A stretch of 64,000 nucleotides of DNA from the IMG/VR virus record IMGVR_UViG_3300020388_000010. One strand, 5' to 3'. Both the position numbers and the translations under genes were made by a program. Source of the stretch: a virus. Its lineage: Duplodnaviria; Caudoviricetes. The notes beneath the pieces were generated by a model. The model searched no databases, was not told the DNA's origin, and saw nothing but the letters and a program-made list of their open reading frames with translations. This document shows, piece after piece, positions 1-64,000 of the stretch (position 1 is the stretch's first letter; every line of letters starts with the position of its first letter).

Positions 1-762
1 GTAGACATATCAATCAAACCAGACCCAGTTGCAAATGCAATTACAATAGAAACACAAACTGGTAGAAGAACAACCACAGGCCCTACAACTACAAGTGGTG
101 GTTATTGGAGTGAACCAAGAACAACTGATACTAATTTTACTGGTACAAGAGTGAGTGGTATCTCTACTGAAACTGGACAACCAAGAAATGAAAAGATGAG
201 AGTTGACCCAGAGTATCCTTACAATCACGCAAGGGAAACAGAGTCTGGACACATCAAAGAGTATGATGATACGCCTGGTGCAGAAAGAATTATGGAATTC
301 CATAGGACTGGAACATTCTATGAGGTAGATTCAGATGGTACAAAAATGACAAGAGTTGTAGGACATAATTATGAGGTTGTTGCTGGTAATGATTTTGTAA
401 ACATTAAAGGTGCTTGTAATTTAACGATTGACCAAAACTGTAATACCTACATTAAAGGAAACTGGAATATACAAGTAGACGGAAGTAAAACTGAAGTAAT
501 CAAAGGTTCACGAATGACAATGATTATGGGTGCAGATACATTAAACATAGCTGCAATGAGAAGTAAAGTTGTGGGTGCAGCTGAAAGTAATGCGATAGGT
601 GGTGCTCAAACTGATACTGTTGGTGGTGCTCAAATAACTTCAGTAGGTGGTTATATATCACGAAAAGCTGGTGCAAAGATAGGTGATATGGCTGGTGGAG
701 CATATACTGCAACTGCTGGTGGTTTCTATAAAGTAACTGCACCAAGAATTGACTTGAACTAG
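1..762 (+). CDS. gp5: Baseplate hub/central spike protein, C-terminal part (5' end lies outside window)
   Basis: Frame is open from base 1. Contains YPYNH..ETESGH..E.DDTPGAERI...HRTGTF.E and 8-residue V/I-x-G beta-helix repeats; followed by PAAR and gp25. Confidence 0.9.
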   Translation, partial: VDISIKPDPVANAITIETQTGRRTTTGPTTTSGGYWSEPRTTDTNFTGTRVSGISTETGQPRNEKMRVDPEYPYNHARETESGHIKEYDDTPGAERIMEFHRTGTFYEVDSDGTKMTRVVGHNYEVVAGNDFVNIKGACNLTIDQNCNTYIKGNWNIQVDGSKTEVIKGSRMTMIMGADTLNIAAMRSKVVGAAESNAIGGAQTDTVGGAQITSVGGYISRKAGAKIGDMAGGAYTATAGGFYKVTAPRIDLN

Positions 763-771
763 GAGAAATAA

Positions 772-909
772 ATGGCTAAAAAAATGAATACAATGTCAGT
801 CTACGAACCTACTTTTAAAAGAACATCTATTGGTAGGGGTAAAATTAAAACTTCTACTATGAATAAACATAAAAGAAGTAGTTGGAAGAAGTATCGTGGA
901 CAAGGATAA
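772..909 (+). CDS. 45-aa very basic small protein ending KKYRGQG (not in ORF track)
   Basis: AGGAG RBS, ATG at 772, reads MAKKMNTMSVYEPTFKRTSIGRGKIKTSTMNKHKRSSWKKYRGQG; its TAA overlaps the next ATG. Confidence 0.75.
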   Translation: MAKKMNTMSVYEPTFKRTSIGRGKIKTSTMNKHKRSSWKKYRGQG

Positions 910-1805
910 TGGTAACAATATCACCTTCATCAAGGTTTGCAAGTGTAGTTAGACAACAGAATGGTCATAGTCAAGTATTTTCAAGAACTGTAACTGCGAC
1001 TCCAGGCCCAAACGAAGTAATAGTTTCTACATCTTTATCTTTAGATAGAGAGTTTCATAATTTTTATTTAGAACCAGCAACCACTAACTCAATAGATAAC
1101 ATTATTACAGAAGATGATGATAACATTGTTTTTAATAGAACTAATTTATCTGGTGCAGATGCTGGAGATAAATTACAATTAGAAGCCGCAATAGTTGATG
1201 CAAATGTATTATTAGAAGAAGGAACTCCAGTTAGTGATGAAGATGAGGTGCGAGCAGACACAGATGTAATTTTATTAGAAGACACACTTGCAGACAGTGA
1301 ACCAGATATTTCAATTTCAAATGGTACTAGAAGTGCAACAACATCTGGATTTTATAGTCGTAGGTTTACTGATATTGGTCAGTTTGTTATTAAAGGAGAA
1401 AGTGATTTATTTTCTGGGAGTTTTGATTTTACTGGTATAGATAAGATGCCTTTAAATCATAATGATGAGTCTTTAGGAAAAAAATATACATTGTATAGTA
1501 TGAATCCAGATTTTACTGACCAATACAGATTTACATATAGTGTTACAGTATTGTATTATGAAGAACTAGAAATATCGGAAACTGACCCCATAACTTCAAC
1601 CACGACAACACATAAAATAAGAAGTAGTATAAAAACATTTTCTGCAACATTAACACACGCTGTGATAAATGATTTATCATTTATAGGAAGATATGTAAGT
1701 AGTTATTATGCACAAAATAGAATACAATTAGAAGATGATGAAGATGGAATAAATGATGAAGCATTTATATTATTAGAGGATGAAAACTTTGTTATTACAG
1801 AGTAA
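909..1805 (+). CDS. Acidic hypothetical virion protein with LLED-type and DAGD repeats
   Basis: Start reassigned to the ATG at 909 (TAATG overlap); lies in the baseplate cluster. Confidence 0.65.
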   Translation: MVTISPSSRFASVVRQQNGHSQVFSRTVTATPGPNEVIVSTSLSLDREFHNFYLEPATTNSIDNIITEDDDNIVFNRTNLSGADAGDKLQLEAAIVDANVLLEEGTPVSDEDEVRADTDVILLEDTLADSEPDISISNGTRSATTSGFYSRRFTDIGQFVIKGESDLFSGSFDFTGIDKMPLNHNDESLGKKYTLYSMNPDFTDQYRFTYSVTVLYYEELEISETDPITSTTTTHKIRSSIKTFSATLTHAVINDLSFIGRYVSSYYAQNRIQLEDDEDGINDEAFILLEDENFVITE

Positions 1806-1808
1806 TAG

Positions 1809-1816
1809 TATAAATA
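1809..1816 (+). promoter_or_regulatory. T4-type late promoter TATAAATA
   Basis: Exact consensus, intergenic before PAAR gene; gp55 is in the window. Confidence 0.8.
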
Positions 1817-1832
1817 ATCATAGGAAAAGAAT

Positions 1833-2234
1833 ATGGCATTTAATTACACACCAGGCACAGCTTGTAGAATTGGCGACATAGATTTAGTTCATTGTAGTAC
1901 ACCACACCGTATGCAAGGTTCACCTAATGTTTTTGCAGAAAGTTTGCCTTGGAGTTGTCAAGGACATTTAAATACACCACATCTATTACCTTGTATATTG
2001 GGTTGCTGTGGTCATTTAGCTCCGATTGCAAAAGGTTCTACCACTGTATTTGTTAATGGTTTAGGTGCTGGTAGAGTAGGTGATGGTATAGCTGGTTGCA
2101 CACAAGTTTTTGCATCTGATAATAAAACTGTTTTTGCTGGTGCTGGTGGTGGTGCAGTAACTGGAAGTCAAGTTGACCCTCAACAGATAATTGATGATAG
2201 AATTCAAGCAGTATTTGAAGGGACGGCCGCATAA
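1833..2234 (+). CDS. PAAR-repeat spike tip protein (gp5.4-like)
   Basis: ACRIGD, GSPNVF, GSTTVFVNG...RVGD repeats, His/Cys rich, between gp5 and gp25. Confidence 0.85.
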   Translation: MAFNYTPGTACRIGDIDLVHCSTPHRMQGSPNVFAESLPWSCQGHLNTPHLLPCILGCCGHLAPIAKGSTTVFVNGLGAGRVGDGIAGCTQVFASDNKTVFAGAGGGAVTGSQVDPQQIIDDRIQAVFEGTAA

Positions 2235-2674
2235 TGTCATTAACTGGAAATTTATTATTTGATGCACAAATAAATAACGAGAGACGAAGTAATCGTATCT
2301 TTAAGGATTTGAGTTTAAACTTTAATCAGAATCCAGTTACTAAAGATATTACTAAAGTTACAGATGTAGAGGCAATCAAAAGAAGTGTTAGAAATCTTAT
2401 ATCATTAAATCATTATGAAAAACCTTTTCACCCAGAGATAGGTTCTAATATTAGACAATCTTTATTTGAACCTTTAAACACATTAACTGCTGGAGTATTA
2501 ACTCACAACATCACTAATGTTTTAGAAACACACGAACCAAGAATTTTATTACATAGAGTTGATTGCACACCAGACATAGACAGAAATGCTTATAATATTA
2601 GATTAGACTTTTTTATTATTAATGCAACAACTGAACTAATATCATTTGAGTTTATACTAGAGAGAATAAGATAA
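2234..2674 (+). CDS. gp25: Baseplate wedge subunit
   Basis: FKDLSL.F...P...D, AIKRSVRNL, EKPFHPEIG, HEPR motifs. Confidence 0.92.
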   Translation: MSLTGNLLFDAQINNERRSNRIFKDLSLNFNQNPVTKDITKVTDVEAIKRSVRNLISLNHYEKPFHPEIGSNIRQSLFEPLNTLTAGVLTHNITNVLETHEPRILLHRVDCTPDIDRNAYNIRLDFFIINATTELISFEFILERIR

Positions 2675-4572
2675 TGGCAAATAAAGAAAGATTAAGAATT
2701 ACAGAATTAGATTTTGATGGTATCAAAAGTAATTTAAAAACATTCCTAAAAAATCAAACAGAATTTACAGACTACGACTTTGAAGGTTCTGGTATGAATG
2801 TCTTATTAGATGTTCTTGCATACAACACGCACTATCAAGCTATGAACGCAAACCTTATGGGTAATGAGATGTTTCTTGATACTGCACAACTTCGTTCTTC
2901 AGTCGTATCACACGCAAAACTATTAGGTTATAAAGTAAGAAGTTCACGAGCACCTAAAGCAATAGTTAATGTAGAGGTTAGTTCACTTACTGGCATAACA
3001 ACTGCAACAATACCAAAAGGTTTTTCTTTTCAATCATCTATTGATAATGTTCCTTACTTTTTTATTACAAATGAAGCAGTTACTAAATCAAGAGAAAATA
3101 ATGTATTAAGATTTGAAGGATTAGAAGTATTTGAGGGAACATTAATCACAACAAGATATACTGTTGATGCAGATAACATTGACCAAAGATTTATAATTGC
3201 AGATACAAAAGCAGATATGTCAACTCTTAAAGTTACTGTACAAAACTCTTCAACCGATTCAACTACTCAAACATATACAGAATCTGCTGACATAGTTCAA
3301 GCAACATCTACATCTAATGTATTTTTTATACAAGAGGTTGAAGATGGACAACACGAAATATTATTTGGTGATGGTGTAATAGGTAAAAAATTAACTGATG
3401 GTAATATAGTTGTTTTAGAATATATTGTTACTAACGAAACTTTAGCTAATGGTGCAGGCAGTCTTACTGGTTCTTCACAGATTTCTGGTTCTACTGCATA
3501 TACTGTTACGACAACATCTGCAGCCACTGGTGGTGCAACAAGAGAAACTATTGATAGTATTAAATTTAATGCACCTTTAGATTACTCTGCACAAAATAGA
3601 GCAGTCACAGTAAATGATTACAAAGTATTTGTAAGACAAGTATTTCCAGATACTGCAGCTGTTTCAGTTTGGGGTGGTGAAGATAATGACCCACCAAAAT
3701 ATGGAATAGTTTATATCTCTATTAAAACAAATGATGGAAACACATTAACTAATTCTCAAAAGTCTACAATACAAAATTCTTTAAAACCATATAATGTTGC
3801 ATCTATTAGAACAGAAATAGTTGACCCAGAAACTATTCAAATTAGATTAACAACTAATTTCAAATACAATTCTACAATCACTACAAAAACAGTTAATGAT
3901 TTAAATGCATTAATTGTAACAACACTTACAACTTATAGTGCAGACACTTTAGAACAATTTAATTCACAATTTAGATTTTCAGATTTGATTGGACAAATAG
4001 ATGATACTGATAGTGCAATAACTTCAAATGTAACTACTATTCAAATGTCTAAAATAATCACACCAACTCTCAACACCAATTCATCATATACAGTAAACTT
4101 TGGCAATTCAATATATAATCCTCATAGTGGTCACGAAGCTGTTGTATCATCAACTGGATTTAAAGTAAGTGGTAATGATAACGAACTTTTTATTGATGAC
4201 ACAGATGGTACATTAAGAACTTATTATTTTGTTGGTACAACGAAGACTATTGTAGATGCAAATTTTGGTACTGTTGATTATATTACTGGTAAAGTATCTA
4301 TACCTAGTGCAAAAATAACAAGTATATCTAATGTTGATGGTGCAACATCTACACAAATTAGAATAGTTGCAGTTCCATCATCTCCAGATATAATACCTTT
4401 GAGAAATAATATATTAGAAATAGATTTACCTAATTCAACTGTTAATGGAAAAGTAGACACTGCAACCTCAAGTTCTGGTTCGTCTGTTGCAACAACATCG
4501 GCTGCTGTAACAACTGCTGATACATCAACATCTTATATTACTACTGGAAGTAGTTCCTCAAGTGGTTACTAA
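2674..4572 (+). CDS. gp6: Baseplate wedge subunit
   Basis: LDFD.IK, DYDFEGSG, LAYNTHY, QNRAVT..DY, VWGGE motifs. Confidence 0.95.
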   Translation: MANKERLRITELDFDGIKSNLKTFLKNQTEFTDYDFEGSGMNVLLDVLAYNTHYQAMNANLMGNEMFLDTAQLRSSVVSHAKLLGYKVRSSRAPKAIVNVEVSSLTGITTATIPKGFSFQSSIDNVPYFFITNEAVTKSRENNVLRFEGLEVFEGTLITTRYTVDADNIDQRFIIADTKADMSTLKVTVQNSSTDSTTQTYTESADIVQATSTSNVFFIQEVEDGQHEILFGDGVIGKKLTDGNIVVLEYIVTNETLANGAGSLTGSSQISGSTAYTVTTTSAATGGATRETIDSIKFNAPLDYSAQNRAVTVNDYKVFVRQVFPDTAAVSVWGGEDNDPPKYGIVYISIKTNDGNTLTNSQKSTIQNSLKPYNVASIRTEIVDPETIQIRLTTNFKYNSTITTKTVNDLNALIVTTLTTYSADTLEQFNSQFRFSDLIGQIDDTDSAITSNVTTIQMSKIITPTLNTNSSYTVNFGNSIYNPHSGHEAVVSSTGFKVSGNDNELFIDDTDGTLRTYYFVGTTKTIVDANFGTVDYITGKVSIPSAKITSISNVDGATSTQIRIVAVPSSPDIIPLRNNILEIDLPNSTVNGKVDTATSSSGSSVATTSAAVTTADTSTSYITTGSSSSSGY

Positions 4573-7500
4573 TGTCTTCTACATTTGATAAAAAAATATC
4601 ACCTTTATTACAAGAATTCGTTCCAGAGTTCTTAAAATCTGACCACCCTAAATTTGTAAAATTTTTAAAAGATTATTATAGATATCTTGAGTGTGGACAA
4701 CTAACCATTTCTGGTGATGTCAATTATGTGTTACAAGAAACTACATCTAATAATTATATTTTAAATGAGAAAGGTGATGAGAATGTTGTATTAGAAGATT
4801 CTGTTGCAAAGTTTACAGTTGGTGAAACAATCAAAGGTATTACATCTAATGCAACTGCGACAGTTTTAATTGATGACTTTGATGACAATCAAGTATTATA
4901 CATTACTTCACAAAATAAATTTGAAACTAATGAAGAAATTCAAGGTTTAACTTCTAATGCCCGAGCTAAAATTACACAGTTTCGTGGTAATCCAATACAA
5001 AACATTCAACAACTTTTAGATTATGCAGATGTTGATAATACCATATATGATTTTCTAACTCAATTTAGAGATTCATTTTTAGAAGGTATTAGTGAAACAC
5101 TTGCAAGTGGTGTATCAAAAAGACAATTAATAAAAACAATAAAAGATTTATATACTTCTAAAGGTACTATTGATGGTCACAAATATTTCTTTAGATTATT
5201 ATTTGATGAAGAAGCTGAAATAGTATTTCCAAGAGATAATATGTTAAGAGTTTCTGACGGTTTCTGGGACTCAGAAATTGTTATGAAAGTTATTGAAACA
5301 GGCACATCAGACTTTGGTAGTCTTTCTAATAAAATAATAACTGGTAGAACATCTGGTGCAACAGCAAGAATCACGACAGTCACTAAATTTACAGAGGGTG
5401 GTAATGCGTTTGCACAATTAAGAATTGCAGATAACTCTATTACTGGAACATTTCAAATTGGTGAAACTGTTTTTGGAACAGACCCTAATAATGATTTTGA
5501 TATTTTTGCAGTCATACAAGAAATTGTTTCTGGTGTTGATATTACTAGAAGTGGACAGTATTATGAAATCAATGACCCAGTAACTGTAATAGGTGGTGAT
5601 GGTTTTGCAGAAATGGTTGTTGCAGATGTATCAAAAGGTAAGATAGATGAAATAGTAATTGATGATACTGGTACTGGTTATACAAATGGAGCTCAACTTC
5701 AATTTGATAATAGTGATACAGATGGTACTGGTGTAGAAGCAAATGTTGATATTGTAGGTGGTTCAATACAATTAGAAAACGCAACATCTGGTGATAACAT
5801 TATTACTGATGAAAGAGAAAGTATTATTGTTGATGATGTCGGTGATATAGAACAAGAAGATGCAACCTTTGAAAATGTAAATATAGTTTTAAATAGAACT
5901 GCAACTCCCCACACAGATGCCGGTGATAATATAATTATTGAAACACCAGTTGACCCAGACAACTTCATTACAAATCATATTCAAATAGAAGATGATTCTG
6001 ATGGTGTCACTAATATAATTTTTGATAGAACAGATGCAACTGGGTCAGATGCAAATTCAAAAATACTTACAGAGGATTCTGTTGTTACGAGTGCAATACA
6101 AACTGGTGTGTTAGTCGGTGAAGAAACAAATTCATCTGAAAGATTTAGACAATCACTACCAGTAGATAACAATAACGATTTTATATTAGAAGACGAATTA
6201 GGAAACTTTAGATTACTAAGAGAAGAATCTGAACCAGAGTTCTTGATATTAGAACAAGATGCAACTGTTGATCACATAGTTCTTGATGGTACTGATACAA
6301 ATAGTGCTAACGAAAATGATAATATAGTTCAAGAGAATGATGGTGCTTCTAGAATCACTATGGAATTGTCAGATAGTGATGATGTATTACTATTTGAAAA
6401 TGAACAGTTTACACAATTAGAAACTGCAACATTACCGTCACAAGAACAAGGTGAGATAAGAAGAATAAGAATTACAAATGAAGGTAATGGTTATACTAAA
6501 TTACCATCTATAACTGTATCTGGTGGTACTGGTGCAAAACTTCTTGCAAAATCTAATACTGGAGTTGGTGGTGTTACAGAAGTAGGTATTAGAAACTTCG
6601 GTTCTGGGTATAAGAACGATTCTGTTTATCACATATTAGAAGATGCAACTGTTACTGGTGAAGCAATATCTGGCCAAAAAATATTATTAGAAAATGAGGG
6701 TGAAGGTGATGCAATCTTAAATGAAGATACAGTAAGAGATTCTGTAAGATTTAATAAAACTGTATTAGTAAAAGACATTGTTGGAACATTTGTTGCAACA
6801 GAAGGTTTAACATCATCAGAAGGAACTATTGTTTCCTTTGATAGTGCAAAACAAACCATTAAAATAAATTCAACACATACACCAGAAGAGGATGATTTAA
6901 TTACAACTGGTACTGCAAGTGGAATAGTTGTACAATGTTTAACAGCTGATGGTGATTTAACAACTGGTGCAACTGGTAGAACAACTGGTAACTTCATAGG
7001 TTCAAAAGGATTTGTATCTGAAGATACTATGAGAATTCAAGACTCGTATTATTATCAAGATTTTTCTTATGTTGTGAAAATAGGTGAATCAATTAATGAG
7101 TGGCGTGATAGTATTAGAACTGCGACACACCCTGCTGGGTTTGCAGTATTCGGACAAGTTACTATTGCATCATTAGTCAATGCACAACTTAAAATACCTA
7201 CTGGTTCTGAGATTTCTGGATTTGTAGGTGATACTGAAACATTTACTCCAGAACTTGCATCTACACTTACAACTCTATTTACAACTGTATTTGGTCGTAG
7301 GTTGGGTACAACAAATGATGGTACAACTTTAAATACAGCACCAGCTATTGGTTATCAAGAAAATACAAGTGGGGGTGGAACAGTATTACCATCTGGTAAA
7401 AGAGAACTAACATTATCAAGTTCTGTATCTATTACTATGGGTGGTGCAACATCATCATCATTTGCACCTTTCTTAGTTAATCTTGCAAAATATGGATTTA

Positions 7501-8111
7501 TGCAAGAGGGATTTTTAGGTGATGATGAAAATGTAGATACTTATTTTACTATTGACCAATTTAAAGATGTTAAAATAAATGAAGTATCAGTAACTGGTGG
7601 ATTTAGTGATACTGATGAAGAAAACTTTGATTCCACAACAAGGTTCTTTGATGAAAGTAGAAACTTTATACCAAACTCTGCATTTACTACAAGAATTAAT
7701 GTACCACCAAGAGGTGAATTAAGAATTACTAAAACTGGTATGTTCCAAACATTTGATATGGACTTTAGAACATTTGATGATATTAGACAAACATTTGATG
7801 AAGATAATGCTGGTGGTAAGACAATAGATACATTGGGTCAAGAGTTCTTAGACTTCTCTGAGACACAAAAAACATTTGATTCAACAAGTACGAAGTTTGA
7901 TGTAGGTTTTGCTGGATTAACTAATCCACTAGACTTCTCACAGACATTATATAAATTTGATGATACACTAGGTGGTGATTATGCAAGATTTGATGCAGAC
8001 TTTAGTGTTTCACAAACTGCAAACATAACAACTACATTTGATGCAAGTGCATTTAGATTTGATGCAACTTTATCAGATATGGGATTAACTTTTGATAATA
8101 CTGCAACTTAA
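4572..8111 (+). CDS. gp7: Baseplate wedge initiator (gp7-like) with acidic repeat insert and C-terminal FD repeats
   Basis: PEF...HPKFV.FLK.YY, IKDLY.SKGT, IQDSYYYQDFSYV, HPAGF motifs; follows gp6. Confidence 0.8.
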   Translation: MSSTFDKKISPLLQEFVPEFLKSDHPKFVKFLKDYYRYLECGQLTISGDVNYVLQETTSNNYILNEKGDENVVLEDSVAKFTVGETIKGITSNATATVLIDDFDDNQVLYITSQNKFETNEEIQGLTSNARAKITQFRGNPIQNIQQLLDYADVDNTIYDFLTQFRDSFLEGISETLASGVSKRQLIKTIKDLYTSKGTIDGHKYFFRLLFDEEAEIVFPRDNMLRVSDGFWDSEIVMKVIETGTSDFGSLSNKIITGRTSGATARITTVTKFTEGGNAFAQLRIADNSITGTFQIGETVFGTDPNNDFDIFAVIQEIVSGVDITRSGQYYEINDPVTVIGGDGFAEMVVADVSKGKIDEIVIDDTGTGYTNGAQLQFDNSDTDGTGVEANVDIVGGSIQLENATSGDNIITDERESIIVDDVGDIEQEDATFENVNIVLNRTATPHTDAGDNIIIETPVDPDNFITNHIQIEDDSDGVTNIIFDRTDATGSDANSKILTEDSVVTSAIQTGVLVGEETNSSERFRQSLPVDNNNDFILEDELGNFRLLREESEPEFLILEQDATVDHIVLDGTDTNSANENDNIVQENDGASRITMELSDSDDVLLFENEQFTQLETATLPSQEQGEIRRIRITNEGNGYTKLPSITVSGGTGAKLLAKSNTGVGGVTEVGIRNFGSGYKNDSVYHILEDATVTGEAISGQKILLENEGEGDAILNEDTVRDSVRFNKTVLVKDIVGTFVATEGLTSSEGTIVSFDSAKQTIKINSTHTPEEDDLITTGTASGIVVQCLTADGDLTTGATGRTTGNFIGSKGFVSEDTMRIQDSYYYQDFSYVVKIGESINEWRDSIRTATHPAGFAVFGQVTIASLVNAQLKIPTGSEISGFVGDTETFTPELASTLTTLFTTVFGRRLGTTNDGTTLNTAPAIGYQENTSGGGTVLPSGKRELTLSSSVSITMGGATSSSFAPFLVNLAKYGFMQEGFLGDDENVDTYFTIDQFKDVKINEVSVTGGFSDTDEENFDSTTRFFDESRNFIPNSAFTTRINVPPRGELRITKTGMFQTFDMDFRTFDDIRQTFDEDNAGGKTIDTLGQEFLDFSETQKTFDSTSTKFDVGFAGLTNPLDFSQTLYKFDDTLGGDYARFDADFSVSQTANITTTFDASAFRFDATLSDMGLTFDNTAT
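7620..8108 (+). repeat. Coding repeat: FDxxxxx-type peptide repeats at the gp7 C-terminus
   Basis: FDSTTRFFD, FDMDFRTFDDIRQTFD, FSETQKTFDSTSTKFD, FDASAFRFD. Confidence 0.8.
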
Positions 8112-8115
8112 TCAT

Positions 8116-8123
8116 TATAAATA
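8116..8123 (+). promoter_or_regulatory. T4-type late promoter TATAAATA
   Basis: Exact consensus, intergenic. Confidence 0.8.
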
Positions 8124-8148
8124 AAAGTAGATAATAGGAGATATAGGA

Positions 8149-9060
8149 ATGGCATATCAATCTATCGGACTTGGAAGTTCAGCAAATGATGGGACAGGCG
8201 ATACCCTCAGAGCTGGAGGTGACAAGGCAAACGATAACTTTGTAGAACTGTACACATTATTAGGTACTGGTTCTGCTTTAACTTCTGGGATGAGTGCAAC
8301 TGCAACCGTAGTTACATTAACAGCCCCAGTAATCGCTACAAGTTTAGACCTTAATGGTTCTGAACTTATTTTAGATGTTGATGCAGATACTTCAATAACT
8401 GCTGATTCAGACGATACAATAGATTTTAAAATAGGTGGTGCTGATATATTTCAGATGACTGCAACTAAACTTGACCTTAATGGTAAAGAATTAGTTTTAG
8501 ATGCAGACGCTGATACATCTATCACTGCTGATGTAGATGATACTATTCACTTTAAAATAAATGGTGATGATGATATCATTTTCACAACTGGTATTATTGA
8601 TGTAAAAAATAGTGGTGCAAAATCACAAGTAAGATTATATTGTGAGAGTTCAAATGCACACTATGTTGCAATAGAATCTCCAGCTCACGCTGTATATTCT
8701 GGTAATGTCACAGTCACACTACCAAACAAAACATCAACACTTCAAGGTTCATCAACTGAAACCATAACTGGTGCTGGTGGTTCTAACGCACTAGATAAAG
8801 ATACTGAAGTATCACTTCTAAACACAGCTAGTGGTACTGCTGGACTTACTCTTGCAACTGGTCGTTTTGTTGGTCAAAGAAAAATAATCATTATGACTGT
8901 TGCTGGTAACAATGCAACAATGACACAATCAAATGGTAACTTAAACTCTACCAATGTTTCTACAAGTATTGTATTTAATGCAATCGGTGAAAGTGTTGTT
9001 TTAGTTTACAATGGTGCAAACTGGAATGTAGTTTCTAGTAACGGTGCAACCATATCATAG
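8149..9060 (+). CDS. Fibre/connector protein with gp9/gp10-like N-terminus
   Basis: ANDGTGDTLRAGGDK.N.NF.ELY N-terminus; two LDLNG.EL.LD.DADTSITAD.DDTI.FKI repeats. Confidence 0.75.
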   Translation: MAYQSIGLGSSANDGTGDTLRAGGDKANDNFVELYTLLGTGSALTSGMSATATVVTLTAPVIATSLDLNGSELILDVDADTSITADSDDTIDFKIGGADIFQMTATKLDLNGKELVLDADADTSITADVDDTIHFKINGDDDIIFTTGIIDVKNSGAKSQVRLYCESSNAHYVAIESPAHAVYSGNVTVTLPNKTSTLQGSSTETITGAGGSNALDKDTEVSLLNTASGTAGLTLATGRFVGQRKIIIMTVAGNNATMTQSNGNLNSTNVSTSIVFNAIGESVVLVYNGANWNVVSSNGATIS

Positions 9061-9068
9061 GATAAATT

Positions 9069-9455
9069 ATGGCTGTCTTTCAACTTCCAACTGATGGTAT
9101 CGCAGACGGTGCCATCACAACTGCTAAGATTAATGCATCAGTTAGTCTTGGTGCATCTGTTAATATTATTCTTAACGGAACAGATGGTGGAGGTTCTAAT
9201 GCTGGTGATAATTTAATCCTTGACGGTACAGATGGTGCTAGTGCTAATGCTGGTGATAAAGTTCAATATAATGATGTCCTAGATGCAAATGCCATTCCCC
9301 AATCTTTCGGACAATCAGCACAGTTTAGAGCAAACATTAAATTTTTAAATGAAACACTTACAATTCCTCAAGGAGTCAATGCAATGGCAGTCGGGCCTAT
9401 TACGGTTACTTCTGGTAATACATTGACAATAGAGGGAGATGTTGTTATACTTTAG
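9069..9455 (+). CDS. Short fibre adaptor/hub protein
   Basis: Two LDGTD...NAGD motifs; C-terminal TIP.G.NAM..GPITV..G.TLTI motif seen in marine phage fibre genes. Confidence 0.6.
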   Translation: MAVFQLPTDGIADGAITTAKINASVSLGASVNIILNGTDGGGSNAGDNLILDGTDGASANAGDKVQYNDVLDANAIPQSFGQSAQFRANIKFLNETLTIPQGVNAMAVGPITVTSGNTLTIEGDVVIL

Positions 9456-9464
9456 GTAGATTTT

Positions 9465-10079
9465 ATGGGTACATTAAAAGTAGATAATTTACAAAAAGAA
9501 GACGGAACAGCTATTATTACTGATGGTGTGATTCCAACTACAATATTAAAAAATTCTAGTGTTGGTATGGTTAAATTATTTCAAGGTAGTGCAGCTTCTG
9601 CTGCTTCATTTGAAATAAACAGTACATACATTAATTCTACTTATGACAATTATTTAATCTTTATAGATGCAACACCAGTTACTGATGCACAAACATTAAG
9701 AATGAGATTTTTACATAGTGATTCTGCTCATACTGGTAGTGATTATTTTTATGAGTGTGAAGTTCATTCAAGTTCAACACATACTTACGACCACGATGCC
9801 GCTGACCATATTAGAATGGTTTATCAAACCCCAGGCAATGCAGCTGGTGAGGGTTTAAATGTTTTTTGTACTTTGACACAAGTAAATAGTACCTCTAGAC
9901 CAACAACAGTTAAAGGTGATTATACAGTTGTGAACGATAGTGCAAGTAGTCAAGGGGGTACATTTAATGGAGGTCAAGACCTCGGAGGTAGAGCAACTGC
10001 GATAACTGGAGTTCATATTTATTTTGGTAGTGGTAATATAATTATGAATGACTTTGCAATTTATGGGATGGTAAAATAA
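9465..10079 (+). CDS. Fibre tip protein, paralogue 1 (MGTLKVDNL N-terminus)
   Basis: Shared N-terminus with the next two genes; variable beta-rich C-terminal domain. Confidence 0.65.
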   Translation: MGTLKVDNLQKEDGTAIITDGVIPTTILKNSSVGMVKLFQGSAASAASFEINSTYINSTYDNYLIFIDATPVTDAQTLRMRFLHSDSAHTGSDYFYECEVHSSSTHTYDHDAADHIRMVYQTPGNAAGEGLNVFCTLTQVNSTSRPTTVKGDYTVVNDSASSQGGTFNGGQDLGGRATAITGVHIYFGSGNIIMNDFAIYGMVK

Positions 10080-10113
10080 AATGGGTACATTAAAAGTAGA
10101 TAATTTACAAAAA
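9465..10113 (+). repeat. 33-bp exact direct repeat at the starts of two fibre-tip genes (9465-9497 and 10081-10113)
   Basis: atgggtacattaaaagtagataatttacaaaaa occurs at both positions; degenerate third copy at 10752. Confidence 0.9.
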
Positions 10114-10752
10114 AGAGATGGTACTGCACTTATCACAGATGGAGCTGCATCAACAACTTTACTTTCTCAAGCATCGTTAAGAAGTGCTGGTGTAGGTCTT
10201 ATAAAAATTAATACACAAACAGTTTCTGGTGCGGCCACAGTAAATTTTACTGATTTAGACACAACCTCTGGTTCTGCTCTTTATTCAAGTTTTAAAATTG
10301 TTATGGATAATGTTACAGCTGATTCTGATAATGCTGCTTTATTTTATGGAAGATTTGGTATTGGTGCAACACCAACATATAACACATCATCAAACTATAA
10401 TACTGTATTTGTTAATGGATTTTCAAATGTAGCAGGTTTACAACAACAAGGTGCTGGTAGTGCAGCTCAATTTTGGCTTGCGGCTAATGCTTCAAGTGGT
10501 TATTATATGCCTGGTGATACTTTTGAATTTTTAAGTGGAACAATGGATTTATTTAGAATGGGTGATTCAAATCACCCACCACAAACAAATTGGTTTTTAG
10601 GTTATCCGATATCAGGCAATGTACAATCTACTGGATTTGGTACAGCAACATTTGTTGAGAGTTCTGAAATTGTTAACGGAACAGCAGTACAATTATATAT
10701 GAGTACAGGCAACATATCTGGAACATTCACTTTATACGGAGTAACCAAATAA
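10081..10752 (+). CDS. Fibre tip protein, paralogue 2
   Basis: MGTLKVDNLQK..GTA.ITDG N-terminus; ends GNISGTFTLYG. Confidence 0.65.
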   Translation: MGTLKVDNLQKRDGTALITDGAASTTLLSQASLRSAGVGLIKINTQTVSGAATVNFTDLDTTSGSALYSSFKIVMDNVTADSDNAALFYGRFGIGATPTYNTSSNYNTVFVNGFSNVAGLQQQGAGSAAQFWLAANASSGYYMPGDTFEFLSGTMDLFRMGDSNHPPQTNWFLGYPISGNVQSTGFGTATFVESSEIVNGTAVQLYMSTGNISGTFTLYGVTK

Positions 10753-11261
10753 TGGGAACATTAACAGTAGATAATTTAAATGTAAACAGTACAGCTAGTA
10801 TTACTAGTGGAGTAGGAATAGTTCTACAACAAATAACTGGTGCTGTGGTAAAAGCAACTTTTACTTCTTCAATACCAGATGATGATACAACTCCCACAGT
10901 TTCAGAAGGAACAGAAATTTACTCACAAGCAATAACACCGAGTTCTACTTCAAATAAAATTTTTATAACTGGTTCTATTGAGGGTTCAAGTTCTGCTGCT
11001 AATGGGTGGGGTATTACTGTTTTTAGAGGAAGCACTTGTATATTAACTGTTCATCAAACTAATGCTATGGGTGGTGGTCAGCCAAATCAATGTAATATTA
11101 ATGTTTTAGATTCACCTAGTTCAACATCAGCAGTAACATATTCAATTAGAGCTGGTTGTATGGCAGGGTCTTCAGCAATTTATGTACAAAGAAGAAGTTC
11201 AGAAAAATATAATGGAACAATGGCTTTAAATTCCGTAACACTTCAAGAGATAAAAGGTTAG
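10752..11261 (+). CDS. Fibre tip protein, paralogue 3
   Basis: MGTLTVDNL N-terminus; ITPSSTSNKI and LDSPSSTSAVTY motifs shared with 12450 gene. Confidence 0.65.
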   Translation: MGTLTVDNLNVNSTASITSGVGIVLQQITGAVVKATFTSSIPDDDTTPTVSEGTEIYSQAITPSSTSNKIFITGSIEGSSSAANGWGITVFRGSTCILTVHQTNAMGGGQPNQCNINVLDSPSSTSAVTYSIRAGCMAGSSAIYVQRRSSEKYNGTMALNSVTLQEIKG

Positions 11262-11265
11262 TAAT

Positions 11266-11634
11266 ATGAATATAGCAAAATTATTAGAATACTATTGGCC
11301 TGGTTGTTTATGGGAGTTAGTGGGTAATGACCAAACTGATTATAAAAATTTAACTTGGTTAGACAAATCAACAACGAAACCAACAGAATCAGAATTATTA
11401 GCAAAAAAAGATGAGGGTGAACTTCGTGAAGCATTAGATGAAATAAGACCAATAAGAAATAGACTTTTAAGAGAAAGTGATTGGACACAAATGCCAGACA
11501 TAAGTGACTCTAGAATGGATAGTACAACTAAAGGTAAATGGCAAGTGTATAGAGAAGAATTAAGAGATTTAACAAAAGGATTAGATACTGTTGACAAAGT
11601 AAAAAAAGTTACTTGGCCAACAGAACCAAGTTAG
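11266..11634 (+). CDS. Tail fibre assembly chaperone
   Basis: RNRLL.ESDW.Q..D...W..YR.ELRDL......WP..P motif. Confidence 0.8.
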   Translation: MNIAKLLEYYWPGCLWELVGNDQTDYKNLTWLDKSTTKPTESELLAKKDEGELREALDEIRPIRNRLLRESDWTQMPDISDSRMDSTTKGKWQVYREELRDLTKGLDTVDKVKKVTWPTEPS

Positions 11635-11642
11635 GAAAATAA

Positions 11643-12440
11643 ATGGCATATATTGGAAAAGAACCTTCGTTTGGTGCATTTGAGAAAGACATCTTTACTG
11701 GTGATGGTTCAACTACACAATTTACTTTGACTCACACAGTTGCATCTGCAACATCTATGATTGTTTCTTTAGGTGGTGTTATTCAAGAGCCTGGTAGTGC
11801 ATATGATATTGCAATGGTGAGTGGTGTACAAAAAATTAATTTTGCTTCTGCTCCAGCAAACTCTGTAAGATGTTTTGTAGTTTATCTTGGTAGACAACAA
11901 ATAGTTCAAGCAAGAGCAGCCACAGATACAACTCCTACAATAGATACATTTACTGGAGGAAGTGGAACAACTGCATTTACTTTATCTAGAGTTCCTCAAA
12001 ACCCATCATCAACTGTAATTGCATTTGTGAATGGTGTGTTTCAAAAATATACAACAAACTTTTCAATCGCTGGTACAACTATAACTTTTACTTCTGCACC
12101 AGAAACATCTGCTGTCATAGTGGTAGTTCATTTATCAACAACAAACGAAGTTAATTTAGGTTCTCCAGATGATAATTCAGTAGGTACTGCAAAAATTCAA
12201 GACAACGCAGTAACAAATGCAAAAGCAGCTTTCACTTATACATCATCTTATTTTACTGGTGATGGTTCAACAACTGCATTTACAATTACTACTGGACATA
12301 CAGTAAATAGTGTTATAGTTACAGAAAATGGAGTTATGCAAAAACCAACAACCGATTATGGTGTGTCTGGTACAACCTTAACTTTTACAACTGCACCATC
12401 CAATACAGTACAAATTGGTGTTAGATATTTAGTGGTATAG
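11643..12440 (+). CDS. Fibre scaffold protein with three FTG.GSTT.FT repeat domains (MAYIG N-terminus)
   Basis: Three repeats FTGDGSTTQFTL / FTGGSGTTAFTL / FTGDGSTTAFTI, each ending near F..AP. Confidence 0.7.
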   Translation: MAYIGKEPSFGAFEKDIFTGDGSTTQFTLTHTVASATSMIVSLGGVIQEPGSAYDIAMVSGVQKINFASAPANSVRCFVVYLGRQQIVQARAATDTTPTIDTFTGGSGTTAFTLSRVPQNPSSTVIAFVNGVFQKYTTNFSIAGTTITFTSAPETSAVIVVVHLSTTNEVNLGSPDDNSVGTAKIQDNAVTNAKAAFTYTSSYFTGDGSTTAFTITTGHTVNSVIVTENGVMQKPTTDYGVSGTTLTFTTAPSNTVQIGVRYLVV

Positions 12441-12449
12441 GAAAATTAA

Positions 12450-13136
12450 ATGACTACAAGAATTACTACGGCTAATATTACAGATGGAACAATAGAAAAC
12501 ATTGATATAAAAAATGGTGATATTGATATAACATCAAAAATAACTGGTACAATTCCTAGTGCAAATTTAGGGACAATACCAGTATCAAAAGGCGGAACTG
12601 GTTTAACTTCATTAGGAAGTGCTGGACAAGCAATCAAAGTCAACAGTGGTGGAAGTGCATTAGAATTTGGTACTGCTGGTACAGTATTACAAGTTCAATC
12701 ATCATTTAAAGCTGATACAGATAGTACAACATCTACAAGTGATGTTGCGATATCTGGATTATCGTTAACCTTAACTCCAGCATCTACATCTAATAAAGTG
12801 TTAGTGCAATTTGATGTAGGTACTATGGGTAATAATTACAATGCTCATATGTTTTTTACAGTTTACAGAGATATTGCTGGTGGTGGATATAATGCTATTG
12901 GTCTAGGAACTGGTGGTAGTTCATATAATTATGGTGCTGGTTCTTATGCTGCTAATGGATATTATCATACAGTAGGTCATAATTTTTTAGACTCACCAAA
13001 CACTACATCAGAAATAACTTATAAATTATATTTTAGAGGAAGTAGTGGTTCATATACTTATTACATTAATAGAAGAAGTAGTGATGATTTATTTAGAGGG
13101 TCAACAAGTTTAATTTGTATGGAGGTAAAAGGATGA
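12450..13136 (+). CDS. Fibre tip protein
   Basis: PVSKGGTG, GQAIKVNSGGSALEFG joint, TPASTSNKVLV...LDSPNTTS.ITY tip domain. Confidence 0.7.
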   Translation: MTTRITTANITDGTIENIDIKNGDIDITSKITGTIPSANLGTIPVSKGGTGLTSLGSAGQAIKVNSGGSALEFGTAGTVLQVQSSFKADTDSTTSTSDVAISGLSLTLTPASTSNKVLVQFDVGTMGNNYNAHMFFTVYRDIAGGGYNAIGLGTGGSSYNYGAGSYAANGYYHTVGHNFLDSPNTTSEITYKLYFRGSSGSYTYYINRRSSDDLFRGSTSLICMEVKG

Positions 13137-13432
13137 GTTATACTAGACACGAAGCAATCAGAGAATTATATTCTAATGTCGTTACTGTTAGTGATAGTGC
13201 TGGTGCGTTTGATAAAGATGGAAAATTAGTTTCTGTTGATGAAGATAAAGTTAAAACAAAAATGGCAGAACTTAAAACTGCATATGATAAATTACAATAC
13301 CAAAGGGATAGAAAAGATGACTATCCAAGTATAGAAGACCAATTAGATATGCAGTATCACGATTTGATAAATGACACCACAACTTGGAAAGATGCTATTA
13401 AATCTGTCAAAGTTAAATATCCTAAGAAATAA
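13133..13432 (+). CDS. Fibre-associated chaperone-like protein
   Basis: YQRDR...YPSIEDQLDM.YHD......W...I..VK.KYPK motif; start moved to the ATGA overlap at 13133. Confidence 0.65.
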   Translation: MSYTRHEAIRELYSNVVTVSDSAGAFDKDGKLVSVDEDKVKTKMAELKTAYDKLQYQRDRKDDYPSIEDQLDMQYHDLINDTTTWKDAIKSVKVKYPKK

Positions 13433-13454
13433 TAAATAAATAAAAGGAATAAGA

Positions 13455-13622
13455 ATGGTAACTAGAATCACAAAACAATCACCAACTGGTGGTGCAAAGT
13501 TAAAAAGACCAGATGGTTCTACTTATATAGAATTACCAAAAACACCTTTTGATGCAAACAAAGAAGGTGAAACTAGGAAAATTAATGAAACAACTGGTTA
13601 CTTTGGAAAGAAGGTTTCATAA
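13455..13622 (+). CDS. 55-aa small protein beginning MVTRITKQ (not in ORF track)
   Basis: AAGGA RBS, ATG 13455, TAA 13620-13622 abutting the next ATG. Confidence 0.7.
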   Translation: MVTRITKQSPTGGAKLKRPDGSTYIELPKTPFDANKEGETRKINETTGYFGKKVS

Positions 13623-14633
13623 ATGCCAATAAGTAAAATACCCGTAGGTGCAATACAATCTGGAACGATTGGAACTTCTCAAATTGCTGATGATGCTGTC
13701 ACTACTGCAAAGATTTTAAACGATAATGTTACTTCTGCAAAAATTCCAAATGATGCAGTCGGTTCAACAGAAATTTCTTCTAATGCAGTCACTCGTGATG
13801 AGTTACAATCAGCTGCAGTAAATAATATTTCATCAGATTCTATTATTTTAAATTCTACTAATGGTACTGCTGATGCTGGTGATTTTTTAGTTTTAGATGG
13901 AACAGATAATTCTAGTACAAATGCAAATCACAGAATATTATATGATGAAACATTTAACCCATCAACATTTAATGTTAGTGGTACTGCAACAGCAGGAAAT
14001 GCTATTAAAGTGAAGTCAGGCGGTGGGTTTGAATTTGGTGCAGCTGGTGGACTGGTTTTATTAGAAACAAAAACTGTTGCTTCTGGTTCTGCAGCTAATC
14101 AACCCTTTCATTTTCAAAACATATTTTCTTCTACATATAGAAACTATAAAGTAATATACAATGTAAAAGAAACAGAAAGTTCTGCAAATGCTGGTAGTGC
14201 TGGATTGATTGTAAGATTAGGTAATGCTGGTACATTATCAACTGGTACATCATCAACTTGCAAACATTCATTAATGTATTGTCAAGGTGATGCTACTGCT
14301 GATTCTATTGTTTATGGTGATTCTGATGATATATTTGTTTTATGTCAGAACTTTAGTAGTAATGAAGATATGACTACATCTGGAGAGTGTACTTTTATGA
14401 ATATGTTAGATACTGATTTTCAAGGAAGTTGTATATCTAGTACAATGATGCACGGCGAGACAAATTCATATTATTATGAACACGGACTAAATATGATTAT
14501 AAATAAGGCAACAACTTTTACTGATATATCATTTGAAATCAAAGTTACTGGTGGAGGTGGTGGTGGCAATATGGATTCTTCCACAGCTGGATATCCAGTA
14601 TTTGGTGAAGTAAAAGTATATGGAATCATTTAG
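13623..14633 (+). CDS. Fibre protein with IADDAVTTAK repeats, acidic DAGD motif and variable tip
   Basis: 10-residue repeats, LDGTD motif, AIKVK.GGG.EFG joint; architecture shared with 34083 gene. Confidence 0.7.
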   Translation: MPISKIPVGAIQSGTIGTSQIADDAVTTAKILNDNVTSAKIPNDAVGSTEISSNAVTRDELQSAAVNNISSDSIILNSTNGTADAGDFLVLDGTDNSSTNANHRILYDETFNPSTFNVSGTATAGNAIKVKSGGGFEFGAAGGLVLLETKTVASGSAANQPFHFQNIFSSTYRNYKVIYNVKETESSANAGSAGLIVRLGNAGTLSTGTSSTCKHSLMYCQGDATADSIVYGDSDDIFVLCQNFSSNEDMTTSGECTFMNMLDTDFQGSCISSTMMHGETNSYYYEHGLNMIINKATTFTDISFEIKVTGGGGGGNMDSSTAGYPVFGEVKVYGII

Positions 14634-14642
14634 GAGATAAAA

Positions 14643-14936
14643 ATGGCATACACACATAAAATGGTTAATGGTGAAAAAGTACCTTTGACCGATTCAGAAA
14701 TAGAAGAACTTGAAGCAAGAGATGTAGAATGGGCAAAAGGTGCTTACGATAGAGCGATTGCTGGTTTAAGAATGGAAAGAGATAATAAACTTGCACAGTC
14801 AGATTGGATGGCTAACTCTGATGTGACAATGAGTTCTGATTGGAAAACTTATAGACAAGAGTTAAGAGACTTGACTAAAGGTTTAGATACTGAGGACAAA
14901 GTAAATAAAGTTACTTGGCCAAAAGAACCATCATAA
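14643..14936 (+). CDS. Tail fibre assembly chaperone
   Basis: LR.ERD..L..SDW...D......W..YRQELRDL; paralogue of 11266 gene. Confidence 0.8.
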   Translation: MAYTHKMVNGEKVPLTDSEIEELEARDVEWAKGAYDRAIAGLRMERDNKLAQSDWMANSDVTMSSDWKTYRQELRDLTKGLDTEDKVNKVTWPKEPS

Positions 14937-14964
14937 GATGGACTAAATAGTAGAAGGAAATACA

Positions 14965-16482
14965 ATGGCTGCAATTATTACAGAAAAATTTAGACAAACA
15001 AACGCTGCTCAGTTTGAGGAATCATTTTCTGAAACAAACGAAAACTATTATATGTTTGTAGGAAAATCAACTCCTTTTACTAGTGGAACTTCTGGTGGAA
15101 GTGATACTTCTCCACCAAGTCCAGTAGACGATATTACATCAGAGAATTATAGATGGGACTCAATGTTAGGTGCAAATGCGATTGCATCTTCTGATGTATC
15201 AAGAGGTGTTCCTAGAAGAACATATACATCTGGTACTACTTACGATATGTACGAACATAACATTAGTGCAGCTAATCCTTCAAATCAAACTGGTGCAAGT
15301 AATCTTGTTGATTCTACATATTTTTTCATAACTTCAGATTACAGAGTTTACAAAGTTTTATATAACTTAAATTCTTCTGGAGTAAAAATCGCACTTTCAA
15401 CAGAACCTACTTTTACTTCCCCAGTAAAACAATTTGTTGGTGGTTATTATTTACAATATATGTACACATTGACAACCACTCAAGTAGACAAATTTTTAAC
15501 AACTGACTTTATGGCAGTCGCAACAGACTCAACTGTATCATCTGGTGCAGTAACAACAAGTACAGACTCTGCACCTTTTAATGGTGCTCCTATTGATACT
15601 TTCTTGGTAACAAGTCAAGGTAGTGGATATCCAGACGGAACTTATTATGTTAAAGTTGCTGGAGACGGAACTGGTGGAATCTTAAAGGTTGTTGTGAGTT
15701 CAAATGTAATAACAAGATTTGGTGAAACTGGTGTATCATCAGTACAAGCTGGTGGTGCAAATTATACTTTTGCAACAGTAGATTTGGCAGGAACTAATGT
15801 TTATACAAATGCTGGTGCAACATCTTTAATAAGTGGAGGTACTTTATCAACTTGGAATTCAGCTAGTGCTGGAACTATAACTCCAATTATATCACCTCAA
15901 GTTGGTCACGGACACGATGCAGTTGAAGAATTAGGTGGACACTATGTAATTTTAAATACAAAGTTTGAACAAGAAGAAGGTAATGATATTACTGTTGCAA
16001 ACGACTTTAGACAAGTAGGTATTATGAAAAATCCTACTCAATTTAACAGTTCGTCATTATTTACAGCATCTACTGCCAGACAAACATATGCAATTTATAT
16101 TCCTTCACCAAGTGGAGATTTTGATGCAGATGAAAAAATAACTCAAGCAACTACTGGTGCAATCGGTAGAGTCGTTGAATGGGATGCAACAAATAAGATT
16201 TTATATTATCAACAAGAAAGATTTACAAATTATGGTGTTAATACTGCAAGTAACACAGTTTTATTTTCTGGTGCAAATGCAGTATCTGGTGCAGACTCTA
16301 GTGCATCTGGCACTCCATCATCAACTGGTTCTGAAACTGTTGATAGTATCGCATTTTCAAGTGGATATGCAAATCCAGAAATGCACCCAGATAGTGGGGA
16401 CATAATTTATATAGAAAACAGAAGACCTATTTCACGAGCATCTGACCAAACAGAGGATGTTAAAATCATAGTTGAGTTTTAA
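14965..16482 (+). CDS. gp8: Baseplate wedge subunit
   Basis: MAAIITEKFR, YDMY, GHG.DA.EELG, NDFRQVG, SG.IIYIENR.PI.R..DQTED.K...EF. Confidence 0.9.
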   Translation: MAAIITEKFRQTNAAQFEESFSETNENYYMFVGKSTPFTSGTSGGSDTSPPSPVDDITSENYRWDSMLGANAIASSDVSRGVPRRTYTSGTTYDMYEHNISAANPSNQTGASNLVDSTYFFITSDYRVYKVLYNLNSSGVKIALSTEPTFTSPVKQFVGGYYLQYMYTLTTTQVDKFLTTDFMAVATDSTVSSGAVTTSTDSAPFNGAPIDTFLVTSQGSGYPDGTYYVKVAGDGTGGILKVVVSSNVITRFGETGVSSVQAGGANYTFATVDLAGTNVYTNAGATSLISGGTLSTWNSASAGTITPIISPQVGHGHDAVEELGGHYVILNTKFEQEEGNDITVANDFRQVGIMKNPTQFNSSSLFTASTARQTYAIYIPSPSGDFDADEKITQATTGAIGRVVEWDATNKILYYQQERFTNYGVNTASNTVLFSGANAVSGADSSASGTPSSTGSETVDSIAFSSGYANPEMHPDSGDIIYIENRRPISRASDQTEDVKIIVEF

Positions 16483-16484
16483 GA

Positions 16485-19400
16485 ATGGCACAAAAAACAA
16501 ATCTAAATGTATCACCATATTATGATGATTTTGATACAAGTAAAAATTTTCATAAAGTATTATATAGACCTGGCTTTGCAGTACAGGCTAGAGAACTAAC
16601 CACACAACAATCTATACTTCAAAATCAAGTTGAAGAAATGGGTAGAAACATCTTTAAAGAAGGTGCAATTATATCTGGTGGTGAAGTTGGAATGGACAAA
16701 CAGTATTATGCTGTTAAAGTTCAAGGAACATTTAATACCACAGACATTACATCTAATATTTCATCTTATGTAGATAAAGTTATTACTGGTGCAACATCTG
16801 GAGTATCTGCAAAAGTTGTAGGAACTGCAGCTGCAAGTGGTGATGACCCAATCACTTTATTTGTAAAATATTTAAATCCAGATTTAACTGGTGAAACTTT
16901 TGTATTTTCTAATGGTGAAAACTTAACAGCTAACGGTGCAGTCGGTTCATTTATTGCTGGACAAGAATCATTAACTTGTCAATCAACAGATGCAACTGCA
17001 ATAGGTTCAGCAGTAACAGTTGCGGCTGGAACATATTTTGTTAGAGGTATTTTTGTAAATGTTACAGAACAAACATTAGTTTTAGATAAGTATGGAAACA
17101 CACCATCATATAGAATAGGTTTTACAGTTACAGAAGATTTAGTAACTCCAGAAGAAGATAGTACATTATATGATAATGCAACTGGTACATCAAACGAAAA
17201 CGCAGCTGGTGCTCATAGATTAAAAATTTCATTAACACTTTCTAAATTATCTTTAACAGATACTAATGATACAAATTTTGTAGAAATAATGAGAGTAAAT
17301 CTTGGTAATGTTTTATCTGCATCAAGAAATACTGAATATGCAGTATTAGGTGAAACACTTGCAAGAAGAACTTATGACGAATCTGGACACTATATTGTTA
17401 GAGATTTTAAACCAGATGCAAGAGAAACTTTAGCTGATGGTATTAATAATGGAATATTTGAATCTGGTGCTACTACTGATAGTGGAAATACAGCATCTGA
17501 AGATTTACTTACTTTACATCTAACGCCGGGTAAGGCATATGTTGCTGGTTATGAAATAGAAAAAAGTCACCCAACATTTATAGATATTAGAAAACCAAGA
17601 ACAACTGATAATGTTGATAACGCAATCACACCAGTTGAAGTTGGTAATACAATCGTAGTAGAAAATGCATTTGGTTCTCCAGACATATCTCCAGAAACGC
17701 CTGGTTCTATTGATGAACCATTTATGGAAGTTTCACTTCACGATAATTTTACAGCATCTAAAGTAACTGGAACAACTGGTGGGCCAGGAAGAGGAATAGA
17801 AACAGATAGTATTTTAACAGAAGACGGTGGAAAAATTGGTGTTGCAAGAGTAAGAAGTTTTGACTCATCTGCAAACAATTCCACAGTAACTGACTTTTTA
17901 TCAAATAGTGCAGATAATGATTCAACATTTAATCTTGGATTATTTGATATTAAAATGTTTACAGAGATTGATTTTAGTGGAGTAGTAACTTCATCTGAAT
18001 TTGCTGCTGGGGCAAAAATAACTGGTGCAAATTCTGGTGCAACTGGATTTGTTCACTCTGTCAGTTCAGATGCAGTTTATCTTACAAATGTAAATGGTAT
18101 ATTCTCAAGTGGTGAAAAAACAAAATCAAGTGCATCAACTCAATCAGATGAATTCGTACACCAAAATGGTACAACAACAGATTTAACAATTAGTGCAATA
18201 GAGTCATTTGACATTAGTCAAGTCAGACAAGTCTTTATGAATGATGATGATTCTAATCAAGCAAACTTTAGTGCTGATTGTACTATGCAAAATAGATTCA
18301 CTCTTACTGGTACAGTATCTCTTACAAGAAACACAAATACTTTAGTTGGACAAAATACTTTATTTAATACCGAATTAAAAGCTGGTGATGTTTTAGAAGT
18401 TCCAACTGGTGCTGCTAGTGCAACAGAAAAAATTGTTATTGAAAGTGTAACAAATAATACTTCTGCAACTTATTTCTGTATTCAAGGTGGTGCAGTTGTA
18501 AACACATCTAATACTACTCGTTCTAGTGGTACTGCAACATTTACTGCAACTGGAGCGTTCACTGCAACTACTGGTTCAGTATTAAGTGGTTCTGGAAGTA
18601 GAACTGTTGTATTTAAAGACCACGCAGTTAATGGATATAATGGTAAAGCTACTATTACATTTGCATCAAATAATACAGCTACATTTCCAGTAAACTCTGG
18701 TATTACAACTCCAGATACTGCTGGTACTGGTAATTCAGATATAGTTTTAATTTCTACTGATGTAACAAGTGTTGGTGCAATTAGAACAAGAACAAAAATT
18801 AATGATGTAAACAAAAATATTCTTTTAAGAAAAACAGTTAAGAAATATGCAAAAACAATGTTGACTACGGACAACAATGGTGTATCACAAACTTCTTATA
18901 CATTTAAGAAACAATTTATTGTTACATCAAATGCATCTGGACAGATAGTAATAACTGCTGGAACTAACGAAACATTTAATGCACTATCTAATACAAATTA
19001 TGCAATTACTATTTTAGATGATGGTTCTGGTGGGTGTAATGATGGAGATATTATTGATATTGATGATATGACTTCTGCTGTATTGGCTGGTGATTCTAAA
19101 ACTGCAACAATTACTGATACAACTGTTTTCGGAACATCTTCAGATTGTGTAGTTAAAGTGACTGCAACAATTTCAAAAACTACTGCACAACAAAAAAACA
19201 AAACAAACAATCCTGCTCATTTAGTTATTGTAGATAACAATGGTGTAGGTGGTGGTGTACAATATGGTACATCTGCACATCACAAAGAGATTTCTTTAGG
19301 TAGAACTGATGTATATAAAATAAGAGCAATATACGAATCTGCAAACGCATCTACCGACCCATTAGTTCCACAATTTACTGGAACAGTTTCAAGTGGAACA

Positions 19401-22400
19401 TTTACTAAAGGTGAAAGAATAAAAGGTACAACTAGTGGTGCAATAGGTTCTCTTATTAACACAGGCCCAACTACTTTCTTTTATGTTTTATTATCTAATA
19501 AAAACTTTTCAGACGGCGAAACATTTACTGGTTTAACAAGTGGTGCAACTGGTACAACTACTGTTGTTACTGCTAGTGATACAGTAGTAACTAGTAATTA
19601 TGTATTAGATGATGGTATGAGAGATTCATATTATGATATTTCTAGAATAATCAGAAAAACAAATGTTGATGTTCCTATTGGTAAATTATTAATTGTATGC
19701 GACCACTTTACTCACGGTACTGGTGATTTCTTCAATGTAGATTCATATTCAAACATAGATTATAAAGAAATTCCTACATACCTTGCAACAAGAGTAGACA
19801 CAGAACAAAGACAACCTAGAGGTAGATTCCTATTACACGACTCAATAGATTTTAGACCTACTGTTGCAAATGATGATACAATATCTACTGTAACAACATC
19901 ATCACAAAGTTTATCTACTGAAAGAGTAAATGATTATACATTTAACTTTGCACAAAGAAACTTCTCTGCAGCTGGTTCAATAGTTTCAAATATACCACAA
20001 GATAATTCTAACTTCCAATATGATTTAGATTTTTATGTAGGTAGAACAGATAGTGTTTTCTTAACTAAAGATAAACAGTTTGTTGTTAAAGAAGGTTTAG
20101 ATGTTGAAACAGAAATAACAGAACCACCTAAACCATTATCTGAAAATGAAGCTATGAAAATAGTTGATGTATTAATGCAACCTTATGTCAAAGAACCAGA
20201 ACAAGATATATTTTTAAGAATACAAAAAAATAACAGATTTACAATGAGAGATATTGGTCGTTTAGAAAATAGAATAGAACGACTAGAAGATTATACAACT
20301 CTTAACTTATTAGAAGCAGAAACAGAAAACTTCCAAGTATTAGATGCAAACGGATTTGATAGATTTAAATCTGGTTTTGTTGTTGATAATTTTACTGGAC
20401 ATAAAACTGGTGATGTATCTCACCAAGATTATAGTTGTGCAATAGATTATGAAAACAGAACACTAAGACCAAAATACTCTATGAAGAATGTTGCACTTAT
20501 AGAACAAAACGAAGATTCTACTGCAAGAGCAAATGATGGTTATTCTAAAATTGGTGACCAATGTATGCTACCATTTACTTCTGTTGAAACTGTTGGAAAC
20601 AAGTTTGCAACTAGAGTAGAAAGTGCTCAAGCTGCATACTTCTTTGCTTGGGTTGGTGTATTAGAATTAGACCCATCTGGTGATGAATGGTTTGAAGTAA
20701 ATAAACTTCCACAAATTGTAATTAACTTAGAGGGTAACTTTGACCAGATATTACAAGCCGCTGGTGGTGAAGATGCATTAGGTACTATATGGAATGCTTG
20801 GGAAACTATTTCATCTGGTGTTATCGGACAAACTAGTAATGGTTGGGGACGAGGTGGTCTTTGGGAATTAGTTTTAACAGACCAAGTTAGAAATGGTACA
20901 AGAACTTTTGTAACTGAAGTTAATGACCATAAACCTATCGGTAATGAATTAATTAGACAAGATGTAGTTCCATTTATTCGTTCTAGAAATGTTACATTTA
21001 GAGCATCTAAAATGAAACCTAAAACAAGAGTTTATCCTTTCTTTGATAGACAATATATTGGTGATTTTTGTGTTCCAGACGGTGGTAAGCCTGGTGGAAC
21101 ATTAACAACAATCACTTTACCAGAAACTCCAAACTGGACTGCCATAGGTAAAATTAGATTTGGTTACGATAATAACGATACTGCACACGATTATGTTGCA
21201 AAAATTATGAGTTCTGATTCTGAATATGGATTTAATACAGTAGGACAGTTCTCATTACATACAACAATAAACATCTCAAGAAATAGTAATGCATTTTATA
21301 CTTATGACTTTACAACTGCAGCTGAGGGTGTAGTTGGCCCTAACATTCAAGGTGAAAAGTTTTGGAGAATTCAGATTGAAAGAGCAGAAGACCCTATTCA
21401 TACTTGTGCTGGACATAGATTATATGGTGTAGAATTTTTCAATGCAGATGCAACAACTAATATTGATTTAACACAATTCTGTTCTGTTGTACAATTCCAG
21501 AATTTAACAAATCCAAGTGCAACTATTGACGGAATAGTACCACCAGTTGGTGCAGAAACTCCAGGCACTCCTAGAGATTCTGTTCTTCAGATTACATATA
21601 ATTTATTTACTGGAACAAGAACACAGACTCCAGAAAGTGGAACTGTACAAAAACTATTACCGCCAGGTGAAGATGGTAATAATTTCATAACAGGCCCTAC
21701 TGGTTCAATAAGTGGTGTCTTTAGTATTCCAGACCCTAACGCTCCAGGCAACCCAGCATTTAAAACTGGCGAAAGACAATTCAGATTAACATCTTCTAGA
21801 ATTAATGAAGCAGATGATGTCAATTTAGAAGGTGTAGAAACATATGCAGAGGGTATCTATACTGCAAGAGGTTTCTTAAACACTATTGAAGAAACTGTTA
21901 CAAGAACAAGAAACGGACAATTATTCCAAGAGGAAGTTTTTGAATCAAGAAGTTTCCAACATAGAGGTAGAACTTTAATACAGCCATGGGATCCGCTTGC
22001 ACAATCATTTATTGTTGATAGTGTTGGTGGTGAGTTTATTACAAAAGTAGATTTATATTTTCAAGAAAAAGATGAAAGAGTTCCAGTAACTGTTCAAATC
22101 AGAGAGATGAGAGATGGTTATCCAACTGAAAAATTATTACCACTTGCATCTAAAACACTAGAGTCTTCTGAAATATTATTATCAGATAACGCAACTACTG
22201 CTACAACATTTGAATTTGAATCACCAATTTATGTTGCAGACCATAGTGAATATGCATTAGTTATCAAAACAGACTCAAGAGATTATAAACTTTGGATTTC
22301 TAAATTAGGTGATGCAGATATTGATACTGGAACGATTGTTAATGACCAACCATATCTTGGTGTGTTATTTAAATCTCAAAACAATAGAACTTGGAACGCA

Positions 22401-23810
22401 TATCAAGATGAAGATATTAAGTTCTCACTTTATCGTGCAAAATTTGATACAAGTAAAACATCAAATCTAGTATTAACAAATGATTCAGTAGAAACTAGAA
22501 CATTAAAACAAAATTCATTAGAATCACTTGCAAGTTCTGGTGTAGTAAAAGTTACACATAGAAACCACCATATGTATGCAACAACAAATAATGTTGCAAT
22601 TAGTGGTGTATCGTCTGGAGTTTCAACTACTCTTAACGGTGCTTTTGGTGCCTCTGATACTTCACTAACATTAACTAGTAATACTGGTTTCCCAGGCAGT
22701 GGTTCAGTAAGATTAAAAATTACAGTTCCAAGAGATTCAACTACTGGTGATATTAGAGAAGATGAAATCTTTAGTGGTACTATTTCTGGTTCTTCTGTAA
22801 CCAGTATAACAAGACCTACTGGTGCGATTGCACATAGTTCTGGTGCTGGTATAGAATTATATGAAGTAGATGGAATACCATTAGACCAAATTAATAGAAC
22901 TCATACATCAGTCGGAAATGTAGGAATTGATTCGTATACAATTACAACTGCAAATACACTTGCAACCCAGACTGCAACTGCAACAACAGCTTCAAATGCA
23001 ACCTCTGGTATTAAATTTGGTGATTCAACAACTGTTGTAACTGAAAATGCAATGATGGATGTTATGAAACCACTTGTAAGTAATGTTGAATATCCAAATA
23101 CAAAAATTACTGCAAACATTAGAACAACAACTGCAACATCTGTTGACGGTACACAAACATCATTTAATTTACAATCTACTAGTGCATCTAGACCAATAGT
23201 ATTAGGTAGAAACTATTATTTTGATGTACCAAGAATGATTACATCAACAATTAATGAAACAAACGAATTGAATTCATCTAAATCATTCTTCTTAACTTTG
23301 ACTATGTCTTCAGAGTTTGATAACTTAACACCAGTTATTGATTTAGATAGAGCATCAATCGCAGCTATAACTCATAGACTAAACAATGTTCAAAGTTCAT
23401 CTGATGTATATCCGACTGCATTGTTTGTTCCAGCAACTGAACCAGAAGGTGATAGTTTAGAAGCAATTTATCTGACACGACAAGTTCAAATGAAGAGTGC
23501 AGCCAATCAGATTAATGTAAAATTTGATGCAGTCAGACCAGCAACATCAACTATTGATGTAATGTTTAAAACATTAAGAACTGATGATTCATCAGACTTT
23601 AATGATGTTGGTTATACTTTCTTTAATACAAATGGACAACCAGATATTACTACTAACTCATCTACTACAAGAGATGACTTTATAGAACACGAATATTCTG
23701 CGAAAGACCTTGCAGACTTTAATGCGTTCCAAATCAAAATAAGAATGAGAGGAACAGATTCAACTAACCCACCAATTATAAAAAGATTAAGGGTTGTTGC
23801 AACTGGATAG
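16485..23810 (+). CDS. Large VrlC-like (DUF4815-type) virion structural protein
   Basis: NLNVSPYYDDFD, VQARELT..Q, LARRTYDESG.Y, TMRDIG.LE.RI, DRFKSGF.VDNF, DPLAQSF motifs. Confidence 0.85.
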   Translation: MAQKTNLNVSPYYDDFDTSKNFHKVLYRPGFAVQARELTTQQSILQNQVEEMGRNIFKEGAIISGGEVGMDKQYYAVKVQGTFNTTDITSNISSYVDKVITGATSGVSAKVVGTAAASGDDPITLFVKYLNPDLTGETFVFSNGENLTANGAVGSFIAGQESLTCQSTDATAIGSAVTVAAGTYFVRGIFVNVTEQTLVLDKYGNTPSYRIGFTVTEDLVTPEEDSTLYDNATGTSNENAAGAHRLKISLTLSKLSLTDTNDTNFVEIMRVNLGNVLSASRNTEYAVLGETLARRTYDESGHYIVRDFKPDARETLADGINNGIFESGATTDSGNTASEDLLTLHLTPGKAYVAGYEIEKSHPTFIDIRKPRTTDNVDNAITPVEVGNTIVVENAFGSPDISPETPGSIDEPFMEVSLHDNFTASKVTGTTGGPGRGIETDSILTEDGGKIGVARVRSFDSSANNSTVTDFLSNSADNDSTFNLGLFDIKMFTEIDFSGVVTSSEFAAGAKITGANSGATGFVHSVSSDAVYLTNVNGIFSSGEKTKSSASTQSDEFVHQNGTTTDLTISAIESFDISQVRQVFMNDDDSNQANFSADCTMQNRFTLTGTVSLTRNTNTLVGQNTLFNTELKAGDVLEVPTGAASATEKIVIESVTNNTSATYFCIQGGAVVNTSNTTRSSGTATFTATGAFTATTGSVLSGSGSRTVVFKDHAVNGYNGKATITFASNNTATFPVNSGITTPDTAGTGNSDIVLISTDVTSVGAIRTRTKINDVNKNILLRKTVKKYAKTMLTTDNNGVSQTSYTFKKQFIVTSNASGQIVITAGTNETFNALSNTNYAITILDDGSGGCNDGDIIDIDDMTSAVLAGDSKTATITDTTVFGTSSDCVVKVTATISKTTAQQKNKTNNPAHLVIVDNNGVGGGVQYGTSAHHKEISLGRTDVYKIRAIYESANASTDPLVPQFTGTVSSGTFTKGERIKGTTSGAIGSLINTGPTTFFYVLLSNKNFSDGETFTGLTSGATGTTTVVTASDTVVTSNYVLDDGMRDSYYDISRIIRKTNVDVPIGKLLIVCDHFTHGTGDFFNVDSYSNIDYKEIPTYLATRVDTEQRQPRGRFLLHDSIDFRPTVANDDTISTVTTSSQSLSTERVNDYTFNFAQRNFSAAGSIVSNIPQDNSNFQYDLDFYVGRTDSVFLTKDKQFVVKEGLDVETEITEPPKPLSENEAMKIVDVLMQPYVKEPEQDIFLRIQKNNRFTMRDIGRLENRIERLEDYTTLNLLEAETENFQVLDANGFDRFKSGFVVDNFTGHKTGDVSHQDYSCAIDYENRTLRPKYSMKNVALIEQNEDSTARANDGYSKIGDQCMLPFTSVETVGNKFATRVESAQAAYFFAWVGVLELDPSGDEWFEVNKLPQIVINLEGNFDQILQAAGGEDALGTIWNAWETISSGVIGQTSNGWGRGGLWELVLTDQVRNGTRTFVTEVNDHKPIGNELIRQDVVPFIRSRNVTFRASKMKPKTRVYPFFDRQYIGDFCVPDGGKPGGTLTTITLPETPNWTAIGKIRFGYDNNDTAHDYVAKIMSSDSEYGFNTVGQFSLHTTINISRNSNAFYTYDFTTAAEGVVGPNIQGEKFWRIQIERAEDPIHTCAGHRLYGVEFFNADATTNIDLTQFCSVVQFQNLTNPSATIDGIVPPVGAETPGTPRDSVLQITYNLFTGTRTQTPESGTVQKLLPPGEDGNNFITGPTGSISGVFSIPDPNAPGNPAFKTGERQFRLTSSRINEADDVNLEGVETYAEGIYTARGFLNTIEETVTRTRNGQLFQEEVFESRSFQHRGRTLIQPWDPLAQSFIVDSVGGEFITKVDLYFQEKDERVPVTVQIREMRDGYPTEKLLPLASKTLESSEILLSDNATTATTFEFESPIYVADHSEYALVIKTDSRDYKLWISKLGDADIDTGTIVNDQPYLGVLFKSQNNRTWNAYQDEDIKFSLYRAKFDTSKTSNLVLTNDSVETRTLKQNSLESLASSGVVKVTHRNHHMYATTNNVAISGVSSGVSTTLNGAFGASDTSLTLTSNTGFPGSGSVRLKITVPRDSTTGDIREDEIFSGTISGSSVTSITRPTGAIAHSSGAGIELYEVDGIPLDQINRTHTSVGNVGIDSYTITTANTLATQTATATTASNATSGIKFGDSTTVVTENAMMDVMKPLVSNVEYPNTKITANIRTTTATSVDGTQTSFNLQSTSASRPIVLGRNYYFDVPRMITSTINETNELNSSKSFFLTLTMSSEFDNLTPVIDLDRASIAAITHRLNNVQSSSDVYPTALFVPATEPEGDSLEAIYLTRQVQMKSAANQINVKFDAVRPATSTIDVMFKTLRTDDSSDFNDVGYTFFNTNGQPDITTNSSTTRDDFIEHEYSAKDLADFNAFQIKIRMRGTDSTNPPIIKRLRVVATG

Positions 23811-23813
23811 AAT

Positions 23814-24056
23814 ATGTCAGAAATATCAGAATTGAAAGTAAAGGATAAAGACCATTTAGTAAGAGATACTTACTCTGGTGCAATATTAAATACAGATGAA
23901 AGTGCATTTAATAAAATTAGAAAAAGAAGAATGGAAGCACAAAGACAAAGAGATGAATTAAGAAACGCAGTTCGTGAGATAAATACTATTAAGTCAGAAA
24001 TGCACGAAATGAAAAGTATGATGAAACAAATGTTAGAGAAGAGCAATGGCAGATAG
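23814..24056 (+). CDS. Hypothetical coiled-coil protein
   Basis: LVRD..SGAILNTD followed by a heptad-like helix; directly after VrlC-like gene. Confidence 0.7.
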   Translation: MSEISELKVKDKDHLVRDTYSGAILNTDESAFNKIRKRRMEAQRQRDELRNAVREINTIKSEMHEMKSMMKQMLEKSNGR

Positions 24057-24387
24057 AAGCGTATTAGCATCAAATTCGTTTGAAACTTTTAGAACGACAT
24101 TTAACTCAACTGCGAGTGATGTTGGTGATATCGCAAACTTACTAGCTGCAACTGGTACTATTGCATCTTCAACAGATGTAGTAGAAGCGATAGTAGCACT
24201 AAATGCTGTTGCCTTTGATGCAACTGCAAATATTTCTTTTAGTGGTAATAATACATTTTCTGGTAGTAGCACTTTTGCTGGTGTAACATTAAGTTCTGGT
24301 GCATTAACATTTGCTGATGGAACTTCACAATCAACAGCTGCAACAACACAAGGGTTTGCGATTGCAGTCGCAGTTGCACTTGGATAA
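24046..24387 (+). CDS. Short fibre/adaptor ending GFAIAVAVALG
   Basis: FE.FR..FN N-terminal motif and hydrophobic C-terminal peptide. Confidence 0.6.
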   Translation: MADRSVLASNSFETFRTTFNSTASDVGDIANLLAATGTIASSTDVVEAIVALNAVAFDATANISFSGNNTFSGSSTFAGVTLSSGALTFADGTSQSTAATTQGFAIAVAVALG

Positions 24388-24406
24388 ATAATAGAGAGAA
24401 ATACAT

Positions 24407-25003
24407 ATGGCAAATAATTTTAAAAATTCATTCGTAAGTGTAACTACTGCTGGAGAATTTTATCAGTCTGATGCATCTGATTCTTTGACAGGCCCACAAA
24501 CAGTTTATACTGCAAACAATGGTTCTGGAGTAAATTCAATTCTTATTGAGTTAGATGCCGCCAATACTGGTGGTAGTGCAATAACAGCAACTGCATATCT
24601 TCAAGACACTAGTGCAACATTAGGTACAATTTCAAGTGTGGTATCAACAAGTGATACTGCAACGGTTACTTGTGGTACTGCACACGGATTACAAACTGGT
24701 ATGTATGTTAATGTAACTGGTTCTACAACAAACTATGTTAATGGAATTTACAAGATTACAAAAACTGGTGCAACTACATTTACATATGCACAAAATACAA
24801 GTGCATCAAATGGAACTGCAGCTGGTACGATTGTAATTTATAAAGCATTTCATATTGTAAAAGATGCACCTATTCCACCACAATCAACTTTAAAAATTGT
24901 GTCTGGACAAAAAGTAGTTTTAAATAATGACGATAAAGTTTTAGTTTATGGTAGTGCAGCTACATTAGATGTTGTTGCATCAATACTTGAAGATGTAACT
25001 TAA
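24407..25003 (+). CDS. Virion structural protein (MANNFKN type) with an inserted HGL..G beta domain
   Basis: MANNFKN start, KVVL...D and ASILE end. Confidence 0.6.
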   Translation: MANNFKNSFVSVTTAGEFYQSDASDSLTGPQTVYTANNGSGVNSILIELDAANTGGSAITATAYLQDTSATLGTISSVVSTSDTATVTCGTAHGLQTGMYVNVTGSTTNYVNGIYKITKTGATTFTYAQNTSASNGTAAGTIVIYKAFHIVKDAPIPPQSTLKIVSGQKVVLNNDDKVLVYGSAATLDVVASILEDVT

Positions 25004-25015
25004 TGGAGTTTGTAA

Positions 25016-25816
25016 ATGGCATATATAGGTAGTCCATTTTTAAATATTCCAGCAAACACATTTGCAAAAGAAGACTTTGTAGGTTCTGATGCTGGTACAA
25101 ATAATAGCATTGCAAATTCAGTTGTTCTTTCACGAGAAGTGCCTGGACTTAACGCATCTAATGTAGAAGTATTTGTAAACAATATTAGACAAGAACCAGA
25201 TGTTGCATATTTTATCAAAGATGATGCAAACGGTGTTCCAAAGATTTTAGAATTTTCTGAAGCATTAGCTGGAAGTGATGAAGTTTATATTATTCATAAA
25301 GGTTTAGGGCCTGGTACAGAAAAAAGTGCTATTGCAGCTGGTTCTATTACTGCATCTCTTTTAAACGACACTTTAAAAACATTTACACTAGATACTTTCA
25401 CTGGTGATAATTCAACAACTGCATTTGTAACATCATCAACAATTTCATCTGCAAATTCTTTATTAGTAACGATTGATGGTATTGTTCAAAAACCGTCAAC
25501 AAACTATTCTACTTCTGGTGCAACTGTTACATTTACATCTGCCCCAGCTGCATCTGCTGAAATAGAAGTTAGAGATTTAGGAATTAAAACATCAGTAAGA
25601 AGAGGAACTGGTTTTAATTTAGACACACTTACTGTAAGTGGCAGTTCAACAACCACTATGACATTATCACACGAAGTTTTAGTGAATGATGTATTTATTT
25701 TTATCAATGGAGTTTGTCAAATTCCAACATCTGCTTATTCTGTAAGTGGTACAACCGTAACATTTGCATCTGCATTATCTGACGGTGATGTTGTAGTTGC
25801 AAGATACCAGAGATAA
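25016..25816 (+). CDS. Second MAYIG scaffold protein with three repeat domains
   Basis: MAYIG start; V.VN..RQEP / V.IDG.VQ.P / FINGV.Q.P repeats. Confidence 0.7.
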   Translation: MAYIGSPFLNIPANTFAKEDFVGSDAGTNNSIANSVVLSREVPGLNASNVEVFVNNIRQEPDVAYFIKDDANGVPKILEFSEALAGSDEVYIIHKGLGPGTEKSAIAAGSITASLLNDTLKTFTLDTFTGDNSTTAFVTSSTISSANSLLVTIDGIVQKPSTNYSTSGATVTFTSAPAASAEIEVRDLGIKTSVRRGTGFNLDTLTVSGSSTTTMTLSHEVLVNDVFIFINGVCQIPTSAYSVSGTTVTFASALSDGDVVVARYQR

Positions 25817-25818
25817 AT

Positions 25819-27504
25819 ATGCCATTAACAACTATCAAATCATCAAACATAAAAGACGCTGAAGTAAAAAATGCAGACATTAGTCCAACTGCTGGTATTG
25901 CAGAATCTAAAGTTGCTGGATTAGATGCAGCTCAAATTAGTACAAACGCATTTAATATTGGTGTCTTAGGTTTTAAGATGGCAGTAAGTGAAGGACTTAC
26001 TGTTTTCAATTTAATTGATGGTATTGTTGATGAATTCAACAATGAAAGTGGTATAGACACATCAGAAAATGTAACTTCTAGTTATGATTCTAGTTCAGAT
26101 TTCTATTCAAATTTAGATGGCCCTAATCCTATTCCAACTCCACAAGCATCTTTGACTCAAATTACATCAAGTGGGCCTGGTACATATAGTGTTGAACCCA
26201 CAACAACTGTCGTTAAAGTTTTTGCTGTTGGTGGTGGAGGTGCTGGTGGTGGTTCTGGGCCTGGTAATGGAGGCGGTGGCGGCGGAGGTGCTGGTGGTGT
26301 ATTTTTAGATGCTGATGTTCCAGTAACTGGTGGTGCTGGTGTTGCAGTAAATGTTGGTGCTGGTGGTGAGGGTCATTTTGTACCTAATCATCCATCTTAT
26401 CCAGCAGTTGGTTCTGCACATCCTTCAAGACCTTCAGAGTGGGTAACTTACTCACCATTCTCTGCTGAGCCTGGTACTCACTCAAAACCTGGCGCTGATA
26501 CAACTTTTGGCCCTACTGTTTTAGCAGAAGGTGGTGGAGGTGGTGGTCACGGATATCAAGGAACAAGTGAGGGTGCATCTGACCCAGCATTTCCTGGCCA
26601 AGAATTAGTAGATGGATTGCCTGGTGGTTCTGGTGGTGGTGCTGGATATTCTGAAGGTACAATAGGTGAGGGAGAAACTGGAGAAAGTAGACACCCTGCT
26701 GGAGATTTAGCACAACAAGGATTTGACGGTGGTATATTTTATGGTTCTGGGCCAGGTTATGGTGGTGGTGGCGGTGGTGGTGCTGGTCAACTAGGTGAAG
26801 CTGCAAGTGGTTCAGAAGGTGGAGAAGGTGGTAATGGCATACAAGTCGGCCCTGCTAATCCACAATTAAATTGGATGCCTGCTGGTTACGGTTTTGATAC
26901 TGGTGAATATATTGCTGGTGGAGGAGCTGGAGGAGAATATGCCCCTGGCGCTTTAAATAATGGTGGTTTAGGTGGTGGTGGTGATGCAAATCATTTTCCA
27001 CAAGCAAGTGGTATAAGTGAACCAGCTGTAGAAACAAGAGGTGAAGATGGTGATGCAAACTCTGGTGGAGGTGGTGGTTCATTTGGTGGTGGGCCAGGTG
27101 GTAGCACTCCAGATAAAAGAGGTGGTCTCGGTGGTAGTGGACAAATAGTTGTATTAGAAATGGAGTCATTAGCCACATCTGCAAGTAGCACATTAGTATC
27201 AGATACATTTACTGCAAACTCAACACCAACTAAAGCAAGAATAGTTTTATTTGCAGAAATAAGTGATGATTTAAATACAGATGTGTCAGTTTCTGCAACC
27301 AGAGATAACACTAACTACGATGCAATCACATTAACAGATACTGGTTATGTAAGTGGTAGTAGTGGTACAAAAGTATATTCTGGTTCTACTACATTAACTG
27401 GAGCTGCACCTGGCCAACCTCAAGTACAAGTCCGTTGGAAAATTGTTGGAAGTAATCAAACTGCTGAAAATAAAATACACGGTGTTGCGTTGCAGTGGAA
27501 ATAA
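25819..27504 (+). CDS. Glycine-rich adhesin-like protein, paralogue 1
   Basis: Conserved FNIGVLGFK...DEF N-block and SDTFTA...HGV.LQW C-block flank polyglycine tracts. Confidence 0.75.
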   Translation: MPLTTIKSSNIKDAEVKNADISPTAGIAESKVAGLDAAQISTNAFNIGVLGFKMAVSEGLTVFNLIDGIVDEFNNESGIDTSENVTSSYDSSSDFYSNLDGPNPIPTPQASLTQITSSGPGTYSVEPTTTVVKVFAVGGGGAGGGSGPGNGGGGGGGAGGVFLDADVPVTGGAGVAVNVGAGGEGHFVPNHPSYPAVGSAHPSRPSEWVTYSPFSAEPGTHSKPGADTTFGPTVLAEGGGGGGHGYQGTSEGASDPAFPGQELVDGLPGGSGGGAGYSEGTIGEGETGESRHPAGDLAQQGFDGGIFYGSGPGYGGGGGGGAGQLGEAASGSEGGEGGNGIQVGPANPQLNWMPAGYGFDTGEYIAGGGAGGEYAPGALNNGGLGGGGDANHFPQASGISEPAVETRGEDGDANSGGGGGSFGGGPGGSTPDKRGGLGGSGQIVVLEMESLATSASSTLVSDTFTANSTPTKARIVLFAEISDDLNTDVSVSATRDNTNYDAITLTDTGYVSGSSGTKVYSGSTTLTGAAPGQPQVQVRWKIVGSNQTAENKIHGVALQWK

Positions 27505-27507
27505 ATT

Positions 27508-29277
27508 ATGCCAAATCCCTTAACTGGTTTAACTCAGATAAAATCAACTGACATCACAGATGGAACTATCACTGATGCAGACATATCACCTAGTGCAAGT
27601 ATCACATCTACAAAAACTGAAATTGATACCGATTTAGCAGACACAAATACACCTTTCAATATTGGTGTATTAGGATTTAAACACGCAGTCAATGAAGGTT
27701 TGACAATATTTAATTTAGTAGATGGTATTGTTGATGAGTTTAATAGTGAAGGTGGTATAGATACTTCAGAAAATTCAAACGCAGTATATAATTCTTCTTC
27801 AGATTTTTATGCAAATACAAATCCAAATCAACCTTTACCCTCTCCATCAATACAAAGAACATCTATTACTGATACTGGTTCTGGAACTTACTCAGTAGAA
27901 CCTACAACATCAGCAGTTGATATTTTAGTTATTGGAGGAGGTGGTTCTGGTGGTGCTGGTGGATATAATAATACTGCTGGTGGTGGTGGAGGTGCTGGTG
28001 GTTTAATATTTTATGAAGATTATCCAGTAACTGGTGGAACAAGTATTCCAGTATCAGTAGGTGCTGGTGGTAGAAGTGCTGGAGGAGGTGGCCCTCTTGG
28101 AGTTGCATCATCTGGTTATGAACCATTTCAACCACAAAGATTTACTTGGGCTTACGACCCAATGCCAGAAACTCCCGTTCAACAACTTTATTCGCCAGGC
28201 GAAAAAGGTACAGATTCAGTTTTTGGTTCAGCTCCAGCGTTAGTTCTAACTGCTGAGGGTGGTGGTGCTGGTGGTGGATATTATCACGAAGGTTATGTTG
28301 GAAGTTTAGAACACACACAAATACAAGGTGGTAGTGCTGGTGGAACTGGTTCTATAAATAATGCCCCAGTAGTTCCAGCTGCTGAACACGCATCAACTCA
28401 AACAACAAATCATCCAGTTCCTGGCTTATCAAATGACCCTTTGCCTGGAACTCCTATAAATGCACGAGGTGCTTTTGGTAGTGCTGGTGGATTAGGTTTT
28501 CATACTGGCCCACAAAGTCAACTTGCAAACTCTGGTGGCGGTGGAGGAGCAGGAGCAGAAGGTGGAGATGTAACATCACCTCAAGGACAAAGAGGTGGTG
28601 CTGGTGGTATAGGTTTAAATTATAATATTGCAGATGGTTCAACACCAGTAGGTTATGCTGGCGGCGGTGGTGGAGGTGGTGCTGATACTGCACCTCCTAG
28701 TGAAAGTGTTCCTTATGGTGGTGGAGTAGGACAAGTAACAACTAATCAAGCATCTGCACCTTGGGCTCCAACACCAAGTCCATATAGTCCTTTCGTTACA
28801 GGCACAGAGGGTTTCTTTGGAACTGATGCAGTTGTAAATACTGGTGGTGGTTCTGGTGGTGGTCATATGGAAGGCCCTGCTCCGGCAAGCACTGGTGTAA
28901 GTGGTATTGCTGGTTCTGGTATTATTGTTGTTGCAGAAAGTAAAGGTGATATTGCTAACTCTAGTATGACTTTAATATCTGATACATTTACTGCAAGTTC
29001 AACACCAAGTAAAGCAAGACTTGTATTGTTTGCAGAAATAGGAGATGATTTAAATACCGATATCAACGCATCAGTAACAAGAGATAATACAACATTTAAT
29101 GCAGTCACACTAACAGACGAAGGGTTTCAAGCAGGAAGTTCTGGTATAAAAATATTTACTGGTAGTACACCTTTAACTGGTACTGCAAGTCCTCAAGTAC
29201 AACTTAGATGGAAAATTGTTGGAAGTAACCAAGTTAATACAAATAAAATTCACGGTGTAGCCCTCCAGTGGGCATAG
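27508..29277 (+). CDS. Glycine-rich adhesin-like protein, paralogue 2
   Basis: Same N- and C-blocks and glycine tracts. Confidence 0.75.
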   Translation: MPNPLTGLTQIKSTDITDGTITDADISPSASITSTKTEIDTDLADTNTPFNIGVLGFKHAVNEGLTIFNLVDGIVDEFNSEGGIDTSENSNAVYNSSSDFYANTNPNQPLPSPSIQRTSITDTGSGTYSVEPTTSAVDILVIGGGGSGGAGGYNNTAGGGGGAGGLIFYEDYPVTGGTSIPVSVGAGGRSAGGGGPLGVASSGYEPFQPQRFTWAYDPMPETPVQQLYSPGEKGTDSVFGSAPALVLTAEGGGAGGGYYHEGYVGSLEHTQIQGGSAGGTGSINNAPVVPAAEHASTQTTNHPVPGLSNDPLPGTPINARGAFGSAGGLGFHTGPQSQLANSGGGGGAGAEGGDVTSPQGQRGGAGGIGLNYNIADGSTPVGYAGGGGGGGADTAPPSESVPYGGGVGQVTTNQASAPWAPTPSPYSPFVTGTEGFFGTDAVVNTGGGSGGGHMEGPAPASTGVSGIAGSGIIVVAESKGDIANSSMTLISDTFTASSTPSKARLVLFAEIGDDLNTDINASVTRDNTTFNAVTLTDEGFQAGSSGIKIFTGSTPLTGTASPQVQLRWKIVGSNQVNTNKIHGVALQWA

Positions 29278-29290
29278 AATATATATTATT

Positions 29291-29803
29291 ATGAAGATAT
29301 TTAAACAGAAATACAAAACCCCATCAAAAGAAGAATTTCCTCCAATCATAAGTTATCACGATAAAAGATATAATGGTACAATGGTTGATGAACAAGGTCG
29401 TTTCTATACAGTAGAAGATGAAACACAAAGATTGTTTCGTTGGGAACGAATGATTCGTAAAAAAGAAAGACAAAAAGAACAAATTAAAACTTGGATTGCA
29501 ATCAAAGAAGGAACATATCATAAAAAAAATTATTATATGAGTAATAATACTAATAAACAACATTTTCACTGGAATAAAATGCCTAAACCTAAAACTGGTG
29601 GTAAACTATCTAGAAAATTAGATGGTGGTTGGGTAGAAGAATATAAACCAGTAAAATCTACACGATTACATAAATGGTTAGAAAATGCAAAAGAGGGAAA
29701 AGTTTTTAATGGACAAAAACACAGAACAAAACAATGGTTAATAAAACCAACTAGTGCAGATGTTGACCAAATTAAAAACCCTATTGACATTGAAAAAAAA
29801 TAG
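29291..29803 (+). CDS. Lys-rich hypothetical protein
   Basis: 170-aa ORF filling the gap; no recognisable motif. Confidence 0.55.
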   Translation: MKIFKQKYKTPSKEEFPPIISYHDKRYNGTMVDEQGRFYTVEDETQRLFRWERMIRKKERQKEQIKTWIAIKEGTYHKKNYYMSNNTNKQHFHWNKMPKPKTGGKLSRKLDGGWVEEYKPVKSTRLHKWLENAKEGKVFNGQKHRTKQWLIKPTSADVDQIKNPIDIEKK

Positions 29804-29811
29804 TGTATAAT
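29784..29811 (+). promoter_or_regulatory. Sigma70-like promoter TTGACA-N16-TATAAT
   Basis: Perfect hexamers just upstream of the ATG at 29831. Confidence 0.7.
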
Positions 29812-29830
29812 TATTAAAAGGTGAAAAATT

Positions 29831-30490
29831 ATGAATACATTTACAGACTCAGAGATTGATACTCTGGAACTTCCTAAAAAAGAGGAAGAAAAAAAAGAAG
29901 AACCCCAAGAAAAAAATATTGTTGAACCAGATGATAAAAATATTGTCAAACTGGTAGGTAATAAAAATATAGTTTCTATATTAACATCACAGTTTTTTGC
30001 AGAAAAAGAATGTGATGCAATAGTAAAAGAAACAGTTAAAGAATTATGGGTTGATAGTTCATTAAAAGGTGTGAGAAAAGCAACACAACAATCTTTACCT
30101 ATGAACGATAAAGGTTGGCCCTATACTAAAGTGTTAGAACTTGCACAACAAGCTAATGATAAAAATTTTAAAATGCAACTTGCTGGTTTTTATCAAGCAG
30201 ACAATCCACAAATAGTTTGTTATAAGAACAAAAACTTCTATAATTATCATTTAGACATTGGAAACAATGCACCATTTAGAAAATTAACTTTTATTATTCA
30301 ATTATCTGACACCAAAGATTATGATGGTGGGCATATTGAATTAATGAATATGACTACGGATAATAAATTATTTAGACAAAAAGGTCAAATAATTATATTC
30401 CCATCTTTTGTTCCTTGGCGTGTTACTAAAGTTACAAAGGGTGTAAGAAATTGTATTGAGGGTTGGTTACACGGCCCAAGTTATGTATGA
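29831..30490 (+). CDS. 2OG-Fe(II) oxygenase (PKHD-like); distal His replaced by Trp
   Basis: YHLD, RKLT..IQLS...YDGG, FPSFVPWRVT.VTKG.R. Confidence 0.8.
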   Translation: MNTFTDSEIDTLELPKKEEEKKEEPQEKNIVEPDDKNIVKLVGNKNIVSILTSQFFAEKECDAIVKETVKELWVDSSLKGVRKATQQSLPMNDKGWPYTKVLELAQQANDKNFKMQLAGFYQADNPQIVCYKNKNFYNYHLDIGNNAPFRKLTFIIQLSDTKDYDGGHIELMNMTTDNKLFRQKGQIIIFPSFVPWRVTKVTKGVRNCIEGWLHGPSYV

Positions 30491-31233
30491 CATTTAATAA
30501 ACTCGCACAAGAAGTACCATTAAATAATAGGGGAAAGATAACATCTGAGATATGGTTTCCTACACTATTTCATTTTAAAGATATTTTAGATTATCAAGAA
30601 AGAAATAAAAAATGGTTAAAACATATCTTCAAATGGAGAGATGATGACAATAGAGGTATTGTTCGTTCTAACTCAAGAGGTTGGCATAGTGCAGTGGATA
30701 TGCATATGCGAGAAGAATATGAAGATTTAGGAAAAGAAGCACTTAAAATAGGTTTGAGAATACAAGAAATAATGGATTTAAATCCAGACACAGAACCAGT
30801 CATTGATAATATGTGGGCGAATGTTTCTCAGTTTGGTGCTCATAATCGTAATCATACTCACCCAGGCTCACATTTTAGTTTTGTTTACTATTTACAATCT
30901 CCAGAAAAATGTGGAAGTATATGGTTCTCTGACCCAAGAGCACAAGCAATCGCAGTTCAACTACCATATAATCCAAAAAAACAGAGAGTAAGAGAAACAC
31001 TTAATGAAGTATATTGGGCTCCAGTTCCAGGCAGATTAATTATGTTTCCATCTTGGGCAGTACACGAAGTAGAACCTAATTTATCAGAACTAAAAGGTAA
31101 AAAAGGTCTAAGAGTAAGTGTTTCTGGTAATTTATCTTTTCACATAAAAAAAGGTCTTAAATTTAAAGACGAAAGAGAAGGACACGATGCGAAAGGTTTT
31201 CTTACTATGAAGGGTGCTGAAAAACGAACATAA
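30487..31233 (+). CDS. Putative 2OG-Fe(II) oxygenase (TIGR02466-like)
   Basis: FPT, WAN, H.HP, S.VYY, F.DPR, FPSW..H.V.PN, R.S.S.N; start at ATGA overlap. Confidence 0.85.
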   Translation: MTFNKLAQEVPLNNRGKITSEIWFPTLFHFKDILDYQERNKKWLKHIFKWRDDDNRGIVRSNSRGWHSAVDMHMREEYEDLGKEALKIGLRIQEIMDLNPDTEPVIDNMWANVSQFGAHNRNHTHPGSHFSFVYYLQSPEKCGSIWFSDPRAQAIAVQLPYNPKKQRVRETLNEVYWAPVPGRLIMFPSWAVHEVEPNLSELKGKKGLRVSVSGNLSFHIKKGLKFKDEREGHDAKGFLTMKGAEKRT

Positions 31234-31244
31234 TCTCTTTTTAT

Positions 31245-31252
31245 TATAAATA
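31245..31252 (+). promoter_or_regulatory. T4-type late promoter TATAAATA
   Basis: Exact consensus before gp13. Confidence 0.85.
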
Positions 31253-31271
31253 GTTATAAAAAGGATTAGTT

Positions 31272-32090
31272 ATGGCAGTACCTACTTCAAAGTCAACATT
31301 TAAAGAATATTGTTTAAGAGCATTAGGTAAAGGTGTCATTGATATCAATATATCTGATGACCAATTAGATGATAGAGTAGATGAAGCTTTACAATATTTT
31401 TCAAAATACCACTATGATGGTATTGAAAGAGTATATTTAAAACATCAACTGACAACCACTGAAATTACAAGAATGAGAAGTAATGAAAGTGCAGTTACAG
31501 CAACTGATAAAGTTGATAGTTCAATTACAGCAGACTTCTTACAACAAGAAAATTATTTACCTATTCCAGATAGTGTATTATCAGTTGTAAAAGTATACCC
31601 AGTAACAGATAAATTAACTCAAAATTTATTTGATGTTCGTTATCAATTAAGACTAAATGATTTATATGATTTCAGTTCAACTTCAATAATTCACTATGAA
31701 ATGACAATGAGGCATCTAGATTTTCTAGACCACATTCTTACTGGTGAATATCCAATAGATTTTAAAGAACATCAAAACAGATTATACATTCACGCAGATA
31801 TGGAAAAAGATTTCAATAACGGTGATTTTCTTTTAATTGAATGTTATAGAAAATTAGACCCAGCAGTATACACAGATGTATTTGATGATATGTATTTAAA
31901 AAGATATGCAACTGCATTAATTAAAAAACAATGGGGTTCTAACCTATCAAAATTTAATGGTGTTCAAATGTTAGGTGGAGTTACTATGAACGGTGAAGCA
32001 ATCTATCAACAAGCGTTAGATGAAATCACTAAGTTAGAAGAAGAAATGAAACTAGGATTTGAGTTACCAATAAATTATATGGTAGGATAA
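31272..32090 (+). CDS. gp13: Neck protein
   Basis: YCLR.LG..VI.IN, YHYDG, LKRYATALIK.QWG.NL.KF.G....GG...NG. Confidence 0.93.
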   Translation: MAVPTSKSTFKEYCLRALGKGVIDINISDDQLDDRVDEALQYFSKYHYDGIERVYLKHQLTTTEITRMRSNESAVTATDKVDSSITADFLQQENYLPIPDSVLSVVKVYPVTDKLTQNLFDVRYQLRLNDLYDFSSTSIIHYEMTMRHLDFLDHILTGEYPIDFKEHQNRLYIHADMEKDFNNGDFLLIECYRKLDPAVYTDVFDDMYLKRYATALIKKQWGSNLSKFNGVQMLGGVTMNGEAIYQQALDEITKLEEEMKLGFELPINYMVG

Positions 32091-32093
32091 GTT

Positions 32094-33263
32094 ATGGCAG
32101 TCAACAAATTTTTTCACGACAGTAATAAAACTTCTATATCTGCCGAGAGAAACTTATATAAAAATCTAATCAAAGAAGCTATCCAGATTCACGGACACGA
32201 TGTCTATTATGTAAATAGAACATTTGTAAATGAAGATACTTTATTTGGTGAAGATACATCTTCAACTTTTTCTGAATCACAACTTATAGAAATGTATGTA
32301 GAAAATGCAGAAGGTGGTCTTGAGGGTGAGAAAGAATTAGTATCAAAGTTTGGTTTAGATATCAAAGATGAAGTTACCTTTGTCGTAAGTAAAGAAAGAT
32401 TTCAAGACATAACAAAACAAGTTGTTTTAGAGTCTGGTACTACTGAAACTTTTGGTGCAGTATTATTAGAAGATGAAACAACTACAAGTGAAAGTGCATA
32501 TCTTGTAAATGAAGATGAATCTACTGATGCAGATAGACCTTTAGAGGGTGATTTAGTTTTTCATCCTATTATTAATAAAATGTTTGAAATCAGTTTTGTT
32601 GACCACGATGAACCTTTCTTTCAATTAGATAACAATCCAGTTTATAAATTAAAATGTAGATTATTTGAATATGGTAGTGAGGGTCTTGATACTGGTGTAA
32701 GTGCGATTGACCAAATAGAAACTGATAGTAGTTTAGATGCACTTTCATATCAATTCACATTAGAACAAACTGGAACATACACAGAAGAAATTTCATTAGA
32801 AGATAATGATTTATTATTATTAGATAGAACAGATGGTAGTGATTCTGATGCTGGTGATAATTTAATTTCTGAAACACAGTTTGGTGCAAGTTCTATATTA
32901 CTAGAAACTGCTGATACTTATTACATTACAGTTAAAGATGAAACTGGTGCGTTTGAATTAGACGAAGTTATCACTGGTGCAAACGGTGGACAGGCTTATA
33001 TTAAGTTAATAAATAGTAACACATTACACTTTGAATATATAACTGGAACATTTGCAAAAGATGAAGTTATTACTGGTAGAAACAATGGGTTTACTGCAAC
33101 AATAACTGAAATGAAAGAAGAAAATCATTATCTAATTAATGAAGAATATAATGTAGATACTATTGATGAAAAATCTCAGATTGAAGATTTTGAAAACTTA
33201 GATAATACAATATTAGACTTTAGTGAATCAAATCCATTTGGTGACGCTGGGAAGGAAACATAA
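32094..33263 (+). CDS. gp14: Neck protein with acidic inserts
   Basis: E.I.I.G.DVYY, FGED, SKFGL...DE, P.EGDL, PF.QL, LDFSESNPFG. Confidence 0.9.
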   Translation: MAVNKFFHDSNKTSISAERNLYKNLIKEAIQIHGHDVYYVNRTFVNEDTLFGEDTSSTFSESQLIEMYVENAEGGLEGEKELVSKFGLDIKDEVTFVVSKERFQDITKQVVLESGTTETFGAVLLEDETTTSESAYLVNEDESTDADRPLEGDLVFHPIINKMFEISFVDHDEPFFQLDNNPVYKLKCRLFEYGSEGLDTGVSAIDQIETDSSLDALSYQFTLEQTGTYTEEISLEDNDLLLLDRTDGSDSDAGDNLISETQFGASSILLETADTYYITVKDETGAFELDEVITGANGGQAYIKLINSNTLHFEYITGTFAKDEVITGRNNGFTATITEMKEENHYLINEEYNVDTIDEKSQIEDFENLDNTILDFSESNPFGDAGKET

Positions 33264-34063
33264 TGTTAGGACAACAATTTTATCACGAAACGATTAGAAA
33301 AATAATAGTATCATTTGGTACTATTTTTAATAATATTCAAATTATCAGAAAAAATAGTTCTGGTAATATTACACAATCTATGAAAGTTCCATTAGCATAT
33401 GGGCCTAAACAGAAGTTCCTTACAAGAATTAGAGAAGATGCAAGTATTAGTAAAACAACTGCGATTACTTTACCTAGAATTGCATTTGAGATACAAACAC
33501 TTTCTTACGATACAACTAGAAAATTAAATCGTGTTACAAAGATTAGAAAAACAAGTGCAAAAGGTTCTTCTAAATTAGAAACACAATATATGCCTGTACC
33601 TTATAATGTTGATTTACAATTATTTGTTATGGCAAAAAGTGGTGATGATGCACTACAAATTATAGAACAGATATTACCTTTTTTTCAACCAGAATATACA
33701 ATCACAGTCAATGATAATTTAGATATGAAACAAAAAAGAGATGTACCTATTGTATTGACTGGTATAGATTACGAAGATAATTACGAGGGTGATTTCACAA
33801 CAAGACGAGCAATCATTTATACATTATCTTTTACTGCAAAATTTTATTTGTATGGGCCTGTTACTTCACAGTCTGTTATCAAATCAGTTCAAGTTGACCA
33901 GTTTACAGATTTACCAGACAAATCACCTAAGAGAGAACAAAGATATAGTGTCACACCAGAACCAGTATCTGCTGATTTTGATGATAACTTTGGATTTAAT
34001 GAAACAACATCTTTTTTCCAAGATGCAAAAGAGTTTAATCCAAAAACTGGTAGTGATGAATAA
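33263..34063 (+). CDS. gp15: Tail sheath stabiliser/terminator
   Basis: FG..FN.I, KVPLAYGPKQKFL, LPR, QIIEQILP.F.P. Confidence 0.95.
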   Translation: MLGQQFYHETIRKIIVSFGTIFNNIQIIRKNSSGNITQSMKVPLAYGPKQKFLTRIREDASISKTTAITLPRIAFEIQTLSYDTTRKLNRVTKIRKTSAKGSSKLETQYMPVPYNVDLQLFVMAKSGDDALQIIEQILPFFQPEYTITVNDNLDMKQKRDVPIVLTGIDYEDNYEGDFTTRRAIIYTLSFTAKFYLYGPVTSQSVIKSVQVDQFTDLPDKSPKREQRYSVTPEPVSADFDDNFGFNETTSFFQDAKEFNPKTGSDE

Positions 34064-34082
34064 ATAAGAGTAGGAGAATAAA

Positions 34083-34946
34083 GTGCCAATAAGAACATTA
34101 CCAAGTAGAGCTATTGCAGATGCATCAATACAGGCTGTTGATATTGCAAACTCTAGTATATCAAAAACAAAAATAGATGCAGATACACGATTAGGTCTGC
34201 AAAACGATTCAATTATATTAGATGGAACAGATGGCGCTGGTGCAAACAAGGGCGACTTTTTATCATTAAATGGTACAGATGGTTCTAGTACAAATGCAGA
34301 TGATAGAATACTTTTTGACGAAACTTTTATTGATAAAGTAAACTTATTTAACATAAACACATTGGGTTCAAGTGGACAAGCTCTTAAAGTTAATGATGCT
34401 GGAAATGATTTTACATTTGGTTCTGCTGGTACTAATGTTAAAATTACAGAAACAGATGTTACAGGCAGTGTTTCTGAAGTAATATTTGATAATACAGTAA
34501 TGACTGGTTATACTAGATTTAAAATCGTAGTTCATAATCTTACATTTTCAACAACAGCAGATTTAAGAATGGCAGATTCACCAGATAATGGTTCAACTGT
34601 ATCATTTACTGGTTATTATGGTTCTCACTATTCACAGTTAGGTTCTTCATCACACGCAGTTGGTTCTGATACTGATACAAACTATTATGATTTTGCTGGT
34701 TGGAATTTTAAAGCAAATATAGGAAATTATCTTGAGTTTGATTGTGTAAATTTTGGTAGGTCAGATACTAATGATTACAAAAAATATATAGTTAATTGGA
34801 TTCATTATAATAACAATAATAATCATTATGGTGTTATAAATTACTTTACAAGTTCATTAGCATCTGCAATGAATTGGATAAGATTTTATCCATCAAGTGG
34901 TACAATAGATGAGGGAAAATTTATTGTTTATGGTGTAAATGAATAA
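34083..34946 (+). CDS. Fibre protein inserted between gp15 and gp16
   Basis: GTG start with AGGAG RBS; LDGTD motifs, GQALKVN joint, tip ending G.FIVYG. Confidence 0.7.
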   Translation: MPIRTLPSRAIADASIQAVDIANSSISKTKIDADTRLGLQNDSIILDGTDGAGANKGDFLSLNGTDGSSTNADDRILFDETFIDKVNLFNINTLGSSGQALKVNDAGNDFTFGSAGTNVKITETDVTGSVSEVIFDNTVMTGYTRFKIVVHNLTFSTTADLRMADSPDNGSTVSFTGYYGSHYSQLGSSSHAVGSDTDTNYYDFAGWNFKANIGNYLEFDCVNFGRSDTNDYKKYIVNWIHYNNNNNHYGVINYFTSSLASAMNWIRFYPSSGTIDEGKFIVYGVNE

Positions 34947-35335
34947 TGTCAAAAGTAAATAATATTCTAGATGAAACATTGATAGGTGAACAAATTATGA
35001 AGGTTGAAGATAAACCAAAAACTGTTGTCAAAACAAATAATGAAGGTAATGATTTTGAATATCAAAGACAAAATTTTTATTCATTAGTTGAAAAAGGACA
35101 AGATGCAATAGAAGGTATATTAGACCTTGCAAGGGAAAGTGAACATCCAAGAACATATGAAGTTGCTGGACAACTCATAAAAAATGTTGCAGAGGTCACA
35201 GAGAAACTTGGTGATTTACATTTGAAGATGCAAAAGTTGAAAGAATTACCAGACAAGGGGCCGAAGAATGTAACTAATGCATTGTTTGTTGGTTCTACAA
35301 CAGAACTACAAAAAATGTTAAAAAATAACAAGTAG
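34946..35335 (+). CDS. gp16: Terminase small subunit
   Basis: DFEY.R, LARESEHPR.YEV, NALFVGST.ELQK.LK. Confidence 0.92.
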   Translation: MSKVNNILDETLIGEQIMKVEDKPKTVVKTNNEGNDFEYQRQNFYSLVEKGQDAIEGILDLARESEHPRTYEVAGQLIKNVAEVTEKLGDLHLKMQKLKELPDKGPKNVTNALFVGSTTELQKMLKNNK

Positions 35336-35340
35336 GTAAA

Positions 35341-37239
35341 ATGTCTGATACTAAAGTAAACAGCAATATGATTGAAGAATCTGGTAAAGTTAGTTCTGGA
35401 CAGATTCAACCTAATTCAATTTCAACTGCTGATATAACAAACTCATCAATTACTAATAGTGATATCTCTCCATCAGCTGCAATCGCATTAAATAAATTTA
35501 GTTTGCCTGGAAGTTCATCAGATTTTTTAAAAGGTGATGGAAGTTTTGGTACTGTTGATTTAAGTGCAGTAGGTACTAATGCATTTAATGTTGGTGTGTT
35601 AGGTTTTAAACTCGCAGTCAATGAAGGACTCACTATTTTTAATCTTGTTGATGGTATCGTAGACGAATTTAATAGTGAAGGTGGTATTGATACTGGCGAA
35701 AACTCAAACGCATCTTACGAATCAGCATCAGATTTTTATCAAAATTTATCACCAACGCCTGGTGTTGCAATGCATCTCGGTGTAGATGCAGTTACATTTG
35801 AAAACCCAGAACACGCACCATTAATTACATACACTTCTCAAGAAGCTACATTCGGTGCATTTGGAACTCAAGGTAGTATAACATTTCCCACATTAACAAC
35901 TTCAATAGAAGCAACTATGGTTGGTGCTGGTGCTGGAAACAATAGTCAAGGTTCTGGAGGTTCTGGTGGTAGTGTACAAGGTACAATAGCAAGTCCATCA
36001 ATCGCTGGTGCTACTTGGGATTATGTTGTAGGTGAAGCTGGTGTTGGCCCACAATACAGTACCCCCCAATATCCAAGTGGAGATATAGGTGCTACTGGTG
36101 GTTATGGTGGTGGTGCTTATGGTGCTATTGGTGGAGGTGGTGGTTTTACTGGAATTTTTGATGGTGAAGTTACAATTATAGAGGGTGGTACATATGGTGA
36201 AACTGGAAATTATCATACACCAGGCACACCTAATAATTATCCATTTGAGGGCCCAGGTTTTTCAGATACAGTTTCTCCAACTAATGCTAGTGAAGCAGTT
36301 TTAATTGTAGGTTCTGGTGGTGCTGGTGAAAATTCAAACGGTGCTCCAGCAGCACAAGGTGGTGGTGGTGGATTTACTGCTGGAACTAATGGTTCTGGTG
36401 GTTTTAGTGTACCTACTGCTAGTTCTGGTGGTACTAATGCATCTGGTGGGGGTGCAGACCAAGAAGCAAACGGACATTTAGGGGCATATCCAGTTGGTGA
36501 AATTTCTGGAGGAGGCCCAGCAGAGTGGACACAAGAATCTCCACACCCAGATGCAATACATTTTCAAGGTGGTGGAATGATGTACCCACCTTATCACTAT
36601 GGTGGTGGTGGTTCTGGATATCACGGAGGTGGTGGTACATCTGACCCAGGCGGTTATACTGGTGGTACTGGTGGTGGTTCTGGATATTCAAATCCTACAT
36701 ATGTTGCAACTCCATCTTTAGAATATGAAACAGCAGTTGGTAGTGCATCAAATCCTACTCCATTAAGTGTATTTGACGAAGCACCATATTATACTGGATT
36801 GCCTTCACCAAGACAAGCACTTTTTGCTGATGGAGCTAGAGGTGAAGGGGCAACTAGTGGTGCTACAAATACTGGTGGTGATGGTGGTATTCTTTTAGTT
36901 TTTGATGCTGGTTCAAGTTCAACAAGTATGACTTTAGTATCAGATACATTTACTGCGAGTGCGACACCATCTACTTCAAGAGTTGTGTTGTTTGCAGAAA
37001 TAGCAGATGATTTAAATACTGATGTTGCAATATCAGTAACAAGAGATAATACAACATACAATTCAGTATCATTAACTGATACTGGTTTTGTAAGTGGTTC
37101 AAGTGGTATTAAAATATATACTGGTAGCACACCTTTAACTGGAAGTGCTAGTCCACAAGTTCAGATGAGGTGGAAAGTTGTTGGGTCATCACTTACTGGT
37201 ACAAATAAAATTCACGGAGTTGCACTACAATGGGCATAA
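35341..37239 (+). CDS. Glycine-rich adhesin-like protein, paralogue 3
   Basis: Same N- and C-blocks; most divergent middle. Confidence 0.75.
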   Translation: MSDTKVNSNMIEESGKVSSGQIQPNSISTADITNSSITNSDISPSAAIALNKFSLPGSSSDFLKGDGSFGTVDLSAVGTNAFNVGVLGFKLAVNEGLTIFNLVDGIVDEFNSEGGIDTGENSNASYESASDFYQNLSPTPGVAMHLGVDAVTFENPEHAPLITYTSQEATFGAFGTQGSITFPTLTTSIEATMVGAGAGNNSQGSGGSGGSVQGTIASPSIAGATWDYVVGEAGVGPQYSTPQYPSGDIGATGGYGGGAYGAIGGGGGFTGIFDGEVTIIEGGTYGETGNYHTPGTPNNYPFEGPGFSDTVSPTNASEAVLIVGSGGAGENSNGAPAAQGGGGGFTAGTNGSGGFSVPTASSGGTNASGGGADQEANGHLGAYPVGEISGGGPAEWTQESPHPDAIHFQGGGMMYPPYHYGGGGSGYHGGGGTSDPGGYTGGTGGGSGYSNPTYVATPSLEYETAVGSASNPTPLSVFDEAPYYTGLPSPRQALFADGARGEGATSGATNTGGDGGILLVFDAGSSSTSMTLVSDTFTASATPSTSRVVLFAEIADDLNTDVAISVTRDNTTYNSVSLTDTGFVSGSSGIKIYTGSTPLTGSASPQVQMRWKVVGSSLTGTNKIHGVALQWA

Positions 37240-39149
37240 CAAAGTTAGAGAATCAAAATTTAAGTAATGACGCTATTGGAAGTGGTGAAATAAATACTGG
37301 TTCAGTTGATAGCTCTAAGATAGGTGCAGAAGTAAAAAACGAAGACATCTCTCCTAGTGCAAATATTTCAGCAACTAAGTTAGCACTACCTGGCCCACCA
37401 TCACAATTTGTTCGTGGTGATGGTTCATTTGGTGCTATTGATACAACTGGTATTAATGAAAATGCATTTAATATTGGTGTGTTAGGTTTCAAGATGGCAG
37501 TTAATGATGGACTCACAATATTTAATTTAAAAGATGGTGTAGTAGATGAATTTCACGATGAAAGTGGAATAGATACTGCTGAAAATACAAATGCAGCTTA
37601 CGATTCTACTTCAGATTTTTATAGTAATCAAGGTACAAATGTTGACTTACCTTCTCCACAAATAGGTAGAACATCTATCACTTCTACTGGTTCTGGAACA
37701 TATTCTGTTGAACCCACTATTACTGCAGTTGATGTGTTAATTATCGGTGGTGGAGGAGGAGCTGGTACTGGTGGTTATAACAATACTTCTGGTGGCGGTG
37801 GTGGTGCTGGTGGTTTAATATTTTATGAAGATTATCCAGTTACTGGTGGTGGTAGTATTCCAGTATCAGTAGGTGCTGGTGGCAGAGGTGGTGGTGGTGC
37901 ATCTTCATCTATTGCTGGATATCTTGGTGGTTCACCTGGCCCATATGAAACTGCGTTTGATAATGCAACTGCGATTAATGAAGCAAAAACATTTAATTTT
38001 TACAATCCAGCAGAACCAGCACCTCATCAATTTTTTTATTCGCCAGGTGAAAAAGGAACGGACTCTGTTTTTGGTGCAGCTCCAGCATTAGTTTTAACTG
38101 CTGAAGGTGGTGGTAGAGGTGGTGGATATGGTCACACGAGTTATATTGTATCTTTTGAAGATGCAACAATACAAGGTGGTAGTGCTGGTGGAGTTGGTTC
38201 ATATACTTCAGAAGATAATTCTGAAGCTGGAGCTGCAGAACACACATCTACTCAAGTATCAAATCATCCAGTTCCTGGCTTGTCAAACGACCCTTTACCA
38301 GGCACACCAATAAATGCACGAGGAGCTTTTGGAAGTGCTGGTGGTGTAGCAAGTGGAACTGCAGATAACACTACTCACGGAACATCTGGTGGGGGCGGTG
38401 GTGCTGGTACTTCTGGTGGTGATGGTACTGATTCACCAGAAACTGGTGGTGCTGGTGGTGAGGGTTTATTGTACAATGTTGCAGATGGTTCAACACCAGT
38501 AGGATATGCTGGTGGTGGTGGAGGTGGTGGTTCTGATACTGCACCTCCAAATGAAAGTGTACCTTTTGGTGGTGGTATTGGACAACTAACAACAAATAAC
38601 GAGTCAACGCCTTGGCTACAACCAATCGCTGCACTTGGGCCTGAATCTGGTGGTAATCCAGTTGATGCATATGGAAGTACAGAATCTTATCCAGGCGGTG
38701 ATGGAACTGCAAATCGTGGTGCTGGTGGAGGAGCTGGTATCACTCAAGGAGCATCGCCAACTGGTGTGGGTATTGGTGGTAATGGTGGCTCTGGTGTTAT
38801 AATAGTTACAGAAAGTAGATATAATGTTTCTAATACAAGTATGACTTTAATATCCGATACATTTACTGCAAGTTCAACACCAACTACAGCTAGAATAGTA
38901 GTCTTTGCAGAACTGCCTGATGGTCTTTCTGATTTTACTATAAGTGCAACAAGAGATAATAGTACATTTAATGCGATAACTTTAACAGATGAGGGTTTTG
39001 AAGCAGGAAGTTCTGGTATAAAAATATTTACTGGTTCAACTCCTTTAACTGGTTCAGCAAGTCCACAAGTGCAACTTAGATGGAAAATAGTAGGTTCATC
39101 TTTAAGTGGTGCAAATAAAATTCACGGAGTATCATTACAATGGGAATAA
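37230..39149 (+). CDS. Glycine-rich adhesin-like protein, paralogue 4
   Basis: Same blocks; middle closely related to paralogue 2. Confidence 0.75.
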   Translation: MGITKLENQNLSNDAIGSGEINTGSVDSSKIGAEVKNEDISPSANISATKLALPGPPSQFVRGDGSFGAIDTTGINENAFNIGVLGFKMAVNDGLTIFNLKDGVVDEFHDESGIDTAENTNAAYDSTSDFYSNQGTNVDLPSPQIGRTSITSTGSGTYSVEPTITAVDVLIIGGGGGAGTGGYNNTSGGGGGAGGLIFYEDYPVTGGGSIPVSVGAGGRGGGGASSSIAGYLGGSPGPYETAFDNATAINEAKTFNFYNPAEPAPHQFFYSPGEKGTDSVFGAAPALVLTAEGGGRGGGYGHTSYIVSFEDATIQGGSAGGVGSYTSEDNSEAGAAEHTSTQVSNHPVPGLSNDPLPGTPINARGAFGSAGGVASGTADNTTHGTSGGGGGAGTSGGDGTDSPETGGAGGEGLLYNVADGSTPVGYAGGGGGGGSDTAPPNESVPFGGGIGQLTTNNESTPWLQPIAALGPESGGNPVDAYGSTESYPGGDGTANRGAGGGAGITQGASPTGVGIGGNGGSGVIIVTESRYNVSNTSMTLISDTFTASSTPTTARIVVFAELPDGLSDFTISATRDNSTFNAITLTDEGFEAGSSGIKIFTGSTPLTGSASPQVQLRWKIVGSSLSGANKIHGVSLQWE

Positions 39150-40939
39150 CAAAAGTAAATAAAAATCTTATTGGTGATAGTGCATTAGATAGTAATAAAA
39201 TTGCAGATGGTAGTATTGGTGCAGATGAGATATTAGACAATACCATTATCAATGCAGATGTATCACCACAAGCAAGTATTGCATTTTCAAAATTAAGTTT
39301 GCCTGGCAGTTCGTCAGATTTATTAAATGGTGCTGGTGGATTTCAAGTTGCAAATGTAGCACAAACAGATACAAATACTTTTAATATTGGTTTATTAGGG
39401 TTTAAGATGGCAGTCGCAGAAGGACTCACAATATTTAATTTAAAAGATGGTGTTGTGGATGAGTTTAATGATGAGTCTGGTATAGATACTGCCGAAAATT
39501 CTAATGTATCATATGATGATTCTTCAGATTTTTACTCTGGTGGTTCTGGTTTTAATAACTCTACTCCACCAACTCAAAATATATTTTCATTTACAGCAAA
39601 TGGGCCTCACACATATACTGTTGAGTCTGGTGTTACAAATGTTAATGTTTTAGTTGTTGGAGGTGGTGGAGGTGGAGGCTCTGGTGGTTATAATGCTGTT
39701 AAAGGTGGTGGTGCTGGTGCTGGTGGTTTAATCTACTATCCAAATTATCCAGTAACGCCTGGTGGTACAGTTGCAGTAGTGGTTGGTGCTGGTGGAGAAG
39801 GTGCTGGATATAATCCTCCAGCGCCTGGTTCAACACCTTACACTCCTACTGCAAGACCAGATGGTCGTAATGGAACTGGCGAATTCGGTGGTTATGAACA
39901 CCCACAATATTCATACCCAATGGCATACACATATTATTCGCCTGGACAAACTGGTACAGATTCTTCTTTCGGGCCTCTTATAGGTGAAGGTGGAGGTGCT
40001 GGAGGTGGTTATCTAACTTCTGGTTCGCATCCATATATGGGTGGTGTATCTGGTGAAACTTATCACGAAGGTGGTTCTGGTGGTGGTGGTGGTGCTGGGC
40101 CTGGGCCATATATGGGGCCTGGTGGAGAAGGTAAACAAGATGAAAATCATCCAATTCCATTGACTCCACAAATTTTACCAGTAAATTCTATTGGAAGTTT
40201 TGGAAATGATGGTGGTGTAAATCAACCAGATGCTGGGAATGAACTAGCAACAGCTGGTGGTGGTGGAGCTGGTGGTGTTGGTGGAGATGCAGAAGGCCCT
40301 ATCGGTGGAGAGGGTGGTAATGGTTTACTTTATAATATTGCAGATGGTACTACATCAGTAGGTTATGCTGGTGGTGGTGCTGGTGCTGGTTTAGGCGAAT
40401 TTCCAGAGGGTACTTCAGTACCTTTTGGTGGTGGAGATACAAACACCACCCCATTAGTACAACCAAATTGGTTTCCTGGCTTGCCTGGTGCTGTAAATAG
40501 TGGTGGAGGTGGAGCTGGTGCAAGAAATATTAATCCTTCCACTCCTGCTGGTGGTGCTGTTGGAGGAGATGGTGGGCCTGGTGTTGTTATTGTTAAGGAA
40601 ATACAAGGTACTATATCAGATACATCAACAACCCTAGTTTCAGATACATTTACTGCAAGTTCAACTCCGACTAAAGCAAGAATAGTTGTTTTTGCAGAAA
40701 TTAATAGTACATTAAATTCCGAATTAACTGCATCTGCAACTAGAGATAATACAACTTTTAATGCGATAACTTTAACAGACACTGGGTATGTGTCTGGTTC
40801 TTCTGGAACTAAAATATTCACTGGTAGTACACCTTTGACTGGTACTGCAAGTCCTCAAGTTCAAGTTCGTTGGAAAATAGTTGGTTCTGGATTATCTCAT
40901 ATTAATACTATTCACGGTGTTTCACTTCAATGGGCATAG
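39140..40939 (+). CDS. Glycine-rich adhesin-like protein, paralogue 5
   Basis: Same blocks; 10-nt overlaps on both sides. Confidence 0.75.
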   Translation: MGITKVNKNLIGDSALDSNKIADGSIGADEILDNTIINADVSPQASIAFSKLSLPGSSSDLLNGAGGFQVANVAQTDTNTFNIGLLGFKMAVAEGLTIFNLKDGVVDEFNDESGIDTAENSNVSYDDSSDFYSGGSGFNNSTPPTQNIFSFTANGPHTYTVESGVTNVNVLVVGGGGGGGSGGYNAVKGGGAGAGGLIYYPNYPVTPGGTVAVVVGAGGEGAGYNPPAPGSTPYTPTARPDGRNGTGEFGGYEHPQYSYPMAYTYYSPGQTGTDSSFGPLIGEGGGAGGGYLTSGSHPYMGGVSGETYHEGGSGGGGGAGPGPYMGPGGEGKQDENHPIPLTPQILPVNSIGSFGNDGGVNQPDAGNELATAGGGGAGGVGGDAEGPIGGEGGNGLLYNIADGTTSVGYAGGGAGAGLGEFPEGTSVPFGGGDTNTTPLVQPNWFPGLPGAVNSGGGGAGARNINPSTPAGGAVGGDGGPGVVIVKEIQGTISDTSTTLVSDTFTASSTPTKARIVVFAEINSTLNSELTASATRDNTTFNAITLTDTGYVSGSSGTKIFTGSTPLTGTASPQVQVRWKIVGSGLSHINTIHGVSLQWA

Positions 40940-42570
40940 AAAATCAATATCTTGGAAATCCTAATTTAAAGAAAGCATTTGTAAGTCAAGAGTTTACAAA
41001 AGAAAATATTCTTGAGTTTCAAAAATGTATGAATGACCCACAGTATTTTATAGAAACATATATTAAAATTGTATCATTAGACAAAGGTCTGATACCATTT
41101 GATATGTATCCTTTTCAAAAAGAAATGGTTGGTACATTTCACAACAATCGTTTTACAATCTGTAAACTACCTAGACAATCTGGTAAAACAACCACAATGG
41201 TTTCGTATATATTACATTATGTTTTGTTCAATCAAAATATGAATGTAGCAATACTTGCAAACAAAGCTGCAACTGCAAGAGATATTTTATCCAGATTACA
41301 ACTTGCATATGAACATTTACCTAAATGGTTGCAACAAGGAATACTATCGTGGAACAAAGGTAGTTTAGAATTAGAGAATGGTTCACGCATAGTTGCAGCC
41401 TCAACTTCATCAAGTGCAGTTCGTGGTGGTTCATACAATATGATATTTTTAGATGAGTTTGCGTTTGTACCTACAAATATTGCAGAAGAGTTTTTTAGTT
41501 CAGTTTATCCTACTATATCATCTGGTCAATCTACAAAAGTGATTATTGTATCAACACCAAACGGTATGAATATGTATTATAAATTATGGACAGATGCAGA
41601 AACAAAAAAGAATACTTATGTACCCATAGAAGTTCATTGGTCTGAAGTTCCAGGCAGAGATGAAAAGTGGAAGAAAGAAACGATTGCAAATACAAGTGAA
41701 TCACAATTTCAAAAAGAATTTGAGTGTGAGTTTTTAGGTTCTACAAATACATTAATAAATGCATCTATAATAAAAAATATTCCTTTAAGAACGCCTTTAA
41801 CATCTAATGCTGGTCTTGATGTATATGAAAAACCTAAAAAAGGACACACATATGTTATTGTTGCAGATGTAGCTAGAGGTATACAAGGCGATTCTTCTGC
41901 GTTTACTGTTATGGATGTATCTCAATTACCATATAGATTAGTAGGTAAATATAAAAATAATGAAATAAAGCCTATGTTATTTCCAAACATTATCAAAGAT
42001 GTTGCACTTGCATACAATCAAGCATTTGTATTAATAGAAGTAAATGACATTGGTGACCAAGTTGCAAATTCTTTACAATTTGACTTAGAGTATGATAATC
42101 TTATAATGGCAAGTATGAGAGGTCGTGCTGGTCAGATAGTTGGTGGTGGTTTTAGTGGTGGTAAATCACAACTTGGTGTGAGAACAACTAAGGCAGTAAA
42201 AAAAATTGGTTGTTCTAATCTAAAAACAATGGTAGAGTCTAATAAGATTATATTAGAAGATTATGATATAGTTGCAGAGATGTCTTCATTTGTTCTTCAC
42301 GGACAGTCATATCAGGCAGAAGAAGGACACCACGATGATTTAATGATGTGTTGTGTATTATTTGCGTGGTTATCTGGTCAAACTTATTTTAAAGAACTTA
42401 CTGATAGTGATGTTAGAGCTAAATTGTTTGCAGAAAGTCAAAATCAGTTAGAACAAGACCTTGCACCATTTGGATTCTTAGATAATGGTATTGATGACCC
42501 TATACCACAAATAGATGAATATGGTGAAAGATGGACTCCAGTTGTTAGGAAGTATGATACAAATTGGTAA
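40930..42570 (+). CDS. gp17: Terminase large subunit
   Basis: YLGNPNLK, PRQSGKTT (Walker A), IFLDEFAF (Walker B), STPNG, DVARG, HDDL. Confidence 0.97.
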   Translation: MGIENQYLGNPNLKKAFVSQEFTKENILEFQKCMNDPQYFIETYIKIVSLDKGLIPFDMYPFQKEMVGTFHNNRFTICKLPRQSGKTTTMVSYILHYVLFNQNMNVAILANKAATARDILSRLQLAYEHLPKWLQQGILSWNKGSLELENGSRIVAASTSSSAVRGGSYNMIFLDEFAFVPTNIAEEFFSSVYPTISSGQSTKVIIVSTPNGMNMYYKLWTDAETKKNTYVPIEVHWSEVPGRDEKWKKETIANTSESQFQKEFECEFLGSTNTLINASIIKNIPLRTPLTSNAGLDVYEKPKKGHTYVIVADVARGIQGDSSAFTVMDVSQLPYRLVGKYKNNEIKPMLFPNIIKDVALAYNQAFVLIEVNDIGDQVANSLQFDLEYDNLIMASMRGRAGQIVGGGFSGGKSQLGVRTTKAVKKIGCSNLKTMVESNKIILEDYDIVAEMSSFVLHGQSYQAEEGHHDDLMMCCVLFAWLSGQTYFKELTDSDVRAKLFAESQNQLEQDLAPFGFLDNGIDDPIPQIDEYGERWTPVVRKYDTNW

Positions 42571-42871
42571 ATGCATCTTCATCAATTAAATCATTATCTT
42601 TTTTTAAAAAACAATTATGACAAACTATTACATTGTTGTCTATATGTTCTAATAACAATTTTCTAGTATCTTTTTTTAAACTTTTCTTTTTAGAATCTGC
42701 ACGAATCTTTCTATCATCTGGATAAAATTTTAATACCACTATTTCAGACTCACCACAATATTTACAAGACTTATCTCTTAATTGTTCATTAATCCACTTA
42801 TCTTTTAGTCTACGGTGTCTTCTTGCAACTTTTCGTATGGTATTACGGTATTTTTGATAATGTTCACTCAT
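42545..42871 (-). CDS. Degenerate HNH-like zinc-binding protein
   Basis: CKYCGE...VCHNC spacing of phage HNH proteins; start placed at MSEHY. Confidence 0.6.
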   Translation of the reverse strand: MSEHYQKYRNTIRKVARRHRRLKDKWINEQLRDKSCKYCGESEIVVLKFYPDDRKIRADSKKKSLKKDTRKLLLEHIDNNVIVCHNCFLKKDNDLIDEDAFTNLYHTS

Positions 42872-42920
42872 ATTTATATTTAGACTTGGTATAAAAACAA
42901 ACATACAAAAAACGATTTTT

Positions 42921-42928
42921 TATAAATA
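42921..42928 (+). promoter_or_regulatory. T4-type late promoter TATAAATA
   Basis: Exact consensus before gp18. Confidence 0.85.
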
Positions 42929-42970
42929 TAGTTGTAGTAGATTAACTAAACTAATATAAGGAGTAGAAAT

Positions 42971-44983
42971 ATGGGATTTCAAGTTTCTCCAGGCGTAGAA
43001 GTCAAAGAAGTTGACCTAACGAATATCGTTCCTGCTGTTTCTACAACTATTGGTGCTGTTTGTGGCCCCTTTGAAAAAGGGCCAGTAAGTGAAATAACAA
43101 GTATCAGTTCAGAAAAACAACTCGTTGAAGTATTTGGTAAACCAAATGCAAACAATTTTGAGTATTTTTTCACAGCTGCAAACTTTTTACAGTATTCAAA
43201 TTCACTAAGAGTTGTAAGAACTGAAAGTACATTGAAAAATGCATCTTCTGGTGGTTCTGGTATTTTAATCAGAAACACTTTGCATTATCAAGAGGCTTTC
43301 GCAGACGGACAAGGTACTCACGGTACTTGGTCAGCAAGAACGGCTGGTATTCACGCAAACGGAATTAAAATAGACATTTGTGATAAAAACAATTTTTCAG
43401 AAATGTCAAACAAACAAACTAATGATGCCAGTGCAAGTGCTGGTGATACAACAATTACAATGGATGCTATTGATGCTACTGATTTTGCAGTAGGTGAAGT
43501 TATAGAATTTTATTCAAACGCTGGTGGTACAGTTTTCGCTGTAGGACACGAAGCACAAAAATATGAAATTACAGCAACAGATACATCTGGTGAAACAATT
43601 ACAATCAGACAATTAGATGACCCTGCTGCAAGTGGATTAATCGCAGATTTAGCAGACGATTCTTATGTAAAAAGATACTGGAGATTTGCAGATTTATTTG
43701 ATACTGCTCCAGGCACATCTGAATTTGCAACTGCAAGAGGTGTTCTTGATGATGAAATACACATAGTTGTATATGATTCATCTGGAAGACAAACTGGTTT
43801 TGATAACGATGTTGCTGGTGAGAGATTAAACTCTATACTAGAAACATTTGCTTTTGTATCAAAACACCCAGAAGCAACTACACCTCAAGGTAATTCAAAT
43901 TATTATCCAGATGTAGTTTATAGGGATTCTAAATTTGTTTATTGGGGAGACCACCCAACTGCAGCTATTGATGCATCTGGTGACTGGGGTCAACCTCTTT
44001 CATCTGATTTATCAGTACAAGGTTCAAGTGCTTTTAATAAATTTACAACTGGTGTAGAAAATGTAGATAGGTCTACACTTGCAAATGGAACAGACGATTA
44101 TGCTGTTACAGATGGTGAACAACTTACTGCATACGGAAGATTTGATGACGGTGAAGCAGTTGATGTAAATCTAATTATGGCTGCAAAGGCAAGTTCAACT
44201 CTTGCAACAAACTTAATCACTATTGTTGAGAAAAGAAAAGATGCATTAGTCTTTATTTCTCCAGAAAGAGCTGATGTTGTAGGTGCTGCCGATTCTAATA
44301 CACAAACTACAAATGTCAAGAACTTTTTTGATTTACTTCCAAGTACATCATTTGCAGTTTTTGATAGTGGTTACAAATACCAATATGATAGATTTAACGA
44401 TGTATATCGTTATGTACCATTAAATGGTGATATTGCTGGTGTAACTGCATATACTGAATCTGTTGCAGATGCGTTTTTCTCACCTGCTGGTTTTACTAGA
44501 GGTCAAATTAGAGGTGCAGTTAAACTTGCATACGAACCTAATAAAGACCAAAGAGATACATTATATAAAGCAAGAATTAATCCAGTTAACTCATTTCCTG
44601 GCCAAGGTACTGTGTTATTTGGTGATAAGACTGCTCTTGCAAAACCAAGTGCATTTGATAGAATTAATGTTAGAAGACTATTCATTATTCTTGAAAAAGC
44701 AATCGCTACTGCAGCTAAGTTCCAACTATTTGAGTTCAATGATGAATTCACAAGAGCTCAGTTTAAAAACTTAGTAGAACCTTTCTTGAGAGAAATTCAA
44801 GGACGAAGAGGTATTACTGACTTTAAAGTAGTTTCAGACGAATCTAATAACACTGGTGAAGTAATTGATAGAAACGAATTTATTGCTGACATTTTTGTCA
44901 AGCCAACAAGGTCTATCAACTTTATCACTCTTAACTTTGTCGCTGTAAGAACTGGTGTTGCGTTTACAGAGATAGGAGGGTAA
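42971..44983 (+). CDS. gp18: Tail sheath protein
   Basis: SPGV.V.EVDLT, FSPAG..RG, FGDKT, FDRINVRRLF, FEFNDE.TR. Confidence 0.97.
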   Translation: MGFQVSPGVEVKEVDLTNIVPAVSTTIGAVCGPFEKGPVSEITSISSEKQLVEVFGKPNANNFEYFFTAANFLQYSNSLRVVRTESTLKNASSGGSGILIRNTLHYQEAFADGQGTHGTWSARTAGIHANGIKIDICDKNNFSEMSNKQTNDASASAGDTTITMDAIDATDFAVGEVIEFYSNAGGTVFAVGHEAQKYEITATDTSGETITIRQLDDPAASGLIADLADDSYVKRYWRFADLFDTAPGTSEFATARGVLDDEIHIVVYDSSGRQTGFDNDVAGERLNSILETFAFVSKHPEATTPQGNSNYYPDVVYRDSKFVYWGDHPTAAIDASGDWGQPLSSDLSVQGSSAFNKFTTGVENVDRSTLANGTDDYAVTDGEQLTAYGRFDDGEAVDVNLIMAAKASSTLATNLITIVEKRKDALVFISPERADVVGAADSNTQTTNVKNFFDLLPSTSFAVFDSGYKYQYDRFNDVYRYVPLNGDIAGVTAYTESVADAFFSPAGFTRGQIRGAVKLAYEPNKDQRDTLYKARINPVNSFPGQGTVLFGDKTALAKPSAFDRINVRRLFIILEKAIATAAKFQLFEFNDEFTRAQFKNLVEPFLREIQGRRGITDFKVVSDESNNTGEVIDRNEFIADIFVKPTRSINFITLNFVAVRTGVAFTEIGG

Positions 44984-44987
44984 TTAG

Positions 44988-45521
44988 ATGGCAAATATTA
45001 ATGACTTTAAATCAAGACTTGCTGGTGGTGGTGCTCGTGCCAATCAGTTTAGGGTAATATTACCTCCCCCAGTCGGACAAGTAACTGCAGCTATCAATAC
45101 TGAACAGTTTGCATTTCTGTGTAGGTCAGCATCTTTGCCTGGTCAAACACTTGCTGAAATTGCAATTCCATTCAGAGGTAGAACTCTTTATGTTGCTGGT
45201 GAAAGAACATTTGAAACTTGGACTACTTCTGTATTTAACGATACAGATTTTGGAGTTCGTAGAGAAGTTGAAAGATGGATGAACGGTATTAATGACTTAG
45301 TTAATAATACTGGTGCAACCAACCCAGCTGATTACAGAGTAGATATGATTGTTCAACAATTAGATAGAGATGATACAATTCTTCATCAATATGTACTTGA
45401 GGGTTGTTTTCCTCAATCATTAGGTGCAATAGAACTTGCATATGATACTAATGATGCTATTGAACAATTTGATATCATTTGGAGATATGACACATTCAGA
45501 GTCACGGGCATTAATTTATAA
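44988..45521 (+). CDS. gp19: Tail tube protein
   Basis: GGGARAN.F, LPG, FRGR....G.RTF..W....ND.DF. Confidence 0.95.
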   Translation: MANINDFKSRLAGGGARANQFRVILPPPVGQVTAAINTEQFAFLCRSASLPGQTLAEIAIPFRGRTLYVAGERTFETWTTSVFNDTDFGVRREVERWMNGINDLVNNTGATNPADYRVDMIVQQLDRDDTILHQYVLEGCFPQSLGAIELAYDTNDAIEQFDIIWRYDTFRVTGINL

Positions 45522-45556
45522 CTCATAAATATAATAATATAAAGGAGTTGTAGATA

Positions 45557-47077
45557 ATGGCTGAGTTTTTTGGTTTTGAAATAAAAAGAAAAGAAAAGGA
45601 GTTGGGGGCAGTAACGCCTCCAGCTACTGATGATGGTACATACGATATATCTGGTGGTGGTTTCTATTCCACAATCCTAGATACAGATGGTCGTTCACGC
45701 ACAGAAGATGATTTAATCCGAAGATATAGAGATATTGCAATACAACCAGAGTGTGATAGTGCAATAGAAGATATCGTAAGTGAAGCAATCGCATCTGATG
45801 AAAGAGATATGTGTGTATCTATCGCATTAGATAATTTACAAGTTTCTACTTCAATTAAAAAAAGAATTAAAGAAGAATTTGAAAAGGTTCTACAATTATT
45901 AGATTTTAATAATAAAGCACACGATATTTTTAGAAGATGGTATGTTGATGGAAGATTATTCTATCACAAAGTTATTGATGCAAAAAATCCCAGAAAGGGT
46001 GTTCAACAACTTCGTTATATTGATCCTAGAAAAATTAAAAAAGTTAGAGAAGTAGAGACTAGTAAAAAAGGTCAAGTTGATGTTGTAAAAAAGTTTAAAG
46101 AGTTTTACATTTATAATCAACAAGGACATCAAGTAAATAATACTTCTACTGGTGTTAAATTAACATTTGATTCAATCGCATATTGTCCATCTGGACTTAT
46201 TGATATGCATAAAGGTACTGTATTATCGTATCTTAATAAAGCAATCAAACCAGTAAATCAATTAAGAATGATTGAGGACTCTGTGGTAATTTACAGAATA
46301 TCAAGAGCCCCAGAAAGAAGAATATTTTATATTGATGTAGGTAATTTACCTAAAATAAAAGCAGAACAATATCTTAAAGATGTTATGAATCGTTATCGTA
46401 ACAAACTAGTATATGATGCATCTACTGGTGAAATTCGTGACGATAGAAATCATATGTCTATGTTAGAGGATTTTTGGTTACCAAGAAGAGAAGGTGGTAG
46501 AGGTACAGAGATTACTACACTGCCTGGTGGTGCAAATCTTGGTGAGATAGATGATATTACATACTTTCAAAGAAAGTTATATCGTTCATTAAATGTTCCT
46601 ATCTCAAGATTAGAAGCAGAACAAAACTTTTCATTAGGTAGGTCAACAGAGATTACAAGAGATGAATTAAAATTTACTAAATTTGTAGGTAAGTTAAGAA
46701 AAAAATTCTCAGTAATCTTTAATGATTTACTTAGAACACAATTAATTCTTACTGGTGTTATTGCAGAAGAGGAATGGAAACAAATGTCTGAACACATACA
46801 GTTTGATTTCTTACAAGATAATAACTTTACAGAATTAAAAAATGCAGAACTACTTAAAGAGAGATTAGAAATGTTATCACAAGTAGAAAACTATGTTGGT
46901 ACATATTTCTCTAAAGAGTGGGTAAAAAAGAATGTATTACACTTAACAGATGACGAAATAGGTGAAATGCAAAAACAAATAGAGGGTGAGGGTGACGATA
47001 ACGAAGAAAATGGCGATAACAACTTTGAACAAAAAGGAGATGGTAATGAGCCAGGAAAAAATAAAATCAATGGTTGA
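45557..47077 (+). CDS. gp20: Portal vertex protein
   Basis: WYVDGR, YRISRAPERRIFYIDVGNLP, EDFWLPRREGGRGTEI. Confidence 0.97.
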   Translation: MAEFFGFEIKRKEKELGAVTPPATDDGTYDISGGGFYSTILDTDGRSRTEDDLIRRYRDIAIQPECDSAIEDIVSEAIASDERDMCVSIALDNLQVSTSIKKRIKEEFEKVLQLLDFNNKAHDIFRRWYVDGRLFYHKVIDAKNPRKGVQQLRYIDPRKIKKVREVETSKKGQVDVVKKFKEFYIYNQQGHQVNNTSTGVKLTFDSIAYCPSGLIDMHKGTVLSYLNKAIKPVNQLRMIEDSVVIYRISRAPERRIFYIDVGNLPKIKAEQYLKDVMNRYRNKLVYDASTGEIRDDRNHMSMLEDFWLPRREGGRGTEITTLPGGANLGEIDDITYFQRKLYRSLNVPISRLEAEQNFSLGRSTEITRDELKFTKFVGKLRKKFSVIFNDLLRTQLILTGVIAEEEWKQMSEHIQFDFLQDNNFTELKNAELLKERLEMLSQVENYVGTYFSKEWVKKNVLHLTDDEIGEMQKQIEGEGDDNEENGDNNFEQKGDGNEPGKNKING

Positions 47078-47231
47078 TAATATAGTTAACGGAAACAATT
47101 TAGAATCAGAATCTGATTTTAAAAACATTATGTCTGATAAGGTTGGAGAAACTTTAGAAAAAGAAAGACAAACTATTTCAAAAGATATGGTAACATCACA
47201 CATACCAGAGGTAGGGGAAGATGAAGTTTGA
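47046..47231 (+). CDS. Small prohead core protein (gp67-like by position)
   Basis: AAGGAG RBS before ATG 47046; overlaps portal 3' end. Confidence 0.55.
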   Translation: MSQEKIKSMVDNIVNGNNLESESDFKNIMSDKVGETLEKERQTISKDMVTSHIPEVGEDEV

Positions 47232-47469
47232 TAGTTTTTATTCTAAAATAGTAGAAAAAGACGAACATAAAAGAAGTAAGGAATACAGAAAACTGACTCC
47301 TAAAATGAAGAAGGCAGTTGATGAAATATTCAATAAAATGGATTCTAACTCCTCAGATTTTATAAATAGTTTTGAGAACAATATTAATTTAGTTTCTAAG
47401 AAACACAAAGTAACAAACAATGAATTGATGAGTTACTTTGAAAGAGAAATGTTAACAATAGGAAAGTAA
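47221..47469 (+). CDS. Hypothetical protein in head cluster
   Basis: ORF with RBS between portal and protease. Confidence 0.6.
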   Translation: MKFDSFYSKIVEKDEHKRSKEYRKLTPKMKKAVDEIFNKMDSNSSDFINSFENNINLVSKKHKVTNNELMSYFEREMLTIGK

Positions 47470-47470
47470 A

Positions 47471-47857
47471 ATGGCTTTTACAGTAAGAAATCTTAAAGAT
47501 ACAGATTTTGAAACGGTGGTTCATATTACAATTACTGGGACAAATGGTACTGCAGCTCAAGTTGTAGATGCATCTAATCTTGCTGGGGCTTCAACAAATC
47601 CTAGACTTGCGATTGTTTCTTGCACTTGGAGTGTAAGTTCAACTACTGAAATAGAGTTTCACGCAGATGCACCAGTAACTGCACTTACATTAAATGGTAA
47701 TGGTAATTATAATATTGGTAGTCAACAACTACCACCAATTACAAATAATGGTGGAACTGGTGTAGATGGTGATATTGATATGGAAAACGATGCAGCTTGT
47801 GTTGGTTTTGTTATTTTAAAGTTAAGAAAAGTTTCTGGTTATAATAACCTATCATAA
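47471..47857 (+). CDS. Hypothetical beta-rich protein, possibly virion-associated
   Basis: TATAAATA at 47361-47368 upstream; located in head cluster. Confidence 0.6.
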   Translation: MAFTVRNLKDTDFETVVHITITGTNGTAAQVVDASNLAGASTNPRLAIVSCTWSVSSTTEIEFHADAPVTALTLNGNGNYNIGSQQLPPITNNGGTGVDGDIDMENDAACVGFVILKLRKVSGYNNLS

Positions 47858-47867
47858 GGAAAGATGA

Positions 47868-48515
47868 ATGAAATTAATATCTGAAGCACTTGAAAATGTA
47901 AAATTTCTTACTGAAGAAGACGATAAAGGTAGCAAAAATTACAAAATTCAAGGTGTATTTATGCAAGGTAACATAAAGAACCGTAATGGTAGAGTATATC
48001 CAACAGATGTTTTGGAAAATGAAGTAAAAAGATACTCTGAAAAATTCATTGAAAAAAATCGTGCATATGGTGAACTTGGACACCCAGAAGGCCCAACGGT
48101 AAATCTGGATAGAGTTTCACATATGGTAACTTCTTTACAAAGAGATGGAGATGATTTTATAGGTGAAGCAAAAATTATGAACACACCAATGGGTAAGATT
48201 GTAAAAAATATCATAGATGAAGGTGGCACACTTGGTGTTTCTTCTAGAGGTATGGGTAGTCTTGAACAAAAAAACGGTGCAAATTATGTGAAAAAAGATT
48301 TTATGTTGGCAGCTGCTGCTGATATAGTTGCAGACCCCTCTGCACCTAAAGCTTTCGTAAACGGAATTATGGAAGGTAAGGAATGGGTTTGGAATAATGG
48401 ACTTCTAAAAGAAGTTGAAATAAGTGACATAGTTGAAACTATAGAGAGTTCTGTGCGTAAAAAACTTCCAAATGTGGAAGCTCTTGCGTTTGCAAAATTT
48501 CTTAAAAAGTTATAA
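47868..48515 (+). CDS. gp21: Prohead protease
   Basis: NRNGRVYP, GELGHP, LGVSSRG.GS, D.VADPSAP.AFV. Confidence 0.96.
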   Translation: MKLISEALENVKFLTEEDDKGSKNYKIQGVFMQGNIKNRNGRVYPTDVLENEVKRYSEKFIEKNRAYGELGHPEGPTVNLDRVSHMVTSLQRDGDDFIGEAKIMNTPMGKIVKNIIDEGGTLGVSSRGMGSLEQKNGANYVKKDFMLAAAADIVADPSAPKAFVNGIMEGKEWVWNNGLLKEVEISDIVETIESSVRKKLPNVEALAFAKFLKKL

Positions 48516-48518
48516 AAC

Positions 48519-48526
48519 TATAAATA
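48519..48526 (+). promoter_or_regulatory. T4-type late promoter TATAAATA
   Basis: Exact consensus before gp22. Confidence 0.85.
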
Positions 48527-48557
48527 ATAATGATAATTAAAACAAGGAGAACCTTCA

Positions 48558-49805
48558 ATGTCAGAACTAGATAAGACTATTGAGGAGTTGGAAAAAGAAG
48601 TCGTAGCGGAACTAGATGAAGCCAACGGCAAAAAACCTAATTCTACTGGTGGTAAGGCAGACCCTATGCCAAAAATGAAAGATGGTGAAAAACCAGAAGA
48701 TGTAGGTGGCCCAACGCCCGAAAAAGATGCGAATATGGTTGGAAAACCAGACGCCGCAAAAAAAGTTAAAAAGGACACTTCTGCACCCACTAAAGGTGCT
48801 GTTCCTCCAGAAAAGGCAGATACTATTAAAGAAGCCGAACACGAGGACGATGAAGAACCTAAAATGAAAAAAGATGATGAAGAAGAAGATGATGATGACG
48901 ATATGGACGAACAAATATCTAAATTATCTAAACTTTCTAAAACTGAACTCGTTAATCAATATACCAAAGGTATGACTAAATCTGCACTTGCAAAAGGTAT
49001 CGTAGAGTACGGTAATGGTATGAAAAATGCTATGAAAATGCACGGTAAAGATGACGAAAAGAAAAAGAAAATGCCTGAAAGTGTTGATGTCAGAAAAGAT
49101 GTTGATGCACTTTTAGAAGGTGAAGATTTTTCTGATGAGTTTAAAACTAAAGCTGAAACAATATTTGAAGCTGCAGTATCATCTAGAATTTCTGAAGTTA
49201 AAGAAACTTTAGAAGAACAAAAAACTCAAGCTATTGAAGAAGCAAAAGAAGATATGGTTGACAAAATTGACTCATATCTAACTTATGTTACTGAAGAGTG
49301 GAAGAAAGAAAACCAACTTGCTATTGAAAGAGGTCTAAAGGGAGAAATCGCTGAAGACTTTATTACTGGTCTTAAATCTTTATTTGAAGACCACTATATT
49401 GATGTTCCAAACGAAAAATATGACATTCTTGAAGCACAGACTAAAGAAATTGAGGAACTAAAAGCAAAGGTAAACGATTTAATGGAACAAGATAAATCAG
49501 CTAAGAATAAAGTTGGTGAACTTGTTCGTGAATCATTAATTTCTGAAGTATCAAAAGATTTAGCAGAAACAGAAAAAGAAAAATTTAATTCTTTGACTGC
49601 TGATGTTGAATTTTCTGATGAAGAATCTTTTAAAGAAAAACTATCTACTTTGAAAGAATCATACTTCCCTTCAGAGAAAAAAGTTGAAGAAGTATTATCT
49701 GAAGACGCTGAAAGTCCTAAGACTATTGAAGCAAACTCAGATATAATGGCGGCATATACGGCTGCAATTAACAAAACCCATAAAAGGGCAGTAAATAAAT
49801 CGTAA
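48558..49805 (+). CDS. gp22: Prohead core scaffold protein
   Basis: KAETIFEAAV, YL.YV..EW..EN.LAIE.G, LFEDHYI.VP. Confidence 0.92.
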   Translation: MSELDKTIEELEKEVVAELDEANGKKPNSTGGKADPMPKMKDGEKPEDVGGPTPEKDANMVGKPDAAKKVKKDTSAPTKGAVPPEKADTIKEAEHEDDEEPKMKKDDEEEDDDDDMDEQISKLSKLSKTELVNQYTKGMTKSALAKGIVEYGNGMKNAMKMHGKDDEKKKKMPESVDVRKDVDALLEGEDFSDEFKTKAETIFEAAVSSRISEVKETLEEQKTQAIEEAKEDMVDKIDSYLTYVTEEWKKENQLAIERGLKGEIAEDFITGLKSLFEDHYIDVPNEKYDILEAQTKEIEELKAKVNDLMEQDKSAKNKVGELVRESLISEVSKDLAETEKEKFNSLTADVEFSDEESFKEKLSTLKESYFPSEKKVEEVLSEDAESPKTIEANSDIMAAYTAAINKTHKRAVNKS

Positions 49806-49840
49806 TGATAAATATAGTAAATATATAAGGAGAAACTAAG

Positions 49841-51181
49841 ATGTTTCAAACAACACATTTACAAGAGAAGTGGCAGCCCGTTCTAGACCATCCAGATTTA
49901 CCAAAAATCAATGATAGTTATAGAAGAGCCGTCACTACTGTTATTTTAGAAAATCAAGAAAAGGCACTTAGAGAAGATGCTTCTTTCTTGTCAGAATCAG
50001 TTCCTACTAACGCAACTGCAGTTGGTGCTAATCCAATGGCAAATTGGGATCCGATCCTAATTTCATTAGTAAGAAGAGCTATGCCTAATTTGATTGCATA
50101 TGACATTTGTGGTGTGCAACCAATGACTGGCCCAACTGGTTTAATCTTTGCTATGCGTTCAAGATTTGATGACCAGTCTGGTGCAGAAGCACTAGTTGAT
50201 GAAGCAGATGGCGAACATTCTGCTGATAACTCATCATCTTCACTGACAGCTGCACAACAAGGTACTAACCCAAGTGTACTTAATGACTCTCCAGAAGGCG
50301 CTTATACTTTCGCACAAGGTATGACTGCTGCACAAGCAGAAGCATTAGGTGATAGTTCTCAAAACCACTTTGCACAAATGGCTTTCTCTATTGAGAAATC
50401 AACTGTTACTGCAAAGTCTAGAGCACTTAAAGCTGAGTACACAATGGAACTTGCACAAGACTTAAAAGCAATTCACGGTCTTGATGCAGAAACAGAACTT
50501 GCAAACATCCTTTCTGCTGAAATTCTTGCAGAAATCAATAGGGAAGTAGTAAGAAGAATTTACAGAACTGCCGTAGAAGGTGCTGCTGTAAATACAACTA
50601 CTGCTGGTACTTTTGACTTAGATACAGACTCTAACGGTAGATGGTCTGTTGAAAAATTCAAAGGACTAATGTTCCAGATTGAAAGAGATGCAAATGCAAT
50701 CGGTCAAAAAACTCGTAGAGGGAAAGGTAACATCTTACTAGTAAGTGCTGATGTTGCTTCTGCTTTACAAATGGCTGGAATTCTAGATTACCAATCTGCA
50801 TTAAACAACAACCTACAAGTTGATGACACTCAAAACACTTTTGCTGGTGTATTGAATGGTCGTTACAGAGTATATGTTGACCCATACGCTGCAAATGTAG
50901 CTGCAAGTCAATATTATGTTGTTGGATATAAAGGTACTTCACCTTATGATGCTGGTACTTTCTATTGCCCATATGTTCCACTACAAATGGTGAGAGCAGT
51001 TGGTGAGCAAACTTTCCAACCTAAAATCGGTTTCAAAACTAGATACGGTATGATTGATAACCCATTCGCAGTTGACGCTGGTGCGTTAGCTGATAACAAC
51101 GATGCTGGTTCTTCAAATACTGCATTTACTAAAGAAACTAACCAATATTACAGAAGAGTTAAAGTTTCTAACTTAATGTAA
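49841..51181 (+). CDS. gp23: Major capsid protein
   Basis: GVQPMTGPTGLIFAMR, SRALKAEYT.ELAQDLKAIHGLDAE.EL, FQPKIGFKTRYG. Confidence 0.98.
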   Translation: MFQTTHLQEKWQPVLDHPDLPKINDSYRRAVTTVILENQEKALREDASFLSESVPTNATAVGANPMANWDPILISLVRRAMPNLIAYDICGVQPMTGPTGLIFAMRSRFDDQSGAEALVDEADGEHSADNSSSSLTAAQQGTNPSVLNDSPEGAYTFAQGMTAAQAEALGDSSQNHFAQMAFSIEKSTVTAKSRALKAEYTMELAQDLKAIHGLDAETELANILSAEILAEINREVVRRIYRTAVEGAAVNTTTAGTFDLDTDSNGRWSVEKFKGLMFQIERDANAIGQKTRRGKGNILLVSADVASALQMAGILDYQSALNNNLQVDDTQNTFAGVLNGRYRVYVDPYAANVAASQYYVVGYKGTSPYDAGTFYCPYVPLQMVRAVGEQTFQPKIGFKTRYGMIDNPFAVDAGALADNNDAGSSNTAFTKETNQYYRRVKVSNLM

Positions 51182-51203
51182 TAACTACAATCTACCACAC
51201 CAC

Positions 51204-51234
51204 AAAAAAGGGGAGTTCGCTCCCCTTTTTTTTT
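51204..51234 (+). terminator. Rho-independent terminator (potentially bidirectional)
   Basis: AAAAAAGGGGAG-TTCG-CTCCCCTTTTTTTTT after gp23. Confidence 0.92.
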
Positions 51235-51237
51235 GAT

Positions 51238-51245
51238 TATAAATA
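51238..51245 (+). promoter_or_regulatory. T4-type late promoter TATAAATA
   Basis: Exact consensus immediately after the terminator, 5 nt before the gp3 ATG. Confidence 0.8.
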
Positions 51246-51250
51246 ATAGT

Positions 51251-51841
51251 ATGACAGATTTAAACGCACTCACACGACAACCAGAAGAGATAGACTATTC
51301 TGCACCGAGTCAGTATAGATTCTCTATTATACAATTACCTAAAGTACAATTCTTTACTACTGCGTGTAATGTACCAGGCGTTAATATGGGTGATGCAATA
51401 TTTCCTACACCTTTTAAAGATATTCCAGTTTTACCAGATAAGGTAACATTTGAAAATCTTGAAATAACTTTTTTAGTAGATGAAAAATTACAGAATTATC
51501 AAGAACTTTTTAACTGGATTATGGCGATTGGATTCCCAGAAGATAGAGCTCAGTTCAAAAGTTTTAGACAAGAAAATGTAGACCAATTTCCTACATCTCA
51601 ATCAAAGATAAATGCACCATCAGATTCACCTAAACCTAGAACACCAGACGGTGCAATGTATTCAGATGCAACATTAACAATACTATCTAATAAGAATAAC
51701 CCAATATTAAATGTTAACTTTTCAAATGTATATCCAGTAACACTTTCTGCATTACAGTATACAAATGACCAAGCAGATACTCAATATATGAGTGCGACTG
51801 CAACCTTTCAATATCAATTATTTAAATTTGAATCGTTGTAA
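51251..51841 (+). CDS. gp3: Tail tube terminator/completion protein
   Basis: P.V.FF, L.ITFLVDE.L.NY.E..NW, SDATL.IL, F....P..LS. Confidence 0.88.
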   Translation: MTDLNALTRQPEEIDYSAPSQYRFSIIQLPKVQFFTTACNVPGVNMGDAIFPTPFKDIPVLPDKVTFENLEITFLVDEKLQNYQELFNWIMAIGFPEDRAQFKSFRQENVDQFPTSQSKINAPSDSPKPRTPDGAMYSDATLTILSNKNNPILNVNFSNVYPVTLSALQYTNDQADTQYMSATATFQYQLFKFESL

Positions 51842-51844
51842 TAC

Positions 51845-51873
51845 TTGACAATCTTTTAATTATGGTATATAAT
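51845..51873 (+). promoter_or_regulatory. Perfect sigma70 promoter TTGACA-N17-TATAAT
   Basis: Exact consensus and spacing, at the switch from late to replication genes. Confidence 0.85.
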
Positions 51874-51878
51874 ATAGT

Positions 51879-52289
51879 ATGGATTTAACAAAAATACAAG
51901 AAATGTTTGACAAAGACTCAAAGATTGATGAAACTAATATCAATCTAGAAGAGACTAGAAGTCCAGCATTATTAAATAAATATTTAAAACTCTACACTAA
52001 TTTTAGACTTATGTTAAGTAAGGCTGAAACTGATATGAAAATATTAAAAAAACAAAAATGGGAATACTATTCTGGTAAAGCAGAGAAACCATTTGAGTTA
52101 AAAATTCTTAGACAAGATATTCCAACATACTTAGAATCAGATGAAGATATGGTTAGACTACAATCTAAACTAGATTATCTTAAAGTTGTTTCTAGTTACT
52201 TGGAACACATAGTAAAAAACTTACACAGTAGAGGGTTTCAATTAAGAAACATAACAACTTGGATTAAATATACGGAGGGTGCATTATGA
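51879..52289 (+). CDS. uvsY: Recombination mediator
   Basis: D.KID, KYL, WEYYSGKA, YL..DED, R.FQ..N...W. Confidence 0.88.
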   Translation: MDLTKIQEMFDKDSKIDETNINLEETRSPALLNKYLKLYTNFRLMLSKAETDMKILKKQKWEYYSGKAEKPFELKILRQDIPTYLESDEDMVRLQSKLDYLKVVSSYLEHIVKNLHSRGFQLRNITTWIKYTEGAL

Positions 52290-53149
52290 GTATATGTGAA
52301 AATAACTACTATTATTTCATAGGTGCATTAAATGACCAACAATGTAATGCAATTATAGAAAGAGGGTTATCTGATATGACTCTCACAGAACAAAAGAATG
52401 GAAAGCAAGCAACTGATGCTACTACTTTTGATTTTAGACAAAAGGGTGGTGAAACATCTAACGCTGGTAATATTGCACAAAATCATTTGACTGCACAAGG
52501 TAGAAGACAAAAAGGTATTAAAGAAGAAGATGTTTATGTTAGAGATACTAAAGTTGGGTGGTTAGCAGATAAATGGATATATGATTTAATACACCCATTT
52601 ATACGAGAAGCAAATCAAAAAGCAAACTGGAATTTTGAGTGGGATTTTTCTGAAACTTGTCAGTTTACAGTTTACAATCCAGGCCAGTTTTATTCTTGGC
52701 ATACTGATGGTGGTTCAAGACCATACATACCATTTGACCCAACAGTAGAAGAACAAAGAAGAAAAGATAATGATGGAAATTATATAGTTGCAAAAGATGA
52801 TACTGGTAAAGAAGTAAAGTTTGATAAAACATATAGGGGTGGTAAATTTGAAGGATTGCCAAGATATATTCCAGCGCCTGGTTTTGTAGATAATCCAAAT
52901 CAATTCTGGAAGACAAGAAAATTATCCGTAACGGTAAATTTAACCAATCCAAAAAATTACAAAGGTGGTAATCTTAAATTTGATTTAGGGCCTCATATGG
53001 GTAGTAAAAGATATCACACTTGTACGGAAATAAGACCAAGAGGTTCTATCATAGTATTTCCATCATTCATACACCACTTGGTCACTCCAGTTACTGAGGG
53101 AACTAGATACTCTTTAGTAGTATGGAATTTAGGAAAGATGTTTAAATGA
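52286..53149 (+). CDS. 2OG-Fe(II) oxygenase (PKHD-like) with long inserts
   Basis: QFT.Y..GQFY.WH.D, RKLSVT, FPSFI.H.VTPVT.GTRYSLV.W..G. Confidence 0.88.
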   Translation: MSICENNYYYFIGALNDQQCNAIIERGLSDMTLTEQKNGKQATDATTFDFRQKGGETSNAGNIAQNHLTAQGRRQKGIKEEDVYVRDTKVGWLADKWIYDLIHPFIREANQKANWNFEWDFSETCQFTVYNPGQFYSWHTDGGSRPYIPFDPTVEEQRRKDNDGNYIVAKDDTGKEVKFDKTYRGGKFEGLPRYIPAPGFVDNPNQFWKTRKLSVTVNLTNPKNYKGGNLKFDLGPHMGSKRYHTCTEIRPRGSIIVFPSFIHHLVTPVTEGTRYSLVVWNLGKMFK

Positions 53150-53880
53150 TTGATACTGTAAAATTTTTTAAAGAAAAAAAGTATGTTCTTATAAAAGAAA
53201 TGATACCTAAAGATATTGCAAAAGTAGGGGCACAATATTCACATTACGATAAAGCAAGACTATTTCAACCAGAAGCAGAAAGTGCTCAGATTCCAGGCAG
53301 TCATAGTGTTTATGGTGACCCACTTATGGAAACACTTTTGAATTTTGGTAGAAAGAAAATAGAACAATCTACTGGTTTAGAATTGTGGCCTACTTATTCT
53401 TATTATAGATTGTACAAAGTAGGTGATGTATTAAAAAGACATAAAGACAGACCATCTTGTGAAGTATCTATTACTTGTTGTTTAGGATATGATTACAAAG
53501 GTAAAGAAGATTATAACTGGGGTATGTTTGTTGGCCCAGAAGATGGTGAAAGAGGTACAAAGGGTAAGATGATTCCTATGGAGCCTGGTGATGGAGTAAT
53601 CTATCGTGGGTGTGAAGTGGAACATTGGAGAGAAGCATTTGATGCACCAGAGGGTGCCTGGCAAACACAAGTATTTTTACATTATGTAAACAAAAATGGG
53701 CCATTTGCTGATTTTTGTAAATTTGATTCTAGACCATCACTTGGTCTTTCACACTCAACGAAAGATAAGGAAAAGATTGCGGCTGCTACAAAGGCAGATG
53801 CAGAACTTTTATCTAAAAAAGATGCTTTTCCAAAATTGAACAAAGAAGAAGTACCTTATGAAAATAGAGAAAAAAAATGA
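53146..53880 (+). CDS. 2OG-Fe(II) oxygenase-like protein
   Basis: PTYSY.R.Y..G..L.RH.DRPSCE.S, GD..IY.GC..EHWRE, QVFLHY. Confidence 0.8.
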   Translation: MIDTVKFFKEKKYVLIKEMIPKDIAKVGAQYSHYDKARLFQPEAESAQIPGSHSVYGDPLMETLLNFGRKKIEQSTGLELWPTYSYYRLYKVGDVLKRHKDRPSCEVSITCCLGYDYKGKEDYNWGMFVGPEDGERGTKGKMIPMEPGDGVIYRGCEVEHWREAFDAPEGAWQTQVFLHYVNKNGPFADFCKFDSRPSLGLSHSTKDKEKIAAATKADAELLSKKDAFPKLNKEEVPYENREKK

Positions 53881-55297
53881 AGTATACATACGAATTGAAA
53901 CCGAACCACATATTGCAAGAGAACTCTCAGAGTATTTTACCTTTGAAGTGCCTGGTGCAAAATTTATGCCCAGTTATAGAAATAAAATATGGGATGGAAA
54001 AATACGATTATTCTCAGTTGCTACTGGACAAATCTATTTGGGATTATTACCATACATCAGAGAGTTCTGCAAACGCAATGACATTAGATACGAATTAGAT
54101 TTTAATACAAAACCAGAAGATATTGATGAATCAACTATTATTTCATTTATTAAACACCTTAAAATACCATACAAAGCTCGTGATTATCAAATTTCTAGTA
54201 TTCTTTATGGTGCCAGAAAATGTCGTGGTCTTTTTGTTTGTCCTACTGCATCTGGTAAATCGTTAATCATTTACGGTCTTACAAGATGGTGTCATTTAAA
54301 AAATCTTAAAACATTGATACTTGTACCTACAACAAGTTTAGTAGAACAGATGTCTAGTGATTTTATAGATTATGGTTGGTTAGAATCATATATTCAAAAA
54401 GTATATTCTGGTCATAGTAAAAAAATAGAAAAAGATGTTGTGATATCTACTTGGCAATCTTTACATAAGTTTCCTAAAAAATATTTTGAACAATTTGGTT
54501 GTGTAATAGGTGATGAGGCTCATTTATTTAAAGCAAAATCACTTACATCTATAATGACTAAATTACATTTATGTAAATATCGTTTTGGACTTACTGGTAC
54601 ACTAGATGATTTACAAACTCATAAATTAGTTTTAGAAGGATTGTTTGGTACAACAAATAAAGTTATAACTACAAAGGAATTGATAGAAAAGAAAACATTA
54701 TCTAATCTTAAAATAAACAGTTTAATTTTAGGATATACTGAAAATGATTGTAAGATTGTAAAAGATTTAAAATATGCAGATGAAATAGATTATATTGTCA
54801 ACGATAAAAGAAGATTGCATTTTGTAAATAAATTAGTTAATCCACTAAAAGGAAATACATTAGTGTTATATCAATTTGTAGAGAAACACGGAAAGCCTTT
54901 ATATGAATTAATGAAGAATACCTACAAAGATAGAAAGGTATTTTTTGTAAGTGGTGGTGTTGATGCATTAACTAGAGAAGAAATTAGAGCTATGACTGAA
55001 AAATCTAAAGATGCAATTATTGTTGCATCATATGGAACTTTCTCTACTGGTATTAATATTAAAAATTTACATAACATAATATTTTCATCACCATCTAAAA
55101 GTAAAATTAGAGTTTTACAATCCATAGGTAGAGGTTTAAGATTAGGTGATAACAAAACTGAATGTAAATTATTTGATATTGCAGATGATTTTACATATAA
55201 AAATAGACAAAACTTCACACTTCGTCATTTTATGGAACGAATAAATATATACAACGAAGAACAATTTGATTATACAATACATAGGATTAACTTATGA
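53858..55297 (+). CDS. uvsW: DNA helicase
   Basis: PTASGKS, DEAH, GLTGT, FSTGINI, QSIGRGLR. Confidence 0.95.
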   Translation: MKIEKKNEVYIRIETEPHIARELSEYFTFEVPGAKFMPSYRNKIWDGKIRLFSVATGQIYLGLLPYIREFCKRNDIRYELDFNTKPEDIDESTIISFIKHLKIPYKARDYQISSILYGARKCRGLFVCPTASGKSLIIYGLTRWCHLKNLKTLILVPTTSLVEQMSSDFIDYGWLESYIQKVYSGHSKKIEKDVVISTWQSLHKFPKKYFEQFGCVIGDEAHLFKAKSLTSIMTKLHLCKYRFGLTGTLDDLQTHKLVLEGLFGTTNKVITTKELIEKKTLSNLKINSLILGYTENDCKIVKDLKYADEIDYIVNDKRRLHFVNKLVNPLKGNTLVLYQFVEKHGKPLYELMKNTYKDRKVFFVSGGVDALTREEIRAMTEKSKDAIIVASYGTFSTGINIKNLHNIIFSSPSKSKIRVLQSIGRGLRLGDNKTECKLFDIADDFTYKNRQNFTLRHFMERINIYNEEQFDYTIHRINL

Positions 55298-55545
55298 TTA
55301 CTAAACCAGAGTATATAAAATTTAAAGAGATGTATGATTATAGAAGAAAGATTGAATACAATAAAGAAAAGATTAAAAAAAGAATAGACAAGATGTACGA
55401 AGAATTTGAATTTAACATTGTAGAAACAAAAGAAGAGGTTTTTGACCACTTTTGGGGAAATGTAAATTTAGATAGAACTAATTTAGATGAGCCTCCAGTT
55501 GAATGGAAACCTCAAAACAGAAAGTTAAGGTTGTGGAATGAGTAG
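55294..55545 (+). CDS. Hypothetical protein
   Basis: Translationally coupled ORF. Confidence 0.6.
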   Translation: MITKPEYIKFKEMYDYRRKIEYNKEKIKKRIDKMYEEFEFNIVETKEEVFDHFWGNVNLDRTNLDEPPVEWKPQNRKLRLWNE

Positions 55546-55981
55546 TTACCGAATAATGAAATTATCTAATGGTGATGAAATCATTTGTAAGTTGCACAAT
55601 GCTGAAAATGGATACTTTAAAATAGGATATCCTATGAAGATGTGTACGGTAAATACTATGGGAAAAGATGGTAAATACGAAGAAAATCTTGCACTTCGTA
55701 AGTGGGCTACATTTACTAAAGATAAAGTATTTGCAATAGAAAAAAACCAAGTCGTTCTACATTATGAAGTAAATATTGGATTATGTAAATATTATGAATA
55801 TATTTTAAAAAGATATAATGATGCTGAACGATATAAAAATAAAGACGGTGATGAATTAAAAGTAAATGAAGATAATATTGAAGTCAAAGAACAGATAACT
55901 ACATTAGAAGAATCCGATATGGAAGAATTAATTGATGAATATCAAAATGTACCTTATGATTATGATGAAACTAAACACTAA
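55538..55981 (+). CDS. Hypothetical protein (KL.NG.EII motif) upstream of gp55
   Basis: N-terminal motif and position typical of T4-like marine phages. Confidence 0.65.
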   Translation: MSSYRIMKLSNGDEIICKLHNAENGYFKIGYPMKMCTVNTMGKDGKYEENLALRKWATFTKDKVFAIEKNQVVLHYEVNIGLCKYYEYILKRYNDAERYKNKDGDELKVNEDNIEVKEQITTLEESDMEELIDEYQNVPYDYDETKH

Positions 55982-56001
55982 TTTCAATCAATACAAGAAT
56001 A

Positions 56002-56029
56002 AGTATAACACCGAAAAATATTTTGTCAA
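56002..56029 (-). promoter_or_regulatory. Candidate antisense sigma70 promoter TTGACA-N16-TATACT with TGn
   Basis: Minus strand reads TTGACAaaatatttttcggTGtTATACT. Confidence 0.45.
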
Positions 56030-56053
56030 TAGGTAATTTATTTTTTTATATGG

Positions 56054-56081
56054 TTGACAATAAAATAAAATATGGTAAAGT
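56054..56081 (+). promoter_or_regulatory. Sigma70-like promoter for gp55 (TTGACA-N16-TAAAGT, TGn extension)
   Basis: Intergenic, about 20 nt before the gp55 start. Confidence 0.6.
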
Positions 56082-56102
56082 AATGAATACAAGGAAATAA
56101 TA

Positions 56103-56648
56103 TTGGCTGCAAAAAAACAACATTATGTTAATAACAAACAATTCTTAGAAGCAATCACAGAGTGGAAAGAAACGGTAAAAGATGCAGAATCTTTAGGGGA
56201 AGAAAGACCACCAGTAACAGATTATATTGGTGAGTGTTTTTTAAAGATTGCACAACATTTATCATTCAGACCTAACTTTATTAATTATTCATATAAAGAA
56301 GAAATGATAGGTGATGGTATTGAAAACTGTTTACAGTATGTAAATAACTTTGACCCAGAGAAGTCAAAGAATCCCTTTTCATATTTTACACAAATAATAT
56401 ATTATGCATTTATTCGTAGAATACAAAAAGAAAAAAAACAAACACATACTAAACATAAAATAATAGAAAAAAGTATGATGGCTACTTTTGACCAAAATCC
56501 ACTTGATGATACAAATTATGGTAATCAGTATATGGATTATTTACAAAAGAATATGTTACCAGCTGATGGTCAAGAGGTTTATAAAACAAGTAGTTCAAAG
56601 AAAAAAGAAACTAAAAAGAGTTTAGAAAACTTTTATGAGGAAAAATAA
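56103..56648 (+). CDS. gp55: Late-transcription sigma factor
   Basis: HYVNN, YIGECFLKIA, RPNFINY, NPFSYFTQI.YYAF.RRI.KEKKQ; TTG start. Confidence 0.95.
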   Translation: MAAKKQHYVNNKQFLEAITEWKETVKDAESLGEERPPVTDYIGECFLKIAQHLSFRPNFINYSYKEEMIGDGIENCLQYVNNFDPEKSKNPFSYFTQIIYYAFIRRIQKEKKQTHTKHKIIEKSMMATFDQNPLDDTNYGNQYMDYLQKNMLPADGQEVYKTSSSKKKETKKSLENFYEEK

Positions 56649-56866
56649 TGTATAAAGTTTATGGCACAACAATATGTCTATATTGCGATAAGGCTGAAAA
56701 CTTATTGAAAACAAAAGATTTACCCTTTGAAAAAATATATATTGACCAAGATGAAGATGCAAAAGATTATATAATAGAACAAGGGTTCAGAACAGTTCCA
56801 CAGATTTGGTTAGATGACAAATGGATAGGTGGATATGATGATTTAGTAAAGTTCTTAAATAAATAA
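56648..56866 (+). CDS. nrdC: Glutaredoxin
   Basis: CLYC, TVPQI, IGGY. Confidence 0.88.
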   Translation: MYKVYGTTICLYCDKAENLLKTKDLPFEKIYIDQDEDAKDYIIEQGFRTVPQIWLDDKWIGGYDDLVKFLNK

Positions 56867-56885
56867 GAAAGTTAAAGGAGATAAA

Positions 56886-57071
56886 ATGTTTAGTTTTATA
56901 ACAAATTTATTTAAACCAAAACCAAAAAAGATTTCAAAGTCAAGACTTATGACTATGACTAAGAGAGAGTTAGAGAATGTAGGTCGTAAACACGGTATTG
57001 AATTAGATAGAAGATATCTAAAAGATGACCTTGTTGAACAACTTTGGAAACATATAAATGGAAAGAAATAA
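56886..57071 (+). CDS. Small helix-extension-helix (Rho-N-like) protein
   Basis: L..MTK.EL....R..GI.LD.R..K..L...L pattern; strong RBS. Confidence 0.6.
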   Translation: MFSFITNLFKPKPKKISKSRLMTMTKRELENVGRKHGIELDRRYLKDDLVEQLWKHINGKK

Positions 57072-57502
57072 TGTATGAATATAAATGTGAAATTGTCAAG
57101 ATTGTGGACGGCGACACTATTGATGTCAATATTGATTTGGGTTTCGGTACTTGGATTCATAATGAACGAATACGCCTCTATGGAATTGACACACCAGAAT
57201 CAAGAACAAGAGACTTGGAAGAAAAGAAAGCTGGTCTGTACGCAAAAAAGTGTGTGGAAGGATTTATGCCAGTGGGTTCAAGTCAAGTCTTAATGACAAA
57301 GAAAGATAAGTCTGGTAAGTTTGGTAGGGTCTTAGGTGACTTTATAATCTATGATGGACAAGAAGATAGAAATATGGGTATCGTTGAGTATATGATAAAA
57401 CACAATATAGGTGTTGAATATAATGGACAATCCAAACAACAGATTCAAGAACATCACTTACAAAATAGACAATATTTAAAATCACAAGGCGTAATAGATT
57501 AG
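57071..57502 (+). CDS. Thermonuclease (SNase)-like protein
   Basis: VDGDT.D..IDLGF, R.RLYGIDTPESR, GKFGR.LG. Confidence 0.85.
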   Translation: MYEYKCEIVKIVDGDTIDVNIDLGFGTWIHNERIRLYGIDTPESRTRDLEEKKAGLYAKKCVEGFMPVGSSQVLMTKKDKSGKFGRVLGDFIIYDGQEDRNMGIVEYMIKHNIGVEYNGQSKQQIQEHHLQNRQYLKSQGVID

Positions 57503-57505
57503 ATT

Positions 57506-58573
57506 ATGAAGATAGCTTTAGTAACCGACACCCATTTCGGTGCTCGGAATGACCACGACCATTTCAACACATATTTTTACAAATTCTATGAGGATATATT
57601 CTTTCCTTATCTTAAAGAACATAATATAAAAGATTGTATTCATTTAGGTGATGTAATGGATAGAAGAAAATTTGTGTCATATAAAACTGCAAAAGATTTC
57701 AGAGAACAGTTTTGTGAAAGTTTTGTGACAAATGACATAAATGTGCATATGATAGTGGGCAATCACGATACATACTTTAAGAATACTAATGAAGTAAATT
57801 CACTTGATGAATTGATTGGTAGTCGTTATGAGAACATAAAGATATATTCGGAAGCAGAAACTGTTGAGTTTGATATACCTATATTTTTTCTGCCTTGGAT
57901 TAATTCAACAAACTATAATAAAACACTTGAGAAAATGCAAAAGACAAAAGCTACAGTTGCAATGGGTCACCTTGAAATAAAAGGATTTGAAATGCATCAC
58001 GGTTTTCCAAGTGAAACTGGTATGGATAAATCAGAGTTTAATAGATTTGATATGGTAATGTCTGGACACTTTCATAAAAAATCAGATGATGGACATATAT
58101 TTTACTTAGGAACACCCTATCAAATATATTGGAATGATGATAAATGTCCAAAAGGATTTCATATATTTGATACAGAAACAAGAGAATTAGAAAGAATTGT
58201 AAACCCATACAAAATATTTAAAAAAGTTTATTATGATGATTCTAATGGTCAAGACTATAATTTCAATCAAATAAAAGATTTAGAGGACAAATATGTCAAA
58301 CTAATAGTTGTAAATAAAAAAGACTTATATATGTTTGATAAGTTTGTAGACCAAGTTTTAACAGAATCAAAAGCACACGATGTTAAAATTATAGAGGACT
58401 TTTCAGACTTGAAAGCTGAGAATGTAAAAAATGAAATTATAGAAAATGCACAAGATACAATAACCTTATTGGATTCTTATGTTGAAGAAATAGATGTGAA
58501 TAACTTAGATAAAAATAGACTCAAAACAATGTTAAAAGGATTGTATGTTGAGGCTAGTAATATGGAAATTTAG
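57506..58573 (+). CDS. gp47: Recombination endonuclease subunit (Mre11/SbcD-like)
   Basis: DTHFG, HLGD..D, GNHD, GHLE, SGHFH. Confidence 0.95.
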   Translation: MKIALVTDTHFGARNDHDHFNTYFYKFYEDIFFPYLKEHNIKDCIHLGDVMDRRKFVSYKTAKDFREQFCESFVTNDINVHMIVGNHDTYFKNTNEVNSLDELIGSRYENIKIYSEAETVEFDIPIFFLPWINSTNYNKTLEKMQKTKATVAMGHLEIKGFEMHHGFPSETGMDKSEFNRFDMVMSGHFHKKSDDGHIFYLGTPYQIYWNDDKCPKGFHIFDTETRELERIVNPYKIFKKVYYDDSNGQDYNFNQIKDLEDKYVKLIVVNKKDLYMFDKFVDQVLTESKAHDVKIIEDFSDLKAENVKNEIIENAQDTITLLDSYVEEIDVNNLDKNRLKTMLKGLYVEASNMEI

Positions 58574-58582
58574 GAGTAAATA

Positions 58583-59119
58583 ATGGTTGATATAGTTCCG
58601 AATGTTGTTTTTAAAACAAGAGTAAAAGATAATGATTGCACGGATTGTCCAAACCCATATAAGTGGGAAGATAAATCTACTGATGATTATTTTAGTGGTA
58701 AGAAAGTTGTTTTGTTTTCTTTGCCTGGTGCATTTACACCAACTTGTTCAACATATCAATTACCAGATTTTGAAGCTATGTATTCACAGTTTAAAGAAGA
58801 AGGAATAGATGACATTTATTGTATGTCTTGTAATGATGCATTTGTAATGAACAAATGGGCAGAACAACATAGTTTAGAAAATGTTAAAGTTATACCAGAT
58901 GGTAATGGAGATTTTACTTCTGGAATGGGTATGTTAGTTAAAAAAGAAAATTTAGGTTTTGGTGATAGGTCGTGGAGATATGCGGCTATAATAAATGATA
59001 AAAACATTGAACATCTTTTTATTGAACCAAACAAAAAAGATAATGCAGATGATGACCCATATGGTGAAACCTCACCACAAAATATACTTCAGTATATTAA
59101 AAGTAATAAAGGAAAGTAA
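58583..59119 (+). CDS. Peroxiredoxin (Prx5-like)
   Basis: LPGAFTPTCS, ND.FVM..W, DGNG.FT, LGFG.RSWRY. Confidence 0.92.
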   Translation: MVDIVPNVVFKTRVKDNDCTDCPNPYKWEDKSTDDYFSGKKVVLFSLPGAFTPTCSTYQLPDFEAMYSQFKEEGIDDIYCMSCNDAFVMNKWAEQHSLENVKVIPDGNGDFTSGMGMLVKKENLGFGDRSWRYAAIINDKNIEHLFIEPNKKDNADDDPYGETSPQNILQYIKSNKGK

Positions 59120-59120
59120 A

Positions 59121-60092
59121 ATGAGAAACTTCTTATTTGTATTTACATTATTATTTGCAACAACTTTGTTTGCACGAGATCAAATTAAAATAGTAGGTAG
59201 TTCTACTGTATATCCATTTGCAACAACTGTTGCAGAACGATTTGGTAAGTCTAGTGGATTTAAAACACCAGTAGTTGAGTCAACTGGTTCTGGTGGTGGA
59301 TTAAAACTTTTTTGTGCTGGTATGGGAACACAACACCCAGACATAACAAATGCATCAAGAAGAATAAAACAAACAGAAATAGATAATTGTAAAAAGAATG
59401 GTATCAAAGATATTACAGAAGTTAAAATAGGATATGATGGTATTGCGATTGCAAACTCAAAAAAAGGTGTTAACTTTCATTTATCAACAAGAGATTTATA
59501 TCTTGCACTTGCAAAAGATGTACCAGCAGACATTGATGGTAAAACTGTTAAACCTAATCCATATAAAAAATGGATAGAAATAAATCCAACATATCCAGAC
59601 TTACCTATTGCTGTTTATGGCCCACCTCCAACATCTGGTACTAGAGATGCACTTAATGAACTTGGTATTGAAAGGGGTTGTAAAACATATCCAGAGAGAA
59701 AAAAACTTAAAGAAAAAAATAAAGAATTATATAAATCTGAATGTCGTGCAATAAGAACAGATGGTGTATATATAGAAGCTGGTGAGAACGACAATCTAAT
59801 AATTGAAAAATTAATAACAAACCCAGATTCATTAGGTATATTTGGTTATTCTTTTTTAGATGAGAATAGAGATAAAGTAAAGGCTGCAACAATTAATGGT
59901 GTTAGTCCAGAGTTTGAATTAATTAGTAATGGTACATATCCTATTTCTAGGTCATTATGGTTTTATGTAAAAGATGCACACGCAGCTGTAATTCCAGGCA
60001 TTAGAGAATATACAAAAGAATTTACATCTGATAGAGCAATAGGTGATGACGGATATTTGATAGGTAAAGGACTCATACCACTTAATGATTAA
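59121..60092 (+). CDS. pstS: Phosphate ABC transporter substrate-binding protein
   Basis: Signal peptide, then GSSTVYP, STGSGGG, NASR, GPPPTSGTRD, YPISR; start reassigned to 59121. Confidence 0.92.
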   Translation: MRNFLFVFTLLFATTLFARDQIKIVGSSTVYPFATTVAERFGKSSGFKTPVVESTGSGGGLKLFCAGMGTQHPDITNASRRIKQTEIDNCKKNGIKDITEVKIGYDGIAIANSKKGVNFHLSTRDLYLALAKDVPADIDGKTVKPNPYKKWIEINPTYPDLPIAVYGPPPTSGTRDALNELGIERGCKTYPERKKLKEKNKELYKSECRAIRTDGVYIEAGENDNLIIEKLITNPDSLGIFGYSFLDENRDKVKAATINGVSPEFELISNGTYPISRSLWFYVKDAHAAVIPGIREYTKEFTSDRAIGDDGYLIGKGLIPLND

Positions 60093-60582
60093 ATTTAGTG
60101 AAATAAAAGATATACACCCAGAGGGTTCTATTTGGTTAGGTGAAAATCGTAATAAAAATGATAAAACTCTTTTGCATAATCAAGCATTATCTTTTCACGA
60201 GAATTTTCTTGATGTTGCAAAAGATGTTTTTACAGAAGACAAAAGATTTGCAGATGTAACCGAACACGATTGGATGCAACCACTATTTGATAAACTAATG
60301 AAATTATTAGAAGATGTTGGATTTGGTAAATATTATGTTGTACAAGCAGATTTAAACAAGGCTACAGATGTTCCATCACATTATCGTATGTTATATATAC
60401 CTTGTTGTTCTCCAGATTGTATTGACTTAGATATTCAAACTGGTGAAAAAGGTATTTTTAAACTACCACTCAAAGAGGGAAGTTTTATAGTAATGCCTCC
60501 CAATTCTGGTATTAGAATTATTGCACCACCAGGCAAAATGTTTTTATCTTTGATTATGGGTATTTGTAAAGATGAGGATTGA
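60085..60582 (+). CDS. Hypothetical protein, possibly a degenerate cupin/2OG fold
   Basis: EGSFIVMPP resembles the oxygenase EG...FPS segment; metal ligands not evident. Confidence 0.5.
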   Translation: MIKFSEIKDIHPEGSIWLGENRNKNDKTLLHNQALSFHENFLDVAKDVFTEDKRFADVTEHDWMQPLFDKLMKLLEDVGFGKYYVVQADLNKATDVPSHYRMLYIPCCSPDCIDLDIQTGEKGIFKLPLKEGSFIVMPPNSGIRIIAPPGKMFLSLIMGICKDED

Positions 60583-61201
60583 CAGCATACCATTGTTCCC
60601 AACAATGATTTACAAATTTCATATTGACCCAAACTTATATAATAAACAAAGTATAATTGATATTGTAGAAAAGAATTACCAAAAAAATAGTTATAGAAAT
60701 AAGTTTGATAGTAATAGTGACATACATCATTCATATGCTGATTTTGACAATGATGATTACGATAAACCAGTTTTAGATAAACTAACAGATGTTTACAATA
60801 ATACATTTACTGAATTTACTAAACAACTAAAATTTAAAAGGTTTGAATATAGTTTAGATAATATTGTTGCAACTAAAGGTTCTCAATATATGGCTCCACA
60901 TAATCATTTACCAGTTGCAGACTATTCTTGTATTCATTATATAAAGTTTAATAAAGATGTTCATAAACCAACCACATTTAGAAATCCTAGTATGTTTGCT
61001 AAAAGTTTACATCATATTAAACCTAAATTTAAACCTAGAATAAATGAAGTAGACTTTTCAATATTTTCTGAAAAACATTTTGTTTTGACAACAGAAGATG
61101 ATATGATAATTATACCATCTTACTTAGAACACCAAGTAGATAAATCATATAATGACGAAATGAGAATAACTATCGTTACAAATTTAATAGTAAATGACTA
61201 A
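60572..61201 (+). CDS. Putative 2OG-Fe(II) oxygenase (TIGR02466-like)
   Basis: LFPT, PHNH, S.IHY, F.NP, IPSYLEH.V, RIT...N. Confidence 0.75.
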   Translation: MRIDSIPLFPTMIYKFHIDPNLYNKQSIIDIVEKNYQKNSYRNKFDSNSDIHHSYADFDNDDYDKPVLDKLTDVYNNTFTEFTKQLKFKRFEYSLDNIVATKGSQYMAPHNHLPVADYSCIHYIKFNKDVHKPTTFRNPSMFAKSLHHIKPKFKPRINEVDFSIFSEKHFVLTTEDDMIIIPSYLEHQVDKSYNDEMRITIVTNLIVND

Positions 61202-61715
61202 AATGATTATAACAAAAAATGATATATTATCAGAGGAAGATAGGCTTCTTATAGTAAAAGATATACAGTATGAGTTAAAACATAACCCTACTCCAAATAA
61301 AATGAAACCTTTATATCAAACAAAGGTTGACATACACAGAAAATATGTTAAAATACATAAACATTGGGATAATTTTTTCAAATCAATATATGATATGTTT
61401 ATTTTAAACAAGATAGGATTTGGTGCTTTCACAATGTGTTGGGGTATGAAACAATCTAAAGAAACAATAAATATGTATCACACACACCAGAAAGCAGACA
61501 CTAACGAAAGTCCAGATTTAAGTATCATATATTATGCACAAAATAAATATCCTAAGTATGGAACTTATATAGGTATTGGAGATATGAAAGAGGGAGTACA
61601 AAATTCACTTGTAGTTTTTGATGCAAGTATTCCACATAGAGCTCCAGATTTACCTAAAGAAGTTTTAGAAGAAGAAGACAGAATAATAATCGCAATGGAT
61701 TACATATATGACTAA
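61194..61715 (+). CDS. Putative 2OG-Fe(II) oxygenase
   Basis: HTH, S.IYY, GT, NS..VFD..IPH, R..IA. Confidence 0.7.
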   Translation: MTKMIITKNDILSEEDRLLIVKDIQYELKHNPTPNKMKPLYQTKVDIHRKYVKIHKHWDNFFKSIYDMFILNKIGFGAFTMCWGMKQSKETINMYHTHQKADTNESPDLSIIYYAQNKYPKYGTYIGIGDMKEGVQNSLVVFDASIPHRAPDLPKEVLEEEDRIIIAMDYIYD

Positions 61716-61947
61716 AAAATACATACACATAAATCAACACAAGATTCGTGCAAATAAAAAACACGGAACAAATGAAGCAGTAATTACTATTAAAGAAGGT
61801 CGTAAAAATACTTATTGTCATAGTGTTGAAATACTAGGCCCATCTAAATTATTTTATGGTGGTAATGATAAACCAATTCTACCTTGTGGTGCAAGAGTTG
61901 TTATTGAAACAGAAAGTGATTTAAAGATTGATAATAAAGACTATTGA
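61708..61947 (+). CDS. Hypothetical protein
   Basis: IHINQH.IR.N, GPS, CGARV.IETE. Confidence 0.65.
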   Translation: MTKKYIHINQHKIRANKKHGTNEAVITIKEGRKNTYCHSVEILGPSKLFYGGNDKPILPCGARVVIETESDLKIDNKDY

Positions 61948-62722
61948 TTGGAAAGTTGCAACTCTTTTCGTTCAAAAAAGACACTATAGTGCAGTTATGC
62001 CTAGACTAACTAAACATTGGTTAGGTTGTTATCAAAATGAAAAGTTAGTTGGGGTAATAACTTTAGGTTGGGGAACTAGACCTAAACATACCATACAAAA
62101 AATATTTCCAGAATTAGATACAAAAGATTATTATGAAATAGGAAAAATGTGTATGGATGAAGATATGCCTCGTAATTCTGAATCTCAAATGTTATCAAAA
62201 ACATTAAGTTATATACGAGAAAATTTATCCAATATAAAATATCTTTATACTTGGGCAGATGGTATTGTTGGTAAGCCTGGATATGTTTATCAATCTGCAA
62301 ATTTTTTATATGGTGGATTTGTTTGGACAGATGTTTATATTTTAGATGGAGAAAAGGTACACCCAAGAACATTACAAGGACAATTACCAAATGATGATGG
62401 AATGAAGTATGGACACAGACCCAATTCCGAACAACTAAAAGAAATGAAAATTACTAGAGTTTTTGGTAAACAGTTTCGTTACATATATCCTATGAATAAA
62501 ACATATAGAAAGTATCTTAAAAAATCTACTATGAATTGGAATTTAGACTATCCAAAAGATAAAGACTTGGAATGGAAAGTTAAAAAACCAGAGGACGAGA
62601 AATATACTTTGACAAAGGTAATGCCGTTCAAACAAGATAGTGGTAAAGTAAAACATAACTCTACTAATGTAAATAAAGTTGCAGATAAGTATGGAACAGC
62701 AAGTTTGGAGGAATTCATTTGA
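61928..62722 (+). CDS. Mom-like GNAT-fold DNA modification protein
   Basis: HYS, N.ES..LS, ..AD....G.VYQ.ANF.Y.G motifs of the Mom family; TTG start. Confidence 0.7.
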   Translation: MIIKTIDWKVATLFVQKRHYSAVMPRLTKHWLGCYQNEKLVGVITLGWGTRPKHTIQKIFPELDTKDYYEIGKMCMDEDMPRNSESQMLSKTLSYIRENLSNIKYLYTWADGIVGKPGYVYQSANFLYGGFVWTDVYILDGEKVHPRTLQGQLPNDDGMKYGHRPNSEQLKEMKITRVFGKQFRYIYPMNKTYRKYLKKSTMNWNLDYPKDKDLEWKVKKPEDEKYTLTKVMPFKQDSGKVKHNSTNVNKVADKYGTASLEEFI

Positions 62723-64000
62723 TAATATTTAAGAAAGTTAGATGGAAAAATTTATTATCTACTGGTAATTATTTTTTAGAAGTTGAATTAGATAGAAGCC
62801 CTACAACACTCATAGTCGGAGAAAATGGTTCTGGTAAATCAACAGTTCTTGATGCACTATGTTTTGTACTATTCAATAAACCATTTAGAACTGTGAGTAA
62901 GTCACAACTAATTAACTCTATCAATTTAGGGGGAACTATTGTTGAGATAGAATTTGTAATACAAAAAAATAATTTTAAAATTATTCGTGGTATGAAACCA
63001 AATATATTTGAAATATATTGTAATGGTCGTATGATGAATCAAGATGCAAATGCATTAGATACACAAAAGATATTAGAACAACAAATCCTTAAATTAAATT
63101 ATCGTTCATTTACTCAAGTTGTAATCTTAGGCTCATCTACATTTGTTCCTTTTATGCAATTAAGAAGTAAAGATAGAAGAGAAGTAGTAGAGGATATATT
63201 AGACATTAAGATATTCTCATTAATGAATTTCTTATTAAAACATAAAGTAAAAGAAGTTTCAGAAGAACTAAAGTCAATAGAATATGAATTTAGATTATCA
63301 AAAGAAAAGATTGATTTACAAAACAAATATATTGAAGATATAAAAAGAAACAAAGAAAAAATTATAGAAGAAAAGGAACATTTGATATTTGATAGTGAAA
63401 AGGTTGTGTTATCAGAACAAGAAAAAGCAGATGTTTTAAATGAAGAAGTTAAAAAACTACAACCAGAGGTTTTACAAAAAGATATTGTTAAAGGTAGTAT
63501 TCGTGAATATCATAAGATGGAAGCTAAACTTTCTAATAGAATAGATGAAAACAAAAGACAAAAAGAATTCTTTGAAAATAACGAATCTTGTCCACTTTGT
63601 ACTCAAGATATAGAATTAGATTTAAAGAAACAAAAGATAGAAGAAAAATCAAAAAGAATACAAGAACTTAATAGTGGTATAGACAAACTTAAAATAGAAC
63701 TAAATGATAAAGAACAACTTCTTAAAGGTATAGAGATGTTGTCAAAACAAATTAGAGAGAAAGAAGTTGAGGTTGCAAAGATATGTACTTCTATAACACA
63801 TATGCAAAAATTAATTACACAAACATCACAACAGATTAATGTTATGAAAAAGGGTGAAGTATCTGAAGAAGATAAAGTTAAACTTACAAGACTATCAGAA
63901 AGATGTAAATTACAAGAGGAACAGATAACTAAACTAAGAGAAGATAAGTTTTATGTAGATGTTGCAAGAAATTTATTAATGGACACTGGTATCAAAACAA
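62719..64000 (+). CDS. gp46: Recombination endonuclease ATPase subunit (Rad50/SbcC-like), truncated by window end
   Basis: TTG start; WKNLLSTGN, GENGSGKST, LFNKPFR, VILGSSTFVPFMQL, CPLC zinc hook. Confidence 0.95.
   Translation, partial: MIIFKKVRWKNLLSTGNYFLEVELDRSPTTLIVGENGSGKSTVLDALCFVLFNKPFRTVSKSQLINSINLGGTIVEIEFVIQKNNFKIIRGMKPNIFEIYCNGRMMNQDANALDTQKILEQQILKLNYRSFTQVVILGSSTFVPFMQLRSKDRREVVEDILDIKIFSLMNFLLKHKVKEVSEELKSIEYEFRLSKEKIDLQNKYIEDIKRNKEKIIEEKEHLIFDSEKVVLSEQEKADVLNEEVKKLQPEVLQKDIVKGSIREYHKMEAKLSNRIDENKRQKEFFENNESCPLCTQDIELDLKKQKIEEKSKRIQELNSGIDKLKIELNDKEQLLKGIEMLSKQIREKEVEVAKICTSITHMQKLITQTSQQINVMKKGEVSEEDKVKLTRLSERCKLQEEQITKLREDKFYVDVARNLLMDTGIKT

What the first reader, a model, noticed from the sequence alone, without database searches (positions are those of the whole stretch)
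270..62290. CCWGG is tolerated almost only when overlapped by GCC/GGC: possible footprint of a motif-specific DNA modification
Seen: Pro-Gly forces CCNGG. I found roughly 60-70 CCWGG sites by eye, and essentially all read GCCWGG or CCWGGC. This is achieved with codons that are otherwise rare here: ACG-CCT-GGT (~273, ~17698, ~35756), TCG-CCA-GG (~28192, ~38040), TTG-CCT-GG (~28441, ~58721) and CCA-GGC (~1002, ~1851, ~42989). The one exception I saw (~36251, GGGCCCAGGT) still touches a GCC. The few CCGG (~5919, ~17525, ~28882) and CCWWGG sites (~1887, ~21983, ~30413, ~44601, ~57892) follow the same rule. Established: phages protect restriction sites with motif-specific marks, for example GpC-directed C5 methylase/TET pairs, and preQ0 7-deazaguanine at GGC in coliphage CAjan. 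Inference: this phage modifies a base in GGC/GCC, and unavoidable restriction sites are steered to overlap that mark. That would be a conditional form of restriction-site avoidance. No responsible enzyme is identifiable in this window.
Basis: partly seen in the sequence, partly recalled or inferred. Interest (0 to 1): 0.85.

Follow-up and report, generated by a model that had tools for sequence, protein, structure and literature searches.

The report
Restriction sites kept only beside GCY
This marine T4-like phage has purged several short nuclease-target words except copies that overlap or touch a G-C-C/T step, the sequence its own type of cytosine methylase is known to modify, so the genome appears to record that a sparse DNA mark shields it from cutting.

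Summary
In the window, 69 of 70 CCWGG sites read GCCWGG or CCWGGC, where protein-preserving codon shuffles give about 10. In the closed 143-kb genome the count is 107 of 108. CCWGG is a special case of a wider purge. CAGG/CCTG is the most depleted word, and 197 of its 199 genomic copies have a GCY step (GCC or GCT) within one base pair. Surviving CCGG, GCGC and CCWWGG sites obey the same rule, and GGWCC, which cannot hold such a mark, is absent.

About 10 kb beyond the window the same genome encodes a C5-cytosine methylase and TET dioxygenase pair, a family shown experimentally to modify GpC[C/T]. The window itself encodes a Mom homologue (61928-62722).

Controls separate cleanly. Cassette-bearing phage Melnitz and 80 methylase-bearing contigs obey the rule. 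Cassette-less Pelagibacter phages Mosig and HTVC008M do not. Phage S-B43, whose GpC mark is experimentally verified, shows the rule at CCGG.

One caveat remains. A related, essentially complete genome (G002) has the footprint but no methylase or TET, only Mom and sugar transferases, so the marking enzyme is not settled. No physical evidence of modification was obtainable.

The scan has reported this footprint before on other marine T4-like phage DNA.

The parts
270..62290 (.). Footprint: 70 CCWGG sites of which 69 read GCCWGG or CCWGGC, and 108 CAGG/CCTG sites of which 107 have a GC step overlapping or abutting
   Evidence: Shuffles give about 10 flanked CCWGG and 386 CAGG.
36253..36257 (+). 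The single unflanked CCWGG (GGGCCCAGGT); its nearest GCY mark is at bp -2 of the CAGG core
61928..62722 (+). Mom-family protein (homologue of phage Mu's DNA-adenine carbamoylmethylase). One of only six genes shared by the three footprint-positive genomes and absent from both footprint-negative ones
   Evidence: PF25680, E 3e-53. PDB 8BV8 Mu Mom, E 1e-22. Phyletic pattern.
57044..57502 (+). Staphylococcal-nuclease-like protein with the same phyletic pattern as Mom; its role is unknown
   Evidence: PF00565, 27.9 bits against a cut-off of 21. Phyletic pattern.
5920..5923 (.). Surviving CCGG in GCCGG context. The other two (17526 GCCGG, 28882 CCGGC) are likewise marked
   Evidence: CCGG is 3 observed against 18 expected.
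26492..26495 (.). Surviving GCGC in RGCGCY context. All 6 window GCGC sites (26492, 26948, 34234, 39821, 50298, 52874) read RGCGCY
25819..27504 (+). Glycine-rich fibre gene dense in steered sites, for example repeated GGG-CCT-GGT where GGT/GGA would be the usual Gly codon

Best explanation
The phage DNA carries a covalent mark on the cytosine of G-C-Y steps (GCC and GCT, read on either strand). A mark inside a nuclease's target word, or on the base pair next to it, blocks cutting. Selection has therefore removed every copy of the targeted words that lacks such a mark: CAGG/CCTG, CCWGG, CCGG, GCGC, CCWWGG, and GGWCC entirely because it cannot hold one. Copies forced by the protein sequence (Pro-Gly gives CCNGG, Gly-Pro gives GGNCC) were recoded with otherwise rare codons so that a GCY step overlaps them.

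In this phage the most likely writer is the C5-cytosine methyltransferase encoded right after the DNA polymerase, about 10 kb past the window's end. Its 5mC is probably then oxidised by the adjacent TET/JBP dioxygenase and elaborated further (a ParB-like protein and a P-loop kinase follow).

What is shown: the footprint, its GCY geometry, the genes, and the association across genomes. What is inferred: that the mark exists on virion DNA, its chemistry, which enzyme writes it, and that nucleases are the selective agent. I put about 0.85 on 'a GCY-directed mark causes the footprint' and about 0.6 on the full statement including the methylase as writer.
For: (1) Footprint. CCWGG is flanked in 69/70 window sites and 107/108 genome sites, against 10 and 23 expected. 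Unmarked CAGG is 2 against 504 expected, while marked CAGG is 197 against 133.

(2) Geometry fits a dinucleotide-anchored mark in several registers: CAGGC, GCCAGG, RGCAGG and CAGGGC. A degenerate recognition site cannot produce this.

(3) A GCY prediction was met. NGCAGGD survivors have A (14) or G (2) at -2 and never C or T, where shuffles give T 52, A 31, C 7, G 4. GCY is the best mark model: log10 LR 129, against 84 for any GpC and 117 for GCC only.

(4) Independent words obey the rule: 6/6 GCGC read RGCGCY, 3/3 CCGG are marked, 7/7 CCWWGG are marked or abutted, and GGWCC is 0 against 43 expected with GGCCC enriched.

(5) Genes. L093 is 100% identical to window 59925-64000. It carries PF00145 (E 8e-55) with intact FAGGGG, SPPC, ENV and QxRxR motifs, then PF12851 TET with HxD, H and R motifs, then an unknown protein and a P-loop kinase.

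(6) Literature. TET-associated phage C5-MTases mostly methylate GpC[C/T] (PMC8256090). The closest solved homologue, SpCmoX (8YF3, E 2e-69), targets a GC motif (PMC12783734).

(7) Natural controls. Melnitz (cassette present): CCWGG 68/68, CCGG 15/15, GGWCC 0. Mosig and HTVC008M (cassette absent): CCWGG 35/125 and 24/136, GGWCC 79 and 73, matching shuffles. Across 80 MTase-bearing contigs, 161/165 CCWGG are marked, against 194/348 (56%) in the capsid-anchored loci L005-L080.

(8) S-B43 has an experimentally verified GpC C5 mark and no Mom. Its CCGG count is 8 against 200 expected, and all 8 are GC-flanked, with unmarked 0 against 152.
Against: (1) G002 is a collinear, essentially complete 148-kb relative with the full footprint: unmarked CAGG 7 against 427 expected, CCWGG 65/68, CCGG 15/15. 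It has no C5-MTase, TET or dCMP hydroxymethylase by Pfam, tblastn or clade-specific HMMs. So the methylase is not necessary for the footprint in every lineage.

(2) Mom at 62% identity or more co-occurs with the footprint in every genome where both could be scored.

(4) Some GCY-containing words are still depleted (AAGCTT 2 against 8.8, TAGCTA 2 against 9.5, AGCT ratio 0.72), so the mark is not a universal shield.

(5) In S-B43 the marked CCGG copies are also depleted sixfold, so protection there is partial.

(6) As far as I know, no characterised restriction enzyme has a bare CAGG specificity.

(7) The TET could be a thymine dioxygenase rather than a 5mC dioxygenase, since ParB and kinase neighbours are typical of that subclass (PMC13229309).
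Confidence: 0.6

Rival explanations
1. The GCY mark is written by the Mom-clade enzyme (window 61928-62722), acting on cytosine (for example at N4) rather than on adenine as in phage Mu. The methylase/TET cassette would then be an additional or secondary system.
For: Mom at 62% identity or more is present in all three complete footprint-positive genomes (window phage, Melnitz, G002) and absent from both negatives. All 18 Mom-anchored loci of that clade keep the CCWGG rule. In G002, Mom sits in the polymerase-UvsX slot that holds the methylase in this phage, and it is the only known sequence-specific DNA base modifier there. A GNAT enzyme that acylates cytosine N4 has precedent in RNA (TmcA, cited in PMC13219725).
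Against: Characterised Mom modifies adenine in S-A-S. The rescued CCGG and GCGC sites contain no adenine, so a new base specificity would be required. There is no S-A-S-conditional rescue: ACGT and TCGA are 0, with 91 and 76 marked copies expected. Eight loci with Mom at 43-48% identity lack the footprint. S-B43 shows the effect without Mom. This reading also needs two unrelated enzymes with the same GCY specificity in one genome.
Confidence: 0.2
2. The cutting agent is not a host restriction system. It is a nuclease encoded by the phage itself, used to degrade unmarked host or competitor DNA, and the phage genome has to be free of unshielded sites to survive its own weapon. This rival concerns who cuts, and it is compatible with either writer of the mark.
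For: The CCWGG, CCGG and GGWCC rule is shared by all 80 methylase-bearing contigs and by three divergent complete genomes, whereas other purged words (GATC, ACGT, CATG, TCGA) differ from lineage to lineage. A staphylococcal-nuclease-like gene (57044-57502) has the same phyletic pattern as the footprint. T4 uses the same logic with hmC and its Endo II/IV (established knowledge).
Against: SNase-fold enzymes are normally not sequence-specific. Several distinct words are avoided, which fits several host systems better than one nuclease. The CAGG purge is complete in some footprint-positive lineages and only partial in others. No candidate sequence-specific phage nuclease was identified.
Confidence: 0.15
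3. There is no modification. The nucleases that shaped the genome simply have extended recognition sites that exclude a 5' G or a 3' C (for example HCCWGGD).
For: For CCWGG alone, a palindromic HCCWGGD specificity would reproduce the either-flank rule.
Against: It would have to hold independently for CAGG in four registers (including a dependence on -2 only when -1 is C or G), and for CCGG, GCGC and CCWWGG. It does not explain why the pattern tracks modification genes across related phages, or why it appears in S-B43 at exactly its verified modification motif.
Confidence: 0.04
4. The flanks reflect codon-pair or translational bias, mutational bias, or positive selection for GCCWGG as a functional motif.
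For: 68 of 70 sites are in one reading frame (Pro-Gly), so a codon-context effect has to be considered.
Against: Mosig and HTVC008M have similar GC content, belong to the same family and have the same gene set, yet show none of it. The total CCWGG count equals the minimum forced by Pro-Gly, so nothing is being added. The rule also holds for CAGG in other frames and on both strands, and the two fixes are used mutually exclusively (35, 31, 2, 1), as expected for 'one mark is enough'.
Confidence: 0.01

Closest known systems
Phage C5-methyltransferase + TET/5mYOX post-replicative cytosine hypermodification clusters (Burke et al. 2021, PMC8256090; glycosyltransferase follow-up, bioRxiv 10.1101/2023.12.21.572611)
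   Same: The gene pair and order match: an overlapping MTase and TET, with tailoring genes (here a P-loop kinase) downstream. The family's measured specificity, GpC[C/T], equals the GCY inferred here from the footprint alone.
   Different: Those studies characterised enzymes expressed in E. coli and explicitly doubted that such sparse marks could protect a genome. Here the genome sequence shows co-adaptation: target words survive only where the mark falls. This member's specificity and product were not measured.
SpCmoX, the GC-directed cytosine C5-carboxymethyltransferase of Synechococcus phage S-B43 (PDB 8YF3; PMC12783734)
   Same: It is the closest solved homologue (E 2e-69), with a shared SPPC catalytic motif and a GC target. 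S-B43's genome also shows mark-conditional survival of CCGG (8 of 8).
   Different: The Arg350 that binds the carboxymethyl group is Leu in this phage's enzyme. No CmoA or CmoY appears in the gene tables. The enzyme is paired with a TET, which needs 5mC.
Phage Mu Mom (adenine N6-carbamoylmethylation at S-A-S; PMC13219725, PMC7261163)
   Same: The window gene 61928-62722 is a full-length Mom-family protein (PF25680, E 3e-53; 32% identity to Mu Mom). Mom is a known broad anti-restriction mark.
   Different: The footprint needs a mark on a G:C pair at GCY, not on adenine at S-A-S, and no S-A-S footprint was found.
Classical restriction-site (palindrome) avoidance in phage genomes
   Same: Strong, selection-driven depletion of short target words, including unconditional purges here of GATC, ACGT, TCGA, CATG and GGWCC.
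   Different: For words that can overlap GCY the avoidance is conditional. The total count of forced sites is unchanged, but their flanks are rewritten.
T-even phage hmC glucosylation
   Same: A cytosine C5 modification used as a shield against nucleases, in a T4-like genome backbone.
   Different: T4 replaces every cytosine before replication, so no sequence footprint is needed. Here only about 1 base pair in 50 is marked (1,194 GCY positions in 64 kb), and the genome sequence compensates.
7-deazaguanine (preQ0, dG+) modification at GA/GGC in phages 9g and CAjan
   Same: A partial, motif-restricted modification that protects overlapping restriction sites.
   Different: No DpdA/TGT, QueC/D/E or FolE family appears in the gene tables covering the closed genome. 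The GCT/AGC contexts fit a cytosine mark at GCY better than a GGC guanine mark.

Membership tests
Restriction-site avoidance | Target words depleted relative to a null that preserves proteins and codon usage | tested here: met
   CAGG 108 against 386, GATC 6 against 146, ACGT 0 against 84, TCGA 0 against 77, CATG 1 against 74, GGWCC 0 against 43. Genome-wide figures.
Phage TET-associated C5-cytosine methyltransferase | PF00145 domain with catalytic motifs I, IV (PC), VI (ENV) and VIII | tested here: met
   E 8e-55 over profile positions 1-323 of 324. FAGGGG, GSPPC, ENV and QKRER are seen in the alignment to 8YF3. The gene lies outside the window, on L093 14321-15520, a contig 100% identical to the window's end.
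Phage TET-associated C5-cytosine methyltransferase | Adjacent to a TET/JBP gene, with tailoring genes nearby | tested here: met
   MTase 14321-15520, TET 15517-16497, a 328-aa protein, then a P-loop kinase. Melnitz has the same order.
Phage TET-associated C5-cytosine methyltransferase | Methylates GpC[C/T] | not testable with these tools
   Indirect only. The footprint's best mark model is GCY, but G002 shows the same footprint without this enzyme.
TET/JBP (5mYOX) dioxygenase | PF12851 above the curated cut-off, with HxD...H iron ligands and the 2OG arginine | tested here: met
   44.5 bits against a cut-off of 34.9. AHIDSGD, EVHGV and GQRFS are read in the translation. The substrate (5mC or T) was not tested.
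CmoX cytosine C5-carboxymethyltransferase | SPPC motif plus Arg350, which binds the carboxymethyl group (PMC12783734) | tested here: not met
   SPPC is present, but the residue aligned to R350 is Leu. This is therefore not a CmoX.
Mom family | Full-length PF25680 domain and similarity to the solved Mu Mom | tested here: met
   E 3e-53 over profile positions 3-197 of 202. 8BV8 at E 1e-22, with a shared DMPRNSE segment.
Mom family | Modifies adenine in S-A-S | tested here: inconclusive
   No S-A-S-conditional rescue of purged words was seen. That does not show what the enzyme does.
7-deazaguanine DNA modification (DpdA pathway) | Presence of DpdA/TGT and preQ0 synthesis genes | tested here: not met
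   None appears among the precomputed Pfam families of the genes called across the closed 143-kb genome. I made no dedicated search for these families.
5mYOX-associated ParB-like partner | ParB/sulfiredoxin-fold domain encoded next to the dioxygenase | tested here: inconclusive
   Window phage's 328-aa protein: model pLDDT 69; ParB/Srx-fold chains match the N-domain only at Z 4-5.3, and Foldseek gives E 0.12 at best. G002's 403-aa slot protein is clearly ParB-like: pLDDT 87, Noc/ParB at E 2e-5.

The most novel reading that the evidence does not exclude
The GCY mark common to all footprint-positive lineages is written by the marine Mom clade acting on cytosine. That would be a new base specificity for a tRNA-dependent GNAT DNA modifier, and the methylase/TET or glycosyltransferase cassettes would be interchangeable second layers. 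Sparse marking plus genome-wide recoding would then be a general, heritable anti-nuclease strategy of abundant ocean myophages, possibly enforced by the phage's own nuclease.
Probability: 0.2. Interest if true: 0.88.

Novelty: new variant of a known kind. Interest (0 to 1): 0.78.

Why it matters
The groups who discovered phage C5-MT/TET pathways state that a GpC-limited mark seems unlikely to protect a genome broadly, which leaves its function open (bioRxiv 10.1101/2023.12.21.572611).

This footprint gives a direct answer from sequence alone. The phage does not need to mark every site, because it rewrites its genome so that every site it cannot lose sits under a mark. Three consequences follow:
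- The footprint reads out the modification motif (GCY) and the set of nuclease specificities a wild, mostly uncultured phage group faces, without any biochemistry.
- It predicts that the C5-MT/TET pathway is a real anti-nuclease shield in very abundant ocean phages.
- It is immediately testable in a cultured pair, Melnitz and OM43 strain H5P1.

It also flags a puzzle. G002-type phages keep the same footprint with no recognisable methylase, which points to an unrecognised writer of the mark.

Tried and rejected
(1) A blanket 'any GpC' mark. It fits worse than GCY, and GCA-only words such as GTGCAC are purged.

(2) GCC/GGC only. This leaves about 25 CAGG survivors (AGCAGG class) unexplained.

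(3) An adenine (S-A-S) mark. There is no conditional rescue, and CCGG and GCGC have no adenine.

(4) CCGC as extra evidence. Its unmarked copies are 0 against 33 expected here, but the same depletion occurs in cassette-less Mosig (3 against 29), so I dropped it.

(5) The idea that G002's 403-aa and 328-aa slot proteins are divergent MTase and TET because their sizes match. BLASTP finds nothing. The 328-aa protein looks like a T4 beta-glucosyltransferase and the 403-aa protein is ParB-like.

(6) The idea that G002 hides the cassette in a missing part of its genome. The contig is collinear around the whole circle, with the break inside the giant structural gene.

(7) Other base-modifying genes among G002's private genes. 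Only radical-SAM and pentapeptide-repeat proteins turned up.

(9) Looking for Nanopore runs to see basecalling errors at GCY.

(11) Megablast and tblastn of window genes against cultured phages find no close relative. The nearest capsids are 72% identical.

(12) Homologues of the window phage's 328-aa cassette protein in the MTase loci. None were found, and the slot is variable.

Full report
WHAT THE WINDOW IS. The window is 33% GC, and nearly all its genes lie on the + strand. It has T4-type baseplate, fibre, head, UvsW/UvsY and gp46/47 genes. The major capsid protein is 72% identical to those of Methylophilales phage Melnitz and Pelagibacter phage Mosig, and 70% to HTVC008M. No whole genome is held for it. 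By walking with exact-protein look-ups I recovered contigs that are 99.98-100% identical to both ends of the window and closed a 143,350-bp circle.

CHECKING THE OBSERVATION. There are 70 CCWGG sites, and 69 read GCCWGG or CCWGGC. The exception is at 36253. Shuffling synonymous codons, genome-wide or within each gene, keeps the total at 68-70 but gives only 9-11 flanked sites (sd about 2.6, maximum 21). 68 of the 70 sites are in-frame Pro-Gly. Pro-Gly cannot escape, because CCC-GG and CCG-GG create CCGG, which is itself purged (3 against 18 expected). The steering uses rare codons. Gly is GGC in 6% of cases overall but 48% after Pro. The preceding codon ends in G in 54% of cases, against 8% before Pro-nonGly. 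Gly before Pro is always GGC or GGG, which together make up 10% overall. The two fixes are almost mutually exclusive (35, 31, 2 with both, 1 with neither), as expected if one flank is enough. The 79 kb outside the window replicate the result, with 38 of 38 flanked.

WHAT IS REALLY AVOIDED. An unbiased k-mer scan against the shuffles shows that the most depleted word is the 4-mer CAGG/CCTG (108 against 386, z = -22), with CAGGC enriched. Every CCWGG contains one CAGG. Of the 108 CAGG sites in the window, 74 are CAGGC, 20 are GCCAGG (3 of those also CAGGC), 16 are GCAGG and 1 is GCCCAGG. So a GC step overlaps or abuts the word in several registers. A degenerate recognition site cannot produce that pattern, but a mark anchored on GC can. 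Also purged outright are GATC, ACGT, TCGA, CATG, GGWCC (0 against 43, with GGCCC enriched as the Gly-Pro escape), CAATTG, AGTACT and CTATAG.

THE MARK IS GCY. The literature reports that TET-associated phage C5-methylases mostly methylate GpC[C/T] (PMC8256090). That predicts GCAGG can be protected only through its bottom strand, which requires a purine at -2. Observed at -2: A 14, G 2, C 0, T 0. Shuffles give T 52, A 31, C 7, G 4. Independently, all 6 GCGC sites read RGCGCY, all 3 CCGG carry an in-site mark, 7 of 7 CCWWGG are marked or abutted, and the single CATG reads GCCATG. Genome-wide, CAGG with no GCY mark within one base pair is 2 against 504 expected, while marked CAGG is 197 against 133. 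Three of the five apparent exceptions are CAGGGCC, which places a mark at +1. In a model comparison GCY wins: log10 LR 129, against 123 for GCB, 117 for GCC and 84 for any GpC. Protecting positions are bp 4 of CAGG or the base pair next to the word on either side.

THE ENZYMES. L093 is 100% identical to window 59925-64000. Directly after the DNA polymerase it encodes a C5-cytosine methyltransferase (PF00145, E 8e-55, catalytic motifs intact), then a TET/JBP dioxygenase (PF12851, above cut-off, with HxD, H and R motifs), then a 328-aa protein, a P-loop nucleotide kinase and UvsX. The methylase's closest solved homologue is SpCmoX (8YF3, E 2e-69), a GC-directed carboxymethyltransferase. The Arg350 that defines CmoX is Leu here, so this enzyme is most likely a plain methyltransferase, in keeping with the TET partner. 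The N-domain of the 328-aa protein resembles ParB/sulfiredoxin folds only weakly. The slot after TET differs even between 97%-identical relatives. The gene tables of the closed genome show no DpdA/Que genes, no Dam and no N4-methylase.

COMPARATIVE TESTS. Melnitz has the same cassette (MTase 76% and TET 78% identical; the TET is annotated only as 'hypothetical'). Mosig and HTVC008M have neither gene. Complete genomes give the following:

| Genome | CCWGG marked | CCGG marked | GGWCC |
|---|---|---|---|
| Window phage | 107/108 | 3/3 | 0 |
| Melnitz | 68/68 | 15/15 | 0 |
| Mosig | 35/125 | 26/53 | 79 |
| HTVC008M | 24/136 | 41/51 | 73 |

For Mosig, shuffles on 100 kb of the genome confirm that the counts are at chance. 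In 80 viral contigs anchored on the methylase (72-97% identity), 161 of 165 CCWGG are marked. In the capsid-anchored loci L005-L080 the figure is 194 of 348 (56%). The full CAGG purge is lineage-specific. Melnitz instead purges unmarked TCAGG, GCAGG and CCTCC, while marked copies stay at expectation. Mosig's own avoided words show no rescue by GCY. Finally, Synechococcus phage S-B43 has a GpC C5 modification verified by LC-MS and Nanopore (PMC12783734) and has no Mom. It purges CCGG to 8 against 200 expected, and all 8 survivors read GCCGG or CCGGC, with unmarked 0 against 152.

THE PROBLEM CASE. G002 (IMG/VR contig, 148 kb) is collinear with this genome around the whole circle and has the full footprint: unmarked CAGG 7 against 427, CCWGG 65/68, CCGG 15/15, GCGC 47/47 GCY-marked, GGWCC 2 against 65. 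Yet it has no C5-methylase, TET or ThyA-type hydroxymethylase by Pfam, tblastn or clade-specific HMMs at maximum sensitivity. Its polymerase-UvsX slot holds a DruA-like protein, a ParB-like protein, a T4 beta-glucosyltransferase-like protein, a TET-associated glycosyltransferase (PF20691), endonuclease VII, Mom and a MazG-like protein. The lineage has diversified while keeping both this slot and the footprint, so this is not a recent loss. Only six genes are shared by the three footprint-positive genomes and absent from both negatives. They include Mom and a staphylococcal-nuclease-like protein. Mom is therefore a serious rival as writer of the mark. Against that reading: the known Mom chemistry targets adenine in S-A-S (PMC13219725); rescued CCGG and GCGC have no adenine; there is no S-A-S footprint; loci with more distant Mom (43-48% identity) lack the footprint; and S-B43 shows the effect without Mom.

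VERDICT. The best reading is a GCY-directed mark on cytosine that shields overlapping or abutting nuclease targets, with everything unshielded purged and forced sites recoded. I give this about 0.85. The writer in this phage is most likely the C5-methylase, with TET-dependent elaboration, which brings the full statement to about 0.6. Mom is the main rival at about 0.2. Who does the cutting, host restriction systems or a phage nuclease, is open.

No paper in the searchable library links restriction-site avoidance to GpC hypermodification. The Melnitz paper only speculates that its 'type II methylase' protects the DNA.

Earlier notes of this scan describe the same footprint and the same locus in this genome. 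Three follow-up reports describe the footprint in other marine T4-like phages, one of them methylase-less like G002. Those notes agree with what I tested here but are not independent evidence.

Noticed in passing
window, whole length: WAGC/GCTW is depleted while SAGC/GCTS is not: TAGC/GCTA is 128 against 266 expected, and AGCT unflanked by S is 34 against 90 while S-flanked is 204 against 227. GCT steps followed by A or T seem disfavoured. This could be a fourth-base preference of the writer, an interplay with an S-A-S adenine mark, or avoidance of a modification-dependent nuclease.
   Followed up: partly
window, whole length: There are unconditional purges of GATC (6 against 146), ACGT (0 against 84), TCGA (0 against 77), CATG (1 against 74), CAATTG (0 against 34), AGTACT (0 against 27) and CTATAG (2 against 20). 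Relatives differ widely in which of these they purge, which suggests a varied nuclease landscape among hosts.
   Followed up: partly
L093:16602-18116 compared with L099/L100 12337-13434: The tailoring slot after TET is hypervariable. This phage has a 328-aa ParB-like(?) protein plus a P-loop kinase. Relatives with 97% identical methylase have an unrelated 365-aa gene and no kinase. Melnitz has a 427-aa ParB-like protein plus a kinase. The final chemistry of the mark is probably diversifying.
   Followed up: partly
L179 (Melnitz MZ577097.1) 5208-6194, and record coordinates 69574-70377: In the cultured phage Melnitz, the TET/JBP gene is annotated as 'hypothetical protein' and the Mom homologue as 'protein of unknown function DUF465'. 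The published description mentions only a 'type II methylase'.
   Followed up: yes
L215:8608-9819 (-), G002: This 403-aa protein in the modification slot has a confident ParB/Noc-like fold (pLDDT 87, Foldseek E 2e-5). Its conserved N-terminal YVY...KYIG pattern is reminiscent of GIY-YIG nucleases. It is homologous to the gene after TET in Melnitz (E 5e-13).
   Followed up: partly
L212:760-8693 (-), G002: A private cluster of three radical-SAM enzymes interleaved with three pentapeptide-repeat proteins (possible DNA mimics), with no counterpart in the window phage or Melnitz.
   Followed up: no
L179+L182 (Melnitz): CCTCC/GGAGG is 0 against 90 expected when unmarked but 14 against 17 when GCY-marked. 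This is a further mark-conditional word, and it resembles a Shine-Dalgarno/anti-SD sequence.
   Followed up: no
L183+L184 (Mosig): HCCGCR (CCGC without a GCY step) is strongly depleted (3 against 29) in a phage that has no cassette and no Mom. Not every 'GCY-conditional' depletion reflects a mark, which is a useful caution for automated scans.
   Followed up: partly
window 57044-57502: This staphylococcal-nuclease-like gene is present in all three footprint-positive genomes and absent from both negatives. Melnitz annotates its copy as 'nuclease-like protein'.
   Followed up: partly
L098:2187-2912 and L092:4253-6640: Auxiliary metabolic genes elsewhere in the genome include SoxY/SoxZ, PhoH, IscA, IscU/NifU and an SdhB-like ferredoxin protein. 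They hint at a chemolithotrophic or methylotrophic marine host.
   Followed up: no

Follow-up and report, generated by a model that had tools for sequence, protein, structure and literature searches.

The 64,000-nucleotide window analysed here is probably the late structural module of a marine T4-like myophage, an uncultured member of the Melnitz / pelagimyophage lineage, and encodes a putative modular, multi-valent receptor-binding apparatus. Its TerL is 75% identical to that of Melnitz and 67% identical to that of HTVC008M, and the core genes recognised in the window are gp8-like, gp13, gp14, gp15, TerS and TerL. Eleven or twelve small fibre or tip proteins appear to be made of exchangeable parts and to be accompanied by three head-specific chaperones. 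The parts are, in our best assessment, a short N-terminal attachment segment, a shaft repeat of ~11 residues, a conserved joint and a head from one of three classes. Because these small mix-and-match fibres occur with adaptors that have the fold of the CBA120 and T4 branching adaptors, the window likely encodes a branched multi-fibre apparatus, as predicted from genes and folds. Adaptor-plus-plug docking, modelled on the branched receptor-binding complexes of T4 gp10, CBA120 and RaK2, is a plausible mode of assembly. Virion proteomics or imaging for this lineage was not found in the literature searched.

Table 1 Features of the putative receptor-binding apparatus (genes are named in the text by their first coordinate)
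Coordinates	Strand	Feature	Basis
8149..9060	+	gp9/gp10-like baseplate-periphery fibre connector, likely wedge socket	Pfam, PHROG 677
9069..9455	+	Small fibre-like protein, 128 aa, candidate hub for three MGTL tips	PHROG 5342, gene order
9465..10079	+	Tip 1, MGTLKVDNL start, YG-class head	Head homologous to 13623/34083 heads
10081..10752	+	Tip 2, MGTLKVDNL start, YG-class head	BLASTP, hhalign
10752..11261	+	Tip 3, MGTLTVDNL start, TP.STSNK/LDSP head	BLASTP to 12450, E 2.5e-10
11266..11634	+	Tail-fibre assembly chaperone moving with 10752-type head	Phage_tail_APC, PHROG 4912
11643..12440	+	MAYIG1 adaptor, three tandem gp17-N / XD2-XD3-like beta-sandwich modules	AlphaFold2, VIA-align, Foldseek
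12450..13136	+	Fibre: MTTRIT start, shaft repeats, G.AIKV..FG.AG joint, TP.STSNK/LDSP head	PHROG 6942
13115..13432	+	Probable chaperone specific to 12450-type head	PHROG 9114, co-transfer with head
13455..13622	+	55-aa basic protein, MVTRITK start, translationally coupled to next fibre gene	Conservation, gene abutment
13623..14633	+	Fibre: MPISKI start, about five shaft repeats, joint, YG-class head	PHROG 892/21412
14643..14936	+	Tail-fibre assembly chaperone	Pfam Phage_tail_APC 55.3 bits
24046..24387	+	Small fibre segment ending GFAIAVAVALG, first junction member	Conserved C-terminus across loci
24407..25003	+	MANNFKN protein, proposed joint; beta-barrel inserted in a small jelly-roll core	AlphaFold2, VIA-align
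25016..25816	+	MAYIG2 adaptor, three tandem gp17-N / XD-like modules	BLASTP to MAYIG1, Pfam sub-cut-off
25819..27504	+	Glycine-rich fibre 1, start MPLTTIKSSNIKD, behind MAYIG2	Paralogue set (BLASTP)
27508..29277	+	Glycine-rich fibre 2	Pfam Gly_rich_2 34 bits (cut-off 24.3)
34083..34946	+	Fibre: MPIRTL start, LDGTDG motifs, joint, YG-class head; between gp15 and TerS	BLASTP, hhalign
35341-37239, 37230-39149, 39140-40939	+	Three glycine-rich fibre paralogues, TerS to TerL interval	BLASTP E 1e-113 to 0

Inspection of the translations placed every feature named in the initial annotation at the coordinates given there (Table 1), and the motifs turn up again in Methylophilales phage Melnitz and in over 60 contigs of related marine phages. 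PHROG tail-fibre matches were obtained for 9069, 11643, 12450, 13623 and 25016. The stretch 9069-40939 also holds non-fibre genes, namely a gp8-like wedge gene, a gene whose product has 2441 aa, two 2OG-Fe(II) oxygenase genes, neck and sheath-stabiliser genes resembling gp13/14/15, and TerS; gene 8149 directly precedes it. The 8149 product probably forms a socket on the wedge, with Pfam matches to T4_gp9_10_N (28.7 bits, cut-off 25) and Phage_depo_C and a match to PHROG 677 (baseplate wedge tail fiber connector, E 7e-18).

How would so many small fibres be held? The candidate adaptors are the two MAYIG proteins, and the description of three repeat domains in each is borne out by alignment and modelling. 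BLASTP aligns MAYIG1 with MAYIG2 over the full length (E 6e-31) and again at a one-domain offset (E 5e-19), domain pairs score 88-131 against 37 ± 7 for shuffled sequences, and the AlphaFold2 model of MAYIG1 (pLDDT 78.8) comprises beta-sandwich domains at residues 12-84, 94-167 and 197-265 with floppy linkers. By VIA-align, each module matches XD2/XD3 of CBA120 TSP4 (7rfv; Z 9.7, rmsd 1.6 Å, 64 residues, 27% identity) and the T7 gp17 N-terminal domain (7boz_b; Z 9.1, rmsd 2.1 Å, 66 residues); a two-domain match covers CBA120 TSP4 181-335, and Foldseek assigns MAYIG1 to CBA120 TSP4-N with probability 0.99-1.0. MAYIG1 has at least 4681 homologues and, among the matches listed, most have a precomputed PF03906 hit; by sequence, both window MAYIG proteins fall under the Pfam cut-off for PF03906, and MAYIG2 gives Phage_T7_tail (16.7 bits) and DUF4183 (19.2 bits), each under cut-off. 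MAYIG2 is 45% identical to Melnitz _170. Elsewhere, tandem modules of this type lie C-terminally in proteins opening with a gp9/10 N-domain, an arrangement like that of gp10 itself (P0185, P0198), or N-terminally on long fibres that bear lectin or S74 domains (P0188, P0199, P0236, P0240), and in Melnitz _175 and _179 one module is fused straight onto a fibre body. In T4 gp10 and CBA120 TSP4, XD2/XD3 modules have a documented role as trimeric platforms on which other trimeric proteins are mounted (PMC8825819).

MAYIG2 is the last member of a conserved three-part junction. Gene 24046 ends ...TTQGFAIAVAVALG, 24407 starts MANNFKN, and 25016, like 11643, starts MAYIG. These end-to-start motifs in ordered neighbours are kept far outside this genome: the chain of an ...AIALG C-terminus, a MAN.FKN jelly-roll and a YIG protein is retained at all readable neighbours in 47 loci with one truncated exception, occurs twice in Melnitz-like genomes, persists to 30% identity and can be traced in the distant loci L128 and L129. 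Wherever the upstream ORF is intact, again with one truncated exception, ...[AG][FL].[IV]A..[VI]ALG precedes MAN.FKN; Melnitz has such a C-terminus in _168 and _173, and the L129 version reads ...AMALALG. MAN.FKN proteins are mainly stand-alone, of about 110 or 200 aa. The AlphaFold2 model of 24407 (pLDDT 83.4, pTM 0.78) matches a KHP40 trimeric cement protein (Z 9.2) and, through its insert, phi92 endosialidase 255-340 (Z 9.8), jelly-roll scores of Z 8-10 being in the generic range. Upstream of MAYIG1, no ...AIALG / MAN.FKN pair is present in this window.

The fibres themselves fall into sets. Gene 9069 matches PHROG 5342 (tail-fibre C-terminus, E 1e-5) and combines a shaft repeat with two LDGTDG..AGD motifs and a beta domain at the C-terminal end. 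Three MGTL genes follow its homologue in 5/5 mapped relatives whose locus reaches the cassette; in Melnitz, tips _194/_195 and a chaperone come after the homologue _193. The 9069 C-terminal domain is also similar to the far C-terminal end of a giant fibre family, and so suits a tip as well as a hub. Tip 10081 has 93% identical orthologues in L002 and L004. The 10752 head is possibly TNF/Pgp3-like, as its Pgp3 C-terminal domain match of 23.8 bits is just below the cut-off of 25, and the adjoining 11266-type chaperone gene (Phage_tail_APC, 49.3 bits, cut-off 26.6) stays beside it despite reordering in L002, L006 and L007. Behind MAYIG1, 12450 (PHROG 6942 tail fiber, E 4e-16) is followed by 13115, whose true start is probably an internal ATG giving MSYTRHE..., and by 13455, whose conservation is 94-100% among close relatives and 69% in L015 and which invariably abuts a MPISKI/MAISKI gene, TAA or TAG being followed at once by ATG. 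Residues 1-212 of 13623 are retained in L003-L007 with the head swapped.

The head classes and joint proposed in the initial annotation stand. The TP.STSNK/LDSP heads of 10752 and 12450 are detectably related, the YG-ending heads of 9465/10081 and 13623/34083 are homologous (hhalign probability 99.4%, E 4.6e-22; BLASTP of 13623 against 34083, E 2e-23), the five glycine-rich genes are paralogues (BLASTP E 1e-99 to 0; Gly_rich_2 also exceeds its cut-off in 37230 and 39140), and the G.A[IL]KV...FG.AG joint is present in 12450, 13623 and 34083. The claim that heads are mixed across N-terminal types likewise holds, since heads are exchanged between relatives along with chaperones: a 12450-type head with a 13115-type chaperone is carried on an MGTL-type gene in L002, L004 and L012, and YG heads are found on two start types. 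Cassette content is mosaic among phages with core genes >95% identical.

Start types also follow gene order. The genes behind MAYIG1 begin MTT[KR]I (9 locus counts, four body types) or MVTRITK, and the start MTT[KR][IV]..NI.DG is retained there on four unrelated bodies. Behind MAYIG2, genes mostly start MPLTTIKSSNIKD (14 locus counts, window counted in), the starts being MPLTTIK (14), MSRTRIK, MVTRIT or MAISKIT. YIGV-type adaptors precede MA[ST][NK].K genes, and adaptors ending ...ALAIALG precede MANTFKN (10). A glycine-rich body 70-77% identical between settings begins MTTKIT behind MAYIG1 (L010-L013) and MPLTTIK behind MAYIG2. In these comparisons the N-terminal start type tracks the upstream adaptor even on a swapped body, a correlation confounded by shared descent and synteny.

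The initial interpretation is partly borne out, and several wider claims are not supported. A common plug for nine genes is not supported because M..[TS][KR][IVL] is strict in 4/9 only and too loose, two unrelated window ORFs also matching; the likeness is largely the first unit of the common shaft repeat (MPISKIPVGAI against the internal VTSAKIPNDAV of 13623). The tighter start families MGTL[KT]VDNL, MTT[KR][IV]..NI.DG, MPLTTIKSSNIKD, MVTRITK and MPISKI hold up. A single hierarchical tree of ~20 genes is not supported, the cassettes being at three or four separate places and moving independently; in Melnitz a 9069-like hub-plus-tips cassette lies between gp15 and TerS, the position occupied here by 34083. 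The TerS-TerL position of Melnitz holds a single gene, _198. One socket per scaffold domain is not upheld, as near-identical phages carry 0 to 2 MTT-type genes behind the three-domain MAYIG1, plus the MVTRITK/MPISKI pair. Replacement of T4-style long fibres is not supported, the window being part of a genome. The scaffold reading is supported in that the MAYIG fold is that of known docking and anchor modules. We propose that MAYIG proteins would trimerise, that the first module with the conserved N-terminus would be the anchor, for MAYIG2 via the 24046-24407 junction, and that later modules would be platforms for the N-termini of fibres encoded immediately behind, as gp10 holds gp11/gp12 and CBA120 TSP4 holds TSP1/TSP2. 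The outcome would be several branched fibre clusters per baseplate, and recombination at conserved 5' ends would exchange heads and entire cassettes among phages.

An alternative hypothesis is that each fibre attaches separately to the baseplate, the 2441-aa protein or a neck site, the MAYIG proteins being short fibres or decorations whose gp17-N-like module is only a self-anchor, and common starts reflecting common virion sites. Such modules are indeed N-terminal anchors in T7-like phages (7boz_b, 8dsp_C, 8i4m_M) and in Melnitz _175/_179, and both the independently moving cassettes and the variable fibre counts behind adaptors suit separate attachment. However, a protein of three modules only, without a receptor-binding part of its own, the C-terminal tandem modules of gp10-like proteins with the documented XD2/XD3 platform role, and the shift of start type with the upstream adaptor on the same body favour docking, and separate attachment is unlikely.

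Could same-start fibres (three MGTL; one or two MTT) instead vie for one socket class? Virions would then carry a stochastic mixture of tips, a bet-hedging host-range device with no fixed tree; such competition fits adaptor docking and conflicts with a defined hierarchy. The near-identical first 9-20 residues of the MGTL genes, with 51/60 first nucleotides shared by 9465 and 10081, and the differing MTT-type gene number point this way, but each MGTL position keeps its own signature past residue 9 in relatives (QKRDGTALITDG at the second, MGTLTVDNLN at the third) and the constancy of three MGTL genes suits three distinct sites; competition is unlikely. It is quite improbable that the conserved starts are recombination or translation-initiation signals rather than docking peptides. 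On that reading the terminal motifs would be kept because swapping cassettes requires matching DNA at gene borders. The 33 nt identical between 9465 and 10081 even at wobble positions, the mosaic cassettes and the ribosome-binding site of 13623 encoded in the end of 13455 are consistent with DNA signals; yet protein-level conservation of the MTT and MAN.FKN starts and of the ...AIALG C-terminus holds at 30-60% overall identity despite low DNA identity, and the ...AIALG codons lie 20 nt before the next start, upstream of the expected ribosome-binding site.

The proposed apparatus can be set beside several known systems. Stand-alone adaptors of SP6 and K1-5 are separate proteins, the SP6 type holding two spikes, and in the T4 long-fibre knee gp34-gp35-gp36 a small protein is encoded between two fibre segments, gene order being assembly order. 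The likeness of the knee to 24046-24407-25016 is a gene-order analogy only, 24407 being a small jelly roll with an inserted barrel. The T7 gp17 N-terminal domain shares the module fold (7boz_b Z 9.1, 8dsp_C Z 8.9) and a conserved N-terminus as virion anchor, whereas here there are three tandem copies rather than one, a myophage baseplate context and PF03906 missed by sequence. T4 gp10 (with gp11 and gp12) and gp9 share the module fold, the layout of some MAYIG relatives, the T4-like host phage and the T4_gp9_10_N domain found above cut-off in 8149; the gp9/10 N-domain is missing from MAYIG proteins, no homologue of gp11 or gp12 was detected, and the partners here are many and variable. The long tail fibre of RaK2 / phiK64-1 (Alcyoneusvirus) has nine proteins in a hierarchical model, from a primary fibre with several XD modules to secondary adaptors and further proteins (PMC10253068). 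That layout resembles the one proposed here, with about 11 heads, but RaK2, a jumbo phage of Klebsiella, carries depolymerase tips and has its adaptors within large fibre proteins, whereas here genes are small, adaptors stand alone and the hierarchy is predicted from gene order only. In the branched TSP1-4 complex of CBA120 (Ackermannviridae), same-fold tandem beta-jellyroll modules lie in the TSP4 N-terminal AD-XD1-XD2-XD3 region. Here the adaptor is a stand-alone protein of 265 aa with neither a receptor-binding body nor the AD triple beta-helix, in a predicted assembly, and its partners are small fibres whose N-terminal segments are short and whose heads are jelly-roll-like or glycine-rich, unlike the beta-helix depolymerase spikes with D1/D2 heads of CBA120. 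In both systems, an adaptor gene adjoins several receptor-binding genes with conserved N-terminal parts.

Every long ORF from 4.5 to 42.6 kb lies on the + strand, and PHROG and Pfam scans named a set of T4-like core genes there (see table; genes are named by their start coordinate). TerL is related to that of the cultured Methylophilales phage Melnitz (EXVC044M, host Methylophilales H5P1) and is ~67% identical to those of the pelagimyophages HTVC008M and Mosig. These core genes and TerL relatives identify the window as the late structural module of an uncultured T4-like myophage from the sea. No near-identical phage was found when 9069-25816 was compared with GenBank phages by megablast; close relatives are plentiful in IMG/VR, and the nearest record (G001, 47 kb) also carries both genes whose three-module products start with MAYIG, namely 11643 (MAYIG1) and 25016 (MAYIG2). 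The initial annotation had taken 9069-40939 as one system, which is not contiguous: three or four clusters of fibre-type genes are split by core genes and two 2OG-Fe(II) oxygenases. These oxygenases, 29831 and 30463 (PHROG 61 and 81), sit within the structural module (window 29291-31233) and, together with the basic 170-aa ORF 29291, are found directly 3' of two glycine-rich fibre genes and 5' of gp13. The T4 late-promoter motif TATAAATA showed no enrichment (10 found versus 10 expected).

Structural, fibre and chaperone genes of the window, with the matches on which their names are based
Feature	Position	Strand	Match
gp9/10-like connector	8149	+	Pfam PF07880 T4_gp9_10_N, 28.7 bits (cut-off 25)
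Fibre-type gene clusters (three or four)	9069-14936; 24046-29277; 34083; 35341-40939	+	
Chaperone	11266		Pfam PF16778 Phage_tail_APC, 49.3 bits (cut-off 26.6)
Chaperone	14643		Pfam PF16778 Phage_tail_APC, 55.3 bits (cut-off 26.6)
gp8-like wedge subunit	14965	+	PHROG/Pfam
Conserved 2441-aa protein	16485	+	
Glycine-rich gene	27508		Pfam PF21722 Gly_rich_2, 34.0 bits (cut-off 24.3)
Neck proteins gp13 / gp14	31272 / 32094	+	PHROG/Pfam
Sheath stabiliser gp15	33263	+	PHROG/Pfam
TerS	34946	+	PHROG/Pfam
Glycine-rich gene	37230		Pfam PF21722 Gly_rich_2, 26.7 bits (cut-off 24.3)
Glycine-rich gene	39140		Pfam PF21722 Gly_rich_2, 37.4 bits (cut-off 24.3)
TerL	40930-42570	+	75% identity to Melnitz TerL

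Both the fold and the tandem layout of a branching adaptor are present in the MAYIG proteins. The repeat domains proposed for them were borne out, such that MAYIG1 aligns with MAYIG2 from end to end and also at an offset of one domain, with internal domains scoring far above shuffled controls. The AlphaFold2 model of MAYIG1 (31 homologues, pLDDT 78.8) consists of three beta-sandwich domains joined by floppy linkers. All three superpose on the T7 gp17 N-terminal domain (7boz_b, Z 9.1, rmsd 2.1 A, 66 residues), each superposes on XD2/XD3 of CBA120 TSP4 (7rfv, Z 9.7, rmsd 1.6 A, 64 residues, 27% identity), a pair of adjacent domains matches TSP4 181-335 (7rej_A, 7rfo_C), and the model also matches 9efk_AE with Z 10.3. 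The T7 gp17-N / T4 gp10 XD2-XD3 fold class is defined by a beta-sandwich of ~65-75 residues superposable on solved members, and a branching adaptor of the gp10/TSP4 type by two or more such modules per chain; as modelled, MAYIG1 falls within this class and carries three. Pfam PF03906 (Phage_T7_tail) scored 16.7 bits on 25016, under the cut-off of 25.2, and gave no match to 11643 at E <= 0.1. The relation of the MAYIG proteins to PF03906 is filed at the level of fold only because these sequence scores are below the Pfam cut-off; precomputed matches to this family, their strength not given, occur on MAYIG homologues down to 35-45% identity. The charge and pI of the modules were uninformative.

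The MAYIG family comprises at least 4681 metagenomic proteins of similar length, and its longer relatives come in two layouts. Tandem modules are either N-terminal on fibres with lectin or S74 domains or, as in gp10, C-terminal on proteins that start with a gp9/10 N-domain, and Melnitz genes _175 and _179 have one module fused straight to a fibre body. The gp17-N/XD-type module therefore serves both as anchor and as platform, and a protein that consists solely of three such modules is best interpreted as an adaptor. The start MAYIGKEP.VGNFQ.CDAISVVNGQAAYT[LM] is very common on 250-410-aa proteins from many short marine IMG/VR contigs (L016-L080); these are only ~30% identical to MAYIG1 and may come from other phage groups whose tail fibres share this anchor module.

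Fibre parts are exchanged as modules, and the end-to-start neighbourhoods of the genes are conserved. Behind MAYIG1, relatives carry an MTT[KR][IV]..NI.DG start on four mutually unrelated bodies (one with a TP.STSNK head, one that resembles 9069 and two that are glycine-rich) or otherwise the MVTRITK/MPISKI pair directly; behind MAYIG2, MPLTTIKSSNIKD is found in 14 locus counts, and MSRTRIK, MVTRIT or MAISKIT in the remainder. One glycine-rich body, 70-77% identical to 25819, starts with MTTKIT behind MAYIG1 and with MPLTTIK behind MAYIG2, and the two versions differ only within the first ~40 residues. Three MG[TI]L[KT]VD genes follow 9069 in all five mapped relatives whose locus reaches the cassette. 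Melnitz has a 9069-like gene followed by two tips of this type and a chaperone, but placed between gp15 and TerS. The start peptide thought common to nine genes held up only in part, since four of the nine fit the pattern strictly and two unrelated ORFs fit it as well; most of the resemblance comes from the opening unit of an ~11-residue shaft repeat common to the fibres.

Genes 9465 and 10081 share their first 33 nt and match at 51 of the first 60, wobble positions included (9465-9524, 10081-10140), a sequence identity that suggests either recent gene conversion or a recombination border for cassette exchange. Mu-like switching was considered and dropped: no inverted repeats flank a cassette, the repeat scan having given only 24-41-nt pairs of 71-83% complementarity, and no recombinase gene was seen in the region. 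The 55-aa gene 13455 (MVTRITK..., pI 9.8) abuts fibre gene 13623 in frame (TCA TAA ATG, 13455-13625), an arrangement kept in 14 relatives. Read-through of the stop codon, which would fuse the two products, was rejected on two grounds: this codon is TAA or TAG, and the last codons of 13455, GGAAAGAAGG, are the ribosome-binding site of 13623. The arrangement suggests that translation of a tiny basic partner protein is tightly coupled to that of the fibre.

The small genes encode fibres and their chaperones, and every motif named in the initial annotation was recovered at its position. The TP.STSNK/LDSP head is common to 10752 and 12450. Head classes are spread over different N-terminal types, as had been proposed, because the YG heads are homologous across start types (MGTL tips versus MPISKI-type fibres: 166 columns, hhalign probability 99.4%, E 4.6e-22). 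All five glycine-rich genes are paralogous; three reach Gly_rich_2 on their own (see table), and 25819 and 35341 belong to it by paralogy only. All tip heads are small and of the YG class, the TP.STSNK class or Gly_rich_2. The 10752 product scored 23.8 bits (E 4e-5) against Pfam PF05475, the TNF-like trimeric C-terminal head of Pgp3, which is below the cut-off of 25. The 10752-type head stays beside the 11266 chaperone despite changed gene order. Gene 13115 behaves as a third, head-specific chaperone: in three relatives' loci (L002, L004 and L012) the head of an MGTL-type gene is 80-82% identical to the 12450 head, and a 13115-type gene comes next. PDB sequence searches with 13623 and 39140 gave matches at chance level only, and the ESM Atlas look-up of 34083 gave only unnamed viral clusters. 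BLASTP cross-hits revealed a recurrent motif, [IL][IL]L[DN]GTDG...AGD.[IL] (DNA family D14), in the small fibres 9069 (9150-9260), 13623 (13900-13960) and 34083 (34200-34300), in the C-terminal extension of the gp14-like neck protein (32800-32860) and in a 1179-aa baseplate protein (4572-8111). Glycine-rich genes end in ...LQW[AE], overlapping the ATG GGN ATA of the next gene, TerL included (37230, 39140, 40930; family D13).

The ordered neighbours around 24407, a MAN.FKN gene, recur well beyond the window, in Melnitz and among the 47 IMG/VR loci retrieved with 24407. Wherever the neighbouring ORFs were intact in these loci, the MAN(N/T)F(K/V)N gene is preceded by an end of the form ...[FL].[IV]A..[VI]ALG and followed by an M.YIG start; the sole upstream exception is a truncated ORF in locus L102. 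The pattern is kept even where the middle protein is only 30% identical, and of two distant loci L129 keeps the upstream half (...AMALALG) and L128 the downstream half (MSYIRG). Many of these genomes, and Melnitz, hold a second copy in which a two-module YIG adaptor ending ...DDATALAIALG precedes a second MAN.FKN gene and a second YIG protein. For the 24407 product, a small jelly roll into which a barrel is inserted is predicted with good confidence. Its structural matches are of a generic kind, one of them being a trimeric phage cement protein (Z 9.2); Foldseek matched mainly the barrel, as E1 FCCH-like, and was uninformative on the core. PDB sequence searches with 24046 returned chance-level matches only, and the ESM Atlas look-up of 24407 only unnamed viral clusters. 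MAN.FKN proteins are almost always stand-alone and among GenBank phages occur only in Melnitz. Within the best 150 of 2759 profile matches none is fused to a neighbour, all being stand-alone proteins or giant proteins that match the inserted barrel only; the homologues P0344 and P0388, candidate fusions, proved to be internal duplications. The barrel (residues ~72-150, window 24620-24870) resembles the E1 FCCH domain and phi92 endosialidase 255-340 (Z 9.8, 26% identity), is lacking in shorter family members, and is present in up to 19 copies in giant proteins from metagenomes, which reach 5797 aa and most likely belong to virions.

How would these parts be joined in the virion? From gene neighbourhood and start-type conservation, the MAYIG proteins would form trimers whose modules 2 and 3 hold the downstream fibres by their N-termini. 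The MGTL tips would have 9069 or the gp9-like 8149 as their docking site. Branching through the predicted adaptors is the reading we consider probable. The products of 24046 and 24407 would form a serial joint with MAYIG2, and it is conceivable, if rather unlikely, that an ...AIALG end, a MAN.FKN jelly roll and a YIG module constitute an undescribed reusable fibre joint chaining XD-type adaptors in series. The initial annotation went further and proposed one tree-like fibre of ~20 small genes with up to ~11 heads docked by peptides. A single tree taking in all of these genes is improbable because the cassettes are scattered and move independently of one another and because adaptors differ in how many fibres they have, even among near-identical phages, as the comparative gene counts in relatives showed. 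No proteomics or imaging of these fibres was found in the papers retrieved on the lineage, the Melnitz paper included, or on T4-like cyanophages.

Hosts of this phage lineage are the most abundant streamlined marine heterotrophs (SAR11, OM43). If the virions bear about a dozen heads in branched sets whose cassettes can be swapped, this would be a concrete mechanism for breadth of host range and for shifts between host clades, and host specificity could be read from viromes with the help of a parts list (start type, adaptor, head, chaperone). It would also extend gp10/XD branching from enterobacterial to ocean T4-like phages, the ocean version using stand-alone adaptors and possibly a new joint protein family. 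Were the joint reading also true, abundant ocean myophages would be using very small genes to build multi-level trees that display about a dozen different heads. The whole corresponding region is annotated as hypothetical proteins in the Melnitz paper.

XD modules are the established basis of branched receptor-binding complexes in T4 gp10, G7C and CBA120, those of gp10 and CBA120 TSP4 being trimeric platforms for gp11/gp12 and TSP1/TSP2, respectively (PMC8825819), and for RaK2 a hierarchical model has been put forward in which each fibre has nine proteins (PMC10253068). The principle of branching is therefore already known. Like those of Ackermannviridae and RaK2, the fibres of the window have conserved N-terminal attachment parts, exchangeable distal parts and an adjoining adaptor gene. 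However, the tips in those systems are beta-helix depolymerases with D1/D2 heads, and no Pfam or PHROG match to such a tailspike occurs in any tip here. What is new is the conserved ...AIALG / MAN.FKN / YIG junction, for which no described counterpart was found, together with stand-alone three-module adaptors, very small fibres with short N-terminal segments, non-depolymerase heads, and the setting itself, ocean T4-like phages of streamlined heterotrophs.
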